Source of the DNA: Schizochytrium sp. TIO01
Taxonomy: Eukaryota > Protista > Bigyra: Labyrinthulomycetes
Length of the DNA stretch: 64,000 bases
Direction: 5' to 3'
Assembly (NCBI GenBank): GCA_004764695.1
Contig: SMSO01000031.1
Coordinates: forward strand, 286,436 to 350,435
Positions 1 to 64,000 of the stretch are shown piece after piece. How positions within the stretch are numbered: the stretch's first letter is position 1; each line of letters opens with the position of its first letter. The notes under the pieces are model-generated. The model was not told the DNA's origin. It made no database searches and saw only the letters and a program-made list of their open reading frames with translations. A program made the translations under genes and the position numbers.

Positions 1-1
1 T

Positions 2-931
2 GTAAACGAAGAAGGGTGTACAGCACTTATGTATGCTTGTCGTTATGGCCAGCTAGGTACTGCTAAGCTTCTTATTTCACGGGGGGCGAGGCTTAATTTG
101 CAAAACAAAGCTGGTTTGACAGCTCTCATGATGGCTTGCGCTCAAAAGCATCTCCCAATTGTTCAACTGCTGATAAAGGAAGGTGCAGACCTCAATCTAC
201 AAGAAAATACTCAAAACATTACAGCATTGATGATTTGCGCAAATTCTAACCAACTTGAGATTGCGCAACTATTAATGGACGGTGGAGCGGACCTTGATGT
301 ACAAGATGAAGAAGGCACAACTGCGCTATTGTATACATTTGTCTCTGACGCTGTGAAGCTTGCTCGCGCCCTCGTTGAGAAAGGAGCTCGTATTGACTAC
401 CAAGATGTTAACCAAGTTAATGCATTGATGAATGCGTGTGGTAAAGGTTGGCTGGAACTGGTAAATCTTCTTCTCGAAAAAGGTGCCCCAATCGACAGTC
501 AAGATTGTGATGGAATGACTGCAATTATGTATGCTTGCTTAGCCCCAGAAGATTCTGAGCTTTCGACGCCAGCAAATATGTTAGCTTGCCTTCAGTCTTG
601 CTGGTGCAGAGGTGGTAAGCTTGACATTGTAACGAGCCAAAATAAAGACGCTCTGTGTGTAGCCCGTGAGGAAGCTCGCGAAGATGCGGTTGCCTTCCTC
701 GAATATGTTTCGAACACTCCCGTGGCCACAATTATTTTGGAAGAACTCAATTTCAGTCGACAAGTTCTTCTTGCATTTTTTGCAAAGGGCATATCTGACC
801 TAAATGCGTGTTCGTTGCTTTCTGACAACGATCTCCGCACTTTGGGAATTGAATCAGAACAAGAGCAGCAACATTTTGCAGAACTTGTGGCTCGCGCCAA
901 GAAACAAGGCGGGAAGCTGCGCAAAGTGTAA
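2..931 (+). CDS. Ankyrin-repeat protein with C-terminal SAM-like domain (5'-partial)
   Basis: About six ankyrin repeats (GxTALMxAC...L+xxGA). The C-terminus LEELNF...GISDL...LLSDNDLRTLGI is SAM-like. The frame is open to the window edge. Confidence 0.85.
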   Translation, partial: VNEEGCTALMYACRYGQLGTAKLLISRGARLNLQNKAGLTALMMACAQKHLPIVQLLIKEGADLNLQENTQNITALMICANSNQLEIAQLLMDGGADLDVQDEEGTTALLYTFVSDAVKLARALVEKGARIDYQDVNQVNALMNACGKGWLELVNLLLEKGAPIDSQDCDGMTAIMYACLAPEDSELSTPANMLACLQSCWCRGGKLDIVTSQNKDALCVAREEAREDAVAFLEYVSNTPVATIILEELNFSRQVLLAFFAKGISDLNACSLLSDNDLRTLGIESEQEQQHFAELVARAKKQGGKLRKV

Positions 932-1427
932 ACAAGAATTGCGTTCTCGCTTCCAAGACCCAGTATTATTTTGTGCCCGAGACTTTGAAGAAGATATCAG
1001 TAGCGTACCCACATGCATTCAATATATCAGAAAGTTTTGTGGTGTGCGCCCTGCGACTTTCTCAGCCCTTCATAAACAAAAAGAGTAATATAAAAGAATA
1101 GCGAATCTTATGGTAGGCTTTGAGTGTGTTTTTACCAACTAAATCTAATTAAAGATGCATCTATTAAAGTTTGACCACACATAAGTAGGCATATGTGAAG
1201 AGTATCCCGAAGGCTGGCTCAGCAAAGTATGTCCACATAGGAAACCAGGCCGGAAGGCCGGTCAGTAAAAACCTGCATGTGGTGGCAACTTCCATGAAAT
1301 CATGTGACCATCAAAAGAAAGGCTGCACCCAAGCTGCCTATTACATGCTCCGCTTCAAATTCTTCTTTACTCTCAAGACTCTAAAAGGCGACGTTGAAAG
1401 AGAAAAGAAAGGGACTATAGTGGCTAA

Positions 1428-2719
1428 TTACAGAGTCTTAACGGTGACAGCAGCGCCGGCAAGGCCTGCGTTTGGAAGAGTAGCATCAAACTGATCGCCA
1501 GGAATAGGCTTGGGGGGACCCCGTACAGAGTGAAGAAGCTGATAAGAAGAGGAGACATTACCCGAAGCATTGATAACTGAGATGAGATCTCGAACAGTGT
1601 GGCTTTTGTTAAAGTTGAAGACCTCTCGCTTGCGATTATGCGCAAAAATGACTTGCACACGGATCTTAGGCTCACCTTCGTCCACAGTCACAGGGTCTGA
1701 CTTTGCCTCTGAGTACGCAATGACAGAGCTATCTGAAGCCGAAACGCCACCAGCCGCCTGGCCGCCGCCACTGAAGGCGACGTACGGCGGAGGGACGTAC
1801 TCCTCTTCGCGCTTGTCATTAATTTTGAGAGCTGCAGGCTGGCCGTTCACAACAAGCTCCGAAGGGCAAATTCCATTCGAAATGTCTCGGAGGAAGGCAT
1901 CATTCTGAGGCAAGCCAGGCTCGCGCAAAGGGCCATCGTCAAGCGTAAAGCCATTGCTATATAATGTCAGAGTGGTTGTTGGCGCATCACCAAGGTCTGT
2001 ACCCATCGCCTCGCTCTCAGCTTGGGCGCGCTGAAGGATACGCGCCATAGCGTTACCTTCGGCCCCTTCACCAGGCACAACTACGTTCTGGCCACTAGGG
2101 ATTTCACAACGAGACCAAAGCAAAGAACACCATGGAGCAAACATCGTTCACGGGAAACCAATATGAGCATTGAATATGAGAATCCAGATGTACAGTTTTA
2201 AACACAGTGATCCAAGTTCCATTTCAGGGCGAGAAGAAGCATGTAAATTCATCAACATTTACCATCACAAAGCAAAAAAGGAAAACACAAGTTATCAAAG
2301 TCAACCCAATCAACATCACCAACCAAATCAATATCAAAAGTCAACAATCAGGACGTCAGTCTCTACTCTTGGTTCCTCAATCATTTGAAGTCTATCACCA
2401 GCTGTATTTCCGCTGCATCGATTCTTCTTCTTTTTTACAACATCAAAGGCATGAATCCCAGGAACCTGAAAGAACATCTCAAAAAAGCGATGTTCTCACC
2501 TATATAACTCCTATAGTTTCCAATAGCTGAATCTTTGCAAGTGAAGCTGCACGAAGATGGATCTGACCTGTCTGCTTGAACTCGCTCCCCAGTTCGAACT
2601 CACCTTCCACCAGCGTTTCCACCAGCACCTCCAGCGTAGTACTCATTGCCGCCGCCACGGCCCTGGGCCTGGCCTTCGCCAGCCTTCTTGAGAGCGTCTA
2701 ACGACACGATGTTGGGCAT
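1428..2719 (-). CDS. NSFL1C: p47/Shp1 (SEP + UBX) Cdc48/p97 cofactor; 2 exons: 2719-2604 and 2094-1428
   Basis: Exon 1 MPNIVSLD...NEYYAGGAGG splices (AG|GTGAGT ... CCCTAG|T) to SGQNVV. Contains SEP motif LYSNGFTLDDGPLR, SHP box FSGGGQ and C-terminal UBX (FNKSHTVRDL...GPPK). Joined length 783 nt is in frame. Confidence 0.9.
2095..2603 (-). other. Spliceosomal intron of the p47 gene
   Basis: GTGAGT donor at 2603, TAG acceptor ending 2095; removal restores the conserved YAGG..SGQ motif. Confidence 0.85.
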
Positions 2720-3589
2720 GGTCGATGTCGAAGTTGACAGAGAACAAACTTCAATTCGAAACTTCCTCCACGGAGTACGAACTGGTTCGAGACACGATGC
2801 TTAGTCCTGCGATGGCGCAACAGTAGCTACACAGTCTGACACTTCGCGTCTTCTGGTTGTGCGTTTGCCTGCGCCCACATCTCTGTTGTTGCTGTTACCG
2901 TGCTCTAAAATCTCTTTTTCTTCTTGAAAGTTCTTCATGGAAGACGAAAAGAGCTTGCTTTTCCAACGAATTTTCCAACAAAAACTCAAACAAATTTTCC
3001 AACGAATTACCAACGCGTTGGATTGTGAATTAGAGCCATTTCGAGCGGCATTCGCGACGCAGACTCGGGTAGACCTGCCTGCAGGGGGCGACGGAGAGCC
3101 GCCTTTAGGACTTTAGAGTCTCATTGAAGCCCCAATAGCTTCTTTTCAGCAGCGCACGACGAAGTGGCGCGCGCTGTGGCTGCAGAATCTGCTGTCATTA
3201 GGATTCCGCTTGTGGTGCAAGAACTACAACTTAGGTAGCCTCCGCGCCGACATCACCTCGGGAGGAGACAAAGACAGTGCAGGTTTGCTGAGAAGCTGAC
3301 TTCACTCCAACTGTTGTTGTCTGCTTAGAGGCTTGCTGAATCGAATTTTGCGACAATCTCGCCCAGTGGAAGCCGCCGAGAAGCTGGATTTTCGACCAGG
3401 CCCTTTGCTCATAATTCTTAGCTATTATTGTGCTCTTTCAAGTTTAGGATTTTTGCATACCCTTCTGGTTAAAACAACTAGGTTGTGTTGCAGAGATCGT
3501 GCTTGGAGTTCAAGTATAGAAATTCGAGACGCTTCGCTGTTTGTGGATATTGAGGTTTAATTTGCATTAGAAGAGACGGGTTGACGAAA

Positions 3590-6500
3590 ATGGCTAGCGA
3601 CGAAGAAAGCTTGGTCTCGGAGCACGACCTTGTGCAAGAGGCAGTTTCTGGCGCTATTGAGCTTACCGGCGGTCTTGAGGATACAGGTAAGCTTGATGAG
3701 ATCGTACCAGACAAGCTATATCTAAGTTCTATGCTTGAGGCCGGGAATAAGGATCTTCTTAATCAAATGGGCATTACGCATGTGCTTACGGTAGGAGCTG
3801 GTATGCCCGCACGATTCACACAGAGTTTTAGCTACCAGATTGTTGTTATTGAAGATACGCCAGAAGCGTTTATTCTGGACATTTTTGAGAATTGTTTTTC
3901 ATTCATTGAGCACGCCTTCGAACAGCAAGGTAGAGTGCTCGTTCACTGTGAAGGCGGCGTCAGTCGTAGTGCGACTGTTTGTGCAGCCTGGCTCATGTAC
4001 TCAGAAAAACCCCACCCGACAGCTACGCAGGCAATTGAGCGTCTGCAGTCCATTCGCTCACAAGTGTCGCCCAATCCAGGCTTCCGCGACCAGCTTGAAC
4101 TCTTCGAGCACCTTGGTTACAACCCAGATCTCTCTAGACCTGAAGCAGTGCTTCTGACTAACGACTACCTAACCAAACACCCCCCTCGTACGCAGGCGAC
4201 AAGAACTGCTCTTAATCAAGTTCTTTTCGAAACGCCTCCTGAGAACTACAACTATGAGCTTGAAACTAGCTCCAAGGCAAGCCATTTCATCTCCACAATT
4301 TTACAGGAGCAGAGTGCCTTAAACGCATTTCGTTCAAAGAAGAAGAAGCAACTCATCCATAGCACCTCTGCTGATGATGCTGCAATTTCTGAACGTGAAG
4401 GCCCTGCCAAGCGCGCAACGTCTAATTTTTCGCAACCAGTTAGCGGAAATAGTGATAGCGATACAGCGACAGGCCCTCCTTCAACCAATAACACGACAAC
4501 ACCAAACCCGCTCCTTTCCTTGCCAAGTGTGAATGAGGACTACCCGATTCCCGATGAGGATGGGCATGGAGGCACATCCTCCGTTGCTGCTTCATCAATT
4601 GCTTCAGGCAATTTCAAGATGACTGCGTCCGCAGCGTCTGGGACAGCGACACCAGATATCCCTTCTGAAGATCAGCGTGTCACTCCAAACCTCTTAACAA
4701 TCAATGATCCATTTGAGCTGGATGACAGCGACGATGGTCCCCTGCCAACAAAATGGGTTTCTGCTCGCTTGTTAAGTTTGAGTCGTAACTCATTAGAGGA
4801 TGCAGGTTCAGCCTCGGCGTCGGCATCTGTTGATGGTCGTGATACACCAATCATCCTTCCTGAGTCGCCTTCTGCAAAAAAGAAGCGACCTGCTCTTTTG
4901 AAGAAGCATCACTCAAGCGAGGCTGGGGAGAGTGTTGATTCGCGCTCTTCTATGGTATCTTCCTCTGCAGCATCGGTTGCAAGCGTTGCTTCGTCATTGG
5001 AGGCTCAAGCCACGGAAAGTACTGCTGATCTTCCTACACCTTTAGATACTGACATAAGCTTGTTCACCACTGCCACTGCCAAATTCATCCCAAGAACCAG
5101 TCCTGTACATGCGGGACTTAGCCTCGATGATAATGAGCCAGACTCACGCCAATTTACTCATCAGGGATCCCTGCGGCGATTCCGTACATCCAGTAGCACC
5201 ATCTATAGCATTGACAAAGAGCTCATCAAGGAAGAGGTTGCAGAAATGGCAGCTGCAATCGCAGAGAGCGCAGGTCGCTCTACAGCAGACTCGACAGTTT
5301 CCAGCGTCGGCACTGACAAGGATGCATACCCACTGCCAAAGCCCCCCTTTACTGGTCCTTCTACTACCGCTGCTGTGATGTCCCCTGTCGCACCAAACAG
5401 CGCAAATGTAGGAGGCAATATAGGCCGACCAAGTTCACCTACTACTGTTGGCACACGTGACAAATGCTTCGATGAAGACGAGGATAACGAAGATAAGACT
5501 GCTGCTACAAACGTAGTTGGCAAGGTTTTGATGGGTTATGCAATGACCCCAAGTGACGAACAAACTGTCTCTCATTGGTTAGCCCACAAGCCAAAGGGAA
5601 TCGCAGCTGGAGAAGCCTTCAAGGGTCTGCGTCAAGCTCTTCGAATGATGCGCAGATTCGTGTGTAATCCTGAGGGAAATGATGATCCTAATGCTATGGG
5701 ACTTGCAGGTCTTCAACGATCTTTACAACATGTAGGCGGCGTTCTTGAAAAATTCACTGGCTTTCCAATTCACAGTCCGGAATTCATGCGTCTTTTGCAA
5801 CGAGATACAGGCCTGGATACAATCCTTGCAAATTTGGATGTCGAGTACAAAAATGCATTAGATGAAGTCCGCCAGTGTACCTCAACGAGAGCTAGCGATC
5901 TTAATGTGCCACCACAACCTCTTTCCCCGGCGAAATTGTCAACAGTTAAGTCATCATCAAATCTCAATTCGGCTACCTCAACGCGGCGCTCGTCGATTGA
6001 TGCACAAACTATTTCTTTAATGCGTGCTCAATCACACGAGTTGGAAACACACCCTGAAGAATCGCATGATGATCTCCTTGTAGCTAGCCCGCCACCCCCT
6101 CCCCCTGTCCAGCCTCCTAATTTGGCTCGATACATTGATACCCAGAATCTGGATAGCGATAATGACTTCAATCTTGACGACAACATATCAAGCGATAAGC
6201 CTCCGTACCCGCTCAGTACAACGCCAGAGAAGAATGTTGCCGCTCCTCCAAAGATCATCTTTGCAGTTGGGACCCAAACACCTGGGCGGCCTTTGAATGT
6301 ATCGACGGCAGCTCCGGATGCAACTGCTTCTCCAACCTTGACTAATGTTTCGGGCAAAGGACGTCGTCCTGTGGTTGAAATGCCGGAGTTGAAAATCAAT
6401 GATGAACCAGATGACCAGACCCCAGCAGCACCAGTCACGGGTGCTGGTCTTCCTCGCCCGACTTACCTCGAGGTGCAAGGTAGGCAGAAACGGCATCGTC

Positions 6501-9500
6501 GTCGCCGTAGTGCGACAATTGATCTTCTTTTGTTGCTTGCAAAGCTAGGTTTGCGCAGAGAAAATTCAATGACGGTATCAGATAGTGCCTATCGCCAATT
6601 CTCCCAACTTTTGGAGGGTGGAGCTCGAGAAAAAGCTGCTCTGGAGAACCTGGACCAGTCATCGGCTGTTGAGCTTCTTGGTTACCTCGAAAGTTTTCCT
6701 CCTAATATCAAACGGGATGCTCGTATCCAGCGCCTCGGCCAGGTATGCGCAGCACGCCTTGTGCTCATGGTGGCAGAAGATACTGCATCCGAAATATTTG
6801 ACCAACTTCTTGTTCAACCCCAAGTGACTGGCCACGTTCGTGATGTTGCTACGTACGCTTTGCACTTTAGCGGAGCCTTGATTGGCACACAAATGAGTAT
6901 TCTACGCCGCGCGCGTCAAGAAATGGCGTGCACGAAGCTTACGGCCGCATTCCGTGGATCTCGTGTACGCAGGTCGCTAGCTCTGAGCAATCAAGCCGCC
7001 GCTCGAATCCAGTCTTGGCGTAGAAAATTGCGCGAAGAACATGGAAGTGCTTCTGAGTTCACAAAGCTTCCCATAGCGCTTCAGGAACCTATCGTAAGCC
7101 CTACTAGTCCAGTTGACGACGGTAGTTTATCACCTGCCATTGGGTCTCCAACATTCGCACTGGAAAATCTTTCAATTCAAGTAAACTCTGATGGAAGTAT
7201 CGGGTCGCCGCCATCATCTGCGGTTTCTCCACTATCTTCCTCGCCACCCCCTCTTCATCCTGGTAATGACCCTGATGCTCCACCTCGCCGGAGTAGACTT
7301 GTATCTCAAGCTAAATCGAATTGCAGTGTCTCAAGCTCAGGTAGTTCCCCCACATCGCCGCGAGCTCAGGCACAAGTGCAGTCGCGTCGGGCAAGCAACC
7401 TACGTTCGTGGCAGTCACACGACCCAGGTCCGGATGGAACATCTTCTCGGTCTCCCGAGCAGCAAAAGTCTCCAAGTAATGCATGGCAAGGCCCAGGCTC
7501 CCGGGTGCAAAATACAGTGATGTTGACCTTAGACTATGCCAACGCTGCGACTGCAAAAATGTCTTCTCTGTTGCGCCGGGCCCGTACAGATCGCGATCGC
7601 CGCAAAGGGTCTCGTCAGTTTTGGCGTAGTAATCGTAAGTCCTCTGATACGCAATCTACAGACAACAACTCACGTGGAGGAGTAGAGTCAGACAGCGATG
7701 ATGAAAACTTCACTGATGACGAAAGCAATTTCTCGTTGACAAGCCGCAAAGGAAGTGTCGATTCTGCTCAAGCTTCAATGAAGAATGATCGCAACTCGAG
7801 GCTTCCGTATAGACAAATTTCATCAGATCGTTTTGTGCGTACGCTTGATTCTCGCCCTGAACGTGTTCGTTCTCCGAAAACTGCAACCACTGAGGACTAT
7901 TCGGCCAAGTTCAGTGGAAGTCATGATAGTCCTGCTTCCCTTACTGCATTGCATGTAGCCCAACAACAGCAGCAGCAGCAGCAAGCAACAACAACAGCAG
8001 CAGCAACAACAGCAACAACAGTATTCCTCTCATGACGATATTCCACCACCAGAGCCCCTAGGATCCTCGGGCCCTCTATACAACACTGACGCGTACCTTT
8101 ACAGACGATCTAGTAGCGTTACAGGGACTGCGCCTGGGCCGATGGACGGTGGACTTCCTCTTGGAGCTTCTGCTGCGACTCTTGCAGAAGATGCTGCAAA
8201 TGGTGACTTGAGCATTGCGGTATCTGGTGTTGGACCTCTAGCTGTAAGCCGGGCAATTGAAAACATGGCATCACAGGGCGGAAACATGCTCACAGGGATG
8301 TCTCCTACTCGGTTGGTAGCTGGGGATGTGGCGAGTATCACAAGTAGTAATAGCGCCAGCGCTAGCATGTACAATGCATTTTATCTTGGGAATGCTGACG
8401 AAAGTAGAAGTGGTGATGCTCTCACTCGTCCTATTAATCCTGTGCATGCTCTTCAGGGCCTCTTGCGCCACCTGGCTCGAGTTGTGACTAGTGAAGCGCG
8501 CCGTAACATGGAGGAAGCATATTCTATGCAGCAGTCTTTGCGACAACTGCAGCAGCATGCAAAGAATCTTCGTGCCGTCCATCCGCGAATCTGCGTGGCG
8601 GATAATGAGCAGCGTGTTGGTCTCTCAAGCCTTCCCAAGGCGAGCCGGGAGCTAGCTCGCTGGCTAAAACAACATCCGCATGGATATGGCCAAAACCAGA
8701 CGCCTTATGTCTTTGACTTTGAGCTTCGTGTATTAGCGTTCTTCCCTCCTTGCGAGTTTGATACAGCACTTCAGCCACCGAACGACACCTCAGCCAAATT
8801 CCGTAAGATACTCAGTACTGTGTTCAACCTCATGCCGTGTGATGACGAGGCTCTCTTAGACCTTACAGAAACCGCGACGCTCTCTCAGCATGCGTCCGCA
8901 GGCTATGCTATCACTACTTCGTTATTCTATATTGACAAGCTTAGTGATGCATCTACGGACTACATGCACTCCCATCATCTAGGGGACGAGAGAGAAGGTA
9001 CATACGGTACGGTATCTGGAGGCTATGTTCGTTACTCTGCTGAGGATGATCGTTATGTCTTCACTGAGGAGTCAGGTCATTATGGTTCTCGTTGGACTCT
9101 GCCAGGCACTCGCCAGAGCTTGCGCAAGTTTATGCAAGAGAGTAACCTTCAGGACTCCTACTTCCTCAAGCCTTTCTTTCGACAGAATGCAAAGCAAAAC
9201 AGCTCAATTTCACAGCTGTTTGCAGCTCCAACTGCTGAGATGGGCGAGGGCGGACACCCAGATGTCATCTCACGTACGGACTCGCAGACTAGCTTCGGTG
9301 TAGGACCTACTGTCGAACTACCAGCCTCCAAAATTCCGTCTGCCTTGGCTCCTGCTGTCACAGCGACTGTCTCAGCGGCAACAGCAGCTGCGACAACTGC
9401 AGTGCCAACTGGAACATCAGCTGTTGCTTCTTCTGCACTTAAAAGTCCTGCTCCAGTGCAAGCCACACCTGTCGATGCTGATCATAATACTCGGCAAGTA

Positions 9501-9641
9501 CATGCCCCTGCTGCTGCTGGAACCCCTCCGATTCCTTCCACAGAAACTGCAGCAGCTGCTGCAGTTGGAATCGCAAAGGTTTCAGAGGATAAGGCTGATG
9601 AATCGGGTTCTGACTGGGATTTCAGTGATGATGACAGTTAA
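3590..9641 (+). CDS. Large dual-specificity phosphatase with IQ-like motifs and a C-terminal SGHY-motif domain; one gene split by a +1 frameshift at ~7984
   Basis: DUSP catalytic motif VHCEGGVSRS and SPNPGFRDQL; IQ-like motifs at ~6925-7040. Removing one A from the CAG/CAA tract at 7983-7984 joins ORF 3581-8035 to ORF 8142-9641 without stops (~2016 aa). Confidence 0.8.
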
Positions 9642-10216
9642 AAGCCGCGTCATGGTTTTTTGGTATAGTTCACTCTTGAACATTGGAGAATAATATAAAG
9701 GCCATACGGTTGTAAGGTAAAACTGACATGAATGGATATCGTTTGCAAGCTCGGTGTTCCTCTATGGTCGTTTCACACTAACGGGGTTTTCGAGCCTCTG
9801 ATTTCAATTATGTTGTTGTCTGGAGACGGTTCGTATACCTTTCGGCTTCTTTTTCTTCAGAATATGCATGCATCCATTTCAATTTAGAAGAATGTAAAAG
9901 TTCAAGTTATTATTGTCTTTATCTTTAAAGCTTTTTTTGAAAGTTTGTTCTGATTTTATCTACGGAGGGAAGTGAAGAAGATAGAAGAACCAAAAAAAGG
10001 AAGGGCGGGAGCTAAGGTGAGTGTAAACCGGGGACTGTTTATTTGGTTCCGATCGACGAAGAAGAATATATGACATACCACTGCAGGTGAAGGTAAACAA
10101 GTAGGTAGGCTAGTCTCATCAAACCATACATACGGTCGTGCTGCAAGTTTGAGATAGGCAGCTAACTTGCATATGAACGAGCTGCTTAGACTTACTGTCA
10201 GCAGCAAGTGAACACC

Positions 10217-11041
10217 TTAGTTAGTGGACGAAGCTGAAGATGAGGCTTCGCCGCCAGCGGCAGCGCCAGAGCCCGAAGACTTCTCTTGCTGCGGCATAAA
10301 CTCGATGATTGGGTCTCCCACCTTTTTGATCTCTTGGACTTTTGCGTCAACGTTGAAGATCTTACCAAAGATGAGCTTGAAGATTTTTTGCACATTGATT
10401 GAGTGCGAGGCCGAGCTAAAGATGAGCGGTGCCTTCATAGCTCGTGCATATTTTCGAGCCTGTTTGGTGATTTCCTTTTGCTCTTCATGCGGGAGTGTGG
10501 CGAAGACATCATACTTGGTGCCAATAAGGAAGGCAAAGGCTTGCTTATTGAGCCCGCGTACCTGGCGATACCATTCGCGCACGCTACTGAGTGTGCTCTT
10601 CTGTGCAAGAGAAAACATGAAAAGGATGACCAAGGCATCGTTGCAAACGAGTGGGAGCATACTGATGAATTCTCGCTCACCACCCAGATCCCAGATGGAG
10701 AAGGTTACCTCGGCGTTTTTAAGTGTGATGGACTTTTCCATGAAGTTCACACCCAACGTCTCAATATAGTCTGAGTCGAACTTGCCCTCTACGTAACGTA
10801 CCATGAGTGAAGTCTTGCCGATTTGAGCGTCACCAACCATGCCAACCTTGACCACAAGGCTGTTGCGAGCACTCTTGGCTGATCCAGACCCCTTGAGTCG
10901 ACGCTCGACCTTCAGGGGCGCGCCCTGCGCCCCTTCGCCTACGCTCGATTCCTCTAACTTCGAGTCCTGCTGCGAGGAGTTCGTCGTCTCCTCGTCGAGT
11001 TCTTCTTCTGCATCTTGCTCTTCCACGTCGTTGCTCGACAT
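10217..11041 (-). CDS. SPG1: Septation/mitotic-exit small GTPase Spg1/Tem1
   Basis: KVGMVGDAQIGKTSLMVRYV, YIETLGVNFMEK, SIWDLGG and MLPLVCNDA are characteristic of Spg1/Tem1. Confidence 0.92.
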   Translation of the reverse strand: MSSNDVEEQDAEEELDEETTNSSQQDSKLEESSVGEGAQGAPLKVERRLKGSGSAKSARNSLVVKVGMVGDAQIGKTSLMVRYVEGKFDSDYIETLGVNFMEKSITLKNAEVTFSIWDLGGEREFISMLPLVCNDALVILFMFSLAQKSTLSSVREWYRQVRGLNKQAFAFLIGTKYDVFATLPHEEQKEITKQARKYARAMKAPLIFSSASHSINVQKIFKLIFGKIFNVDAKVQEIKKVGDPIIEFMPQQEKSSGSGAAAGGEASSSASSTN

Positions 11042-11459
11042 CTTCGTATCTGCGCTTGCAATATCTCACTCAATTCTCAACCAATCTGTCCAATTATTTC
11101 AGCAAACTGCACCCAAAGTTGAGTATTTCCCTGCAGTGATTCTTCCACGACGGACCCCACGTCGTATCCTGAGCTCTCGCTGCGTTGGCCTTGCTCTTTT
11201 GCCACGCAGGCGCACTGATACCCAAGGCGGCTGTTGCTGATTCCCTGGGACCGACAACGGGCTTCGTTCGATCTTGAGCTTGTGCGTGGAGCCAGGTGCG
11301 CTCTGCGTCGAGGCGCCTGCGTATGCACCGTTGCAAAGGCCCAGCCGGAGGTGACGCCAGCGACGAGGCCGCCAAGATCGCCCGAGCTGAGCGGTCGGTC
11401 TCGTCGAAGCGGAACTGAAAATACAGACGAAATGAAATCGAAGATTGAAATGAAAGCGC

Positions 11460-11550
11460 TCTTCTCTTTCCTTCTTTCTCTTTCCTTCTTTCTCTTTCTT
11501 TCTTTCTTTCTCTTTCTTTCTCTCTCTTTCTTTCTCTCTCTTTCTTTCCA
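11460..11550. repeat. CT/CTTT-rich simple repeat
   Basis: Pyrimidine-only run of CTTT/CT units. Confidence 0.9.
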
Positions 11551-11833
11551 TTCGCTTTTTCACTCAGAAAGGTTAAAAACTTCGCTTTCAATGACCAATT
11601 AATTAATGACCAAGCAGAGATGGGCCTCAATTGCACGCAACAAATCTACACCAAACGGCGTTCAACGATGGCGGCGTGGACATGCGTCAGAGGCCCTTCG
11701 ATGCGTGCTGCTTTCACCAAGGTTCTACCCGCCCATCCACTCCTCTAATTTCTACTTCGTTTTGTGATCATTTGGGGGTTGGTTTCTATTGCTGTTGCTC
11801 TTTTCTCTTTCTCTTTTCATGACAAAATGAGAC

Positions 11834-12325
11834 AATGAATGAATGAATGAATGAGTGAATGAATGATTGATTGAATGAATGAATGAATGAATGAATGAAT
11901 GATTGATTGATTGAATGAATGATTGAATGAATGATTGATTGATTGAATGAATGATTGAATGAATGATTGAATGATTGAATGAATGAATGAATGAATGAAT
12001 GAATGAATGAATGAATGAATGAATGAATGAATGAATGAATGAATGAATGAATGAATGAAAAAGAACTTTGAATAAAAGAACTTTGAATAAAAGAATGAAT
12101 GAAAGAATGAATGAATGAGTGAATGAATGAAAAAGAACTTTGAATGAATGAAAGAAAGAATGAATGAATGAATGAATGAATGAATGAAAAAGAACTTTGA
12201 ATGAATGAATGACCTCCTTTCTCCCTTTTAGTAATAATGAGTAATTTATCAGTATTACAGTCAAACGAATGAAAGAAACTAAATAAATGAATAAATGAAT
12301 GAATGAATGAATGAAAGAAATGAAT
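11834..12325. repeat. ~0.5-kb (GAAT)n/(GATT)n microsatellite array
   Basis: Long GAAT run with GATT variants and interspersed AAAAGAACTTT units. Confidence 0.95.
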
Positions 12326-13201
12326 GAAAAAAAGAGAAAGAATTCGAAAGAATTCGAAAGAGAACGAATGAAAATCGCCATTGCAAACACATTACATTTC
12401 AGGCTCGCCGGAAAGGCGGGCGCAGACAAGACGCAGGCGGGAGTGGCGGCGGCCAGGGCCCGGCGGGGAGGGGCGGGGAGGTCCCGCCGCCGCCACCGCG
12501 TACCGACGCCCGCCCCGAGGTCCGGTGGGCCTTTTGCCGGCTCCTCCAACGTCCTTCAACGCCCTTTCGTAACTTCGAAAATGCAGAAACCATTTCCATC
12601 ATTTTCGATCTTATTTTCGATTTTCTTTTCGATTTTCTTTTCGATTTTCTTTGTTTGTTTGTTCGTTTGTGAAAGTTGGACAAATTCGTCGAGTCAAATT
12701 GACAACGTGTCAACGAAGGGTGGAGACCCCCCTCGCGAGGAGGCGGGCGTCGCTGGAGGTTTCCTGACTCGCCGCGCAGGCCCTTCGAAGGCACGCCCGG
12801 TCTGGAGAAGAGCCGCGGATGTTGTCACAAGTTCAAGAGCACGATTCCCCAATGCGAAGTTCTCTTTCCTTTTGATCAGCTGGAGCGCTGAGTGTAGTCC
12901 TAAAACCAGTCGAAGGCGGACATTCGTGGCCTCGGCCTTTGCGAACGGCGGAGGGCGCGAGGGCGACGGGACCGCGGGGAGTGGAGAGATGGGGCTCGCC
13001 ACGCGCCGTCTCCGACCCCACCACCGCAGCCCGGGCGGGATGCAGAGCGCTGGCAGCGAGATCGCCAAGACCGGAGAGGACATGGATATTATGTCCTACA
13101 GCGCCATCAAGCACTCACTCGCTACACGGACTTGGCAGCACTACAGAACGTGAATTCATGTGACACCAACACGAATTTGTGCATTGAAATACGAGGTGGT
13201 G

Positions 13202-13250
13202 GCTTGAATTGTGATGCTTGAATTGGGATGCTTGAATTGTGATGCTTGAA
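13202..13250. repeat. 14-bp tandem repeat x3.5 (GCTTGAATTGTGAT)
   Basis: Units at 13202, 13216 and 13230, with a partial unit at 13244. Confidence 0.9.
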
Positions 13251-14408
13251 GAAGTTCTGTCTGCAGTGTAATTGCACTGCCGATCCAATAGAGCGTACGT
13301 AATACTGCTACAGGTTGCGATAAGCAGCACAGTATTTTGCATTACGTCGGGGACATGAACTTAGATATAGTCATATTGCAATGCATGGTGCTAAGCATAG
13401 GATGCTGGTTTGTACACGACATCTTATGCAACTAGGATTGCATGGTCGCTAGACTCTGAAGCACAGAGGCATCAAACGAGCAGGTCATCTAGGCGAGACT
13501 GATTGAGTTCTCACGAGGTACTCGGACAGGTGATGGGGTTTCCCTCTCGTTACATATTTGGGCGGCCTATTGAAGAGCCCTCGTTCTGCTACGCCTGAGC
13601 GTCAAAGCGAAATGATTTGGGATACTCTCAAGCACTCCCTAGAATCCCATTTCCCAGTTTAGAAGAAAAGTATTGACTTGAATTTGGGTCGATCTTCTCA
13701 GAATCCACTTGCAAAATACCTAGAGATCATATCATAACTGCTCCAGTAACCACGTCCCCACTTATATGTTATCCCTCATCTTGCGCTGCTTCCATGTCGA
13801 GTTTCTCTCTTTTACACATATGTCTCTATTGACCAAGCTTATCTTGAACTCCTTAGCACCTAGGCCTTTCGTCAAGCTTTGAATACAACTTCGGGCTACT
13901 TGCGTTATTTATTTATCTTACCTAGGTGGTAGGTACGTCTCAGGAGTCGCGATGCCGCCGTATCCCAAAACGACCTTTAAAGACCTTCTTTTCCTTCTCC
14001 TTCCTTTACAGCTTCTGATTCTTCTGTGCTACAAATTGACGACGCATATATACGCGCGTCATACTTTCATCGTGCTGGGTGTGTCCCTTCTGCCAAGACT
14101 CCATGGTACATGGTCGATTGAATTAGCAAGATCCTAGGAGTTATAACTAAGAGGTAAAATATTGTTGTATTTCTATTTTACTATTAGACAATAGTTGTAT
14201 GTATGCAGTGACAAATAGTGCCGTTACGAAGACCTTATTATTAGCGACCGTTGCGGTGCGCAAGAACTCTGCGCAGCTTCGAAGCTTGGCCCTACGCAAG
14301 CTCGAATTGCGGGCTCCGCGACGGTGTTGGGCTCCGCGACCACGGTGTTTCCGCTCGAAAGCAGAGCGAACTTTGCGTCGACTCAGGGACCTGAGTAGTG
14401 CGGTAAAG

Positions 14409-17400
14409 ATGGCGGAGGAAGTACCTGTTGTTGACGCAGTTGGCGAGGCTGGGCCTGCCGACGGTTCGCAAGATGCTGCTGCTGCAGAGAGTCTGGAATC
14501 TACAGAGCCTTCTGGACAAGAGATCACCCCTGAAGGTCAAGCTGAAGAAAATGCTGCTGCAGATAATGCAGCTGGTAGTGAACCCTTGAGCAGTGCAGGA
14601 GCGGAAGTTGACGGTACTGCTGCTACAGCAGAAGGCCAGGAGGCTTCGAATGAAAACCAGTCCCCCGAAGGCGAGGGTTCTGCTGCCGAGGGTGGCGAAA
14701 AAGCTGATGGCGTGGAGCCATTGGCGTTTGCAATTAAGTTTCCGGAGGAAAAACCTGCTGGTGTGAGCGCAATGATGATTTCCATTAAGAATATGGAAAA
14801 GTACGAACTGAAGACTGGTGATGGGCTGAAGGACACAGTTTCCTACAAATGGTTCAAAAAAGAAGAAGTTCTTGAAGAAATTCAAAACGTGGGTTTTTAC
14901 TCTGACTTTAATGACTTCAAGTCTGAGATTGCAGCATATCCTGAGGAGGAACTGCTGGTGATCGCCGATCCGGATGAGATTTACGGCCAAAACTGGATGA
15001 TTTGCTTATCCGTAGAAGCGAGAGACCTTCTTTTTAACATTATCGATGCAGAGGCTCGACGACTGCAAGAACTAAAGCGATTGGAGGATGAGGCAGAAGC
15101 GCAGCGTCTCGCAGAGGAGGAGGCCAAGCGCAACGTGGTTTATAAGGACAAACCAATCTTACCTCGGGAACGCCAATCCTTTACAAGTGCAGAAACACAA
15201 GTCGAAATTGACTGGTTTGATGTTAAGCCGAGTCGTAAATTAATTTGTGTCGAAGTATCGAGAAAACGCAGTGAATTCGGAGCACCAATCAAGTTCAATG
15301 ATCGAGACGCCGAGCAAAATGGGCTTGTTGAGTTTCGTCAGCACAAAGATCCAAATTTTGAGCTGAAGCGTCGCGAGCAAGACGTTGCTCTCCAGGCATG
15401 TGCCTCATGGACCGCAGCATGGATTCCCAACTCTCCTTGGGCACGCACAGAAGAAGAGGCTCGCACGATCACTGCAAAGACAGAGATCGAGATCCCATCT
15501 ATGGCAGATATTTTTTCTGCAGTGCCTATGGCAGTGGGTGCTGCGGGTCGAAGAGTGGCAAATGTGAGCGCTTTTGATTTTTGCTCTGAGAACTTGACAA
15601 TTGAGGACTTCTTGGGTGCGCGCGAAATTCCCCGCCTTGTCGAGGCTGGCACACAAACTGCATTCTTCCGCAAGCTCAACGCAACATCCCAGTATGAGTT
15701 CATCGAACTTTCACAAGATGAGCGTACGTCAATTGAGGAAGAAGAGTTGGCTGTATTTCTTAAGAATGTCTTGCCAAGCGTAGAGGTTGCTTTGCAACAA
15801 AATGAGACTATCGACGTCTTTGCAAACGAATTTCATAAACTTCGATCGGAGGAGGTGTCTGGACTTGGCAACACGGAAGATAACGTTTTACGAGAGCTGA
15901 AAACCTTTACAGATCTTGTATACTCCAATGGAAAGACTCTCCCGTGTGTAGATTGGCACCCTCGCTCACAGAATGTTGTTGCTGTTGCATGCGTTGATCC
16001 TTTACACTTTGATCAGCGAGTGGAGGTGTCGGGCCATGAACGCAACTCGTTCATTCTTATTTGGAATTTTGCGGACCTGATTCATCCACAGCTTGTACTT
16101 AAATCCCCCCATGAGTGCCGTTGCTTTGCTTTTAATCCAGACCAACCGCACCTTGTAGCAGGTGCTTGTGCAACTGGGCAGGTGATCATATGGGATATTT
16201 CACACGCTCAAGATAAGCTTCGTAAGCGTAAAGATGCTGGATCCAAATCACCGGAGACTGCAGATAACTCCCTCACAGCAGTGGTTGCTACAGAAGATAC
16301 TGGAAAGGTTGCAATTGCCAGCGATGGCGAAGTCCCAGAGGAAGCAGAAGAAAAAATTGACTCGAACGCATCAAGTATCGAGCCTGTGGAGCCTTTGATG
16401 ATTTCTCCGATCGAGCAATCTCATAAACGGCCCATTACTCACCTCGAATGGCTGCCAGCCAATCTAAACGTAAGCTCATCAGGTCGTGTAAGTGGTGATA
16501 TTAAATATGGATCAACCGATGGTATTGCAAATCAATTCATCACATGCGCTAGCGATGGCTTAATGATTATCTGGGGCCCACGTTTTGGAGGACCTGGCAA
16601 AACCGAGAAAGCAACGGCAATGGCAGATCCGAATGATCCTAACTCTGGTGAGGCTAATCGCCTTGCAGAGGAAACCCCTTGGAAGCCTATTTTTAAAACT
16701 TCGCTCTTTCGTCAGGGCAGCAGACCTTTCGGTATCACCAAAGTTGCTCTTCGTGGCCGTATTGATGCTCTTCTTGATATGCTCAACCGTTCATATGATA
16801 ATCAGCGTGGTTCATCCACAGATTTACAAGAAGGTCGCCCAATTAAAGGTATGGGTATGGTTGCCACAGGTACAATGTTTAGCTGTGCGACAGAGGAAGG
16901 TGATATGATCTACGCAGACTGGCAGGGTGCACGCCTTTCAGCAAAGGGTTCGCCTCGTGGGAACGGAAATGATGGTTCTAACAATAATGAAAACAACAAC
17001 GCTGGGAATAAGGATGATGCGCACCGCTTGATTGATGATAAGATCATCTGGGCGGCAACTGACCACTTTAGCCCATGTCTTGAGCTTCAGAGATCGCCCT
17101 TTTTCCCACATCTCATTCTCTCTGTCAGCTCGCATAGCTTTAACATTTGGAAAGAAGATCTTGCAGAACCTATTTTCTCTGCACCAATCTTTACTGGAGC
17201 ATCTCATCTGACATGCGCTGCATGGTCACCAACAAGGCCTGGTGTAATCATGGTTGGCAAATCAGATGGCACCTTGGACATTTGGGATTTTGTCGACCAG
17301 TCTCATCGACCTAGCTCCACAGCATCAATTACTGCTTATGCAATTACATCGCTAAGTTTCCGTACGATGGGTCCAAGCAAGACTACAAAGAGGGGCTCTC

Positions 17401-17930
17401 GAGGTGTTTCTGTAGATGCTACAGCCCCCCGTGTCGAGCAAACCCTTCGCAAGGCTCGTGTCGCAGATGCTATTGCCAATGCCCCACCGGGAGATCAACT
17501 GCAATGTTTGGCGCTGGGTGATGCCACTGGCAACCTGCATATTTTGGATGTTCCCCGCAACTTGCGCTGGCGCATGCCAACTGAGGAGAAGCTCATGACA
17601 AAGTTTTTTGAGCGTGAGTTAGAGCGGGTTGCACATGTTGCAGAACGCAAGGCAGTCCGAGAAAGAGAGCGAGAAAGTATTGACCTGGGGCAAGTGGGCT
17701 CGCCAGAGGGCACAGAGACAGAGATTGTCGATGAAAATAGTAGTGAGTATCGCAAATTGGTTCTCGCGGAGGAAAGGCGTTTTCAAGAGATGGCTGAGAA
17801 GCTTTTGGCGCCTGAGGATCTTGTGGTTGCTACCGCTGGCACAAAGGGACAGCGCAAGGCTAAGCCAGGCAAGAGTCCTAAAGCTAAACGCAAGGTTATT
17901 GGTGATATGCCGGCTACGGCTTCTTCATAA
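14409..17930 (+). CDS. WDR63: Axonemal dynein intermediate chain, WDR63/DNAI3 (IC140-like) WD40 protein
   Basis: ALQQNETIDVF, ELKTFTDL, IWNFADLIHPQLVL, QRSPFF and WSPTRPGV...G.LDIWD are typical of WDR63-type intermediate chains. Likely start is MAEEVP at 14409. Confidence 0.85.
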   Translation: MAEEVPVVDAVGEAGPADGSQDAAAAESLESTEPSGQEITPEGQAEENAAADNAAGSEPLSSAGAEVDGTAATAEGQEASNENQSPEGEGSAAEGGEKADGVEPLAFAIKFPEEKPAGVSAMMISIKNMEKYELKTGDGLKDTVSYKWFKKEEVLEEIQNVGFYSDFNDFKSEIAAYPEEELLVIADPDEIYGQNWMICLSVEARDLLFNIIDAEARRLQELKRLEDEAEAQRLAEEEAKRNVVYKDKPILPRERQSFTSAETQVEIDWFDVKPSRKLICVEVSRKRSEFGAPIKFNDRDAEQNGLVEFRQHKDPNFELKRREQDVALQACASWTAAWIPNSPWARTEEEARTITAKTEIEIPSMADIFSAVPMAVGAAGRRVANVSAFDFCSENLTIEDFLGAREIPRLVEAGTQTAFFRKLNATSQYEFIELSQDERTSIEEEELAVFLKNVLPSVEVALQQNETIDVFANEFHKLRSEEVSGLGNTEDNVLRELKTFTDLVYSNGKTLPCVDWHPRSQNVVAVACVDPLHFDQRVEVSGHERNSFILIWNFADLIHPQLVLKSPHECRCFAFNPDQPHLVAGACATGQVIIWDISHAQDKLRKRKDAGSKSPETADNSLTAVVATEDTGKVAIASDGEVPEEAEEKIDSNASSIEPVEPLMISPIEQSHKRPITHLEWLPANLNVSSSGRVSGDIKYGSTDGIANQFITCASDGLMIIWGPRFGGPGKTEKATAMADPNDPNSGEANRLAEETPWKPIFKTSLFRQGSRPFGITKVALRGRIDALLDMLNRSYDNQRGSSTDLQEGRPIKGMGMVATGTMFSCATEEGDMIYADWQGARLSAKGSPRGNGNDGSNNNENNNAGNKDDAHRLIDDKIIWAATDHFSPCLELQRSPFFPHLILSVSSHSFNIWKEDLAEPIFSAPIFTGASHLTCAAWSPTRPGVIMVGKSDGTLDIWDFVDQSHRPSSTASITAYAITSLSFRTMGPSKTTKRGSRGVSVDATAPRVEQTLRKARVADAIANAPPGDQLQCLALGDATGNLHILDVPRNLRWRMPTEEKLMTKFFERELERVAHVAERKAVRERERESIDLGQVGSPEGTETEIVDENSSEYRKLVLAEERRFQEMAEKLLAPEDLVVATAGTKGQRKAKPGKSPKAKRKVIGDMPATASS

Positions 17931-20859
17931 AGGATGCCTGGTGTTACGTGTGTTACTTTCGTTCTGTTGTTTGGTTCTCTACATTGTTTAATGAATCGAG
18001 TGTTCTCCATAGACTAATCTTTATAATCCTCTTTTACTACATTTTTAAATACATCATGACTTCTAATTTCACAGCTTTGTGAGAACAGATAGGTAGTAAG
18101 CACTGCAACCAATGACATTCTTGTAGTTACGTTTGCCCCCCCCAAAAAAAAACTTTAAAGTGCGACTTTCTGTTTCGGCCTCTGATTATCATAAGCGAGA
18201 GGAACGAGTCAAAATGCTCAAAGAGCCATGCAAGGTTTTGAATGGCATATAAGAAGAAGCCACATTGGAGCTGGGGCGCAGGGCGAATAAAGATCTCATT
18301 GCTCAGGCCTGCTCGGGACAAGAAACGCACCATGAGCATAGATTCAAGTTTAATGCCAAATAAGAAGCGAGCGGGCCACTCAAAATGCGTTTCATCCCAA
18401 AGAAAAAGCAAGCATTCTTGTACGAAGAAAGCATGGAACAATTTATATTGCACTTCTACAAGAAAAGGAACTACATAAGGCCGTGGAAGAAGGGCGAAAC
18501 CCCAAACAAACAGAGATTGTGGCTTCAAAACAATATAATCATTCTATTGAGAAGGTGCTCGAGGGAGAAACACCAGCGCACGATACAACTAAAGCAGAAT
18601 TCTAGGCCATTAGAAAGACGCTCCACACTGAGACAGTCGCGTACAGCGTCGTCAAAGCAATGCAAGGGGCCAGGGAACACGGGAATAAATCGACTATTTT
18701 ATTCGTCAAAGAGGTGCATGAACCTATCAAAGGAGGGCTCTCTCAAAACAGAGCAAATCTAACATCGTAATTTCACACACAAAAATCACAACGAACGTAG
18801 GGCAAATAAAGCTATTGACACAGCGCTTCGCGATTATAACGGCTGCAAGATAAACGTGTTCGATGTCGAGAAACACCGGAGGTGTCTCTAGATATCCGAT
18901 GTGATGGTACATACCAAAGTCAAGGACAGGACAGCAGTATCAAAGAGGTAGACGCCTTACTTGCTGCCGTTCACCTCTTAAAATTCTTATTTTTTAGTTC
19001 GCGCTCTCAGGTTATAATATAGAGAAATAAATAGAATCTTTTATATATTGGGTTATATGACATGCGTATGGGATGCTTGATACTATTAAATCAAGCCTCG
19101 AATCACTTTGCTGGATGAATTGTCAGACACTCGTTTTCACCTTACAGCGTCTTCAGAGCCTGTAGCCCCAAAACACTTGAATTGCGTCTTATCTCGTGTT
19201 GCAACAAAGGATTTCGACATAAACTTTTTTACTAGCTGGTAGTTAATTATACTAGAGCTGAGTAGTAATAGTAGGAAGCAGTGCTAGCGCAGGTTTGGGT
19301 TTGCGAAGCCCCCAAAACGGGTGACAGAGTCAGTTCTTCCACATGCTTATCAAATCCTTGACTTCATGCTTTTATGTACACTAGCCAGAACAGCACACGT
19401 GAGTAAAATTACTTAGACCTGTGGCCAGCGCGCTCGGTACGGCACACGAAGCGAGTACTGCTTCGTTTCAAGCAATCTTGTCATCTCTTGATGCTTACTA
19501 AACTCCTTGACGACAACAATCACGAGTGTACTACTGTGGAGATGTTGTACTACTACTGAGGGAAAGATGAGCACGTTCATTTTTCTTACTCTCATTCTTA
19601 TTATTGGTCCTATAGAATGCATTTTATACTACTGCCTATTTTTCATTTCACCTTCTTCAAATCTCTGCTTCTTTTTCGACATAACACCTCATCTGAGCTG
19701 AGATGGTTGAATTTATAATATTGGCGGTCTGGGAGTCAATTCAGAAGCCAGAAATACTAATGGCCCAGCCAGATGGTCTTGCTTCCGTCTCTGTGTTCGA
19801 CCTTTCTTCTAATTAATTTGGACTTGGGTACTAGTCTTGTGAAGTGTTTAAAGTTAGTCTAAAATTTGTGTATGAGAATTACTATTGACTTGGTGTTGCT
19901 CTCTTGCAAGTTATGAGGTCCCTTCACAGGATTTTGTTTTTAGCACTCTCATCCTGTTTTTCTTTCCTTCAAAAACAAACAAAACAAACCACACAAAAAA
20001 CCAAAAGAGAGGGACTGACAACTCTTCTGCAACAAATCAAGCCCATCAAACAATAAAGCACGCAGAGGCGAAGTCAAACTAGAATGCTGAATGATCAAAA
20101 CAAGCACTGCAAGGAAAATCAAGAAATGATAAAAATATAAAGCGATTCAGTCAAATAGGGAAAAGAAGCTCATTTTCCATGATTACGTTTGGTTGTTTGT
20201 TGATTTGATATTGGGTTTCGTTTGGTTCACTCTCGGCACCGATACGCGACAGAGTTATTGGCTTGATGCCTGATTGCATGGCAGGTCACTCGCCATCTTT
20301 TTAGATGGCGAGTGGCTTCTTCAAGCTGTACTATCTATCGGTATCGGAGAGGCTACGAGAGCGGTATCGACCTAAGGTAGGTTCGGTCCTCTTCATGAGG
20401 AGGCCTCCCTGCCTTTGGCTTTCGTGTCGGTGGCAGTGGCACTCAAAACAACGCTTTGGGCGACTTCGCAAGCGAGCGAGCTACAAGCAAAAAAAAGCAA
20501 TCGCTCTCAAAGCAAGACGCCGTGTCCATCATTGTGCTAGTGTGTGGCCAAGCGCTCCTTCCTTGGTGACGTCTCCGCAGCTAATGCACTCCACTCGTGC
20601 CACAAAGCAGCACAAATCTCGCACATTCCCTACAGATTTTCGACGAAACCAACGAAGCAATTCCCGTCAATTTGACGTGATTTCGATGTGACTTTGATAT
20701 GAATCTGGAGCAGATCCAAGAAATAGCTGACATCGATGATTTGATATCAATTCAGCCCTGGATTTAGTTCGACGAAGATGAAAGAGTTCAATCACTATCA
20801 CAATCACAATCAGAACGGGAATTTGAGACTCAGCAGCAGCGTTTGAGCACGCTGGCGGC

Positions 20860-21255
20860 TTAGATGAGGAGCTTCTCGATCTCGAGCTTGACCTGGTCGA
20901 TCTGCTTCTTGAGCTGGGATCCATCGTTGCTGAGAACGCTGGCAGCGATGACGGGGCGGGAGACACCGCAGGCACGGCCAAGGGCGGTCTTGCTGGAGAC
21001 GAAGACGTAGGGCACGTTCTTGTCCTCAGCAAGGAGGGGGAGGTGGAGGAGGATGGCAAGGGGCTCGGCATCGGCGGCCATGATGACGAACTCGCTGCGG
21101 CCACGGTTCAAGGTCTTGGTGGCCTCGTTGGCGCCCTTCTTGAGCTGCTTGAGGTTGCCAGCCTGCTGGACAAGCTCGAGGATGGAGACGGAGAGCTCCT
21201 CACCGGCGAGAGGGTAAGCGCGGGGGTCCACGCCGTCCTTGCTTTCCTTGCCCAT
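20860..21255 (-). CDS. SNU13: U4/box C/D snoRNP 15.5K protein (L7Ae family)
   Basis: PRAYPLA...[16 protein letters not shown]...[17 protein letters not shown]...[13 protein letters not shown]; ATG at 21255. Confidence 0.96.
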
Positions 21256-22375
21256 CTTGTTGGTGTGAGAAAACTGAAGAAGCTTGCTAACTCCTGACGA
21301 TGACCTCAATCGAATTTGTTTGCTCTCGTGGACTCAAGTTTGCAAATTGATGGCCCCAAGATCACCTCCTCCACTAGATTATCCTCAACTAGAACTTTAA
21401 CTCCTACACTACACTATCCAAACTTACACTACAGAATACAGCATATAACCCACTTGTAACATTCAACTTACTTAACAATACTCCACTTGTGAGAGGGCAT
21501 TCCGAGACCACCCATCGCCACCAGAGCTCACAGGTCCAGTATATTATGGAATAGCGAGGATATCACGGGATAGAAGACCCTGAAAAGTGCGACGGGCTAG
21601 GGTCTAAATAGGCGCAACTGGTAGGCCTCAAGAGGATCCCTTTTCAGTACACATTTTAAGGGGAAAGCTGGGATCCGTGATATCCTAGGATTAGCGCATA
21701 GGAGAAGACCACTCATTTCTTTCCTCTAATTCTGGCATGCTGTACGAGCTTGTCTGTACTGCCTTTGGCACAGAGGTTGCGAAGTGTCGAAGCAAGTATA
21801 TGAATGATTACGCACGGAGCTAACTTGGGCTCTGTTGGGCTAAAGAACTTGACTCGGAGCAGCTCTTTCTTGGATTCTTGCACATTATTTCTGTGGTCAC
21901 GGGGCCACAGCCACTCGCGGCTCGGAGTAATTATGAGGCTATCGGGCTAACATGTGTAGGCTAGTTTTGCCGAGATTGAGAACAGATGGGTTCTGCAACG
22001 GATCTTGATGATCAGTAGCTGGATGATATTTAAACAGTGCCGTAAACGAAGGCACTTGAAAAGACTCATCGATTATGTACAGCACACTCTTGTGAAAAAC
22101 TTCTTAAACAATATTTAACTTTGAAAGCCTTATTTCATATTATAAGCCACAAGAAGTATATGAACTCTTGTGAAATGGTAGAATACTGACTAATCGCGGT
22201 GAGAACTGACCACTCGAGGTCTTCGAATTTTGCTGGAAATATAGCGAATTAGAACTAGAAGCTTGCGATCATTACATTTGCAACGCCGTGTGTTGGTCCT
22301 ATGGCATAGGCAAGTCGATAAGAACTCTCTTTCTTTGACCAGCAAGCAGCGTGTAGAAATTGAAGATCCTTCGTA

Positions 22376-22825
22376 ATGGAAGCACCGTCGTTTGGAGTAG
22401 ATCTGCAATGGATCAAAGATCAAGACTCAAAGTCGCCAAATGAAGAGGAACGTCGAAAGTCTATTTCGAGTAGCTCGACTCGCAAAAGGAACCTGACACA
22501 CAAGAAAAATAAGAAACTCTGTGCACTGTGCGATCAGAAGTTTCCTACTACAACTATGGGAACCAAAGTCACGCGGAAACGCATCATTGAATGGCGCCGT
22601 AGTCACGGAATTGCAATGAAAAATGCTTCACCATTTACTCTGTACGACTATGTTCCCGTGTGCTTATTTTGCGCTCAGTTCTTCGGAGACGTAGCTGCCG
22701 AAAGACCTCGTCGTGAACGCAGTGAAGAAGCCACCAGCAGTAATCTTTTACGTCCAATGATATTTGCAAACGAGGATCGTGTAATGGCATACCCTCCAAA
22801 TTACTTCAGTCCACTTTTCCGATAG
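22376..22825 (+). CDS. Small hypothetical protein with a split C4 zinc-finger (CALC...CLFC)
   Basis: 149-aa ATG-started ORF with two CxxC pairs; gene model may be incomplete. Confidence 0.6.
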   Translation: MEAPSFGVDLQWIKDQDSKSPNEEERRKSISSSSTRKRNLTHKKNKKLCALCDQKFPTTTMGTKVTRKRIIEWRRSHGIAMKNASPFTLYDYVPVCLFCAQFFGDVAAERPRRERSEEATSSNLLRPMIFANEDRVMAYPPNYFSPLFR

Positions 22826-23196
22826 CTTGACACTGGTTGCTGACAAATACCGCATTTCAAATGAAAACAAATTAGGTACTACCCTGAGGGCTCTTGAGAT
22901 TGTAATCCTTTTATAATGTTTCTTTTAAAAAAGGAGAGGCAACTGTTGCGATCTAATTGCACAAGCAGTCCAAGCCAATGTAGTAATTAAACCTGTGAAT
23001 TAACCTGATTGGATCAGAGTAATTAATTTAAGAGTGTATTTTCTTAGTAAGTTTAATTCTTTCTTTCTAAAAACAACCCGTTTAAGGGGTAAGGGGAGAG
23101 GTGAGAGGTAATCATGTCTGAAATCAAGAGCGCTGAAGGTCAGCAGCGGGATAGCCCTTCGAAGCCCGTAACTCCAAAACACAACATCCAATATAT

Positions 23197-26100
23197 CTAC
23201 TCTTCGGTCTTCACCTCGCACAAAAGCTCGATAAGGTTCTGGTCTGCAGAAGCTGTGGTCAACACGGCGTAAGCTCTAACAAATTCTTCCCGAATAATGC
23301 GAAATTCGCGGTCACGAACAACGTGTGCGACATCGTAGCTCGTCTCAAAAGGATCCTCAATTGCCATACGCTGGTGGAGCTTCCACGAATCCTCACTTGC
23401 TTTACTTTCCTTCGTAACAAGGTGAGCATCCCGAATACCAATGACATGGCGGCGCCAGTCAAAGTGAAAAGCCATCGTCCAAAAGAAGCCAATCATGAGT
23501 TCAGCAAGCGAGTCTGTATTTGTCTTCGCAAATGCAGACAGTTTTTCCATGGCCTGTGCCATGCGCTCCTTAGAGGCAAAATAGCTGCTTTGCGGGTCTG
23601 CGTAAAAGTAGGTGTTTTGCTGAGCACCTTCATTGTTGCTTTGCACAAGTACGACCGGGAGATCCTCCGCAGGATCATCGGACTCCTGCGAGCTGATACG
23701 ATCACCAGCCCAGGTTGGAGGAAGTGCCTGCAAAGGTGGAAGCATAGGCTGGTCCAGGTGTTGCAGGTAGTGGATAACCAACAGGATATATCCGTAGCTG
23801 GAGAGAGTGCGCTCGGCTGGGTTGTTGATTTTGCGTTTCTTTGCCCATGTCTTAACTACATATGCAAGCTGCCGCATGCGCGGATCAATAAGAGAATATG
23901 TGCGAAGTAAGAGTGTGTTCCGAATAGCGAGGCGATTGTCTACACAGATATCACACTCAAGCTCTAAAGGTCCGTGGCGGAACTGTAAGATTGGAATACG
24001 AGCGGACTTTCGCGAATCATCAATATCCTCAAAACCATTCTCTGCAAGAGTCATAGCAAGATCCTCCACGGCCTTGGATGCTGGCGGGGCGCCGAGAAGC
24101 TCTGAAGGAGTTTCATCAAATAGAGCGTCAGGCCAGCGCGAGCCAGATCGCATTAAGACAAGGCAAATATCCAAATCAGAGCCCTCAGAGCCAAAGTTGT
24201 TGATTGAACTTCCAAAGGGTACGAGCTTGGCATCACATCCCCACATGACCGATGTTTGGTTTACCACATTCTGCAGCTCATCCACAAAGCTGAGGCGGGA
24301 CTGCTCCATTGATGGGTCAGGAATCACACTCTTAACAAAGTTAAGAGCATCCCTGTTCATACCATCAAGACGATCATTGGGTAGGACTCGCAGCTTGCGC
24401 AGTTCTTCCACAGAGTCACCAAGCTGGAGACGCAGGTCTTGGGCATAGTGCGCCCGCATCTCGTCCTTGGAGGCATAAAAGATCTCATCCACCGGGCAAA
24501 AGAGAGTCAGAAGGTTCTCCATTTCTTCCTGTTCCTGTGGCTTGACAAGGTTTTGCACAGCCGGACACCTCAGGTAAGCATCTAAAACTCCACGGAGCGA
24601 GCTTGCCAAAGTAGCACGGTCACGGAGGTTCTGGCCCACAGCACGATCCATTGCCAGCCAGTTATCCTTGGCATCTTTCCATTCGTTAAAGTCACCTTCG
24701 TTCAAAAGACCAAAATTGTCCAAGTCTTCGGTGGAAAGAGGTTCGCCCTTTTCTGCTTCACGTTCAGCAAGCGCATCGGCACGGAGATGTTCCTTACGGT
24801 CATTGAGCATTTCAAACTGCACGCGTCGCTCCTCAAGCAATGGTGATTCATTTTCAATAGCAGCGGTAAGATCCTCACATCTCCGCTGTACCTGCGTAAT
24901 GCAGGCGCGAATAATTTGCAACATTTCACGATACAAAGCACTTTCTTGCCGGGCCTCCTGTGTACGAATGTCACCTTGAGAGGAGGCATCACTGTGGCCG
25001 CCACGGCCGCCACGGCGTCCACCGCGGTCTGACCCGCGGCCTCGGCCGTTTGTTTCTTGCAAGGGCTGACGAAGCGTACGCAGCTGGCGAATGAGTGTGG
25101 CGAACTGCATTGTTGCATTGGAGAGCTTTTTGCGATCCTGTAGAATAAGCGATTTATTGTAAGTGATTCATTGAGAAATCAATTTGGTTAGTCGTGGAAA
25201 TTCACAAAGCGTTATCCCCCCCCCCCCCAAGGGGAAGGGCCGAACGTGATAGCAAGATTAAGTTTGGTCTAGATGAACTTACCGAAAGATTTTTTCGTAC
25301 AAAGTCAAGAGCCTCAAACATGTCAGCGCCTTGGACCTCTACATGCACAGTGTTAGATCGCGCCACGGGCATAGAAATCTCAACTTCGCCTCCTTTACCG
25401 AAAGAGCCACTATCTCCTTTGAAGTAGCGAAAATTGTACTGTCCAACACCACGCGGAGTCCGGAGCCGAAGAGAGCCGCGTACTAGACCAGTGCTAGGCT
25501 CATACTTGGAGAGACCGTCTACATCCCTGTTCAGAATGAATCCATCACAAGTATCGATCCGAGTCCGCGCGCGATATAGTCCCACCCAGTCAGACACATG
25601 TGCGTTGCCCATGTCTGAAGGATCGTACGCACTACGCTGCACGAATTCGGCAGGAATGGCCCAGTCCACTTTTATATACTGATTTGGGCCTGTGCGGCAC
25701 GGATAAACTTTCATTTCTCCTACAGGCTTGTACATAAAACGTGCCACGCGAATTGCCTTCTTAAGAGCTTTTTCATCATCGGATTCTAAAGCAAGTCTCT
25801 GCGGACCCAATCCTGGGCTTAATAATTTGCTCGTGAGGTACGGGCTGCGTTGAGATGCAGGGCGCATACTTGGCGAGGCTTGACGTCCTTGGGAGCTAGG
25901 TGGTGCAATAGATGCATTCATCATGCGACCTTCCAGCTCTTCCATAGTCAAAACTTTAGCTCGCATAGGCGGAGGGTTTCCCATGGGCGGAAGGCCAGCC
26001 CCTAGACTGCCTGCACTGCTACTGGTGCCCTGCTCCCACGGGCTCGAAGTTGGTGCTGGCCATCCGCCTTGATGTTGTATCTGTTGCGAGTGGATTTGTT

Positions 26101-27070
26101 GCTGCTGCTGTTGCTGCTGCTGTTGCTGTTGTTGGTGGTGGTGGTGGGAGTTCATGGGCTGTCGGTACAGTCCTGCGGATTGCGAGGCGTCCACAGGCAT
26201 GAAGTGCTGTTGGTGCGAAGACATGTGGCCTATAGAGGACCTTCCTTCTAGAGGAGGCGTTGGTGTCGAAGATGGCACGGGGTTCGGACCTTGGGATCCA
26301 AAACCTGGCAAGCCTTGCTGAAAACCCGGCGGACCTTGGCCATTTCCAGGAGTCGAGCGCCCTTGCTGTTCATATCGCTGCATCATTCGCAACTTCTCCT
26401 GTTCGTAGAAATCGCCCATGCGTTGCATTTGTTGAAGCATTACAGGACCGGCGTCAGGTTGTCTTTGGGATGGATGCTGACTGGCATGTTGCTGTAAACT
26501 TCTTGACGGTTGTTGCGGTTCGTCCCATGGAGAGCCCATGTATGAGGGTGTTGGGTTCTGGTATACGTTGCCTTGTGAGCTAGAATTAAGACTATCACCA
26601 GATCTGTTGTTGAATGCGCTTGCACTAGAAAAGAAGCCATCATCTCTTGGGGCGCCTGGAAATCCATAGAACGATTGCTGCTGCTGTTGCTGCTGCTGCT
26701 GTGACTGAGGCATTTGGCGAAAGGCCTGCTGGCCTTGGTGTTGCTGAGGAATTGGCTGCCTCGACTGTGGCATTGGAATTTGCTGGCCAAGATACCCTGA
26801 AGACATTTGCGAATCGTGACCTGTCGAAAGATACGCTTGCGATGCCCCAAGATTGCCTAATCCTGGAGCCGGCGCCATGCCAGGTGGAAAGTCTATCGGA
26901 AACCTTTGCTGCTGTTGCTGTTGTTGCTGCTGCGATTGTTGCTGCTGTTGCTGGAGATAATGCTGCTGTGGCTGGAACTGTTGATGTTGTTGGCTTTGGT
27001 GATGTTGCTGTTGTTGCTGGAGCTGTTGCACCGGCACAGTGCCATCTCCGGAATATCTTTGACCATCCAT
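23197..27070 (-). CDS. Cid1/URT1-family terminal nucleotidyltransferase (TUTase-like); 2 exons: 27070-25283 and 25137-23197
   Basis: Pol-beta motif FGSSINNFGSEGSDLDI, CDIC, NTLLLRTY, WAK...TLSSYGY and PAP-associated IEDPFE. PolyQ N-terminus. A phase-0 intron joins the two ORFs. Confidence 0.9.
25138..25282 (-). other. Spliceosomal intron of the TUTase gene
   Basis: GTAAGT donor at 25282, GACTAAC branch site near 25190, CAG acceptor ending 25138; splice is in frame. Confidence 0.88.
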
Positions 27071-28775
27071 CTCGATATCTATCGCCGGCCCGTCTCCACG
27101 TCGGCACGAGCGCTGCGCTGAGGTCTTCACCTCCACCGCACGCTCCGGGCACTTGCCCTGGCTCCCTCTATCTCTCCGTGCACCGCTCGAGGGGAGCTCG
27201 GCGCGATCGGAGTTTGCTTTCCTTCCCGACTAAGTTTGATTCTCTTCTTTCTTCTTCCTCTCTATTATATCTCTTTTTGTTGTTTCAATCTTCTCTTTCT
27301 TTCTCATTTGTTCATATGCATTCCATATGATTCTTCATACTTCTCAATGGAAGAAGAGGAAACGAACTCCAAAACAACAATAGACTAAGTATCATGAGCT
27401 CAAACCTTTGTTCTTCACGATGGTCTTCTTCTGACTTCACTTCTGTCTTGTGCAAAGCTTTGCATCAAATTGCTTCTCCATCTCTCTCAGAGGTGTAACA
27501 GAACCTAGAGCGAGAGTAGGTCCATCAGGTGCGATATCTTTTGGGGCTTTTAGGCCAATCTGTGTTTTATTTGGTTTCTTCGGTGTATGTAGTACATTGA
27601 TGACAACAGTGTCATAGGGTTGTAGGAAATCGACTTGAGGATGTTGACAGCGCGAGGGAGGCCAAACCCGAGTGCTAGATAAACAGAATAAGGGGGACTC
27701 GGGTTTCACGTGCAAAGATTGCACAAATTGCTTCGTGGCGGTTTGTCGGGATATGTGAAACATGATAGTGCCTTATACTTAAGGAGACGGTTCGTTTGCC
27801 AGTACCAGATCATGCAAGGGGAACAATTCATTAATGCTTCGCAAGCTGCTTTCTTGTTGTCTTCTTGATCTTTCCCAAATCTCGTTGAATCGCATCGATA
27901 TGTTGATAGATAGGAATATTTATACTGGTTTGACTTTCGAAATGATTCGTTTGATTATGAAATCTGTTTTCGACATGGTATCTTCGAAATTGTGAAATGT
28001 GGACTCATAGAAGTTTACCTTGTCAATGTCGGCCACAAGGCTTGCATATTACCAGTGACGATCATTCAGTGAAAAAGCGCCACAGCAGCATATGTTCAGA
28101 ATAGACCATGACCAATGGAGAAGCTGGCTTTGCCCTCGGTAGACGCGAGGTATACAAGCAAGATATAACTTTAAGGACCACAGCTTCCGGGCAATCTCTT
28201 GCCGTTTTAGTCTTCATTATATTGTGTTGTTTTAAGATAATTATTTTGCGAATAAAATAGTAGTATGTTGATGCTAAAAGTCGCCAGGTGCTTCACTGAC
28301 TCAGAATCATCAAATATCCATACATTATCACTCCCTCTATAGCAGGTGGGGTCATTCATGCCTCCAGGATATCTCTATCGTGCCCAAGTCCCAGAGATGC
28401 ATTTTCCTAGTAATCTTGAATGCAACTCATCCATCAACATTCCATTCCATTTCCCCCTCTATAGATTAAAATATACACTGGTACAAATACAGTCAACGAA
28501 ACCGCTTCGTCCACTTATGATCTTCATGCATCGTCCACGTGTATGTACACGCGAAGTTCGCAACATCTCATTTTGGTTTCAGGACGTTCAATGCAACAAA
28601 TGGAAAAATTGATCGAGAAATGGCCCAACTGTATTAGACCACAATCGATGAAGACCCATATTATTATGAATAGAGGAATGCCTTGGCGGCCACCCGTCTG
28701 GGCCTGCGAGAACCGCCTGCGCAGGCGATCAAAGTTCATTTCCCGACGGAGGTTGCAGTTCTGACATCTGGCATC

Positions 28776-30107
28776 ATGAGTGACTCTGACGACAGCTCGA
28801 GCGTGTCGTCCTCCGAGCAGGAGGTCGTGCAGCAGCAGCAGAAGCAGCAGCAGAAGCAGAAGAAGCAAGACGCTGAGAGCTCCAGCAGTGACGACGACAG
28901 CAGCAGCGATGACAGCAGTGACGAGAGCGAAGCCGAAGTCGAACTGATGGCGAAGAAGAAGAACACCAACAATACCAACTCTAAAACGAAGACCAGCGAC
29001 GCCAAGAAGGACAACAAAAAGCAACAAGACCAGGAGGATGCCTCGAAGAAGCGCAAGCGCCCTCGTAACGAGGTTGAGGAGGAGTCCGATAGCGATTCCG
29101 ACAGCGACTCCGACAGCGACTCCGACAGCGACTCAGAAGAAGAGAAGAATGCTAAATCTTCTGTCGAGAAAGCCAAGAAGGACGTGAAGAAGGCTTCTGA
29201 GAATGCTGACGAGAAATCTGACAAGGATGAACAAGAGTCCAAGTCGAAGAAGGCTAAGAAGGAAACCAAGAAGAAGGAAAAAACAAAACCAGCAAACAAG
29301 AAGCCTAAAATCACGGAAGGCGGTGACGAGGACGGGGAAGATGACGAGGATGACGAGGACAAGGGTTACACTCAGCACAACCTCTTCGTGGGCCAGCTCC
29401 CGTACAACATCACTGCAGAGGTGCTCAAGGAGCACTTTGAGAAACACGGTGTCTTTAATACCAAGATTCGCCTACTCACAGACAAGAACACAAACAAACC
29501 TCGCGGCATCGCATTTCTCGAAGTACAATCTGGCAAGGATATGGCCTTAGCCCTTCGCGTTCACCACACACGTCTTCTCGGTCGAATGATTAATGTGGAG
29601 CGTACTGTTGGTGGTGGTGGTAACAACGAGAAGCGTCAGGGCAAGCTCAAGTTCCTGCGCGAGATGCAAAACAAGAAGGTCGACAAAGAGGTTCGTGGCA
29701 AGATTAATGAACTTCTCAAGATGAACCCTCGCAGTGAGGTCCAAATGGGGGATTTTGATGACCGTGCGATTGAGGCCCTCGGCACCTTCCCACGTGATAC
29801 CATGGAGCAGATCGTCACTGAGTTTATGCAATCTGAAAACATGCACAAGGTCGAAAACCGTCCGGCCTGGCTCATGGGAATGATTTCACGTACAAGAGAA
29901 AAGCTCAAGGGCAGCGAGGACTTTTTCGGCCAGAAAGGCAACAACTCTGGTGGTCGCGGTGGCCGTGGTGGTCGCGGTGGCGGACGTGGTGGAGGCCGCG
30001 GAGGTGGCCGTGGTGGAGGCCGCGGAGGTGGTCGCGGTGGCGGACGTGGCGGCGGCCGTGGTGGTTTTGGCGGTGGCCCTCGTCGTGAGCCTCGTGGACA
30101 GTGGTAA
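28776..30107 (+). CDS. Nucleolar RRM + RGG protein, Nop6-like
   Basis: Acidic/basic low-complexity N-terminus, RRM (LFVGQLPY; RGIAFLE), HHT.L.GR.INVE.T.GGGG motif, C-terminal RGG repeats. Confidence 0.85.
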   Translation: MSDSDDSSSVSSSEQEVVQQQQKQQQKQKKQDAESSSSDDDSSSDDSSDESEAEVELMAKKKNTNNTNSKTKTSDAKKDNKKQQDQEDASKKRKRPRNEVEEESDSDSDSDSDSDSDSDSEEEKNAKSSVEKAKKDVKKASENADEKSDKDEQESKSKKAKKETKKKEKTKPANKKPKITEGGDEDGEDDEDDEDKGYTQHNLFVGQLPYNITAEVLKEHFEKHGVFNTKIRLLTDKNTNKPRGIAFLEVQSGKDMALALRVHHTRLLGRMINVERTVGGGGNNEKRQGKLKFLREMQNKKVDKEVRGKINELLKMNPRSEVQMGDFDDRAIEALGTFPRDTMEQIVTEFMQSENMHKVENRPAWLMGMISRTREKLKGSEDFFGQKGNNSGGRGGRGGRGGGRGGGRGGGRGGGRGGGRGGGRGGGRGGFGGGPRREPRGQW

Positions 30108-32284
30108 GCTGCTTTTATCGTAGCTATAGTGTGATGTCGAATTCTGCTTTTGATGCCGGATCTATCTAATTCATCCCCTTTTCGCTCCCCTCTTGCTGAG
30201 TTTCGTGCTCGGCGCACTTTGTTTGCATACGCACATTCAATCAACAATTCTAGTGACGACAATTCAACAATGTTCGCAACGGCATCGGAGAGTAAATGCC
30301 CCTCTTTGTTTAAGTCGAAAAGTCTTGGGCGAAAATTTGTGGAGCCAATGTTCTCCTTTTTTGTCACGAAACATGACTTCCCTACTACTCTACAATACTC
30401 TATAAAAAGTAAATAGTTAGCACGATAAATACTCACCGGGTGGTGTTTGATTTTCATGATTCAAATGTACTTAGGTGGTTCGCAGTTACAGTTATTGCAG
30501 CAGCGCTTTGCCACATTAAATTCAAGCATGGGAAGCTCATTCTTTATCAATGCACGACCCAATACACTCTCCGCGACCTTGGACAGGGTGGTTTGAAACT
30601 CAGCCCGCTTCTGAGGAACAGCGCGACCAAGTTGATTTTTCTTTTGCTCCAGTTCTTGTTGACAGGTAGCCGGGTATTTTATTTCTCGATTTGTTGCTGT
30701 TGTCTGCTCTTAGGTACCTGCTATATCTCTTAGCTTGCTCTGTCTTAGTTTTCTTGATTCCTTTTAGCAAACTTTAGATGTCAAGACTGAAAACGGCACA
30801 ACATTCCCGTTTCTCAGTCAGACAGAGATTTTGAGGAGGCCTGATATCGATTTCTTTTTCCAAGATAATTTTATAGTTTTGCATGTGTCCGGGTCTTTTA
30901 ATTGATCAATGAAGTAAGAAAGATAATTCCAGATTTTCCGTATTTTCGAACTTTTTTCTTTTACTCTTTGAATTGAGTGAGGTCCATAGCCGCTTGAGCA
31001 AACATAAGATTGGTGTTGATGGTTTTGTCTAGATGCGGGGCAGTTTTGAGTTTATCAACAATGGCGGTAGCTATGAGGAGCTGCATGCATGTATGCCGGT
31101 CCGAAGTCCGGCTCGAGAATGTTGAAGAGAAAGACAAAAAGCAAATCTTTAGATAATACTCCAGTCAATAACTTGAGCCGTTGCATAACGAGGATGCGTA
31201 TTTCGCCTGCAGCAATTTTCTGATACAGCTGGATGCACTTAGCGCTTAACGTTCAAAGTAAGGGAGACGATCCACGCAGGAAGTTGGAAATTCAAGAATT
31301 TATTGCCCTTCACCTTCTTCTGTTTTAAAGCGCGACACCTTTGCCAGTCTTGGATTTTGCTTTGTAGCTACTCTGGTATATCAGCCTCGATTGACTTCTA
31401 CCAAACGCTACTTTGTAAGATTGTTTCAATAGAGATATTTAGAGTCTCCTGGCAGCAGTACTAAAAGTAAGAGTTAAGAAAGCTATAATCGTGATTGAAG
31501 AAGAGACCGAAGCTGGAACGCCAGCTATCTCCCGACCTACAACTCTTTATTTCGTTTTATAGCCGACGGTATTATATATAAATGAGTACAAAAGTGCCTT
31601 GCAGAAATAGTAGGCTGGTTATTTATTGGCCTTAACAACTTTCATATAAATGTATATTAATTTACATTCTAGTGGTATGCGCAAAAAGAGAGAGACGGAT
31701 GCATTTGCCATGTGGATTTGCGTGCATCTGCATTCAACTTCGGTCCACGAAAGGGGCAAGTACACAGAAGAAGAAAAAGAAAAAACCTCGTCTAAAACCT
31801 TTCAAGAATGTTCTGTGTTGTGGGATATATCCCCTGCCACAAACCTCTTTGGTTGTAAGGTCTGCAAAGAGTCTATGTTTTGAAGAACGTAACACGATTG
31901 TAAAAACATACACCTGGAATAAAACACTCAATGTGGCTGAGGAACCTAGACTATTATTGAGAAATAACAAGGATCTAGGTGCGACGAAAGCAGGCCTAGT
32001 CATACAATCAGGGCGAGAGAAAGGTCAACCACAATAAGGCATGCGCAATATGTATGTAGAGAGGCAGAACTTATTTCAATTTTATTAGCTGTGTTCGGAA
32101 GAGAGGCTGCCAGGAAAAGTGGATGAGAAAGACGGAATTGATAGTCTAGAGCCAAGGCATACACATGTTATAAAAAGGCAAATTAATGATTCGCTTGCAG
32201 AGACAGAGGGTGTAGGTAGTTCGTTTATGAGTATAAAATGGTTGCGCAAGGCGCGACGCGTTTTTTTTTTGCTTTTGTTTTTGT

Positions 32285-33121
32285 TTATGCAGACACATTC
32301 ATGGACTTCTTGACACTGGGGTACCACTCGGCAAGGCAGTCGATGAGTTCGATATAGGCGTTCTCCAGGTTGTCATTGACAATCTTGACGTCAGCGTTTC
32401 CAGGTTCCTCAAGAAATGCCATCTCCTCCCGGGCATTCTTGAGTCTCTGCAGGAGGTCTTCCTCCGTTTCGGTACCCCTGTCACGCAGACGTTGCTCGAG
32501 CACTTCGAACGACGGCGGCGCAATATAAACGCAGTAAGGCTTGAGCGACGTCTGCCGCACCTTGCGCAAACCCTGAATATCAATCTCCAAGATGCAGATC
32601 TTACCCTTTGAGGCGACATCCCGCACCGCCTGCTCTGAGGTGCCGTACACGTTGCCATGCACGTTGGCGTGCTCGAGAAACTCACCACGACCAATGCGCT
32701 CCTGGATACTCTCATGGTCCGTGAAGTGGTAGTGTACGCCATCTTCTTCGCCCTCACGCGGGCGGCGTGTTGTGTGGCTCACTGAGAGGCCAAAAATGTC
32801 GCCGTGGTCCTGAAAGAGGCGCTTGACGAGCGTGCCCTTGCCGACACCGGAGGGGCCGCAGAGAATGAGGGGCCTGGCATCAGCATCTTTGGGCATATAG
32901 GAAGCAAAGTAATCGCAGGCAAAGGAGCAGATGTTGGTGGGCTTGACAAGAAGGACCTGGCTGAGGAAGTCACTCATGATGTGCTTGAGCTCAGGGTGCT
33001 CCTCGACGTACTTGACGTGCTCCTCCTTGAGCAAGTCTTTGCGGGAGTTGAGCTCACTGGCCTGCTGGAAACTCAGGCCGGAGGGTCCTGCGCTGCTGCC
33101 AGTGCTGCGGGCGGAATTCAT
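32285..33121 (-). CDS. GUK1: Guanylate kinase with N-terminal RIIa/Dpy-30-like dimerisation segment
   Basis: GPSGVGKGT P-loop, SVSHTTRRPREGEEDGVHYHF, FLEHANVHGNVYGT. N-terminal HPELKHIMSDFL..VL..KP..I..FA.DYF resembles a D/D domain. Confidence 0.92.
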   Translation of the reverse strand: MNSARSTGSSAGPSGLSFQQASELNSRKDLLKEEHVKYVEEHPELKHIMSDFLSQVLLVKPTNICSFACDYFASYMPKDADARPLILCGPSGVGKGTLVKRLFQDHGDIFGLSVSHTTRRPREGEEDGVHYHFTDHESIQERIGRGEFLEHANVHGNVYGTSEQAVRDVASKGKICILEIDIQGLRKVRQTSLKPYCVYIAPPSFEVLEQRLRDRGTETEEDLLQRLKNAREEMAFLEEPGNADVKIVNDNLENAYIELIDCLAEWYPSVKKSMNVSA

Positions 33122-34110
33122 GCTTGCGGAAGTGCACGAGTTGCGGGTTTGGATCGACTCGAGTACTCGCTCGAGTTATAGCCAACTTAAGTAGAAAGGC
33201 AGCAACAAGCAAACGTGCAGAGCAAACGGCCGCACGAGGGAAGGTGAAGAGGGGTCCTTTTTGTGTGAAGACACCACGCCAACACCAGTTTACCTGGCGG
33301 CACCTCTGTAGGCGACGCTTCAATGCTCCGCAACGGAGTTCTGCTGCTGCGCGTTCAATCGCTCGCCGCGGAGTGGTCGTCTCCACGCCTTTCTTTTCCT
33401 CTCCTTCATTCATTCCCAGAAAAGGAAGAAAACTTTCTTTCAAAGATTTTTGAACGGCGTATTTTATTCACTTATCGCCCTACTACCAGTACTTCTACTC
33501 ACTTACACTACTTGATACCACCATGAATATGGGAGGTAGACCTGGTTGTAGAAGTATTGCTAACACAATGTGTGCAACTAAAGCAGTAGCATCTCCTACT
33601 AGTACTTGGTAGGTAAGAAAGTATAATGGAGACGGAGGGAACACTCCCTTACTATTCCCCATATACCACAAACTCTAGGAGTGAGCTTATTGATCCGGAG
33701 CTGTGCAGAGACCGTATTCAAGTTCTTTCTTGGAGTTTACCACCATTTCTGCCAAATAAGCCGTCGATTGAAGTTCACAGAAAGGGATTGTTTCGAGAGA
33801 GACATCCTCGAATCGACTCCTGTGGCACGGCCCGTGGTCCTCGCGACGGCCTTCTCAAAGCGCATGCCAACTGAAGAAAACTAACTTGTCTTCATCAGTC
33901 ACGATGAATTGAGTTGGTGTGCGTGTGTGCACTTTTTATTTTAGAAAGGATTAATTTCATGACTTTACAATCACTTCGATTATCTATTTTCCAAACTGCG
34001 AACAGCAGATGTCGAGGAAACTCCACGCTCAGCAATTGTCTTCGGCTCTTCAAAGCCCTCGTGAACCTTCAATCGTCACCATAATCACCGCCTTCAGGTT
34101 CTTCTCTGGT

Positions 34111-34138
34111 GAATGAATGAATGAATGAATGAATGAAT
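34111..34138. repeat. (GAAT)7 microsatellite
   Basis: Direct reading. Confidence 0.95.
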
Positions 34139-34354
34139 GTCTCATCCGCTATAGTAGACGTTTCGGCGTACTTTAATCGGCCTGATCACTAGCAGTCCCC
34201 TATTCCGCCCTACCATTGCGCGTATTTTATTCTGGCCTCGATCAGAAGGCAACACAGCACTGTCTTTAAATAAATAAGTTCAATTTTGATTCCAATTCTT
34301 AATTGATATTTGTTTGTTATTACTAATTCATAACCCCTTTCAATTCTTTGTTTA

Positions 34355-34426
34355 TCTCTCATATTCTCTCTCATATTTTCTCTCACATTTTCTCTCATAT
34401 TCTCTCTCATATTCTCTCTCATTTTC
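34355..34426. repeat. 12-bp tandem repeat (ATATTYTCTCTC-like) x~5-6
   Basis: Direct reading; also seen as MRENMREN in a spurious ORF. Confidence 0.85.
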
Positions 34427-35146
34427 AGAAGGTCGCTCACTTTATTAGTGCACACCTTTAACTGAAGCGCATTATCGTCTCAAGAGAGACGCGGAGTCGA
34501 TGAAGCTCGAAAGGGCCCGTGCCTACTTGTTCCTGAGACTCGTGCATAATCGCGCTCGTGCCGCGGTTCCCGAGGTAGACAGCTCGAGGCAGGAGCTAGC
34601 TGCTGCCCAGGACGCCAGCTTCTGAAGAACCAACCAGCCCCCTGAAGGAGCAAGAAACTCCAGTTCCAGGCCCAGTTCTCAGCCTGCGCACTCGTGAGAG
34701 GCGATAGACCTCCCTCTCTTTAGGTCCCTTCTTCTCATTAGTAATGAATGACGAGATAAGGGTGTGTACCCTGCTTGCGATGTTGAGAACGCAGCGTCAA
34801 AACCCAGAACAACGCCCCCCTCGAGGTCCCCTGGCTGCACAGGGTCGGCGCCGAGTCTGTCTGTGCCTGGCCACGGAAGTCGCTAGCAAGACTCCACGGA
34901 GCTGGTCTCCATTGTCTTGAGCTCGTGAATCTTTCTAGTTGTGTACAATTTTGTAAGGTAAGTATGTAGGGCGCCTAGTTTTGGAGAAACAACTGAAGAT
35001 ATGGTGTAATCTCGATGTAGATCTAGGGTGCAGACCGATGGAGCTCGACTTGCTCGAGCAGCCGGGGGCTCGGCTAACCTGGCGATCCCAGGCAGGGATC
35101 TTGTGCAGGCGCATGGGCGGGTCGGCTTCTTGAACGCACCCGGTTA

Positions 35147-35174
35147 GCTTGCTTGCTTGCTTGCTTGCTTGCTT
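35147..35174. repeat. (GCTT)7 microsatellite
   Basis: Direct reading. Confidence 0.9.
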
Positions 35175-35394
35175 CACGATGCTGCGACGATCGCGACGAG
35201 CACCTGTCTGGACAAAGCTTAGCGCGACGCTGGGCGCTACATTCAAGTTCTAGCCGCCTTGAAGAGCAGCCGCATATGCTCGCGGACGCTTGCGACTTCT
35301 CCACGCGGATCTTGGGGCTTGCCTGCCTGCTTGCCTGGCTTTGCTCGCACTCAGCCCACAAGTACTGCAAGGACTTGGGCGGGATGCCATCTTC

Positions 35395-36239
35395 GAAACT
35401 GTGTTGTCTAAGTTTGGTAGCACCACTGAATCTGTGTTTGCAACGTCGGCATCTAGCAAATATAAAAGAACATACAAAGACTTGATGTGCCTTTTGTACC
35501 TCCAAACATCTCCATATTTTATTCTCTTTGTAATCCTTAAGAATGAATTTTGCTTCGATGTAGCTTGTCTGCGTTCTATTATATCTTCACCTATTCTTCT
35601 AATTTCCGATATTGTTGTATTGCTTGTGTGAAAAAGATTGTATGAAACATTCAACATATCCTTAATAAATCGCTTTAGAGGCAAGTCTTGTATAATACCT
35701 ACTGCGATCCCAAGTGCCTTACAAAGAGAAATATGTATTGACCTTCGTTCTGCATTTCCCATCGATGCGATGGAGTCATCGGGTGAGCATAATTCTTTTG
35801 CATTACTCAATGCAGTGATGACATCAGTGACAGAATACCGTGACTCAACATGGAACCAGACTTTAAGACAGTGTAAAGCAACTCTATATCTATAGGGTGT
35901 TGTATCAATATAGAACTAAAATCATCCTCCAACTGAAAGGCTTTCTGAACATATGCACAAGCCTTAGTGTAATCACCTTCATAATCTCTAAGTAAAAAAC
36001 CTAACAAAATACAGGAGATTATAGTTGATTGCACAGTAACACTACCATAGTACCCGCTTAAAAAATTTCTCCAGATGATCAATGGCGTCATGAAATCTAT
36101 TGGGTTTTAAAAATAAGTAAACAATAGCCTCAATGGAACTCGCACGTTGTGCTTTAAAATGCTGAACGCAGTCACGTTCAAATACATTAACTGTCATTTC
36201 ATTACTGACTAGTTAGTCGAAAGCGCTCATAATGCTCAT
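35395..36239 (-). pseudogene. Disrupted ORFan at the left edge of the island
   Basis: MSIMSAFD*LVSNEMTVNVFERDCVQHF... has an in-frame TAA at 36213-36215, a frameshift in the T-run near 36060 and another near 35810. It runs into GC-rich flank at ~35395. Confidence 0.6.
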
Positions 36240-36262
36240 AGTAATGACGATAAAAAAGACCT

Positions 36263-36613
36263 CTTTCCCTCTTATAATACAATTAATATGAGGAATCGTA
36301 AGAATAAGGGGGTTAGCTTTGGAAAGAATGTTATTTGTTCTGATGTCTTGGTGACAAGTTCTCGCGAAGCTATCAGGACAAAAGTTGAAGAAAAACTCCC
36401 TGGGCTCTCTGGAGGCAGAGCCCTTCCACGAACTTTTCAAAAATGCGAAGCCACAAGCATCTTCTAGGAGCATTCGATTGAAACAGCTAGATCAGAGGGG
36501 GTAATTAAGAAAAAGACTTTTACATTCTGTCCCGAATGCACTCTAATTAATATGAAGAATCAGGAGCTTCTAAAAGCTTTCCCTCTTATAATACAATCAA
36601 TATGGGAGATCGT
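36263..36613. promoter_or_regulatory. Duplicated ~37-bp TATA-containing motif between divergent island genes
   Basis: CTTTCCCTCTTATAATACAATYAATATG at 36263 and 36577, partial copy AATTAATATGAAGAATC at 36545. The repeat is observed; promoter function is inferred. Confidence 0.5.
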
Positions 36614-36793
36614 TTTTCTTTGTTTTGGTTTGAAAAAAAAAGTGAAGGTGTTAGCTATTTCTGTACGAGTTTTGCGTCACTGGTGCCCTACAATTTGTAA
36701 ATTCATTTGACCATCAGAAGGATAAATTTATAGTAGTAAGCCATGTTATAAGTATAAATAAAATTAAAATGAAGCAAGGGACTGTCAATCTGA

Positions 36794-39700
36794 ATGGGAA
36801 CTAGTGGGAAATATATCGAAGGAATACATGCCTGTAATTCATGTGGTGCGTATCTGTTCGAGTGTGATGACTGCGGGATGTTGAACGATGCATCGCGAAA
36901 CATTTATGAACCGTGTATGTGCCCAACGAATGCATCTTTCTTTTGTAAGTGTGATGCTTCCCATGCAAGAAGCTCAGCATCAGCGCCGCATTTCAAAACT
37001 CGCGATGGAGAAGATATTCCTTTAAAAAATATCTCTTTAACTGGTCCTTCCATTCTTGAGCTTTTTGGGCGATCTCGAGTTGATAAAACTAGTGCATTGT
37101 TTGGTTCTAGTGACCAACGAGCCATTATCCCGTCTGATATTCCTTACAAAGAGGATGACGGCAGAAATTTAGGAGATAGTACATACCTTTCGGCACTTGG
37201 TGACTCCAAGCGAACTGGGAAAAATATTCTTCTTACGCTTAACCGAAGAGAAAATGACGAGTTATTGCACCGGAAGGAGGCTGAGTTGAAAAAGAATCAG
37301 TCGAATATAGCAGTCAGTATACCCTTTGTTGATTCCGTAACGCAGAGACAGAAAGAAGTTTTCTCATCGATGCTGGACGAAGTGAAGACAAAGGCAAGAG
37401 AGGAGAAAGTTGGTCTTGAAGAGAAAGTTCTCGAGCTTGGTAAAAAGATTGAAGCAGACGAGATGGTTCGTAAGGGTCTAGAAAACGACATTAGAATACT
37501 GAAGCATTCCTTAAAATATATCCAAGCAACCAAAAACAATCAGACTGAAATGCTGGACAAGCTGAACCGTAAACTTGTTCAGGTCTCACAGCAAAAGAAA
37601 GACCTATCTACAGAAAATTCGAAATTAAAATCCCAGATTCTAGATAACATGGAAAGATATTCTTTTGACGAGAGTGAGGGTGGTGATGACTCCGATGGTT
37701 CGATCGACCCAGAATCGTTTAGTAATGGTCTCGAGGCTCTAAAGGAAGGAAATTTTATTTCAGAGACAGATGCTACAAACATTACAAACATTCTTTTACG
37801 TACCGATACAGAAGATGAGGAAAACATAGTAAGACGTCTCATTTGGAAACTTTTGAAAGGTCAGGGTAGCGACGAGGGTAAGCATGGTTTTCTGAGCTCC
37901 ATTGATCCCTTAGAAAGAAGTAAAATAAAAGAAGCAGATTTCCAGCGTAAATTACAAGATCTATTCTATTCAGGAAACCTTGAAGAGGATGAAATGGAAG
38001 CCCTGATGGAAGTGATAGATGAATGTACATATGGTGAACAGAGAGACGCGATGCTGTCTATTCTGAACTCAGTGATTAAGCACTATGACGAAACGATCCA
38101 ATTCTCAGATAATGTTAGTATATGCTATCCAGAAATCAGCGGAGACACTACCAGACCTGAGAGAAAGGATATCGTAGAACTAATAGTGAAAAGTCTCAAG
38201 GAAATTTTCGGTTCAGCTTTCAGTTCAGATCAAATAGTGTCTGGTGTCGAACAAATGAAGACACTTTTAACGGAGATCAGTGCAGAAAACTTACAAACGT
38301 CCAATCTAATTGATTTAGTTACAAAGAAATTAGAAGAAATTAAAGATCTTCAAGACAAATGTGATACGAAGGATTTAACGAGCACTTTCACTGAAATGGT
38401 TGAATTAGTAGATGGTGTGAAAGAGTTTCATTTTGACTCTGAAAATAAAGATCCTGTGTGGATGCGACTTTTAACCTCAGGGGACGAACTACTTAATGAG
38501 AAGCTAACGACCTACGTTTCATTAGTAAACACGCTCAATGAGATTCTTAAACGCCCGGTGACTACCGAAAACGTTGCTCAGCTGAAGAGTCAACTTGACA
38601 ACCTAAAGACAGACTTCATCGAGGAAATCAAAACGATCGCAGGTTACAAGAAGAACATTGCTACTATTGCGAGCAAGCTAAACTCTGTGGAAAGCTTAGA
38701 ATTATTTGAACAAGTCAAAACTATTGAAACCAGACTGTCTGAGTTTAAAACAAATTTAGAAAGTGCTCAAACGCCAGTTCAAGAATTACCGGAGGAAAAC
38801 GAAGTTACTGAAGTAAATCCTGAAATACCACCTCCTCCACCTTCGAGAGCTATTCCAAATCCTCCCGCCCTGCAGAGAAACCTGCTTTCGTCGCGAGTCT
38901 ATACTTTGAAGGCACCAAAAGGTGAAATGAAATTGATCGAACCAGAATTGTACGATTTTCTGCTGAAGATTGCGGGTCTACCAAAGGAAGAAGGAAGTGG
39001 AGACATTCCTCACGTGAACAAGTCCCTTGATGAGTCTTCTTTAATGATTCCGAACCTACATGAGTTGACAACAGGATACTACCATCTCAACACTTTGTAT
39101 GAGAATACGAAGGCCCTCTTGAAAAAGGGAACCGAAGAAGCAAAGGAGGCCTTGGAATTTGCGAAGAATGTGACAACGTTCGGGCGTTGGTCGAATTACA
39201 CAGTCTATGCGAGATACATTATCTATAAGTTTATTCTTCTCCAAGATAAGAATAAGAAGACTACTCTGACTAGCTTGGTAATTGCTTTGGGATTAAGAAC
39301 AGAAGACGCAACCATCGATCGTCTCGCAGAAGCAATCATCTCAAGAATTATTGAGTCAGACACTATCTCATCTGAGCAAGAAATAGAACTCAAAGGTGCT
39401 CAAGAACAGGAGAGGCTTGCAAAGGAAAAAGAATTGATCCTTCAATCTACGGAATTAGTAGATCTTTCTTCATTGAGCAATGAGAATGTTCAAGAACTTG
39501 CAGTTCAGGAATTAGGATCGAATAATGTCATGACGTCTGCAATGACCCCTTTGGAAATTACAAAGCTTTTCCAGGATGATGGAGCTTCTATTGGTGCCCT
39601 TCGATTCCTCTTCTATGAGATGTTTACTGAGTATGATGATAACAATGTCATCATTGCTCCTGATGAGTCGGACATCAGTGATGATCGCTTAGAACCAATG

Positions 39701-41212
39701 ATTAGACAATCAAACGTCTTCGAATCTCAAAAGACAAAATCGAAGACTTCATTCGACATGAACTACCTCGAGAATAACAAATTTAAAAACCCAATTGTTG
39801 TTGAAGCTGATGACGAACTGTTACGTATCTTGGATTTGGTATTCAAGAAAGCAGATAGTTCGGATCTTACAGATGACGATATCGATAATCAGACATTTGC
39901 TTACTTTTACCGGTCAATGATCGGACCTTTTGCACAGTATAAGGACACAATTATCGATGGGACAGAAATGGAAAAGCTGGTCTCGTTAGTAACGGGACGC
40001 CTCCGAAAAATCTTGAATCTTCTTAAGCATAGTGAGCAAATTATGAATCAGAAGAAGATACAATTTGAAGAAATCGACTCACTACAGTTCACTAACAAAA
40101 GTATCAACGATTTTATTGATGAGATTAGATTTCTGTTGTTGAATCTGGTCTCTTTGAAGGAAGCGAACTTTACAGGTGCAGCGAAGAAAGAAGTAGAATA
40201 TTTGCATATTCTCTTCAGAGTAGTTGGAATTGAGGCAACCTTTAGAAATGTCCTGTATCGTCGCCTCTTCCTGATTGCCGATAAGAAAGAGCACCGAGGA
40301 ATCGTGGAGGAGGATATGATCCCCAATGGATTTTCAATGGTTGGTGCCTTGGATTTGGCGCCATTAATGCTTTTGAAAACAATTAATACACTTTGTGGGA
40401 AAAAGGAGTTCACAGATGACGAAGTGAAACAATACCTCGCAGTGGAAGTATTGACACTGATGAATTTCTTCACAGGGCACTTTGAAGGACATAATCGAGG
40501 TGATCTAGAAGAAATCTTTAGCAAGTCAGATGTTAAGAATTTCCGTACTATTGTCTCACCGCAAGAGGAAATGACGGCAAAGGTGACCCCGCTTGTCTGT
40601 CATGACGTAGTACCAGCACTCTTTAATAAGGATAGCCAAAACGTCACGCCTTTTGATGTAGAACTAAAAATGGCCTGGAAAAAAACTGATAAAAACTCAT
40701 TTGTGAACATTGGTGATCCATATGTTTCAAGAATGGAGTCTTTGAAAATCTTTCAGTTAATTCAACAAAGACTCGGCGATCTAAAACCAATTTTCCCTGA
40801 CATTGGACCGCAAATATCATCTGTTTCAGAACTTAAGACTCTTCAAATTTATGACACAAAGCAAGAGGAAGCTCAATCAGTGGAACTTGTCGGTGACATC
40901 TACACAAGAAGTGAAGAGAAAAAGTTTGCTCTGAAGTTCATTGTCAAGAATTTATTAGTTGAGAATGAATACTTCAAATTAGACAATCCCACTAAAAATT
41001 TACCCAAGGTCAACCCGAGTGCGTCACAACAGTCTTGTATTCTAACGGTATTTCTGAATGATTACATCAAGGTTTGCTTACACCAAGATTCGTATAACTT
41101 ACTTCCAAAACACAAATTTCAATCTGAACTTCAGTTTGCAGGAAAAATCTTTGATGAAGATGATGAGGAAATTGTATCTTTAGTATTGGGCATAATGAGG
41201 GAGGAAACTTAA
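36794..41212 (+). CDS. 1472-aa hypothetical protein: N-terminal Cys cluster, coiled coils, central Pro-rich linker
   Basis: Uninterrupted 4.4-kb ORF. CNSC..ECDDC..CMC..CKC at the N-terminus, heptad-rich aa ~150-290 and 490-660, PPPPPSRAIPNPP. Confidence 0.85.
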   Translation: MGTSGKYIEGIHACNSCGAYLFECDDCGMLNDASRNIYEPCMCPTNASFFCKCDASHARSSASAPHFKTRDGEDIPLKNISLTGPSILELFGRSRVDKTSALFGSSDQRAIIPSDIPYKEDDGRNLGDSTYLSALGDSKRTGKNILLTLNRRENDELLHRKEAELKKNQSNIAVSIPFVDSVTQRQKEVFSSMLDEVKTKAREEKVGLEEKVLELGKKIEADEMVRKGLENDIRILKHSLKYIQATKNNQTEMLDKLNRKLVQVSQQKKDLSTENSKLKSQILDNMERYSFDESEGGDDSDGSIDPESFSNGLEALKEGNFISETDATNITNILLRTDTEDEENIVRRLIWKLLKGQGSDEGKHGFLSSIDPLERSKIKEADFQRKLQDLFYSGNLEEDEMEALMEVIDECTYGEQRDAMLSILNSVIKHYDETIQFSDNVSICYPEISGDTTRPERKDIVELIVKSLKEIFGSAFSSDQIVSGVEQMKTLLTEISAENLQTSNLIDLVTKKLEEIKDLQDKCDTKDLTSTFTEMVELVDGVKEFHFDSENKDPVWMRLLTSGDELLNEKLTTYVSLVNTLNEILKRPVTTENVAQLKSQLDNLKTDFIEEIKTIAGYKKNIATIASKLNSVESLELFEQVKTIETRLSEFKTNLESAQTPVQELPEENEVTEVNPEIPPPPPSRAIPNPPALQRNLLSSRVYTLKAPKGEMKLIEPELYDFLLKIAGLPKEEGSGDIPHVNKSLDESSLMIPNLHELTTGYYHLNTLYENTKALLKKGTEEAKEALEFAKNVTTFGRWSNYTVYARYIIYKFILLQDKNKKTTLTSLVIALGLRTEDATIDRLAEAIISRIIESDTISSEQEIELKGAQEQERLAKEKELILQSTELVDLSSLSNENVQELAVQELGSNNVMTSAMTPLEITKLFQDDGASIGALRFLFYEMFTEYDDNNVIIAPDESDISDDRLEPMIRQSNVFESQKTKSKTSFDMNYLENNKFKNPIVVEADDELLRILDLVFKKADSSDLTDDDIDNQTFAYFYRSMIGPFAQYKDTIIDGTEMEKLVSLVTGRLRKILNLLKHSEQIMNQKKIQFEEIDSLQFTNKSINDFIDEIRFLLLNLVSLKEANFTGAAKKEVEYLHILFRVVGIEATFRNVLYRRLFLIADKKEHRGIVEEDMIPNGFSMVGALDLAPLMLLKTINTLCGKKEFTDDEVKQYLAVEVLTLMNFFTGHFEGHNRGDLEEIFSKSDVKNFRTIVSPQEEMTAKVTPLVCHDVVPALFNKDSQNVTPFDVELKMAWKKTDKNSFVNIGDPYVSRMESLKIFQLIQQRLGDLKPIFPDIGPQISSVSELKTLQIYDTKQEEAQSVELVGDIYTRSEEKKFALKFIVKNLLVENEYFKLDNPTKNLPKVNPSASQQSCILTVFLNDYIKVCLHQDSYNLLPKHKFQSELQFAGKIFDEDDEEIVSLVLGIMREET

Positions 41213-41380
41213 TTACCTCCCTTTGTTAAAATATCTTGAAAGACAGATTACAGGGAACTTTCAAATTAGGATTTAAATTAATGAAGTATCATATCTTCTT
41301 CTATTCTGTATGAACAATATTATTATTATTATTATTATTTAAAACTAAGGGAACCATGACCTTGAAATGACTTGGCATTA

Positions 41381-44035
41381 TTAGACAATCTCGTTGTTCT
41401 CTAGATGCGCCTCTGTATTGTTGGTCCTTGACAAAGTCCGGAAATCCTTTGCCGAGTCAATGCCAAATGCCTCCGCGAGCAGGTTAAAATCTTCTTCGCG
41501 GAGGGCTTCGCTGCGAGACTTCTTGCTGCGCTCCAGGTCGATAAACTTCACATTGCTAGCATCATCGACAACAATATTCCGCAATGCCACATCTCCATGG
41601 ATAAAACCAGCCTTATGGATCTTGTCAAGAGCTAAAGCAGCCTTCCAGTACAGTTCCTCAAGTCCACCGTACTCTTCTAATTCCTGCGTATGTAGATCGC
41701 ACAGTGATTTACCACACTGCTCCGTCGCAAAAACTACCAGGTTCAGAGTCTCGTCGAGACCGCAAGCTGTTACCCGTGGTACTACATCACCCTGCAGCGC
41801 GTGCAGAGCTGCGTATACTTGACCCTCATGTCCAAGTGCATACGCAGAATCATGCAGTGCGTAAGTCGTCTTGACGAAGCTAGAGACGCCGTTGATCATG
41901 ATGTCCGGATATCCTACGGCTTTACCGCCCAAAACAGTTCGCATATTGGGGGTCTCCAAGTTAGGGCCCAGTTGAAACGCAGCAAAAACGGCAGCATTTC
42001 TTTGTGGTCCACGATTTCTAGATCTGCGTGCCCTTGTGGAGTTGCCATTCCGACTTGTACTATTGTTAGTACTGGCGCTAGAACTGCCTTCCGAAGAACG
42101 TTGTTCGACTGAAACAACGACTTTGCCTTTTATAATAGTATCCACGACTGTTTTTGTGTCGTCACTTCCGTCCTTTAGCCATTCTAAGTTCATATTATCA
42201 CGGGTAGGGTTGTGATCTTTAAGTGCACGATAGAGAAAAACGAGCCACGCTTGACCAAGTGACCAGTTCCCTGGATTGGAACGACCTTCGTTATCGTTTC
42301 TATTTGAGTAGAAAGCTTCGCTCACCTTAACAGTCCGATTTTTGGAATCGCGACGGAAAAAGTACGTCTGCGGTCCATTCGTCAATGCACCAAAATTAAC
42401 GGCTGTAGACACCATGTAAAGACAAAGTTGGGCAACGGGACTTTTTATAGTACGAACAACCGGACTTCTCCTCTTCGCGGCGCGAGGAAGAGGTTCTCTC
42501 ACTTCAGTTTCTTCAATGACCTGTTGAAATTTCTTGTATTTATCAGGATTTTCCTTTTTTGCAACCTCTTTGTTTCTAGGTGCCCACTTTTCGAGGTAGT
42601 AGCTATTAATCAGATCAATAGGACGTTCCTTCAAGGTTCCAGGTGTCTTGCACTCGAGCATAGTCATCATTGCCTTGGTCAACAGGGTATTTAGCTTAGC
42701 AGATAGTTCTTCGCGCCTTTTTCCTCTCGTGTTAACCTCATCCCTCAGTTGCTCACGAATCTCCTCCTCTTTATTCACATCCGTGACAGATATTTGCACA
42801 TCAACCCTTCGATGATAAATAGACGCTGCAACTTGTATTGCTGCTTCCATTTTTGTGTCGATCTCAACGTTTTGGTTTTCCCCGACTGTTATTATGTCGG
42901 ATAAAACATCCGTCATTCCAACGTCTAAAATGTACCCCAATATCTTCATCATGTATCCATGGACTTCAGATTCTGGGAAACAATCATAGGATCTATCACG
43001 CAGAGCATAATATTTTCCAGTGAACATGTTCCTCTTTCTGGAGAACAGTTCAATTGCAGCATCAGACTCGGGATCCTTCTCAATTTCCCAACCTTCAGCG
43101 TAGAGTGGCATGAAGTATTCAGGGACCTCTGTCGTAGCTTTCGACATCTGTGATGTCTGGGCTTTTCGACCCTTCGGCTTCTCGCGTTGTGCGGAACTTT
43201 CGGCAGCGGACTGGCTCACAGCAACTCGCTTTGCTCTATCATCGAATGAGTCTTCGCGGTCCTCTTCGTCTTCGCGGTCCTCTTCGTCTTCATTCTCTAC
43301 GTCTTGACGGTTCCTTTTCGACGTTGTTGAAAAGATTCGCTTGGTTTCGATCGTTGCTGGATCTTGAGCGAAGTGATCCCAGATGGTTGCAGTGTCTTCG
43401 AAAGTAAGAATTTTCTTGATTAACTCGTCGCTGTAGGCGTCGTTTGCATCTTCATCTTCATCTGGAAGAAGGCTTCCTTCATTACGAAGCTGCTCAACGC
43501 GAGAACGCAGCTTTCTCTTCAAGCGTCTATTTTGAATAAGCTCTACCATCTGTTCGTCGTCATTAACGAGAGCGATGACCTCCTCCGCAGACATTTGGCT
43601 GATAACTTCCGGAGTCAGTGAAGTAGGACGGCTGGACGAAGAAGAGGGTTCCCAGGTGTTTGCGGACCTTATTTCCAGATCCGCGATTTTCTGAAGTAAT
43701 TCGTCTTTACGCTTTCGATTTTCCTTTTTACTTTTCCCCGGAAGAAGAAGACTCTCTGTCGCTAACGAAGTAATGTGGAGCTGAAGATCTCCGAGAAGGT
43801 CGTCATCTTGAATAAGCTCTAGCATACGTTCGTCGTCGTCAACGAGAGCGATGAGCTCCTCCACAGACATTTGACCGATATCTTCCTGAGTCAGTGGAGG
43901 AGGAGGACGGCTGGACGAAGAAGAGGGTAGCATGGCTCTCCCTGCTGATGCGACGGCAGAGATACCGCGTCTAAGTACCGATCGCTTGCCCCTTCCAGCA
44001 TCACCGCCACGTCTTTGGTCATCGTTGTCAGCCAT
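41381..44035 (-). CDS. Crinkler-like effector: duplicated N-terminal helical unit + PD-(D/E)xK REase-like domain + small kinase domain
   Basis: MLECK...VAQLCLYM...FGALTNG.QTYFFRR (CRN REase pattern). HEGQVYAALHALQGDVVP...IHGDVALRNIV...FIDLE (kinase). First ATG is at 44035. Confidence 0.75.
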   Translation of the reverse strand: MADNDDQRRGGDAGRGKRSVLRRGISAVASAGRAMLPSSSSSRPPPPLTQEDIGQMSVEELIALVDDDERMLELIQDDDLLGDLQLHITSLATESLLLPGKSKKENRKRKDELLQKIADLEIRSANTWEPSSSSSRPTSLTPEVISQMSAEEVIALVNDDEQMVELIQNRRLKRKLRSRVEQLRNEGSLLPDEDEDANDAYSDELIKKILTFEDTATIWDHFAQDPATIETKRIFSTTSKRNRQDVENEDEEDREDEEDREDSFDDRAKRVAVSQSAAESSAQREKPKGRKAQTSQMSKATTEVPEYFMPLYAEGWEIEKDPESDAAIELFSRKRNMFTGKYYALRDRSYDCFPESEVHGYMMKILGYILDVGMTDVLSDIITVGENQNVEIDTKMEAAIQVAASIYHRRVDVQISVTDVNKEEEIREQLRDEVNTRGKRREELSAKLNTLLTKAMMTMLECKTPGTLKERPIDLINSYYLEKWAPRNKEVAKKENPDKYKKFQQVIEETEVREPLPRAAKRRSPVVRTIKSPVAQLCLYMVSTAVNFGALTNGPQTYFFRRDSKNRTVKVSEAFYSNRNDNEGRSNPGNWSLGQAWLVFLYRALKDHNPTRDNMNLEWLKDGSDDTKTVVDTIIKGKVVVSVEQRSSEGSSSASTNNSTSRNGNSTRARRSRNRGPQRNAAVFAAFQLGPNLETPNMRTVLGGKAVGYPDIMINGVSSFVKTTYALHDSAYALGHEGQVYAALHALQGDVVPRVTACGLDETLNLVVFATEQCGKSLCDLHTQELEEYGGLEELYWKAALALDKIHKAGFIHGDVALRNIVVDDASNVKFIDLERSKKSRSEALREEDFNLLAEAFGIDSAKDFRTLSRTNNTEAHLENNEIV

Positions 44036-44666
44036 TTTTCCTTGTTTCGGTTTTGCAGGGCTATTTGCTTTTTCTTTTGCTGGAGTGAAGGCGCGTGCAG
44101 CAGTGGAAACAGAGGTAGTGTGATGTGAGGGGGAAAAAAGAAGGAAAACTTTACTTTCGTCTATCACTGTCGATAGAATTAAATCTACTCTACTCAAAGT
44201 CCTCTAATGACACTAGATAGTACCTTCCTAGTATCTACTTGACTCCTTTCTTTTCTTTTTTTTTTTCAATTAAAAAATAAAATAAAAGATAGTTTGCCTA
44301 ATTGATTAAGTATCTGAACTGTTTAAAAAAAAATAAGTCGTCTTTTTTTGTCTACCAGAGAGATGGGAAAACACAAAAAAGTATAGGTGTGTGGGTTGTG
44401 TATTCTTCCCCCGCTCGACTTGAGAAAAGCGTACCCCTGTTTCATAAAAGGGTAGCTCGTAGGATAGTTGAGTCATTCTGAACTCCGAGAATGCGGTTCC
44501 AATAAATCAAGAATTAATGAAGGGAGTGGAAAACTCCTAATTGACCAGTAAACTAAACTAAACTATTCATTTCTTTTCTTTTCTTTTCTTATTAAAAACT
44601 AAATAGTCGACTCCCAGATATAAGGTTGGTTACCTTTTTTTTTTCTCTTTCGTGTTTTCAATCTTG

Positions 44667-45752
44667 TTAACTTGCTACTTTACAATAAAAAGTAGCGTGA
44701 GGGTAGTCTTTCCATAATGAAATAAGGTAGGGGTGCATAACAAGGATCCCATCATAGATGTGTCGTCCTGAGTTATAGACTATACTTGGTGGGTTTATTG
44801 TAGAGAACCTGTTGATAAACATGTCATAAATAGTGACTTTTGCACCTTCCATAGTAAGCATTTGTGCAATTTCGGAAATTGGAGATTCATCGTGCTCTGA
44901 AGCCCCTGGTTGATTTCCGAATCCTACTATCAGGAATGCCTTTTGGTGTACTTTATCAAGGTCGCCTGAGCAGTATCTATTTACGATATCTTGGAAGATG
45001 AAGCGCGGGCGTAGACAGAGCTGTTCAATAGCTGTGGTTAATAAGGGAAACTTCTCTTCACCACCGATCAGCGATGCAAAGTTATGCTTGATTCCTAAAG
45101 ATGGGTGGTCATTTTGATAATTGGTCCAGATAAAGTTCGAGCCTTCAATTGCATCACGCATCGATATATCTTTGCTAAAATTGGCAGAAAACTCATTGAT
45201 AGCAGCTTGAATAGCAGCTCTTTTTGCCAAGTCCAGAAGAGTTGCGCACTCAGCAGCTTCTGCAGTTTCTGTAATGTAGATGTGAGTATAAAACAATGAT
45301 AAAAATGGCAAAATCACTTGTGCAGCTTCTCTTGAGTTTGCTCCTAACAGTCTTGGTGAATCACGCGGTGCTTCAAATGGAAGCGAGCGACACCGATGGA
45401 TAATGTTTGGGGAATATGCGATGGGAATTTCACCTGCAGTTGCCTTAACAAACTTCCCAACTGTACCAACTGGGATTACAGTTTCTATTATGACCATCCG
45501 GGGCTTGACGTTTTTGATAATTGGGATGGCACAGAGCAATGTTTGAATACTAACTGATGGCTCAAAATCCTGTCCAATACATACTAGACATATATCGATA
45601 TTTTCCAACTTTGCACTTGCATTTCCCAGCTTTATGTCATAAATTGTAGCAGCTATGTCATCGTGGTTACTAAAATGATCAAGATTGTTTTTAATCATGA
45701 TTCGACTTTGACTGCTTTCGCCAATATTTGCAATTAATAAAACCTTTTGCAT
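44667..45752 (-). CDS. Divergent UDP-glucose/GDP-mannose/UDP-ManNAc dehydrogenase-family protein
   Basis: ETVIPVGT (cf. STVPVGT), IAYSP, AEAAECATL...AINEF (cf. AEMAKL..N...NEL), IVGFGNQPG..HDESP (cf. LGLAFKP..DLRESP), GAKVTIYD. Confidence 0.75.
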   Translation of the reverse strand: MQKVLLIANIGESSQSRIMIKNNLDHFSNHDDIAATIYDIKLGNASAKLENIDICLVCIGQDFEPSVSIQTLLCAIPIIKNVKPRMVIIETVIPVGTVGKFVKATAGEIPIAYSPNIIHRCRSLPFEAPRDSPRLLGANSREAAQVILPFLSLFYTHIYITETAEAAECATLLDLAKRAAIQAAINEFSANFSKDISMRDAIEGSNFIWTNYQNDHPSLGIKHNFASLIGGEEKFPLLTTAIEQLCLRPRFIFQDIVNRYCSGDLDKVHQKAFLIVGFGNQPGASEHDESPISEIAQMLTMEGAKVTIYDMFINRFSTINPPSIVYNSGRHIYDGILVMHPYLISLWKDYPHATFYCKVAS

Positions 45753-45968
45753 GATCTCCCGACAATAACCATTAGCACACTTGCTATATAAAGGAATAGT
45801 ACTCTCCTTATATAAAGATGATAAATTACTTTCAAGTACAAGATAGGAAAAATAGAAATCCTCTTAATTCTTATATGTAATGGAAAGCTTTTCACTAAGT
45901 TCAGTGTGGGAGACTTGTAAGAACACAGTAGCATTTTTCCTCAATTATTTGCATTCCTTCTTTAACGA

Positions 45969-46418
45969 ATGAATGATGTTTACTACGTACCTGTAGTAGA
46001 GACCTTGCATGCAGGAACGTTAGTCTCCAAGTTTTTGTGTCCTATCAAAGTTCAATTATTCCGTTCATCCTCGGATAATAATTTGTGGTGGAGGTACACA
46101 AGATCTGCTCCAGAAATCCGTGCTGCGAGTCAATCAAGAATATTGACAGTTCCTTGTCCGGGAGAAGACGTACTTTTATCACACTATCTCGCGCATGCGA
46201 TACACTCGTTTTATCTCTTCAACGAAACAATGAACCTGGAGCGGATAGGTAAATTCTCATTGAGTAATTTTACTTTCACTTATTCTATAGATCATGGTGA
46301 GATCATCTATGTTCCTTTTCTTCCCTGGCATGCAGTATCAGTAACCTTTAAAAGTGGTGCTGGTGATGATCTTGAGTCTGGATATATGTCCATCAGTGTT
46401 TGTTCGCCTATGGTGTAA
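45969..46418 (+). CDS. Hypothetical protein (ORFan)
   Basis: 149-aa ATG-started ORF filling the gap between island genes; no recognisable motif. Confidence 0.6.
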   Translation: MNDVYYVPVVETLHAGTLVSKFLCPIKVQLFRSSSDNNLWWRYTRSAPEIRAASQSRILTVPCPGEDVLLSHYLAHAIHSFYLFNETMNLERIGKFSLSNFTFTYSIDHGEIIYVPFLPWHAVSVTFKSGAGDDLESGYMSISVCSPMV

Positions 46419-46552
46419 CTAAGAATGGTCAACAGAACAGCTGGTCTTACAGTGAAGCATAAGCTTTTAATTACTTTTTTTCTTCTTTAAGCTTTAAACC
46501 ATTAATAATAATAATAATTATAGTAATAATATTAATTATAACAAGTAAGACC

Positions 46553-47365
46553 ATGGAACATATTATTCGAACAGAAACAAGCTTAAAGCTTTACAGGTTT
46601 ATTATTCGAGTAAACATAACTTTGGATGAGTTTGCTCATACTCACCGGAACTGTGTCCTTTCAGTCTCCAGTGACTGGCGATGTACGTATTACGAAAAGG
46701 CCTTCACGATGAACATCTTCGATGCCAAAAAGTTACCCTACCCTGCGCTCGTTTGCATGGTTTTTACAATGACAATGGAGTCCGACGCATTCATTCCAGT
46801 ATTTGAATCGTTGTTTGGAGTTACAAAAGAAGATATTGATAAACCGACCTTGGTAAATTGGGTAGAGAAGTACTATACACCTCACAAGCCCCTTGATCTC
46901 GAGGGTTTGTTTCTTAGCTTGAACTCCTTGGCATCAGTTTCACTAAAAGTAAAAGGTCGAAAACAAAAACCACGGGTACTGCCCTCATATGATGTTCATA
47001 AAAGTGAAGAGCTTGAAGGGTATGACAGTGATTATAACAACAGGAGGGCAAATCAATTTGCAAAGTCACTAACTCTTTCTACCAAAGAGGATGACGGCTC
47101 TAGTCCAGCCCTCTCAATGGACCAGCAATCATTCTGTGCACTCGTAGTACATCCATTTCCAGAAGCGACACATCTTGCAATCGAGGTCTTTTCGAGCGGT
47201 GTGCTCAATGTAGCAGGGATCCCTACAGATGAAATCTTTGATCACTTAACACATTATGTAAATACGAAGCTTGGTCCTTTGATGGAACAACACGCTTTAA
47301 AGAGTAACGAGTTAAACGAAAGAGAAAGTGAGGAAGAAGATCGGTGGGATTTACTTTTTGGATAA
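46553..47365 (+). CDS. Divergent TATA-binding-protein-like protein
   Basis: C-terminal LAIEVFSSGVLNVAG matches the TBP repeat motif (xIFSSGK+x+TG). It is preceded by SF.ALVV-type strands and followed by a helix. The rest of the protein is too divergent to be the host TBP. Confidence 0.6.
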   Translation: MEHIIRTETSLKLYRFIIRVNITLDEFAHTHRNCVLSVSSDWRCTYYEKAFTMNIFDAKKLPYPALVCMVFTMTMESDAFIPVFESLFGVTKEDIDKPTLVNWVEKYYTPHKPLDLEGLFLSLNSLASVSLKVKGRKQKPRVLPSYDVHKSEELEGYDSDYNNRRANQFAKSLTLSTKEDDGSSPALSMDQQSFCALVVHPFPEATHLAIEVFSSGVLNVAGIPTDEIFDHLTHYVNTKLGPLMEQHALKSNELNERESEEEDRWDLLFG

Positions 47366-47914
47366 GCAAGCTCTATCATACCAACACGCCTGAAGTATTG
47401 CGTCTGCGACATCATCCTGTTTTGCTTTTGGTACTTTAGCCATATCTTTTGGGAAAAGTTCATGGGCTTTAACAATCGCAGCAGCTTTATTTGCCCTTCG
47501 ATTGTTTTCTGCACCACGAACGACCTTCCCTGCGAGCTTCCGTGAAGCAGCACCTGTTTTGAAAAATGTCTTGACTGACTTTGAGTGAACGATTTTGTAT
47601 TCAAAACCTTCACAGATGCACATAGAAACGATTGAGTACTGCGCAATGTACATTTTCAGTCTCATCTGATCCTCAATGAGGATTATACTCGCTTCTTTGA
47701 GCATAGGGTAAATCTTTGAGGTTTCCTTGTTAAACATAAGGTTGTAGATCCCCATTGGAATATTTCTTTGCGACTTCAGCGCCTTGAGGGATGGTGCGAA
47801 GGCGATTCGATCACAATAGACCATCTTTTTGGTTGAGCTATCATAAAGAGCTACGCCAATGTTTATGATTCTGATGTCAATGCTGAAGATTAAGCTACTT
47901 CTTCTGTCTCCCAT
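47351..47914 (-). CDS. Viral-type RuvC/A22 Holliday junction resolvase
   Basis: FSIDIRIINIG (DxGxxN motif), ILIEDQ, K-rich helix and KQDDVADAILQA: the acidic motifs of poxvirus A22/NCLDV resolvases. Overlaps the TBP-like gene tail-to-tail by 15 bp. Confidence 0.85.
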   Translation of the reverse strand: MGDRRSSLIFSIDIRIINIGVALYDSSTKKMVYCDRIAFAPSLKALKSQRNIPMGIYNLMFNKETSKIYPMLKEASIILIEDQMRLKMYIAQYSIVSMCICEGFEYKIVHSKSVKTFFKTGAASRKLAGKVVRGAENNRRANKAAAIVKAHELFPKDMAKVPKAKQDDVADAILQACWYDRACLSKK

Positions 47915-48005
47915 AATTTTCAATCAGAACTTGTTCATCTTGGATTCAATATATAAGTACAAATGTGAGGGGAATGTCCAGTAAGGGCACAAAAGAGTTG
48001 GACTA

Positions 48006-51000
48006 ATGGTTTTACAGACTATAGTCTTGTTGGTTGTCTTGTTCCTATGCAAGACCAACGCACAGGAAGAGACCCCTGCGCCAACTGCCGAATATGACCT
48101 AAGTATTTGTGAAAGTTCCTTAAGTGTTGGTAACTATGCGACTATTTGGGCTAGTCCCGACCGGAATGTGATGTATGGATGGGGAGCTAATACCCTTAAG
48201 GAACTCAGTAGCGCTAGTGACCCCTCGGCATCTTTCATCGAGCCTTTCAAGATCAATCACTCGACTATTAGTTCGCCGATGCATCCTAGAGAGGCACTTT
48301 TCGCGTGCGTCCTCGATGGACTAACCTATTAAATCCACTGCGTCGGTTCAAATTCAGGATACCTGATCTCAAAAGAAACAACTAGCAGTACGAGTACAGT
48401 GTTCACCGAGTTCACTGAGCTGTCGGATTTTACAAGTGAGTACAGTTCCTTTGCAGTATCAAGGAACTCCTTGTGTGCAGTTACACTTAATCAAACTGTC
48501 GTAACATGTTCGGGTACCAATAATTTGTATCAAAACGGAAGAGGTACAACCTCAAACGGTCGCGACGTTCCACCTTTCGACACCCTAAGTTATGAAACGA
48601 ATCTCCAAGAAGGGGTCACAATCAAGAAGTTAGAATCTGATAAGATTGAGAATCACTTCTGTGCACTTCTTAGTAACAACACTGTCACGTGCTGGGGCAG
48701 CAACACAAATTATGCACTTGGAATCACCGGGTCGACGAGCCTTCCAAGTCCAACGTGGGTCGACACAGAAGAACAGGGTAACATTAAAGACATTACCTTG
48801 GATGAACAAAATATCGGACTTATTACTTTGGATGGTCGTTTCCTATTTACAGGGCAAAATAAAGAAGGAATGTACTCAAACGATGTTGATTCAGGTAGCT
48901 ACATCGAAACTGGACCTGTTGAAGTCTTTGATTCAGGTAACGACAACATTGCTTGTATCTTCATGTATAGGAACTTCTGTCTTCGAAAGACAAATGGAAC
49001 TGTTTTTTGCAAGGGTGAGAATGCCTATGGACAATTTTATAGTTCCAAAGTGAACTCATTCTCCAACTTCATTGAATCGGACAGAATCACTGCCGAGACT
49101 GTTGTATCAGTGAATTCTCAAGTTATTTGTGGTTATAATCTGACTGATGATACAGTTAGTTGCTGGGGAGCCAACAACTACCCACAATTTGACGTAAGTG
49201 GAACTGTCCCGTCGACACCAGTTCTTATGGAAGGTGTTTCATGTGCGCCTCTACCACCAACTATGGCACCGACACTTTACCCAACGATGTCTCCAACTGT
49301 CTATCCAAAGAGAGAACCTACTACACCTTTCCCAACAACTTCAGAGATGACTTGCGGAGTGAACATTGCAACTACTACCGCAGGTGCTTCCTACTATATT
49401 AGTGAAGAACGCAACGCCGTAATTGCTTGGGGCAATGGCTATAATGAGGTTGGATTATTGGGTTTGGGGAGAGATGTTGGAGACATTGACTATCACCCCC
49501 CGACGAAGATACCTGGCTCTTATGTTAACCCAGTCCAAATTTCTGTTGAACCGACCAGTAGTTTCGCTTGCGTCCTTGATGGATATGACGATTCAGTTCA
49601 TGGCATCGGAAAGGACCCCACTGGGGCTATTACAGGAACAACGAATGCTATTCTGTATGAGATGACCCGTTTTACTGCGATTGATAATGATGAAACGATC
49701 AAAAACATTGATGAAATTTCAGTAGGAATTTCAAATATGTGTCTGGTTATTAATAACAGGACTGAGATAAAGTGTATTGGAGGAGCTGCCTATGGTATGA
49801 ATGGCGCAGGTGTTACTGGGACCACGTCAATTCCAGTATATGCTATCAACAGTGCTGCTAGCGCCGGTGCAAAAATCATTCAGCTTGAAAACAACATGTT
49901 CACATATTGTGCACTTTTCAGTAACAACACACTTTATTGTTGGGGTGACAATGACAACAATCCTATTGGACTTCCTGATTATATAAGTGGAAATAGTCAG
50001 CTTTCCCAAATTTTGATTCCTGACATGAGCTTCACTAAAGTCACTTTCGGACAGCACAACATTTGGGGACTTGGAACTGATGGGAAAATTTATGCTTCAG
50101 AAAAGAACACCTTCCAGGTAATTACGAGTGAGTGCTGAAAGGTGATACTGATTAGCGTGAGGTTGACTGTAAGAATGAAGGCAAGAAGCTTGATGAAGGT
50201 TATAAGAAGGTCGATTTAAGTGTTAGCGAACTGCTGTCCTGAGGAATGAAATCCAGGACAGATGGATTCATGTAGTAATTAGGGAGATTAAGACATTCTT
50301 GAATGTGGTTAGAGATAATCGATGGGGTTAGGTTATCCAACCTTCTCCAACCATTGATCCAAGCTAAACCAAGCTTGGGTATCCGTGATGTGCATTTACA
50401 CTTCTAGTTCTTGGCTTCAGCATCCTCATGAGTCTGTCTGCCTATTCTTGTTCTAATGTAAACCTTATCTCTATTGGGTTTTACAAAGGGACACCAAGAA
50501 CTCTAGCAATGTCTTGTCCACTAGTTCCTTCGATTGGAGATCTCAGCAGTGAGCTAGCGACGAATGTTTTCACTTCTGAATGGATTGTCGTTGATAATTA
50601 CAATATTGAGCCTTGGGCATTTGAACAAGGTTTCTGTGTTAAGAAACGGGACAAAAAGACATACACATCACTTCGCAGATTTGATCGAAAATACGAGGAT
50701 GCCAAATCTAAGACAGTTCCGGAGCTCTAGTAACCTATATGTTGCGCTTTTCGAAGACGGGACTGTTAAGACCTGAGGATATAATGCTCCTTTGCGGATT
50801 GGAAGTTCATCTATGGGAACGAACGTGAAGACTCAGCAAGTAATTGAAGAAGCCTATTGCTTACCAAAGTTTGCTCCGTCGATGGCACCGACTCAAATTC
50901 CAACAGAAGCACCTACCTCAGGTCATTCTTGTTCAACGGAAGGGCAGTCCAATAACTTCATGGGTGCTACTGTCAATACGAATCTCAACCAGGTCTTGAT

Positions 51001-52030
51001 GTTTGGAACGGATTACTATGGCAAGTATCTATCGGAAAATGGTCAAAAGAGTGGTACTATTGCATTGTATGATTTGATCTCAAGCCTGGACTACGGTTCA
51101 CGTGCAGAAAGCAAGTTATCCCCGGGAAATAACCACGCATGTTTAATTGACCCATCAGATGACTCTGTTTGGTGTTGGGGAACTGGTAGCTACGGAAGTT
51201 TGGGTAACAAGAACAGTGCATCTTCATCAACACTTGCTTACCCAACAAAAATTAACATTGAAAGTCCCGGACAAGGCAAAGATGTCGTTGTTACAAACGC
51301 AGCTACCTTCTTCTTGCGCAATGACAACCTAACCGTGAAAGTCATGGGTAAAAACGCCAACAATATGTTTGGAACTGGAGGAAGTAATGCTATACAAAGT
51401 ATGTTTACTGTTCAAGATCTAGGTGACCGAGTAATTAAACGGATATTCGCCGGTGGGCCATATTCTGTTTGCCATATGTACGAAGACAATCAAGTTGCAT
51501 GTGCTGGAAGCACTTACGGATTCTGTCATGAAGCACAAGTATCAAATTCTGTAGTCACATATTGTACAGGTAAATTTGCAAAAATTAGTGACTTTAGCAA
51601 CCCCTCAAACTTTAACAGCTGTGTAGTCAATATGGAAGGGCAGATCGTTTGTGCTGGTAACACGAACACTTACGGACAAATTGACCCATCCGCTTTTGGA
51701 ACAGCAGATTTTACCGGAAAGGTTATTGAAGGTATGGGAAATGATAACAAATTCGTTTTGCTTTCAAATGACTTCGCCTGCGGAGTCAAACAAAATTCAG
51801 GGGACGTTATTGCTGGGGCAGAAACAATTATGGTGTCTTAGATGGAGATAGCACGAATTTAGATGCAATTTATACAACTCCGATTAAGATCCAAAATATT
51901 ACAGGAGTTACTGCCATTTGGGGAAGAAAGGCACTGTTTGCTAGAACGAAGAATGGTGACCTGAAAACTTTCGGTGAACATAATGGTAATTACTTTAAGA
52001 GTTTGACAGGTGTTTATGCATCACTCTGGA
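48006..52030 (+). pseudogene. Secreted RCC1/BLIP-II-like repeat protein (three modules with PTxAPT linkers), pseudogenised
   Basis: Signal peptide MVLQTIVLLVVLFLCKTNA and repeated HxC....V.CWGxNxxG motifs. Lesions: TAA 48330-48332, insertion 50133-50548, frameshift ~50665, TGA 50774-50776 (KT*GYN), frameshift ~51808 (GDV/YCWGRN). Confidence 0.85.
50133..50548. mobile_element. Solo LTR (416 bp) with 5-bp target-site duplication
   Basis: Starts TGCTGA and ends TCAGCA (TG...CA inverted ends). GTGAG is duplicated at 50128-50132 and 50549-50553. Excision restores the frame VITSE/LATNVF. Confidence 0.85.
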
Positions 52031-52398
52031 ACATTTGTACACATAAGGTATTCTTCGTTACAAAAGGCCTTGGACGTAGAGTAGGTTGCGGCTGCTTCTT
52101 TGCAGGTGGCGTGATCACGACTGGTGCAATATACATCTGGACCCTCTAGAGGACATAAGTAGTCATGAAAGCCATCAATTGTCTTCGGAGGATCAAACAT
52201 TGTAGCAAACATTTGGACTGTAAGGTCAAGATCCAATCCAGTCATCTTCGACACTGCAATTTCAATACTATGGTGGTGTGAAGATAAAAATGAGGGAACA
52301 TGTTCAAAGGAGTCAGAATGTGAAACTAAGATAGCGTCAACAAACATTTGCAAAGTCTCTTGGACAGGTCCCCTAGTCATTGAAGAGTAGTAATTCAA
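52021..52398 (-). pseudogene. ORFan fragment
   Basis: 125-codon open stretch with non-ATG start, abutting the truncated RCC1-like gene and an opposite-strand fragment. Confidence 0.4.
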
Positions 52399-52890
52399 CC
52401 AAAATTAAAAAGGCAACACAAACGATCGTAAACGAGCTTGTCAAAAGTCAAACGAATGAGACTCTTAAAACAGGGACTAATTTGACAGTCTTTATTGATG
52501 GTTCAGAATCAGTCACTCTTGACGCAGACTTAATTTATAGTCTTGGCGGAGACGAAGAGCTTCTCGGTGCTGCATTGAAGGAGCTCGTTTGTAACTACTG
52601 AGAAAGAGTACAAATACATCTTTGCGATATGACTTTGCAAGGTTAAGAGGAGCACCCATCTGATGCAACAGTGTCAAAAGGTGTCATGATGGCATGATGG
52701 GTGACGTATAACACTGCATGTGACTCGCCCATGGAACGAAGGGTATCAAGCAAGCATCAAAAGGAGTTTGCAAAGCAAAATCTGCAGGCAGACCCGAAAT
52801 ACCAAAGCGACCAGAAGCACTTGAATCTATCAAGCACATTCAACAAGACAACCACTATCATCTAAGACATTTCCCCAAATACCTCTAAGT
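52380..52890 (+). pseudogene. Decayed ORFan with several in-frame stops
   Basis: The frame of ORF 52380-52601 continues as protein-like sequence through about four stops (VCNY*ERVQ...QG*EEHP...MA*WVTY...). Confidence 0.45.
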
Positions 52891-52892
52891 AA

Positions 52893-53459
52893 TCATAACC
52901 ACGTCTCATTACTACCCATTGCATGTAACTGACTACCCTCATTCATTCCTTCTGCGTATCGGAGGTAATAATAAGTCTGCTCAGTTTCCAATGTTGCACA
53001 CATCAGTGTAAGAGTTGCAGGTATCATGACTAGGGCCTCATAAATACTCATCGAGATGAACTCTGGTGTCTGCATAACTTCTTTGAGTGATACATGAAAG
53101 TTATGTCTATTTTCATTGTGGCCTGTGCGAAGTCCCATTGGACCAGAATTATACTCATGAAGTTTGTTTAGCTCAGTCCCATTCATGATTAATGCCATAA
53201 TAAACTCTGTTAGTCTCGCTACTTCAATGATCATCGGAAGTCCCATCATTATAAAGATTGAAAATGTTGCTGCAACGTCTCGCTTGATCTGAGCATCAAG
53301 TGGGTTACTAGCTTGGTACTTAAATAATATGTAAGACAAAACACTTATTATAGAATCTCCGTGACCATCACTAAAATTAAACCAATTTCTTATTACAGAC
53401 TTTGAAAAATGCCGATCACAAAAAGTCACCGTTAGGCGGACTTGCATTATAATCGACAT
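52893..53459 (-). CDS. Hypothetical protein (ORFan)
   Basis: 188-aa ORF with an A-rich context before the ATG (AAAAATG), as for compact viral genes. Confidence 0.6.
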   Translation of the reverse strand: MSIIMQVRLTVTFCDRHFSKSVIRNWFNFSDGHGDSIISVLSYILFKYQASNPLDAQIKRDVAATFSIFIMMGLPMIIEVARLTEFIMALIMNGTELNKLHEYNSGPMGLRTGHNENRHNFHVSLKEVMQTPEFISMSIYEALVMIPATLTLMCATLETEQTYYYLRYAEGMNEGSQLHAMGSNETWL

Positions 53460-53548
53460 TTTTCTTTTCTTTTAGAAGTCTTATCAGTGGTCCGACTTTG
53501 TTTGAATTCATAATGTGAACACTCATCCAGGAGAAAATGTAAACGTAA

Positions 53549-54232
53549 CTAGCTGTTACCTTTACGGACTCGGTGTTTAGGGTAGGACTTAGCTTGTTGT
53601 CTGTAGGAGTCAATCATCGCGAAATTGATCGGGAAATTAAGGTTACCGTCTTTCCCAAAACCATGTCGATTTGAATATGGGCCCTTACGAGACATAACAG
53701 TTGCAGACTTCTCTGAAATCAGTAGCATTTGATAAAGTTCATTCATCTGCTCATCACTCAGATTTGTGTGCTTACCAGAATCTGTAGGGTTAAGAACCGG
53801 CAAAATGTCACCTAAGTTTACTCCCTTCGATGCCTTTAGGGATTGGTTATGAGAGTCAGCATTGGGCTGAAAGTGTCCAGTTTTCAGAGGCTCTTCCCAC
53901 TGATTAAATTCATCATAAAGTTTGTACCTATATTCATAGAGGTTGTTAATCTCTTCAAGATACAAAGATGGGTTCCCAACAGCAATTTCCTTCACAATTT
54001 CGAACAGGTCAAAGTTTGCAAAGTCTTCTTCACCTGCTTCTTCAACTTTATCTACTGAGAAGTATTTTTTGAACCAGGAAAGTTGCTCTGGTAACTCGAC
54101 CATACTTAAAATTGTATGACTGATAGTTTTCATTTGTTTGACATTATTAAGCTCTAATACTGTTTTAGTCGAGCTGTCATAATTTAAACTGCTCTTCAGA
54201 AATACCGCCATTCCATAACGCACATTACACAT
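53549..54232 (-). pseudogene. ORFan, probably 5'-truncated at the right island junction
   Basis: 227-codon AT-rich ORF that begins exactly where composition switches to the GC-rich flank. Confidence 0.5.
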
Positions 54233-55350
54233 GAGCTCGACATGAATTTCGACCAGCCCAGTGCTGACGCGAGATGACCATTGCGGTCATCGTCATCATG
54301 ATGTCCATCATTATGATGATGGACATCATGGTAATGTGCATCACGACGACGACGACAACGAAGACATCTTGGGCCGCGCAGCCCTCTCTCTAGATCTTCA
54401 AGCCCTGCTGCCAAGTCGAGGCAGCTCGCTCGCTAGCTTCTGTGGCACGTCGCCAATTCATGACAGCAAACAACCCGCGAGCTCGCGGCTTCGCCTTCTC
54501 AAGCCCGGCCGCAATTCAAGGCAGCGAGCTTCCGCCGGGTATCGGCAGCTCCTTTCTACCCATCGCGGTGCAGCTGCTTTGGATTTGGCTTCACTCAGTG
54601 CCTCAAAATCTCGCCTCTGCTCCCAGCTTTCGTGTGAGCAAGCACGCCGTTGCTTCTGATGTTTTCACAATCTCGGGCCCAAGCTTGTCCACGGTTTCCG
54701 CCATCGCTAGCTGAGCTAGCTATAGCTACAGCTGGTCACGAGCTGGCCAGGTCCGCAGGTTCGAGGTGTGGAGCCCAGCTCATCGCCATGCACCTCGATG
54801 CACAAGTCGTCGCGGCTTTGCTGACGCTGTTCAAGTTGCTCAGTTCTCTGGTCCTGCAGAACTTCGAGGTCTTCTACGCCTCGGGATCGACGAGCTCCAC
54901 GTCTTGGCCGTCGCTCTTGCTTATCTTGTGCTGTGGAGCAGCGTTTCCGCGCATAGCAGCCTCTTGGAACACGAGCCCATGAGGAGAAGAACCCTTCACA
55001 GGCAAGGCCGACCGCCTTGTCCGACGTGGAGATAGATTCCACTCCACTCGGTCCTTTCACGCTACCGATGCAGTCCTCATGGCGTTGGAGAGCTCTGGGC
55101 TGCTGCTTTCTTCAGCTTCAAGTCGTGGCTGGCGAAGCGTGTCGGGAGCGGAGCCGCGAGGATGGTAATCGGTTTGTTGGGAACCTAAACTGCAAACCGT
55201 AAGCAAACGAACGAGGGCAGTCGAGACAAAGTCGAAACCACAGAAGCTGCCGCATCAAGCTCTCCGCATCACTGCCTGGCGCCTGTCAGGTTAGATTTGC
55301 CTTCATTTCCTCGTTTCTTGGACCTCATTTGACTCCCGATCTCAATAAAT

Positions 55351-55394
55351 GAATGAATGAATGAATGAATGAATGAATGAATGAATGAATGAAT
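55351..55394. repeat. (GAAT)11 microsatellite
   Basis: Direct reading. Confidence 0.95.
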
Positions 55395-56275
55395 GAACTG
55401 CAACTCAAAAGTGCGAATCTTTGCTTTGCTTTGTTGCTTTGAGGCAACAATAAAGAGTGGCTCAAGAATGAATGCGTTGAAATAGGTGCACATGCTTGAC
55501 GTGCAAACTCAACGAACTTGCGGCGATTGCCTTGATTGCCTTGACGAGGTAGATAGATAAGTAGATATAGATACATAGATAGATAGACGCCAACTTCTTC
55601 AGCTTTCACTCGATTCCATTGTACTTCCATGAGTTCTTTTGGTAATGTGCTCAAAGTTGTTGTTTCTTTTTTGTAAAAGTAAAATGGTTGTTTTGACTTT
55701 GTTACTTTCAATTATGGCAATTACTTATTATTTTTTCACTCTCTTTTGTTGTTGTTATTGTTGTTGTTGTTGTTGTTTTGATAAAAATAGATTAATTGTA
55801 AAAGAATTGAAAACGTTTTCATTAGCAAACGAACAGTTGGGAATCTCTTCAGTGCCTCTGGCTCCTCTTTCCTCTTTGTTGGGGACGCCTTCTACTATCC
55901 TCCAAGGGCTGCCTGCCTCAACTATTATCCTGTTCTCCCTTCCGCCTTCTGCCTTTCTTCCTCTCTCTCTCTTCCCCCCCCTCTCTCGCTCGCTCTCACA
56001 CACGCTACCGCTCACTTGGTTCGCATCCAAATCCGCAATCCATCCGTTCATCCATCAAGCTCCACGCGACCCTCGCCGCTCCTTTGTTTGCGCCGCCTTT
56101 CCACGCCGCTCCTCGAAGGCCCCCAAGCTAACCCATCCCTCCTCCTTTCACTCTCGCCCTGTCGCTGCGGCCCTTCGACCGCGCCACCTCGCCTGTAAGC
56201 GGCCTTCGTGCTAGCACTCGGTCTCTTACTCGTCTTGTTCTGCACTAAGTCACTCACAGTTGCTGTCTCACAAAA

Positions 56276-57739
56276 ATGCCCAAGAAGCACGTGAACGCAG
56301 CCGTGCGCTTTCCGGTGTTTGCCATCAGCGACGGCCCGTTAAGGCTGTCTCCAGGCAATGAGGGCGGTGAATTGGCCCTGCTGAACGTTGGTGGTGGCGG
56401 TTCTGCTCGATCGGGTGTCGGCAATTTCATCACAGCATTTTCACTATCGCACAATGACGCTGGGGATCCAACAGTGCGTCAGGAAATTGCTTTTAACACA
56501 GGCTCAAGGTTGTGTACTTCTGTTGATGTCTCACCAGATCAGAAACTTGTGGCCAGCAGCTTGGAGGGAGGGTGCCTAATGCTCAGATTTGATGCGGAGG
56601 CCAAAGTTCTTCGTGAAGTTGATTTCTTTGAGACAGATGAGCCTCTGGATGAATCCACGCCGGCATGCCAGAATGTAGCTAGATTCAACCCAGCTGATGC
56701 CAAGATGTTGGCAACTGCTGGAGATGATACCACGGCGTCGATTTGGCACGTTCAGCTGGAGGAAATGCCTGCGACGCAGTCTACTACTAATGCTGCTGGG
56801 GACTCTTCTCCTTCCAGCGCAAAGGTCGAAGAAAAGGGCATCGAGATCAAGAGATCAAAGGATGACGAAGATTCTGAGAAAGAAGCTACCGTTGAAGACG
56901 ATGACCAGCTTACCCAACCCCCTACGCCTAAACCTGCAGAGGCCTCTGCGACCCCCGAGGATAGCGATACATCAACAAAAGAAAAGCTACCAGCAGCAGA
57001 GTCAACAGAGCTAGCGAAGGACGAGGAGGAAGCGGGGCCCAGATTTCAGTTGGTAGCAGAGCGCAAGTTTCACCTGGTCGGCCATACCAAGGGCGTCAAA
57101 GATTTGCACTTCTCTCCTTCAGGAAAATATCTCATGACTGCTTCTGGTGATAACACATGCAGGATATGGAACGTTGCAAGCGGTAAAGTCTTGCAGATCA
57201 TTCCTTCCGATATGGCTGCTGGAATGGTGTTCCGCCGCTCCCGCTTTCTCACTGATAATCGCCTAGTTACTCTCCAAGCCAAGCCAGGCCGTGGGGGGCA
57301 TTCATTCCTTGTGGAGTTTGTTCGTGATCCTGAAGCCCCAGAGGGAAAGCAGTGGACGCTTAACCGCTCTGTGCGCGTGCTCAAGGGACTCGCGACAACC
57401 ATGCACCTTTGCCCTCCTGTGATTAGCGTAGCAGATGCTGCTGGAGGCCTCACATTGCACGACTATGACACATTGCGAAACCTTGGTCACTTTGATGATG
57501 TTCACAGCCTTCCCGTGACAGGTCTTTCTGCAATGGCGTGTCCCGATCCATCAGGAAAGACCAATGTAGCGTATGTGATCACAGGATCAATGGATAAGAC
57601 TATGGCTATGATTCCGGCGAAGGTCCAGCCGGGATGGGGCTTGACTTTGGGTGTCTTGCTCCCCCTGCTGCTCATCCTCGTTGTTATCTTCCTTCGCTTT
57701 GCGCTCTTCGCTGCTGACAGCGACGCTCATGAGCTTTAA
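56276..57739 (+). CDS. SEC12: Sec12/PREB-like WD40 guanine-nucleotide exchange factor for Sar1
   Basis: N-terminal FPVF...VGGGGSARSGVGN K-loop motif, WD40 repeats (GHTKGVKDLHFSP), H.LPVT motif and C-terminal transmembrane helix. Confidence 0.85.
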   Translation: MPKKHVNAAVRFPVFAISDGPLRLSPGNEGGELALLNVGGGGSARSGVGNFITAFSLSHNDAGDPTVRQEIAFNTGSRLCTSVDVSPDQKLVASSLEGGCLMLRFDAEAKVLREVDFFETDEPLDESTPACQNVARFNPADAKMLATAGDDTTASIWHVQLEEMPATQSTTNAAGDSSPSSAKVEEKGIEIKRSKDDEDSEKEATVEDDDQLTQPPTPKPAEASATPEDSDTSTKEKLPAAESTELAKDEEEAGPRFQLVAERKFHLVGHTKGVKDLHFSPSGKYLMTASGDNTCRIWNVASGKVLQIIPSDMAAGMVFRRSRFLTDNRLVTLQAKPGRGGHSFLVEFVRDPEAPEGKQWTLNRSVRVLKGLATTMHLCPPVISVADAAGGLTLHDYDTLRNLGHFDDVHSLPVTGLSAMACPDPSGKTNVAYVITGSMDKTMAMIPAKVQPGWGLTLGVLLPLLLILVVIFLRFALFAADSDAHEL

Positions 57740-59057
57740 TTGGAGGTTAGGGATTTTTAGATTCCAGAATCAACACTAATATTACCTACCTAGCTACAAG
57801 ACGCAGGTTATCTCATCTGCTATGCTTCAAGTATCCTTCTCGTATACATTTTCCTTTGTGCAAGCCAACAAGCCAATGGTGAGCTACCACTCTTATTGAT
57901 TGAGGGTGTTTACACTACACAAATCAGCTTAGTATGATCAAGACCACCGTGAGCGAAAGAGCATAAAGCCCTTCTGTAGGATCTGCCGTCAATGTTTAGT
58001 GTATGCTTGCATGTTCTACGTTCATGTTCGCGTCGTGACGAAAGTTCGAATTCCAAAATAAAAAGTATATAAAAGCTGCCACAATTTTAGACTTAATTAT
58101 AAGGCTATAAAACTAGTTACAGGATATCAAGTTGAGCTAGGGAGTATACTTTGTCTGTGTGCAAATATTTCCGTTGGTATAAAGCCCAGCAATCATATCA
58201 GTACATCCAACCCTTTAAGTTTACAATTGCTTCGGAGTATTGTCTGTCTTTTTCAGAAGGGAAAAAGAAAAGATTGATGATACTAGAGTTTTTCATAATA
58301 AACATTATATTTTTTGCAACACATCAGACAACAACACTCCTTTTGATATTTCAAGTCCAGATACGAAATTTTGTTTTCATTTTGTGCTGTGACAGTTTCG
58401 CCACATTCATGTGAAAACCAAAATGAAGAAAGAGTCCCGTCCCCCCCCCCCATCCTATGACTTCATCTCCTCATCAAAAAGTTACTAATTTGGAAACAAC
58501 GCCCTCCAGGATTATTATGAATTCAAACAAATTTTGTTTCGGTCAATATTACAGCTCATTGTCAGCGCGGGTCTTGCCCACGGGCGTGTTGTTCGTGTCG
58601 TTGAAGTTGTGGTGATAGTGGTGGTGGTGGCGGTAGAGATGTATGACTTGATTGATTTCTGCAAATGGGGGGGAATCATTTGCGAAAAGGGCTAGAAGGT
58701 CCACACAGTGCCGATGTTTTGTTTTTCTCGGTGCAAGATTAAAAATGAAAAAATGCGTAGAAACCTGAACACGAGATCAAACAAAACAAAACATAACAGG
58801 CAGAAAGAGAACATAAGAATCTTCGAGCCGGAATAAATAAACTGCCGCTGTCGTTCGCACTTGCTTCATGTTGCAAAAGAAGGACATGAGAAGAGGAAAG
58901 AATAAATAGCGCACCGACTAAGGGACCAGTAGATTTCTAAGTTGTATCAACAAAGAATGTACTTCCCTTGCTTATAGTAGTAAGAGACGCGCAAATGATC
59001 ATTGTACATCGATTTGGCAGCTCTCAATGTGGTGAATACATGTTGCACACATGCTAT

Positions 59058-60620
59058 TTATTCTATAACATCAGCCCTTTCCTCTGGTAGAGTTGACTTG
59101 GAGCTATGTGTAGAGCTGCTCCTCCTCCTGTTTTGTTGTGCAAGAATTGCAGCTTCTACGGTCGGTGTGAAGGTGTTGTCTGCCGCCTGTAGAGGCAAGT
59201 GACCAAAGTCTTGGAGGGGGGTGCGACCCTGGGTTGCAGCTGAATCGGTCGCAGGATCGGTTTCATTGGGGGAAGGCAGCATTGACTGTTGCAGCAATTG
59301 TTCTGACTGGGCTTGCGACGCTACGAACCCAGTATCACTTTGGGGATTACTAAAGTCTTGCACTGAGATTGACTCTCGGCTACTGTCTTCGGCATGCGTA
59401 CTGGAATCGTCAGTGATACGCCGAAGCTTGCGGCTAGGCTCGTCGAATTGATTAGAAGATACAGATGACGATCCAGTAGGTTCAACACTGTGAGTTGTTT
59501 CGTTGAATAAAGTGGCAGATGTCAAGTCGGAAGCACTCGACTCTTCGCTCAAGGGAACTGCTGATGAGGATGAGGGAGCTTTAACAGCCTCTGACTGAGA
59601 CGTAGTTAGAATTGGTGCAGCAGGAGTGGCAACTCGCGAGATTTTGTTTTCCAAATTTGGCAACTCCTTCGATCGATCTGATGATAATGACACTTCAGCT
59701 TGCGTATCTGAGGATGACGAGGAAGAAGTTGAGGCAGACGCAGGTGCATCACTAGGCATGCAATCCCCGGAGTTGTCAGCTTTGCGCTCATGGGGAGTAC
59801 TCTCATTATCCATTTCATTGAGCTTGCGTTTCTTGAGCCCGCAGGCAGTCGCACCACCAAGGCTACCAGGGCCCAAAGCATTGCTTATGCATGAAAGTGT
59901 GGAGGATTTTCGCTCAAAAGCAGATCCTGCTTGTGCAGCCTGGAGAAACTTCGTTAATGGATCATCACTTTCTGCGTCAAAATCACAAGTCTTCGGTACA
60001 GGAAAAGGTTTGCCTGCCTTGCCCGCAACTTGCCACGCATGGAGAAGTATCTTACTGCGATGAGGGATTTTTGGGTCCTCTAGGTCAATAATGCTGTCAA
60101 TAATTTTCGTGGAGGACTGAGAATTTTCCAGTACAAGTTTACAAGCAACAAGGGCGTCAAGGTGACCTTTTTGTGCTGCAAGCTGGCATGGCGTCCTTCC
60201 TTCACAATCGTGAGCATCAAGACGGGCTCCGGCGTCAATAAGTAAGAGTGTGCCAACCTTTTGTCCATGCTCCATTGCGCTGTGCAATGCCGTTTTGCCC
60301 TTGGTCGAGACAGCATTGACGTTTGCTCCTCGCTCAATGAGGAGGTTGATGATGGAATTAAAGCCGCCCTTCGCGGCATAAAAGAGTGGAGTGTGACCTA
60401 TACAATCTAATGCGTCCACCTCTGCATGATGCTTGAGGAGCAAGCTTGCAACCTCATGATGACCAAACCTGCATGCTTCGTGCAGCGCTGTTGATTTATA
60501 CAGGTTATCCTGGCAAGTGACCGGGGCCCCCTCTTTCAGGAATTGTATACATTCATCTTTGCGGCCATTCTGAGCGGCTGACCGCAGCCGACAGCACATA
60601 TCGGAGCCACCATTACCCAT
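59058..60620 (-). CDS. Ankyrin-repeat protein with Ser-rich disordered tail
   Basis: About four ankyrin repeats (TALHEAC, TPLFYAA, TALHSAM, TPCQLAA). N-terminus MGNGGSDMCC is compatible with myristoylation/palmitoylation. Confidence 0.85.
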   Translation of the reverse strand: MGNGGSDMCCRLRSAAQNGRKDECIQFLKEGAPVTCQDNLYKSTALHEACRFGHHEVASLLLKHHAEVDALDCIGHTPLFYAAKGGFNSIINLLIERGANVNAVSTKGKTALHSAMEHGQKVGTLLLIDAGARLDAHDCEGRTPCQLAAQKGHLDALVACKLVLENSQSSTKIIDSIIDLEDPKIPHRSKILLHAWQVAGKAGKPFPVPKTCDFDAESDDPLTKFLQAAQAGSAFERKSSTLSCISNALGPGSLGGATACGLKKRKLNEMDNESTPHERKADNSGDCMPSDAPASASTSSSSSSDTQAEVSLSSDRSKELPNLENKISRVATPAAPILTTSQSEAVKAPSSSSAVPLSEESSASDLTSATLFNETTHSVEPTGSSSVSSNQFDEPSRKLRRITDDSSTHAEDSSRESISVQDFSNPQSDTGFVASQAQSEQLLQQSMLPSPNETDPATDSAATQGRTPLQDFGHLPLQAADNTFTPTVEAAILAQQNRRRSSSTHSSKSTLPEERADVIE

Positions 60621-61904
60621 GGCCTCCTAGCGCTGGTCTGATGCGGAGATAGCTCCGCTGAGTTTGGGGTGGTTGAAGCTTTACTTTTAGTTCTGCCTGA
60701 AAAAGCAACACAGTGCCGCCCTCCACAGAAGAAAGAAAGGAACTCAGCCACTGAGATCCGAGGGCCTCCACTCCAACTTTTTCCGTTCTAATCTCCTCTC
60801 AGGTGAAATGAATGCTAGCGCTCAACCCACGAAACCGAGCCCAAGGGCAATTCTCAATCCGCTCCGAAAGGATCCGGCACCTGCCTCGTCAGTCCCCTCA
60901 GCCTGCTCGAGTTTCCGTCTGCAAAGCAAGTGATTATGCCCAAGTGACCAAATAAGGAATTGATCACTCCTCCTCACTCACTGCTCACCAGAACAGGGGA
61001 AGAACGAAAGAGTGAAAGGGGAATTGGTGTATGCTCAAGTGTGCGCTGATCGATTAGATACGAGTTCTGCAGTCAAAGGGTAGACTAAGGAGGCTTCTGA
61101 AAGCCTTGTCAGCAGCAACCACGCACCTGCGCAGCACCGCTCCAGCGCTGAGGAAGAAAGAAGCGCCGCCCTTCGGCAGGCAGGCCGTCTAAGAGGCAGG
61201 CCAAGGGTGGAGTTGGTCTCCAGGCCTGCCGGGAAATAAACCTGAGCTTTACGCGGTTTGCGCGAGTTTAGTTGCGAAGGAGGAACAGAAAAAACCAACA
61301 AGTGAAACAACAACAACAACAACAACAACAAGAAAAAAGAGGGAACAATTGATCAATCTGTCGATCCCTCGATCACTCAATTGCCCAATGCAATAGGCCC
61401 AGTCGGCAGCCGCTCACGAAGCGATGCTGCGAACCTTTGGATTCCTGGCGCCTGTAGTCTTCGATACCCAGCCTCCCTCGACGGCGGCCTGCGCTACTGC
61501 GCCGCGCCTCGAGCAGCGAGCTAGCAGTTTGTCTGTCTCTCGCCGAGTCTCCTTTGTTCCTTTGGCGTCTCTTGAAACTATTTCCAATTTCAAAACTAAT
61601 TTTCTGTTTCTGCGTAATATACATTCATCGCTTTCGTTTAAACTTCGGTCCTACTACAGACTATAAAACTTTTTCTCTTTTCTTCTTTTTCCCTCTCGAC
61701 TACTATGAATCAAAGCGCCATCACTGCAAAAGGAAAAGAGATAAGAAAAAAGAAAGCTCTTCGACAAAGCTGGAGCTTTCAAGAAAGAAAAGAAACTGCG
61801 ATGCGAGGAAGGAAAGGCAAAGAGAACGAGAAACCTGAAAGAAAAGAAACTACAATAGGCTCAATTTGGTCTTCTTTCCATTCTTTCCATTCTAACACAA
61901 AGAA

Positions 61905-61906
61905 AT

Positions 61907-61941
<35 letters not shown>

Positions 61942-62236
61942 CAAAAAACAAACAAACAACTTGAAACAAAGAAACGGAGAAAAGCCTTCTTTTCCGCGAC
62001 CAATTCCTCGCGAGAAAGAAAGAAAGAAACCCGGCCGAGCCTCGCGAAAGCTCCACCTCTCTCCCTCGAAGTCGCCTCTAACTCGCGGCAACGCCCTCCT
62101 TCATTCACTCATTCACTCATTCACTCATTCACTCATTCATTCATTCATTCATTCATTCACTCTTTCCTTCGTCCCTTCGTTTGTTCATTTGTTCGTTCGT
62201 TCGTTCATTCTATCAATCACAATCAATCAATCAATC
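61905..62236. repeat. (AATC)n, (CATT)n and (TTCG)n simple repeats
   Basis: Direct reading at 61905-61940, 62102-62160 and 62190-62236. Confidence 0.85.
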
Positions 62237-62359
62237 GACACAGTTAGTTTTCGAATTCATCATTGATTGCGCTCTTAGGCGCCTGCCTACGCCGACTACC
62301 ACAATGGCACTTCTATGGGGCCTCCTACGCTATTGCCTAGTCCTCTCCGCCTCATAGAT

Positions 62360-63422
62360 TTGCATGAACTCGAATCTTCGCTTAGAATTCATTCATTCAA
62401 CCAATCAAATTTGCAAAACTTGCGCTTCCTGTGGTGAAAAAGCGGGGCAATCGCGTGTCAAAAACTAACCTGGGACCCAAAGGTATTCTTGTTAAGCCAT
62501 GCCCTTGGAAAGGTAGCGCCAAAGGAAGCCTCTGGCGGCGTGGATACCACGATCGGCTTCGAGTTTGTTTGCATTTTGGGGGGCATTTGACGTTCCGAGT
62601 TTGTCGAGGATGGTACCACATTCATTGCGAGGTTTTGAAGTGTGATTCTCTCGGCAAGTAAACAGTCTACACAACTTGCTAGGGAGAAAGCTGGGTTTTG
62701 TAAATGAGCGCTTGCCAGAAGCCAATGAACGACACATCATTCGAGCTGTCTTGATTTTGATCCATCTTGTTAACTTGTTGAGGTTTCCAATGGAGGCAAA
62801 AGGATCACACGGTAGTTTTCTCAAAACCAAAGTGCAATCTTGCGGTGAATCTCGGTCGTCCAGTAGGTTACGCAAGCCTGGTCTGTTGAAGCTAATTTCG
62901 TTGCCGATGTCTTTGCAGACGTGTTTGCAGCTTGGCCATTCCAGTTTCTTACCCATCTCCACTTCTTAAGAAAAGACCCCTTAACGTTTTCATAGGTCCT
63001 AAAGTTGAAACTCAACAAGTCAACAAGATAGATCAAAATCAAGATGGCTCCGATGATGTGTCGTTCGTTGGTTTCTGGCAAGCGCTTGTTCACTGAGCTC
63101 AGCTTTTCCCTGTCAGTTCTGTAAACTGGTTATTTGCCGAGAGGATCGCACTTCAAAACCACGCAGTGAATGTGGTACCATCCACGACAAGCTCGGAACA
63201 TCGAATGCCCCCCAAAAATGCAAACAAACGCGAAGCCGATCGTAGTATCTACGCCGCCAGAGACGTCCTTTCGCGCTACTACCTACCTAAGGACATGGAT
63301 TAGCTTTTGACCCGCGATAGACCTGTTTTGCCACCAAAGGAAATGCAAGCAAGTTTTGCAAATTTGATTGGTTGAATTCTGAGTGAACTGCCCATTCTTT
63401 ACAAAGGAGTCAAGTTCTGCGA
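62360..63422 (+). ncRNA. ~1-kb imperfect inverted repeat; candidate long hairpin RNA (siRNA/miRNA precursor)
   Basis: 62395-62423 is the exact reverse complement of 63349-63377 (29 bp). Arms 62395-62790 and 63004-63377 align throughout. Mismatches favour G-U pairs on the + strand. The inverted repeat is certain; the RNA call is inferred. Confidence 0.6.
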
Positions 63423-64000
63423 AAGCATCATCCATGAATGAACGAATGAACGAACGAACGAATGAATGGTCCATTCGACTCGGCCTCAGTTCAATCCAGC
63501 TTGAGGTGCGAAAGCCACGGTCTGCGGCGGTTCTACCTCGCTCTCTCCCAAGACCGCTCTCGACCCTTTCTCGCGAGCAATCGAAGACTGAGCGCAGCGA
63601 ATTCTGAAAATGCCCGCAACGATTGATCGTCAACGACGCACGGAGTTCGAGTTTAAGCGCTCGAGTCCCAAAGGCCCAAATTCAAGAGTTCAAATTCAAA
63701 TTCAAACATTTCGAAAATTCAAAATTCGAAGGCTCAAATGCAAATCAACTTAGTCGTATCGTAGTTCATATAGAGCCCTTCATTCCGCTAGTTCTACCTA
63801 TACACATGCTAGCTGTGCCTACTATAGAATTTCCATTCATTCTTTTCTTCTATTCTTTTTAAAAATTAAATTAAAATTGAAATCAAGAATTAACCTGAGA
63901 GGAGATATTTTAATTTGATTTAAATTATTTAATTTTTAAAAAGTAAAAAAAAAAAGAAAAAAAAAAAGTTGAAAACTATTGATAAACCCAATTTCTTATC

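Follow-up and report, generated by a model that had tools for sequence, protein, structure and literature searches.

A decayed, probably mirusvirus-derived island with paired TATA-binding protein and resolvase genes in the genome of Schizochytrium sp. TIO01

The window analyzed here, a stretch of 64,000 nucleotides from Schizochytrium sp. TIO01 (contig SMSO01000031.1), contains a low-GC island at 35395..54232, which has no strand of its own and is recognized by its composition, by compositional change points and by contigs bridging its edges. GC content is 0.406 in the island, compared with 0.573 in the flanks of about 1 kb on both sides and with 0.478 and 0.476 in the remaining parts of the window, and the GC likelihood change points were located at 35388 (2dLL 81) and 54249 (2dLL 88). 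Among 1-kb windows with GC below 0.445, the longest runs (12 and 21) lie in the island, and those elsewhere do not exceed 4. A first-pass annotation, made from the sequence alone, had described an AT-richer, densely packed block with sharp compositional edges, and these values agree with that description; coding cover reaches 83% if broken pieces are counted. Its label "intronless" is based on the uninterrupted island ORFs. The codon-use check that it proposed gave a clear separation: synonymous codon use was virus-like in 11/11 non-kinase island ORFs (+0.04 to +0.19, with 7 of the 11 serving as the leave-one-out training set) and host-like in 10/10 flanking host genes (-0.007 to -0.22). The guanylate kinase gene named as a housekeeping neighbor flanks the island (PF00625, E 3e-58). 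The other flank is formed by a WD40 gene, putatively the SEC12 of the annotation.

The island is real and is physically joined to host DNA, as contigs with more than 100 letters on either side, from runs of different studies, cross both edges. Among the pieces listed, the left edge is bridged in 2/8 public runs (X17, X20) and the right edge in 6/8 (X1, X10, X3, X17, X19, X20), and the unbridged junctions that would indicate a chimera were not seen. At least half of the sampled words are present in 16/24 listed public runs, and none of the contigs listed spans the whole island. Terminal repeats at the edges reach 9 of 12 at most, a flush target duplication is absent there, and no integrase was matched in the island with Pfam. 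A Polinton or transposon-like mobile element was rejected on the lack of terminal inverted repeats, of target duplication at the edges and of an integrase match. The GC-rich flanks were also considered as halves of one interrupted host gene, an idea that gained no support, as 12 frames gave no meaningful Pfam match and a consistent coding frame was lacking. Rfam gave no match within 33-57 kb.

Among the 11 coding units of the island, 5 have a family, 1 has a metagenomic relative and 5 are without a relative found, and the description "mostly ORFans" holds for these last 5 only. The annotated truncation of ORFs at both edges stands on the left, where a minus-strand ORF (35395..35762, codon score +0.19) continues into host DNA to 35250. 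It fails on the right, where the edge merely happens to fall at the ATG of a 227-aa minus-strand ORF (53549..54232), whose frame is open to 54286; indel polymorphisms between runs occur in this region at 53585 and 54228. These two edge ORFs, a 94-aa ORF (35807..36091, minus strand, codon score +0.14) and a 188-aa ORF (52893..53459, minus strand) gave no family match in Pfam, PHROGs or NCBIfam, and the 188-aa and 227-aa ORFs share the virus-like codon use. The largest ORF (36794..41212, plus strand) is intact and encodes 1472 aa with a Cys-rich start, as read from the sequence; it had no relative among 7986 scored candidates and no usable atlas match, the best score of 0.76 being a lead only. 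A 119-aa antisense ORF at 52021-52380 was set aside as probably spurious.

The block is composite and decaying. It is inhomogeneous, with a host-like kinase gene at 41381-44035 and a solo LTR at 50133-50548. The former, an 884-aa gene on the minus strand recognized through Pfam (GC 0.47, codon score -0.005), comprises an N-terminal repeat, a weak restriction-endonuclease-type segment (HSDR_N_2, E 0.003) and a C-terminal kinase (Kdo and Pkinase, E about 7e-5), a layout that may be of the Crinkler endonuclease-plus-kinase type. Many variant versions of this gene were found among the public-run contigs, and it is likely a host insertion. Next to it lies a divergent nucleotide-sugar dehydrogenase-like gene of 361 aa (44667..45752, minus strand), which matched TIGR03026 (E 6e-13, under the family cut-off) and phrog_9148 (E 7e-6) and had no PDB sequence match at E 0.01.

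The gene at 46553..47365 (plus strand) encodes a divergent TATA-binding protein (TBP) of the AurliV type, assigned by profile, fold and relatives, whose central part holds an additional insertion of about 40 aa. The TBP search returned 30 relatives, and PF00352 matched 16/29 aligned family members; one version, P0022, is garbled. The island TBP alone gave nothing significant against PDB sequences, and its model (pLDDT 83.8) matched the TBP fold with E 2e-8. Among predicted viral structures the best matches were just 7-15% identical and included no close TBP relative. The AurliV proteins were compared with the island by eye or through a proxy, P0027, which came from the unbiased TBP search and differs from AurliV-2 ORF 955 at 3/200 residues as read by eye. 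The island TBP is 29% identical to P0027 (E 2e-25), and its predicted fold together with this homology marks it as a mirusvirus-type TBP. In the TBP tree, it groups in a different clade (97/95), from which the AurliV-2-like protein is excluded, and therefore appears to represent a further lineage. According to Gaia et al., 59% of mirusvirus genomes and 0% of those of nucleocytoviruses carry a TBP cluster to which the island TBP may belong. Upstream of the TBP lies a conserved unknown gene of 149 aa (45969..46418, plus strand), without a usable atlas match, whose product is 24% identical over 127 aa (pairwise E 7e-8) to that of the gene directly upstream of the TBP in metagenome contig L002, so that the same order is found in both.

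A RuvC/A22-type Holliday junction resolvase gene (47351..47914, minus strand; phrog_1770, E 3e-5) is convergent with the TBP gene and overlaps its end by 15 nt. The protein keeps the acidic residues D13, E81, D168 and D171. Gly15, invariant in 24/24 relatives and retained in the other versions P0001 and P0003, is Arg (codon AGA) in the island copy. The model of allele P0001 (pLDDT 91.8) matched the RuvC fold with E 4.5e-6, and neither the single sequence nor a profile gave anything significant against PDB sequences; profile and fold confirm the annotated identities of both resolvase and TBP. The 78 resolvase relatives are nearly all environmental, and contigs of 306 and 313 kb carry two of them; for 5/20 TBP relatives looked up, the longest contig equals in size that of a resolvase match. 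A quick tree set the resolvase in-group apart from distant IMG/VR resolvases (support 97), which are just 24-27% identical to the island protein; the latter is a long branch (2.0) of unstable placement. A Holliday junction resolvase is not phylum-specific on its own (61% versus 22%). AurliV-type resolvases are absent among the 78 matches, and the resolvase link to AurliV is therefore visual only. The island nevertheless holds an AurliV-like, RuvC-fold resolvase linked to the TBP by a convergent overlap, as in AurliV-2 and in metagenome contig L001.

The remaining large gene, at 48006..52149 (plus strand), is a broken RCC1-repeat gene whose RCC1-like domain was detected in three pieces (E 5e-31, 4e-12 and 2e-5). 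Its hydrophobic start and Pro/Thr linkers suggest that it likely encodes a surface protein. It is damaged by a stop at 48330, an LTR insertion, breaks near 50730 and 51806, and indel variants. The LTR that splits it (50133..50548, no strand assigned) is a solo LTR of 416 bp belonging to a high-copy host repeat, with TG...CA ends, a 6-bp terminal inverted repeat, the 5-bp duplication GTGAG on both sides and a CpG o/e of 0.35. Loose contig ends accumulate at its borders, 50133 and 50548, and empty-site versions appear as 421-nt skips in 4/4 DNA runs (shorter side 24-31 letters). A second dispersed repeat, with approximate edges at 52650..52880 (no strand assigned) and no convincing target duplication, is indicated by depth and by a pile-up of variants at 52680-52761; it marks the switch from multi-version to single-version DNA.

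Several differently damaged island versions were present in every DNA run examined, with frameshifts, kilobase deletions, deletion joints and empty-site joints. Where a right-end contig is listed, as in 3 DNA runs, contigs from the interior are about 2-6 times as deep as the single-version right end, a contig depth that is not equal to copy number. The solo LTR, stops, frameshifts and G15R substitution together document decay and invasion by host elements. None of the listed runs that contain the sequence is recorded as RNA. In 4 runs whose RNA nature is a guess, cover was absent from 36.8-39.5 kb and present over the kinase gene and 50.5-54.8 kb, which is evidence neither of silence nor of expression.

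Regarding the identity of the donor, searches with Pfam, PHROGs and NCBIfam recognized in the island none of the genes for capsid, portal, terminase, triplex or polymerase, as the first-pass annotation had noted for capsid, terminase and polymerase, and the phylum-defining features are therefore missing. The same databases gave no match to a double-jelly-roll capsid, A32 ATPase or VLTF3, and comparison of the island ORFs with AurliV-2 proteins by eye gave no virion-gene likeness; the profiles were general ones, and the island is a fragment. Viral-contig scans with the resolvase, TBP, P0014, A3, P0059 and the sugar dehydrogenase returned no close relative; prokaryote genomes, phages and a first metagenome scan returned none either, and short family motifs were absent from the supplement files searched. 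None of the environmental relatives is tied to a classified mirusvirus genome. Syntenic host orthologues, which would speak for an ordinary host origin, were not seen, the relatives of TBP and resolvase being environmental or mirusviral.

Mirusviruses are relatives of herpesviruses. The annotation had held that the phylum could not be fixed. A narrower placement is possible, as both genes are of the AurliV-2 type and form a convergent overlapping pair there: Mirusviricota is indicated by the TBP family and by the way in which TBP and resolvase are arranged, with virion genes absent and the order not fixed. Okeanovirales and Styxvirales, which are intron-rich and also lack other replication genes, were rejected, since the island has a resolvase and neither order does (PMC12768974). 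As for Soporavirales, the TBP tree sets the island outside the P0027 branch, and the capsid-terminase-portal markers are absent from the island.

AurliV-2 (LE-Chr15), a chromosomal integrant in Aurantiochytrium limacinum and a member of Soporavirales, is also endogenous, with about 41% GC (PMC12606086; bioRxiv 10.1101/2023.06.15.545109). Its TBP belongs to the divergent family seen in the island and its resolvase is similar, with HJR at 178672-179259 forward and TBP at 179230-179832 reverse (PMC12606086), giving a convergent overlap of 30 nt against 15 nt in the island. It is described there as about 270 kb long and subtelomeric, between rDNA arrays, with a full virion module, whereas the island spans 19 kb among housekeeping genes, has no recognized virion genes and is visibly decayed. 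The genes neighboring the pair also differ, and the island TBP is set off from the AurliV-2-like P0027 by low identity, its extra insertion and its clade. In the episomal AurliV-1 (CE1), a convergent resolvase and a divergent TBP lie 0.8 kb apart with two small ORFs between them; it shares RCC1-like surface-type ORFs with the island but is circular, intact and virion-producing. The closest relatives are unclassified environmental viruses (L001/L002, P0008-P0026, P0041-P0113; TBP 35-43%, resolvase 39-48% identity), which appear intact and are without a named host. L001 carries the same pair with an 11-nt overlap and 40-43% identity, adjoining large-virus genes for an HD domain protein, dCMP deaminase, Hsp20 and a sugar transporter. 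In the thraustochytrid assembly of Hondaea fermentalgiana, FCC1311_094512 (P0081) belongs to the same broad resolvase family (45%) and has an altered C-terminus suggesting decay. A sister link with the island resolvase was not recovered in the tree, and it therefore probably reflects a separate virus or event.

The paired TBP and resolvase genes thus make the island most likely a broken-down, duplicated mirusvirus remnant. We assign a probability of roughly 80% to a decayed endogenous mirusvirus fragment that, after its integration, was broken up, duplicated and invaded by host elements, so that the annotation's view of an integrated and rearranged piece of a large DNA virus is upheld as the best reading. 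The donor was most likely distinct from both mirusviruses described in Aurantiochytrium, and the remnant is presumably inactive. In the parent virus, judging from their families, the TBP may have helped to start viral transcription and the resolvase may have cut branched replication DNA. Viral DNA from a persistent infection, presumably of a thraustochytrid, would have joined the host chromosome in an end-joining-like manner, without terminal repeats or target duplication, and a host-type kinase gene would next have come to sit inside the viral block. The segment of about 35.4-52.7 kb would then have been duplicated at a few further sites, where the copies decayed in different ways, and last an LTR retrotransposon would have landed in the RCC1 gene of the present copy and recombined to a solo LTR. 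We offer, tentatively and as rather unlikely, a further step: a third mirusvirus lineage, outside AurliV-1 and AurliV-2 and nearest to a widespread set of hostless aquatic viruses of about 300 kb, may have colonized these protists and may persist in other parts of the same genomes in a larger or active form, and the host may transcribe the right-hand genes via the junction.

Alternatively, the block could have spilled recently into the chromosome from a third mirusvirus that is still resident in the same cells, as an episome or larger integrant supplying the extra depth. Most collapsed contigs of the interior are within 1% of the window sequence, the 1472-aa ORF is unbroken, Gly15 is kept in other versions (P0001, P0003), the LTR is missing from other versions, and episomal mirusviruses are known from these hosts. 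However, other versions also bear frameshifts and kilobase deletions, a deep contig (X10 record 11) links the 1472-aa ORF with the host-like kinase, and four studies give low and similar depth ratios; from their long-read assembly, Collier et al. report in a preprint two elements and one pseudogenized extra polymerase, which weighs only if the host species is the same. We regard this origin as improbable. Still less credit is due to a nucleocytovirus donor, for example a skiavirus or ariadnavirus, that gained the TBP-resolvase pair from a mirusvirus. Skiaviruses have thraustochytrid hosts and A22 as a core gene; their genomes abound in carbohydrate genes and include mirusvirus-derived ones, with gene swapping between both groups. 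Against this, in the main texts of both skiavirus preprints "TATA" occurs 0 times, and "TBP" 0 times in the one searched for it, no close TBP relative was found among predicted viral structures, and in 27 IMG/VR loci with distant resolvases the island TBP type was matched at a strong score in 0 and weakly in 5, the 2 inspected being canonical TBPs in a different arrangement. An assembly chimera, contaminant or ordinary fast-evolving host gene cluster is the least credible origin. In its favor, the block is not covered in full by any listed contig, and the window itself may derive from the run that matches best. Against it, among listed pieces different studies bridge the right edge in 6/8 runs and the left in 2/8, at least half of the sampled words recur in 16/24 listed runs, a host LTR with its target duplication lies inside the block, and relatives come from the environment or from viruses.

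That thraustochytrids carry endogenous and degraded mirusvirus DNA has been published before. Most mirusviruses are known from metagenomes only and have no host, and a fossil insertion, as a record of past infection, therefore ties such a hostless clade, here 78 resolvase and about 23 TBP clusters, to a culturable protist. If the third-lineage proposal were true, the island would be the first host label for this environmental clade. The TBP-resolvase pair may also serve as a practical marker for mirusvirus fossils without a capsid gene. In comparison with the published thraustochytrid integrant, which is subtelomeric and near-intact, the island represents a later stage, duplicated, eroded and common to many cultured samples. 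Degraded giant endogenous viral elements of Euglena and Acanthamoeba and the degrading mirusvirus of Schizochytrium aggregatum, which differ in host or donor virus, show similar erosion, transposon invasion and duplication.

The low-GC block at 35395-54232 is an endogenous fragment of composite make-up, in decay and present in multiple versions; a gene search of the window placed a guanylate kinase gene on one side of it and a WD40 gene on the other. Its GC content is 0.406, compared with 0.48 in the rest of the window and 0.573 in the kilobase on each side, and likelihood analysis placed the change points at 35388 and 54249, confirming the compositional distinctness noted in the first-pass annotation. 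The coding fraction is approximately 83%, broken pieces included. The suggested check of codon use revealed a common bias in all 11 island ORFs other than a kinase gene (seven of the 11 being the training set, scored by leave-one-out) and in none of the 10 host genes. The island edges, checked for terminal inverted repeats and a flush target duplication, displayed neither. The flanks at 34480-35394 and 54233-55290 (GC 0.573 each) contain no recognisable gene and may be the two halves of a single decayed host sequence. A 37-bp direct repeat (89%) was observed at 36263-36299 and 36577-36613, within the non-coding gap that precedes the 1472-aa ORF. Near the window end, an inverted repeat pair of about 390 bp (78% identity) and an imperfect palindrome, together occupying 62395-63377 and 63840-63958, are possibly a DNA transposon remnant.

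Parts of the window were present in 20 of the 24 public sequencing runs listed, with at least half of the sampled words in 16, and 11 studies were represented. Among the pieces listed, single contigs crossed the right edge in six of the eight runs examined (X1, X3, X10, X17, X19 and X20) and the left edge in two (X17 and X20), one run possibly being the window's own source; both junctions were spanned by contigs, the earlier reading having asked for long reads across them. No contig spanning the entire island was found among the pieces listed for these eight runs. The right junction occurs in two versions, which across roughly 1.9 kb differ by 43 letters and one indel of 11 nt, and which separate X10, X19 and X20 from X1, X3 and X17. 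Because these versions have diverged, the insertion is likely older than the split between the two groups. In runs guessed to be RNA, contigs extend from the right end of the island into the right flank. The host is probably a thraustochytrid, given that the guanylate kinase is represented in MMETSP and EukProt and that the one close resolvase relative with a name comes from Hondaea.

Multiple island versions were seen directly, as variant contigs with TBP frameshifts, kilobase deletion joints and a garbled TBP (P0022). Relative to equally AT-rich contigs at 52.9-54.8 kb, interior contigs showed a depth of about 2.4-3.8x in X1, 1.9-4.6x in X2 and 3.3-6.6x in X10, contig depth not being equal to copy number. 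The 884-aa kinase gene (41381-44035) exhibits host-like GC and codon use, many variants, a 276-bp internal repeat and a weak restriction-endonuclease-type segment ahead of the kinase (HSDR_N_2, E 0.003). It presumably resembles Crinkler-type endonuclease-plus-kinase genes; no literature on such a gene in Aurantiochytrium was found. It was deeply covered in all four runs guessed to be RNA, and since one deep contig joins it to the 1472-aa ORF, it was likely present before copying. The likely sequence of events would be arrival of the kinase gene, copying of the segment and then LTR insertion. The intact 4.4-kb ORF and the near-identity of the island copies would also fit a larger element still resident in the host, an unlikely reading.

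The element at 50133-50548 is a solo LTR of 416 bp, with a TG start, a CA end, 6-bp inverted termini and GTGAG on both sides. Loose contig ends were heaped at both boundaries, depth was very high, and all four DNA runs contained skips of 421 nt such as an empty site would give. The RCC1 reading frame is identical on either side of the LTR, and the RCC1 gene contains additional breaks beyond this insertion. The CpG o/e of this high-copy family is 0.35, against about 0.8-0.9 elsewhere, and joints inside the element, near 50476-50480, point to the existence of several subtypes of the LTR. A second dispersed repeat is located at 52650-52880, where multi-version DNA meets single-version DNA, and a joint connecting 46741 to 52854 was present in X1 and X5.

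The TBP and the resolvase reported in the first-pass annotation are both confirmed. The TBP gene (270-aa ORF, 46553..47365, + strand) had no Pfam match alone. A search of 1.84 billion representatives returned 30 relatives; PF00352 was matched by 16 of the 29 aligned family members, the family profile matched solved TBPs, and the structure model (pLDDT 83.8) matched a TBP at E 2e-8. The resolvase gene (187-aa ORF, 47351..47914, - strand) matched a PHROG resolvase, and the model of its allele P0001 (pLDDT 91.8) exhibited a RuvC fold at E 4.5e-6. Four acidic residues, D13, E81, D168 and D171, which we take to correspond to the RuvC catalytic set, are retained and invariant among 24 aligned relatives; at the Gly15 position, the window copy carries Arg and all 24 relatives, including P0001, carry Gly. 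The resolvase profile gathered 78 clusters, almost all environmental, two of which are carried by contigs 306 and 313 kb long. In the resolvase trees (one with 89 rows, two short matches omitted, the other with 34 of 75 rows), the window copy is a long branch of unsure position.

The two genes are arranged tail to tail with a 15-nt overlap. The same pair, overlapping by 11 nt, was identified on metagenome contig L001 (TBP 43% and resolvase 40% identical to the window), adjoining genes for FG-GAP, Hsp20, sugar-transporter, HD and dCMP deaminase proteins; a 149-aa gene upstream of TBP is common to the window and metagenome contig L002. Of 20 TBP relatives whose contigs were checked, five have a longest contig equal in length to that of a resolvase match (including 1481 and 3426 bp). 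According to the accessible text of Chung et al. (PMC12606086), the integrated AurliV-2 of Aurantiochytrium limacinum carries a convergent resolvase and divergent TBP overlapping by 30 nt, and in the episomal AurliV-1 they lie 0.8 kb apart. Together with the edge-crossing contigs, the pair shared with AurliV-2 and L001 supports the proposed integrated large-DNA-virus fragment. As a control, 27 IMG/VR loci with distant resolvases contained no strong window-type TBP; weak matches were present in five, and the two of these that were inspected encoded canonical TBPs in a different arrangement. Two IMG/VR contigs (L010, 8463-10456; L019, 8286-10453) cluster a canonical TBP, a small zinc-ribbon gene, TFIIS-like by eye, and a resolvase, forming a second, different TBP-resolvase neighbourhood.

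Comparison with the AurliV elements was made by eye or through protein P0027, which shows 3 mismatches in 200 residues against the AurliV-2 TBP (read by eye) and is 29% identical to the window TBP (E 2e-25). In the TBP tree (31 rows, bootstrap incompletely settled), the window TBP falls inside a 23-row clade (support 97/95) with L001 nearest and P0027 outside. Given the shared gene pair and this exclusion, the donor was most likely a mirusvirus, neither AurliV-1 nor AurliV-2. The earlier view that the phylum could not be fixed holds insofar as the virion genes defining Mirusviricota were absent from the island in searches of the general family collections Pfam, PHROGs and NCBIfam; the gene pair narrows it to a likely mirusvirus. 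Counted against this reading is a skiavirus donor: in the portions available of the Latimer preprint, skiaviruses also carry A22 and trade genes with mirusviruses, but the main text of neither skiavirus preprint mentions TBP, a point on which their supplements may bear. Gaia et al., in the text available, count both TBP and resolvase among the core genes. The accessible part of PMC12768974 describes Okeanovirales and Styxvirales as lacking the resolvase; Soporavirales, Demutovirales and the cryptic orders are candidate donors.

Endogenous mirusvirus DNA in thraustochytrids is already known, and the island likely adds a mirusvirus donor of a further lineage. The available text of the Collier preprint describes AurliV-2, Hondaea homologues and one extra pseudogenized viral polymerase, and that of Zhao et al. 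describes such DNA on eukaryotic scaffolds; a mirusvirus undergoing degradation has also been reported from S. aggregatum. The searchable literature, with subscription papers and several supplements outside it, held no account of this island or of a third lineage. The sole named close relative of the window resolvase is the Hondaea protein P0081 (FCC1311_094512), a same-family resolvase with an altered C-terminus, hinting at a further decayed mirusvirus fragment in Hondaea, separate from the AurliV-like one.

Follow-up and report, generated by a model that had tools for sequence, protein, structure and literature searches.

The combination of a header, a restriction-type nuclease (REase) and a kinase is an architecture already known from eukaryotes. 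In Crinkler/RHS (CR) effectors, as described in a review (PMC5289972), it accounts for about one sixth of C-termini; the REase domains are viewed there as the toxic part and the kinases as regulators, and such effectors are found in free-living eukaryotes too, where they carry unrelated helical headers. The Spok proteins of Podospora and Fusarium provide a further example. In SPOK3, which has the same domain order as the gene described below, shares its best nuclease match and has a QxxxY motif, the nuclease is reported to kill and the kinase to protect (PMC6660238). SPOK1 reportedly kills via DNA (PMC9972908), and a spok gene has been described as limiting the loss of a dispensable chromosome (10.64898/2026.10.04.756499).

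Genes that appear to be of this type are also carried by viruses of thraustochytrids. The tables for AurliV-1 and AurliV-2, two mirusviruses of A. limacinum, contain five kinase-fold proteins each (PMC12606086, files 3 and 4). PANTHER assigns PTHR37171, "Meiotic Drive Suppressor Kinase", to AurliV-1 ORF729, ORF460 and ORF459, a tandem of 627-628 aa proteins at 208216-214706 (file 3), and to AurliV-2 ORF95 (715 aa; 191971-194118) and ORF915 (610 aa; 278941-280773; file 4). That paper treats the five ORFs as protein kinases; in its main text the words "toxin", "crinkler" and "meiotic" occur zero times and "nuclease" five times, in methods passages where the context is displayed. ORF459 and ORF915 are the kinases that it lists in the top ten of their viruses by expression, and the ORF729 protein is the one not raised by starvation (PMC12606086). 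By eye, in sequences seen for up to 400 characters, a nuclease signature precedes the kinase in all five ORFs, as in RTD..EHK..QVYVYM..YGVLST, RSD..EAK..QLFSYM..FGVYTT and NPD..ELK..RQL, the third having been read to RQL. Multi-copy "SPS1" kinases, which may belong to the family described here, are said to be exchanged among the host, mirusviruses and a skiavirus (10.64898/2026.07.28.741200). Among open-licence papers and preprints, no published link of the architecture to mirusviruses was found.

The gene described here, P0001, lies in a 64,000-nt stretch of contig SMSO01000031.1 of Schizochytrium sp. TIO01 (hereafter, the window). It is an 884-aa REase+kinase ORF on the minus strand at 41381..44035 (ATG at 44035, stop at 41381), with zero internal stops. 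A sequence-only reading had proposed an uninterrupted ORF with nuclease and kinase motifs, and every motif that it named was located in this frame: ECK (461-463), QLCLYM (536-541), GALTNG (549-554), HGDVALRN (813-820) and DLE (833). Among 1.84 billion representative proteins, 144 match P0001 at E<=0.001, which is beyond chance.

The N-terminal part of P0001 consists of two 92-aa helical repeats (aa ~37-128, 43652..43927, and aa ~129-220, 43376..43651; both minus), which are identical at 40 of 92 residues and have zero Pfam matches under E 1. This repeat is a new kind of header, confined to P0001 and its relative P0002 among 158 proteins compared; P0002 has a single such repeat. A low-complexity acidic/basic linker follows (43139..43375, minus), and its basic clusters are putative nuclear localisation signals. 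The PD-(D/E)xK nuclease domain (aa ~300-610; 42206..43138, minus) carries two helical insertions (aa ~420-455 and ~470-510) and matches the HSDR_N_2 profile at E 3e-4, below the cut-off. Its candidate active-site residues are D412 or D419, E461, K463 and Q536xxxY540. Across 58 aligned rows, E461 is conserved in 56, K463 in 54 and the D419 column in 53, with D412 as the alternative aspartate; the figures for Q536 (53/58) and Y540 (51/58) are circular, since the rows were partly selected on the Q/Y motif. The C-terminal minimal Rio/Bud32-like kinase (aa ~685-870; 41426..41983, minus) retains all of its catalytic residues (K722, E737, H813-G-D815, N820 and D833). Foldseek with the two-domain model returned kinase matches only, and the nuclease alone gave nothing under E 1 against viral models. 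Folded alone, the modelled nuclease domain matches restriction nucleases of the PD-(D/E)xK fold. The earlier call of a Crinkler/RHS-type REase+kinase, which had been staked on this fold for the central domain, is thereby upheld by fold, catalytic residues and kinase alike.

Like CR effectors, P0001 joins a header to a restriction-type nuclease and a minimal kinase. Unlike strict oomycete Crinklers, it sits in a viral island and lacks their header: in aa 1-300, neither PF20147 (the Crinkler Ubl, at E<=5) nor the LxLFLAK motif is present, and the N-terminus has no hydrophobic leader or signal peptide (maximum hydropathy 0.59). The Crinkler label thus stands for the architecture and falls for the header and signal peptide, and because of these absences a Spok-like intracellular action fits better than that of a secreted Crinkler. 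With Spok, P0001 shares an HsdR-like PD-(D/E)xK domain with QxxxY, an unstructured linker, an ELK-type kinase, a variable N-terminal repeat and a large mobile element as carrier. It differs in having no Cys/His cluster before the kinase, in its stramenopile host, and in its carrier, which is a virus-derived segment rather than a Starship. The Spok family is absent among the Pfam matches, and the link consists only of an Atlas feature similarity of 0.94 to a SPOK2_N cluster, beside 0.95 to unnamed fungal clusters; by analogy, the killing and resistance functions of Spok are predicted for P0001.

The five AurliV ORFs resemble P0001 in mirusviral context, kinase-fold C-terminus, D..ExK..QxxxY pattern (by eye) and thraustochytrid host. 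They differ in their N-termini and subfamilies, in their length (610-715 aa), and in coming, with expression data, from viral genomes that are complete; P0001, by comparison, occupies an 18.9-kb decaying fragment. By eye, they are orthologous neither to P0001 nor across the two viruses, their headers differ, and the AurliV-1 copies resemble another subfamily of Hondaea proteins. Recurrence is therefore shown while inheritance is not, and the captures would have been repeated. Another virus-borne nuclease-kinase is possibly represented by the Pandoravirus DUF5898 protein A0A2U7UEV6 (BFVD), which aligns with 423 columns of the two-domain model at E 2.4e-5; against the nuclease alone, by contrast, it gives E 3.7, and DUF5898 is outside the 23 Pfam families of 78 relatives of P0001.

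In word-index protein searches, the only close relative of P0001 is P0002 (52% identity), which keeps E461/K463 and all kinase residues but has E in place of Q in QxxxY. The named relatives are proteins of Hondaea fermentalgiana, one of which is on a 498-kb contig, and one protein from a Durusdinium assembly; one Durusdinium assembly has been reported to contain thraustochytrid DNA (10.64898/2026.07.28.741200). A quick tree of 48 rows, which carried long-branch warnings, drew on an unfinished careful search and excluded ~100 shorter or kinase-only matches, groups P0001 and P0002 with two Hondaea proteins (SH-aLRT 96), which may not be viral. A 59-aa fragment with 80% identity to P0001 indicates that older, decayed copies exist, and a Crinkler N-terminus (Pfam) is found in one of 78 aligned relatives. 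Low-sensitivity, near-exact-word pattern scans detected no relatives in IMG/VR, JGI metagenome contigs or phage records. In P0008 (Hondaea GBG27963.1), the first 99 residues of the gene model are a fragment of this kinase type fused to a Rad54-like helicase, so that a decayed copy has probably been joined to the helicase during annotation.

P0001 lies within a low-GC, mirusvirus-like island of ~18.9 kb (35389..54250), which is decaying and apparently multi-copy. The viral island of the sequence-only reading is real: GC change points fall near both ends, and two convergent neighbouring genes resemble, by eye, a pair in AurliV-1. The viral TATA-binding-protein (TBP)-like ORF (46553..47365, plus) shares with ORF762 the stretches WRCT, DLEGL and HPFPE/RPFPE..IALSIF/LAIEVF..G, without an E-value, and scores 0.90-0.92 against NCLDV-type viral clusters in the Atlas, flagged as weak by the tool. 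The Holliday-junction-resolvase-like ORF (47351..47923, minus; Ydc2 E 0.18) shares NIGVA, LIE.QMR, N.RANK and KQDD.ADA.LQ with ORF181, likewise without an E-value; a word-index protein search returned a 99% copy only, and a near-exact-word pattern scan of IMG/VR found no relative. Given this resemblance, the island most likely represents one more Soporavirales-like mirusvirus, preserved as a fragment. Like AurliV-1 and AurliV-2, it has low GC and similar TBP and resolvase genes, the two being adjacent and convergent as in AurliV-1 (130631-132918), and, like AurliV-1, an RCC1-like gene; unlike them, it is interstitial and apparently multi-copy, and its sequences are clearly distinct. Among its ORFs, no HK97 capsid, portal, terminase or polymerase was recognised with Pfam/NCBIfam, libraries that may lack mirusvirus models, in what is a fragment.

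The RCC1-like gene (48006..51841, plus) is broken by an in-frame stop near 48330, a repeat insertion and further breaks, and this stop and insertion mark the island as decaying. The inserted element, a 421-bp repeat of very high copy number (50127..50553; depth in the thousands), splits the gene, is bordered by a 6-bp target-site-like duplication, and has empty-site joints in four of four runs; it is a probable active host MITE or SINE. Other island ORFs include a nucleotide-sugar dehydrogenase-like gene (44667..45752, minus; TIGR03026 E 4.6e-13, below cut-off) and, convergent with P0001, a 1472-aa ORF without family match (36794..41212, plus) that has island-like codon use. The latter has a Cys-rich N-terminus followed by long coiled-coil-like stretches. 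The island lies between ordinary eukaryotic genes, including one for an ankyrin protein that has 99% identity to a protein from a marine-protist transcriptome; the taxon label of the latter, 87120, is probably an error for 87102, Aurantiochytrium limacinum. No target duplication of at least 6 bases was found at the ends of the island.

The composition of P0001 does not match this setting. Its GC is 0.472 and its GC3s 0.438, compared with 0.383-0.423 and 0.297-0.411 in all nine island ORFs tested, in agreement with the earlier remark that it looked GC-richer than its neighbours. The codon-use comparison proposed at that time gave a log-ratio (island over host) of -0.009+-0.014 for P0001, which falls between the island ORFs (+0.037 to +0.084, 9/9) and the host ORFs (-0.015 to -0.22, 11/11). 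Since this value is unlike that of the island ORFs, P0001 is regarded as a newcomer to viral DNA, and it looks recently acquired; the composition fits viral capture shortly before integration as well as insertion just after it.

Part of 35001-45000 is present in 20 of 24 listed runs (12 studies; one run possibly the source), and at least half of its words occur in 14 runs. Contigs from four runs (X3, X6, X13 and X14) were compared with the window. The right-hand host junction, near 54250, is spanned in X6, X13 and X14; among the contigs listed, none bridges the left junction. Single long contigs give the island a depth ~3-6x that of its flanks, and summed bins 4.6-7.7x. Depth does not equal copy number, as the tool warns, so "multi-copy" is a reading of these values that many divergent contigs support. 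Given the hundreds of divergent contigs and the deleted copies, it seems unlikely that the extra depth comes from a clonal episome only. More than one copy links P0001 to the island, as seen from an X6 contig of depth 25 that covers 40018-41654 and from a deletion variant, present in X3 and X14, in which 41918 is joined to 47601. X6 cover is almost nil at 44139-46139, with no joining contig among those listed. Following the same upstream DNA, a form with one header repeat occurs in X6, X13 and X14 (joint at 43643-44043) and, by eye, retains an in-frame start. Finally, contigs of three of the four runs have a 1-base gap at 42146, among the 12 of 76 gaps listed, which may mark broken copies elsewhere; compensating changes are possible among the other gaps.

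The sequence-only reading had left two alternatives, an effector carried by the virus or a mobile host effector inserted into the island, and each is borne out in part. On the host side, the family is also present in thraustochytrid assemblies, and the gene has a recent look; on the viral side, two complete mirusvirus genomes contain what look like related genes, and for this reason the link between virus and effector is favoured. The reading that we prefer, with a probability of roughly 40%, is that P0001 is a REase+kinase gene recently caught by a virus from the thraustochytrid pool before integration and acting as a Spok-like, one-protein toxin-antidote. The virus would have captured the gene and later integrated. 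The nuclease would cut DNA in the nucleus, and the kinase, while freshly made, would hold it off; a daughter cell or zoospore that lost the viral genome or island would inherit the nuclease without renewed protection and die, and such deaths would help the virus, and afterwards its integrated copies, to persist. The frame, the folds and catalytic residues, the mismatch in composition and the decaying island around the gene are observed; that capture preceded integration, that both domains are active, that the kinase serves as antidote and that addiction results is what we infer as likely. The toxin-antidote role is suggested by two published persistent mirusviruses, in which genes that look to have the same architecture are strongly expressed, and it would account for constantly high expression during persistent infection, for captures made more than once and for a frame still whole within an island that is decaying and repeated. 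Against this reading stand the codon use and Hondaea grouping of P0001, which equally fit insertion after integration, the lack of orthology with the AurliV genes, the empty (low-sensitivity) IMG/VR and JGI scans, and the gap at 42146. Addiction also requires that the two activities differ in stability, an asymmetry for which even Spok lacks an explanation (PMC6660238).

If the most expressed AurliV "kinases" were nuclease-kinase toxin-antidotes, the open question of how mirusvirus episomes last for decades in thraustochytrid cultures would become testable in a cultured host. The mechanism of mirusvirus genome maintenance has been called unclear (10.64898/2026.07.28.741200), and an old report, quoted in another preprint, found virus-free isolates unobtainable. 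It would also tie the meiotic drivers of fungi and Crinkler effectors to the persistence of viruses, and the matter has a bearing on industrial DHA strains with such viruses. Even without addiction, annotating the five AurliV genes and P0001 anew as carriers of a nuclease goes beyond the literature consulted. A broader and rather doubtful proposal is that persistent thraustochytrid mirusviruses repeatedly captured Spok/Crinkler-type nuclease-kinases as single-protein addiction modules that kill cells on loss of the viral genome, with the island as a third independent capture, amplified and preserved in host chromosomes by the same drive.

An alternative that we consider unlikely is that a selfish CR gene of the host lineage jumped into already integrated viral DNA and was then copied with the island, so that no virus ever carried P0001. 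The intermediate composition, the nearest named kin in Hondaea (one on the 498-kb contig) and the decayed 59-aa fragment would all suit such a jump; a host repeat did enter the island, and in Phytophthora, CRN genes next to an inserted giant virus have been described as host passengers (PMC8204020). An 11-bp direct repeat at 41276 and 44512 also flanks P0001, but as a transposon border it is unproven, since 132 of 2000 shuffles attain it and terminal inverted repeats are missing. No empty-site joint occurs among the 15 of 87 joints listed plus one further joint table, although one may lie among the other joints, and the five such genes that appear in complete mirusviruses also weigh against a jump.

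It is similarly unlikely that P0001 was a virus-carried weapon, whether for late degradation of host chromatin or for superinfection exclusion by cutting co-infecting viral DNA, with the kinase as an on/off switch. The CR view of REase as toxin and kinase as regulator (PMC5289972) agrees with this, thraustochytrids are reported to harbour several persistent viruses simultaneously (10.64898/2026.07.28.741200), and AurliV nuclease-kinase peptides were found in supernatant fractions (PMC12606086). ORF729, however, does not go up as more virions are produced and is perhaps not a virion component (PMC12606086), and with high expression in fed cultures and particles in ~3% of cell sections, a maintenance role fits better. 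Finally, an inert passenger, its nuclease dead or silent and its frame intact only through the youth of the copy, is improbable: the two large nuclease insertions, the ambiguous PD aspartate, the E for Q in P0002 and the possible frameshifts and deletion in other copies are compatible with it, but P0001 and, at 52% identity, P0002 still have E461/K463 and every kinase residue, the 2.65-kb frame is whole while the adjoining RCC1-like gene is broken, and the one-repeat variant keeps its start.

Two further intervals of the island, 36136-36801 and 52650-52910, have raised depth and many differing contigs and are probably other repeats. Outside the island, at 62574-63217, a long imperfect inverted repeat has arms that are 84-88% complementary and is a possible foldback element.
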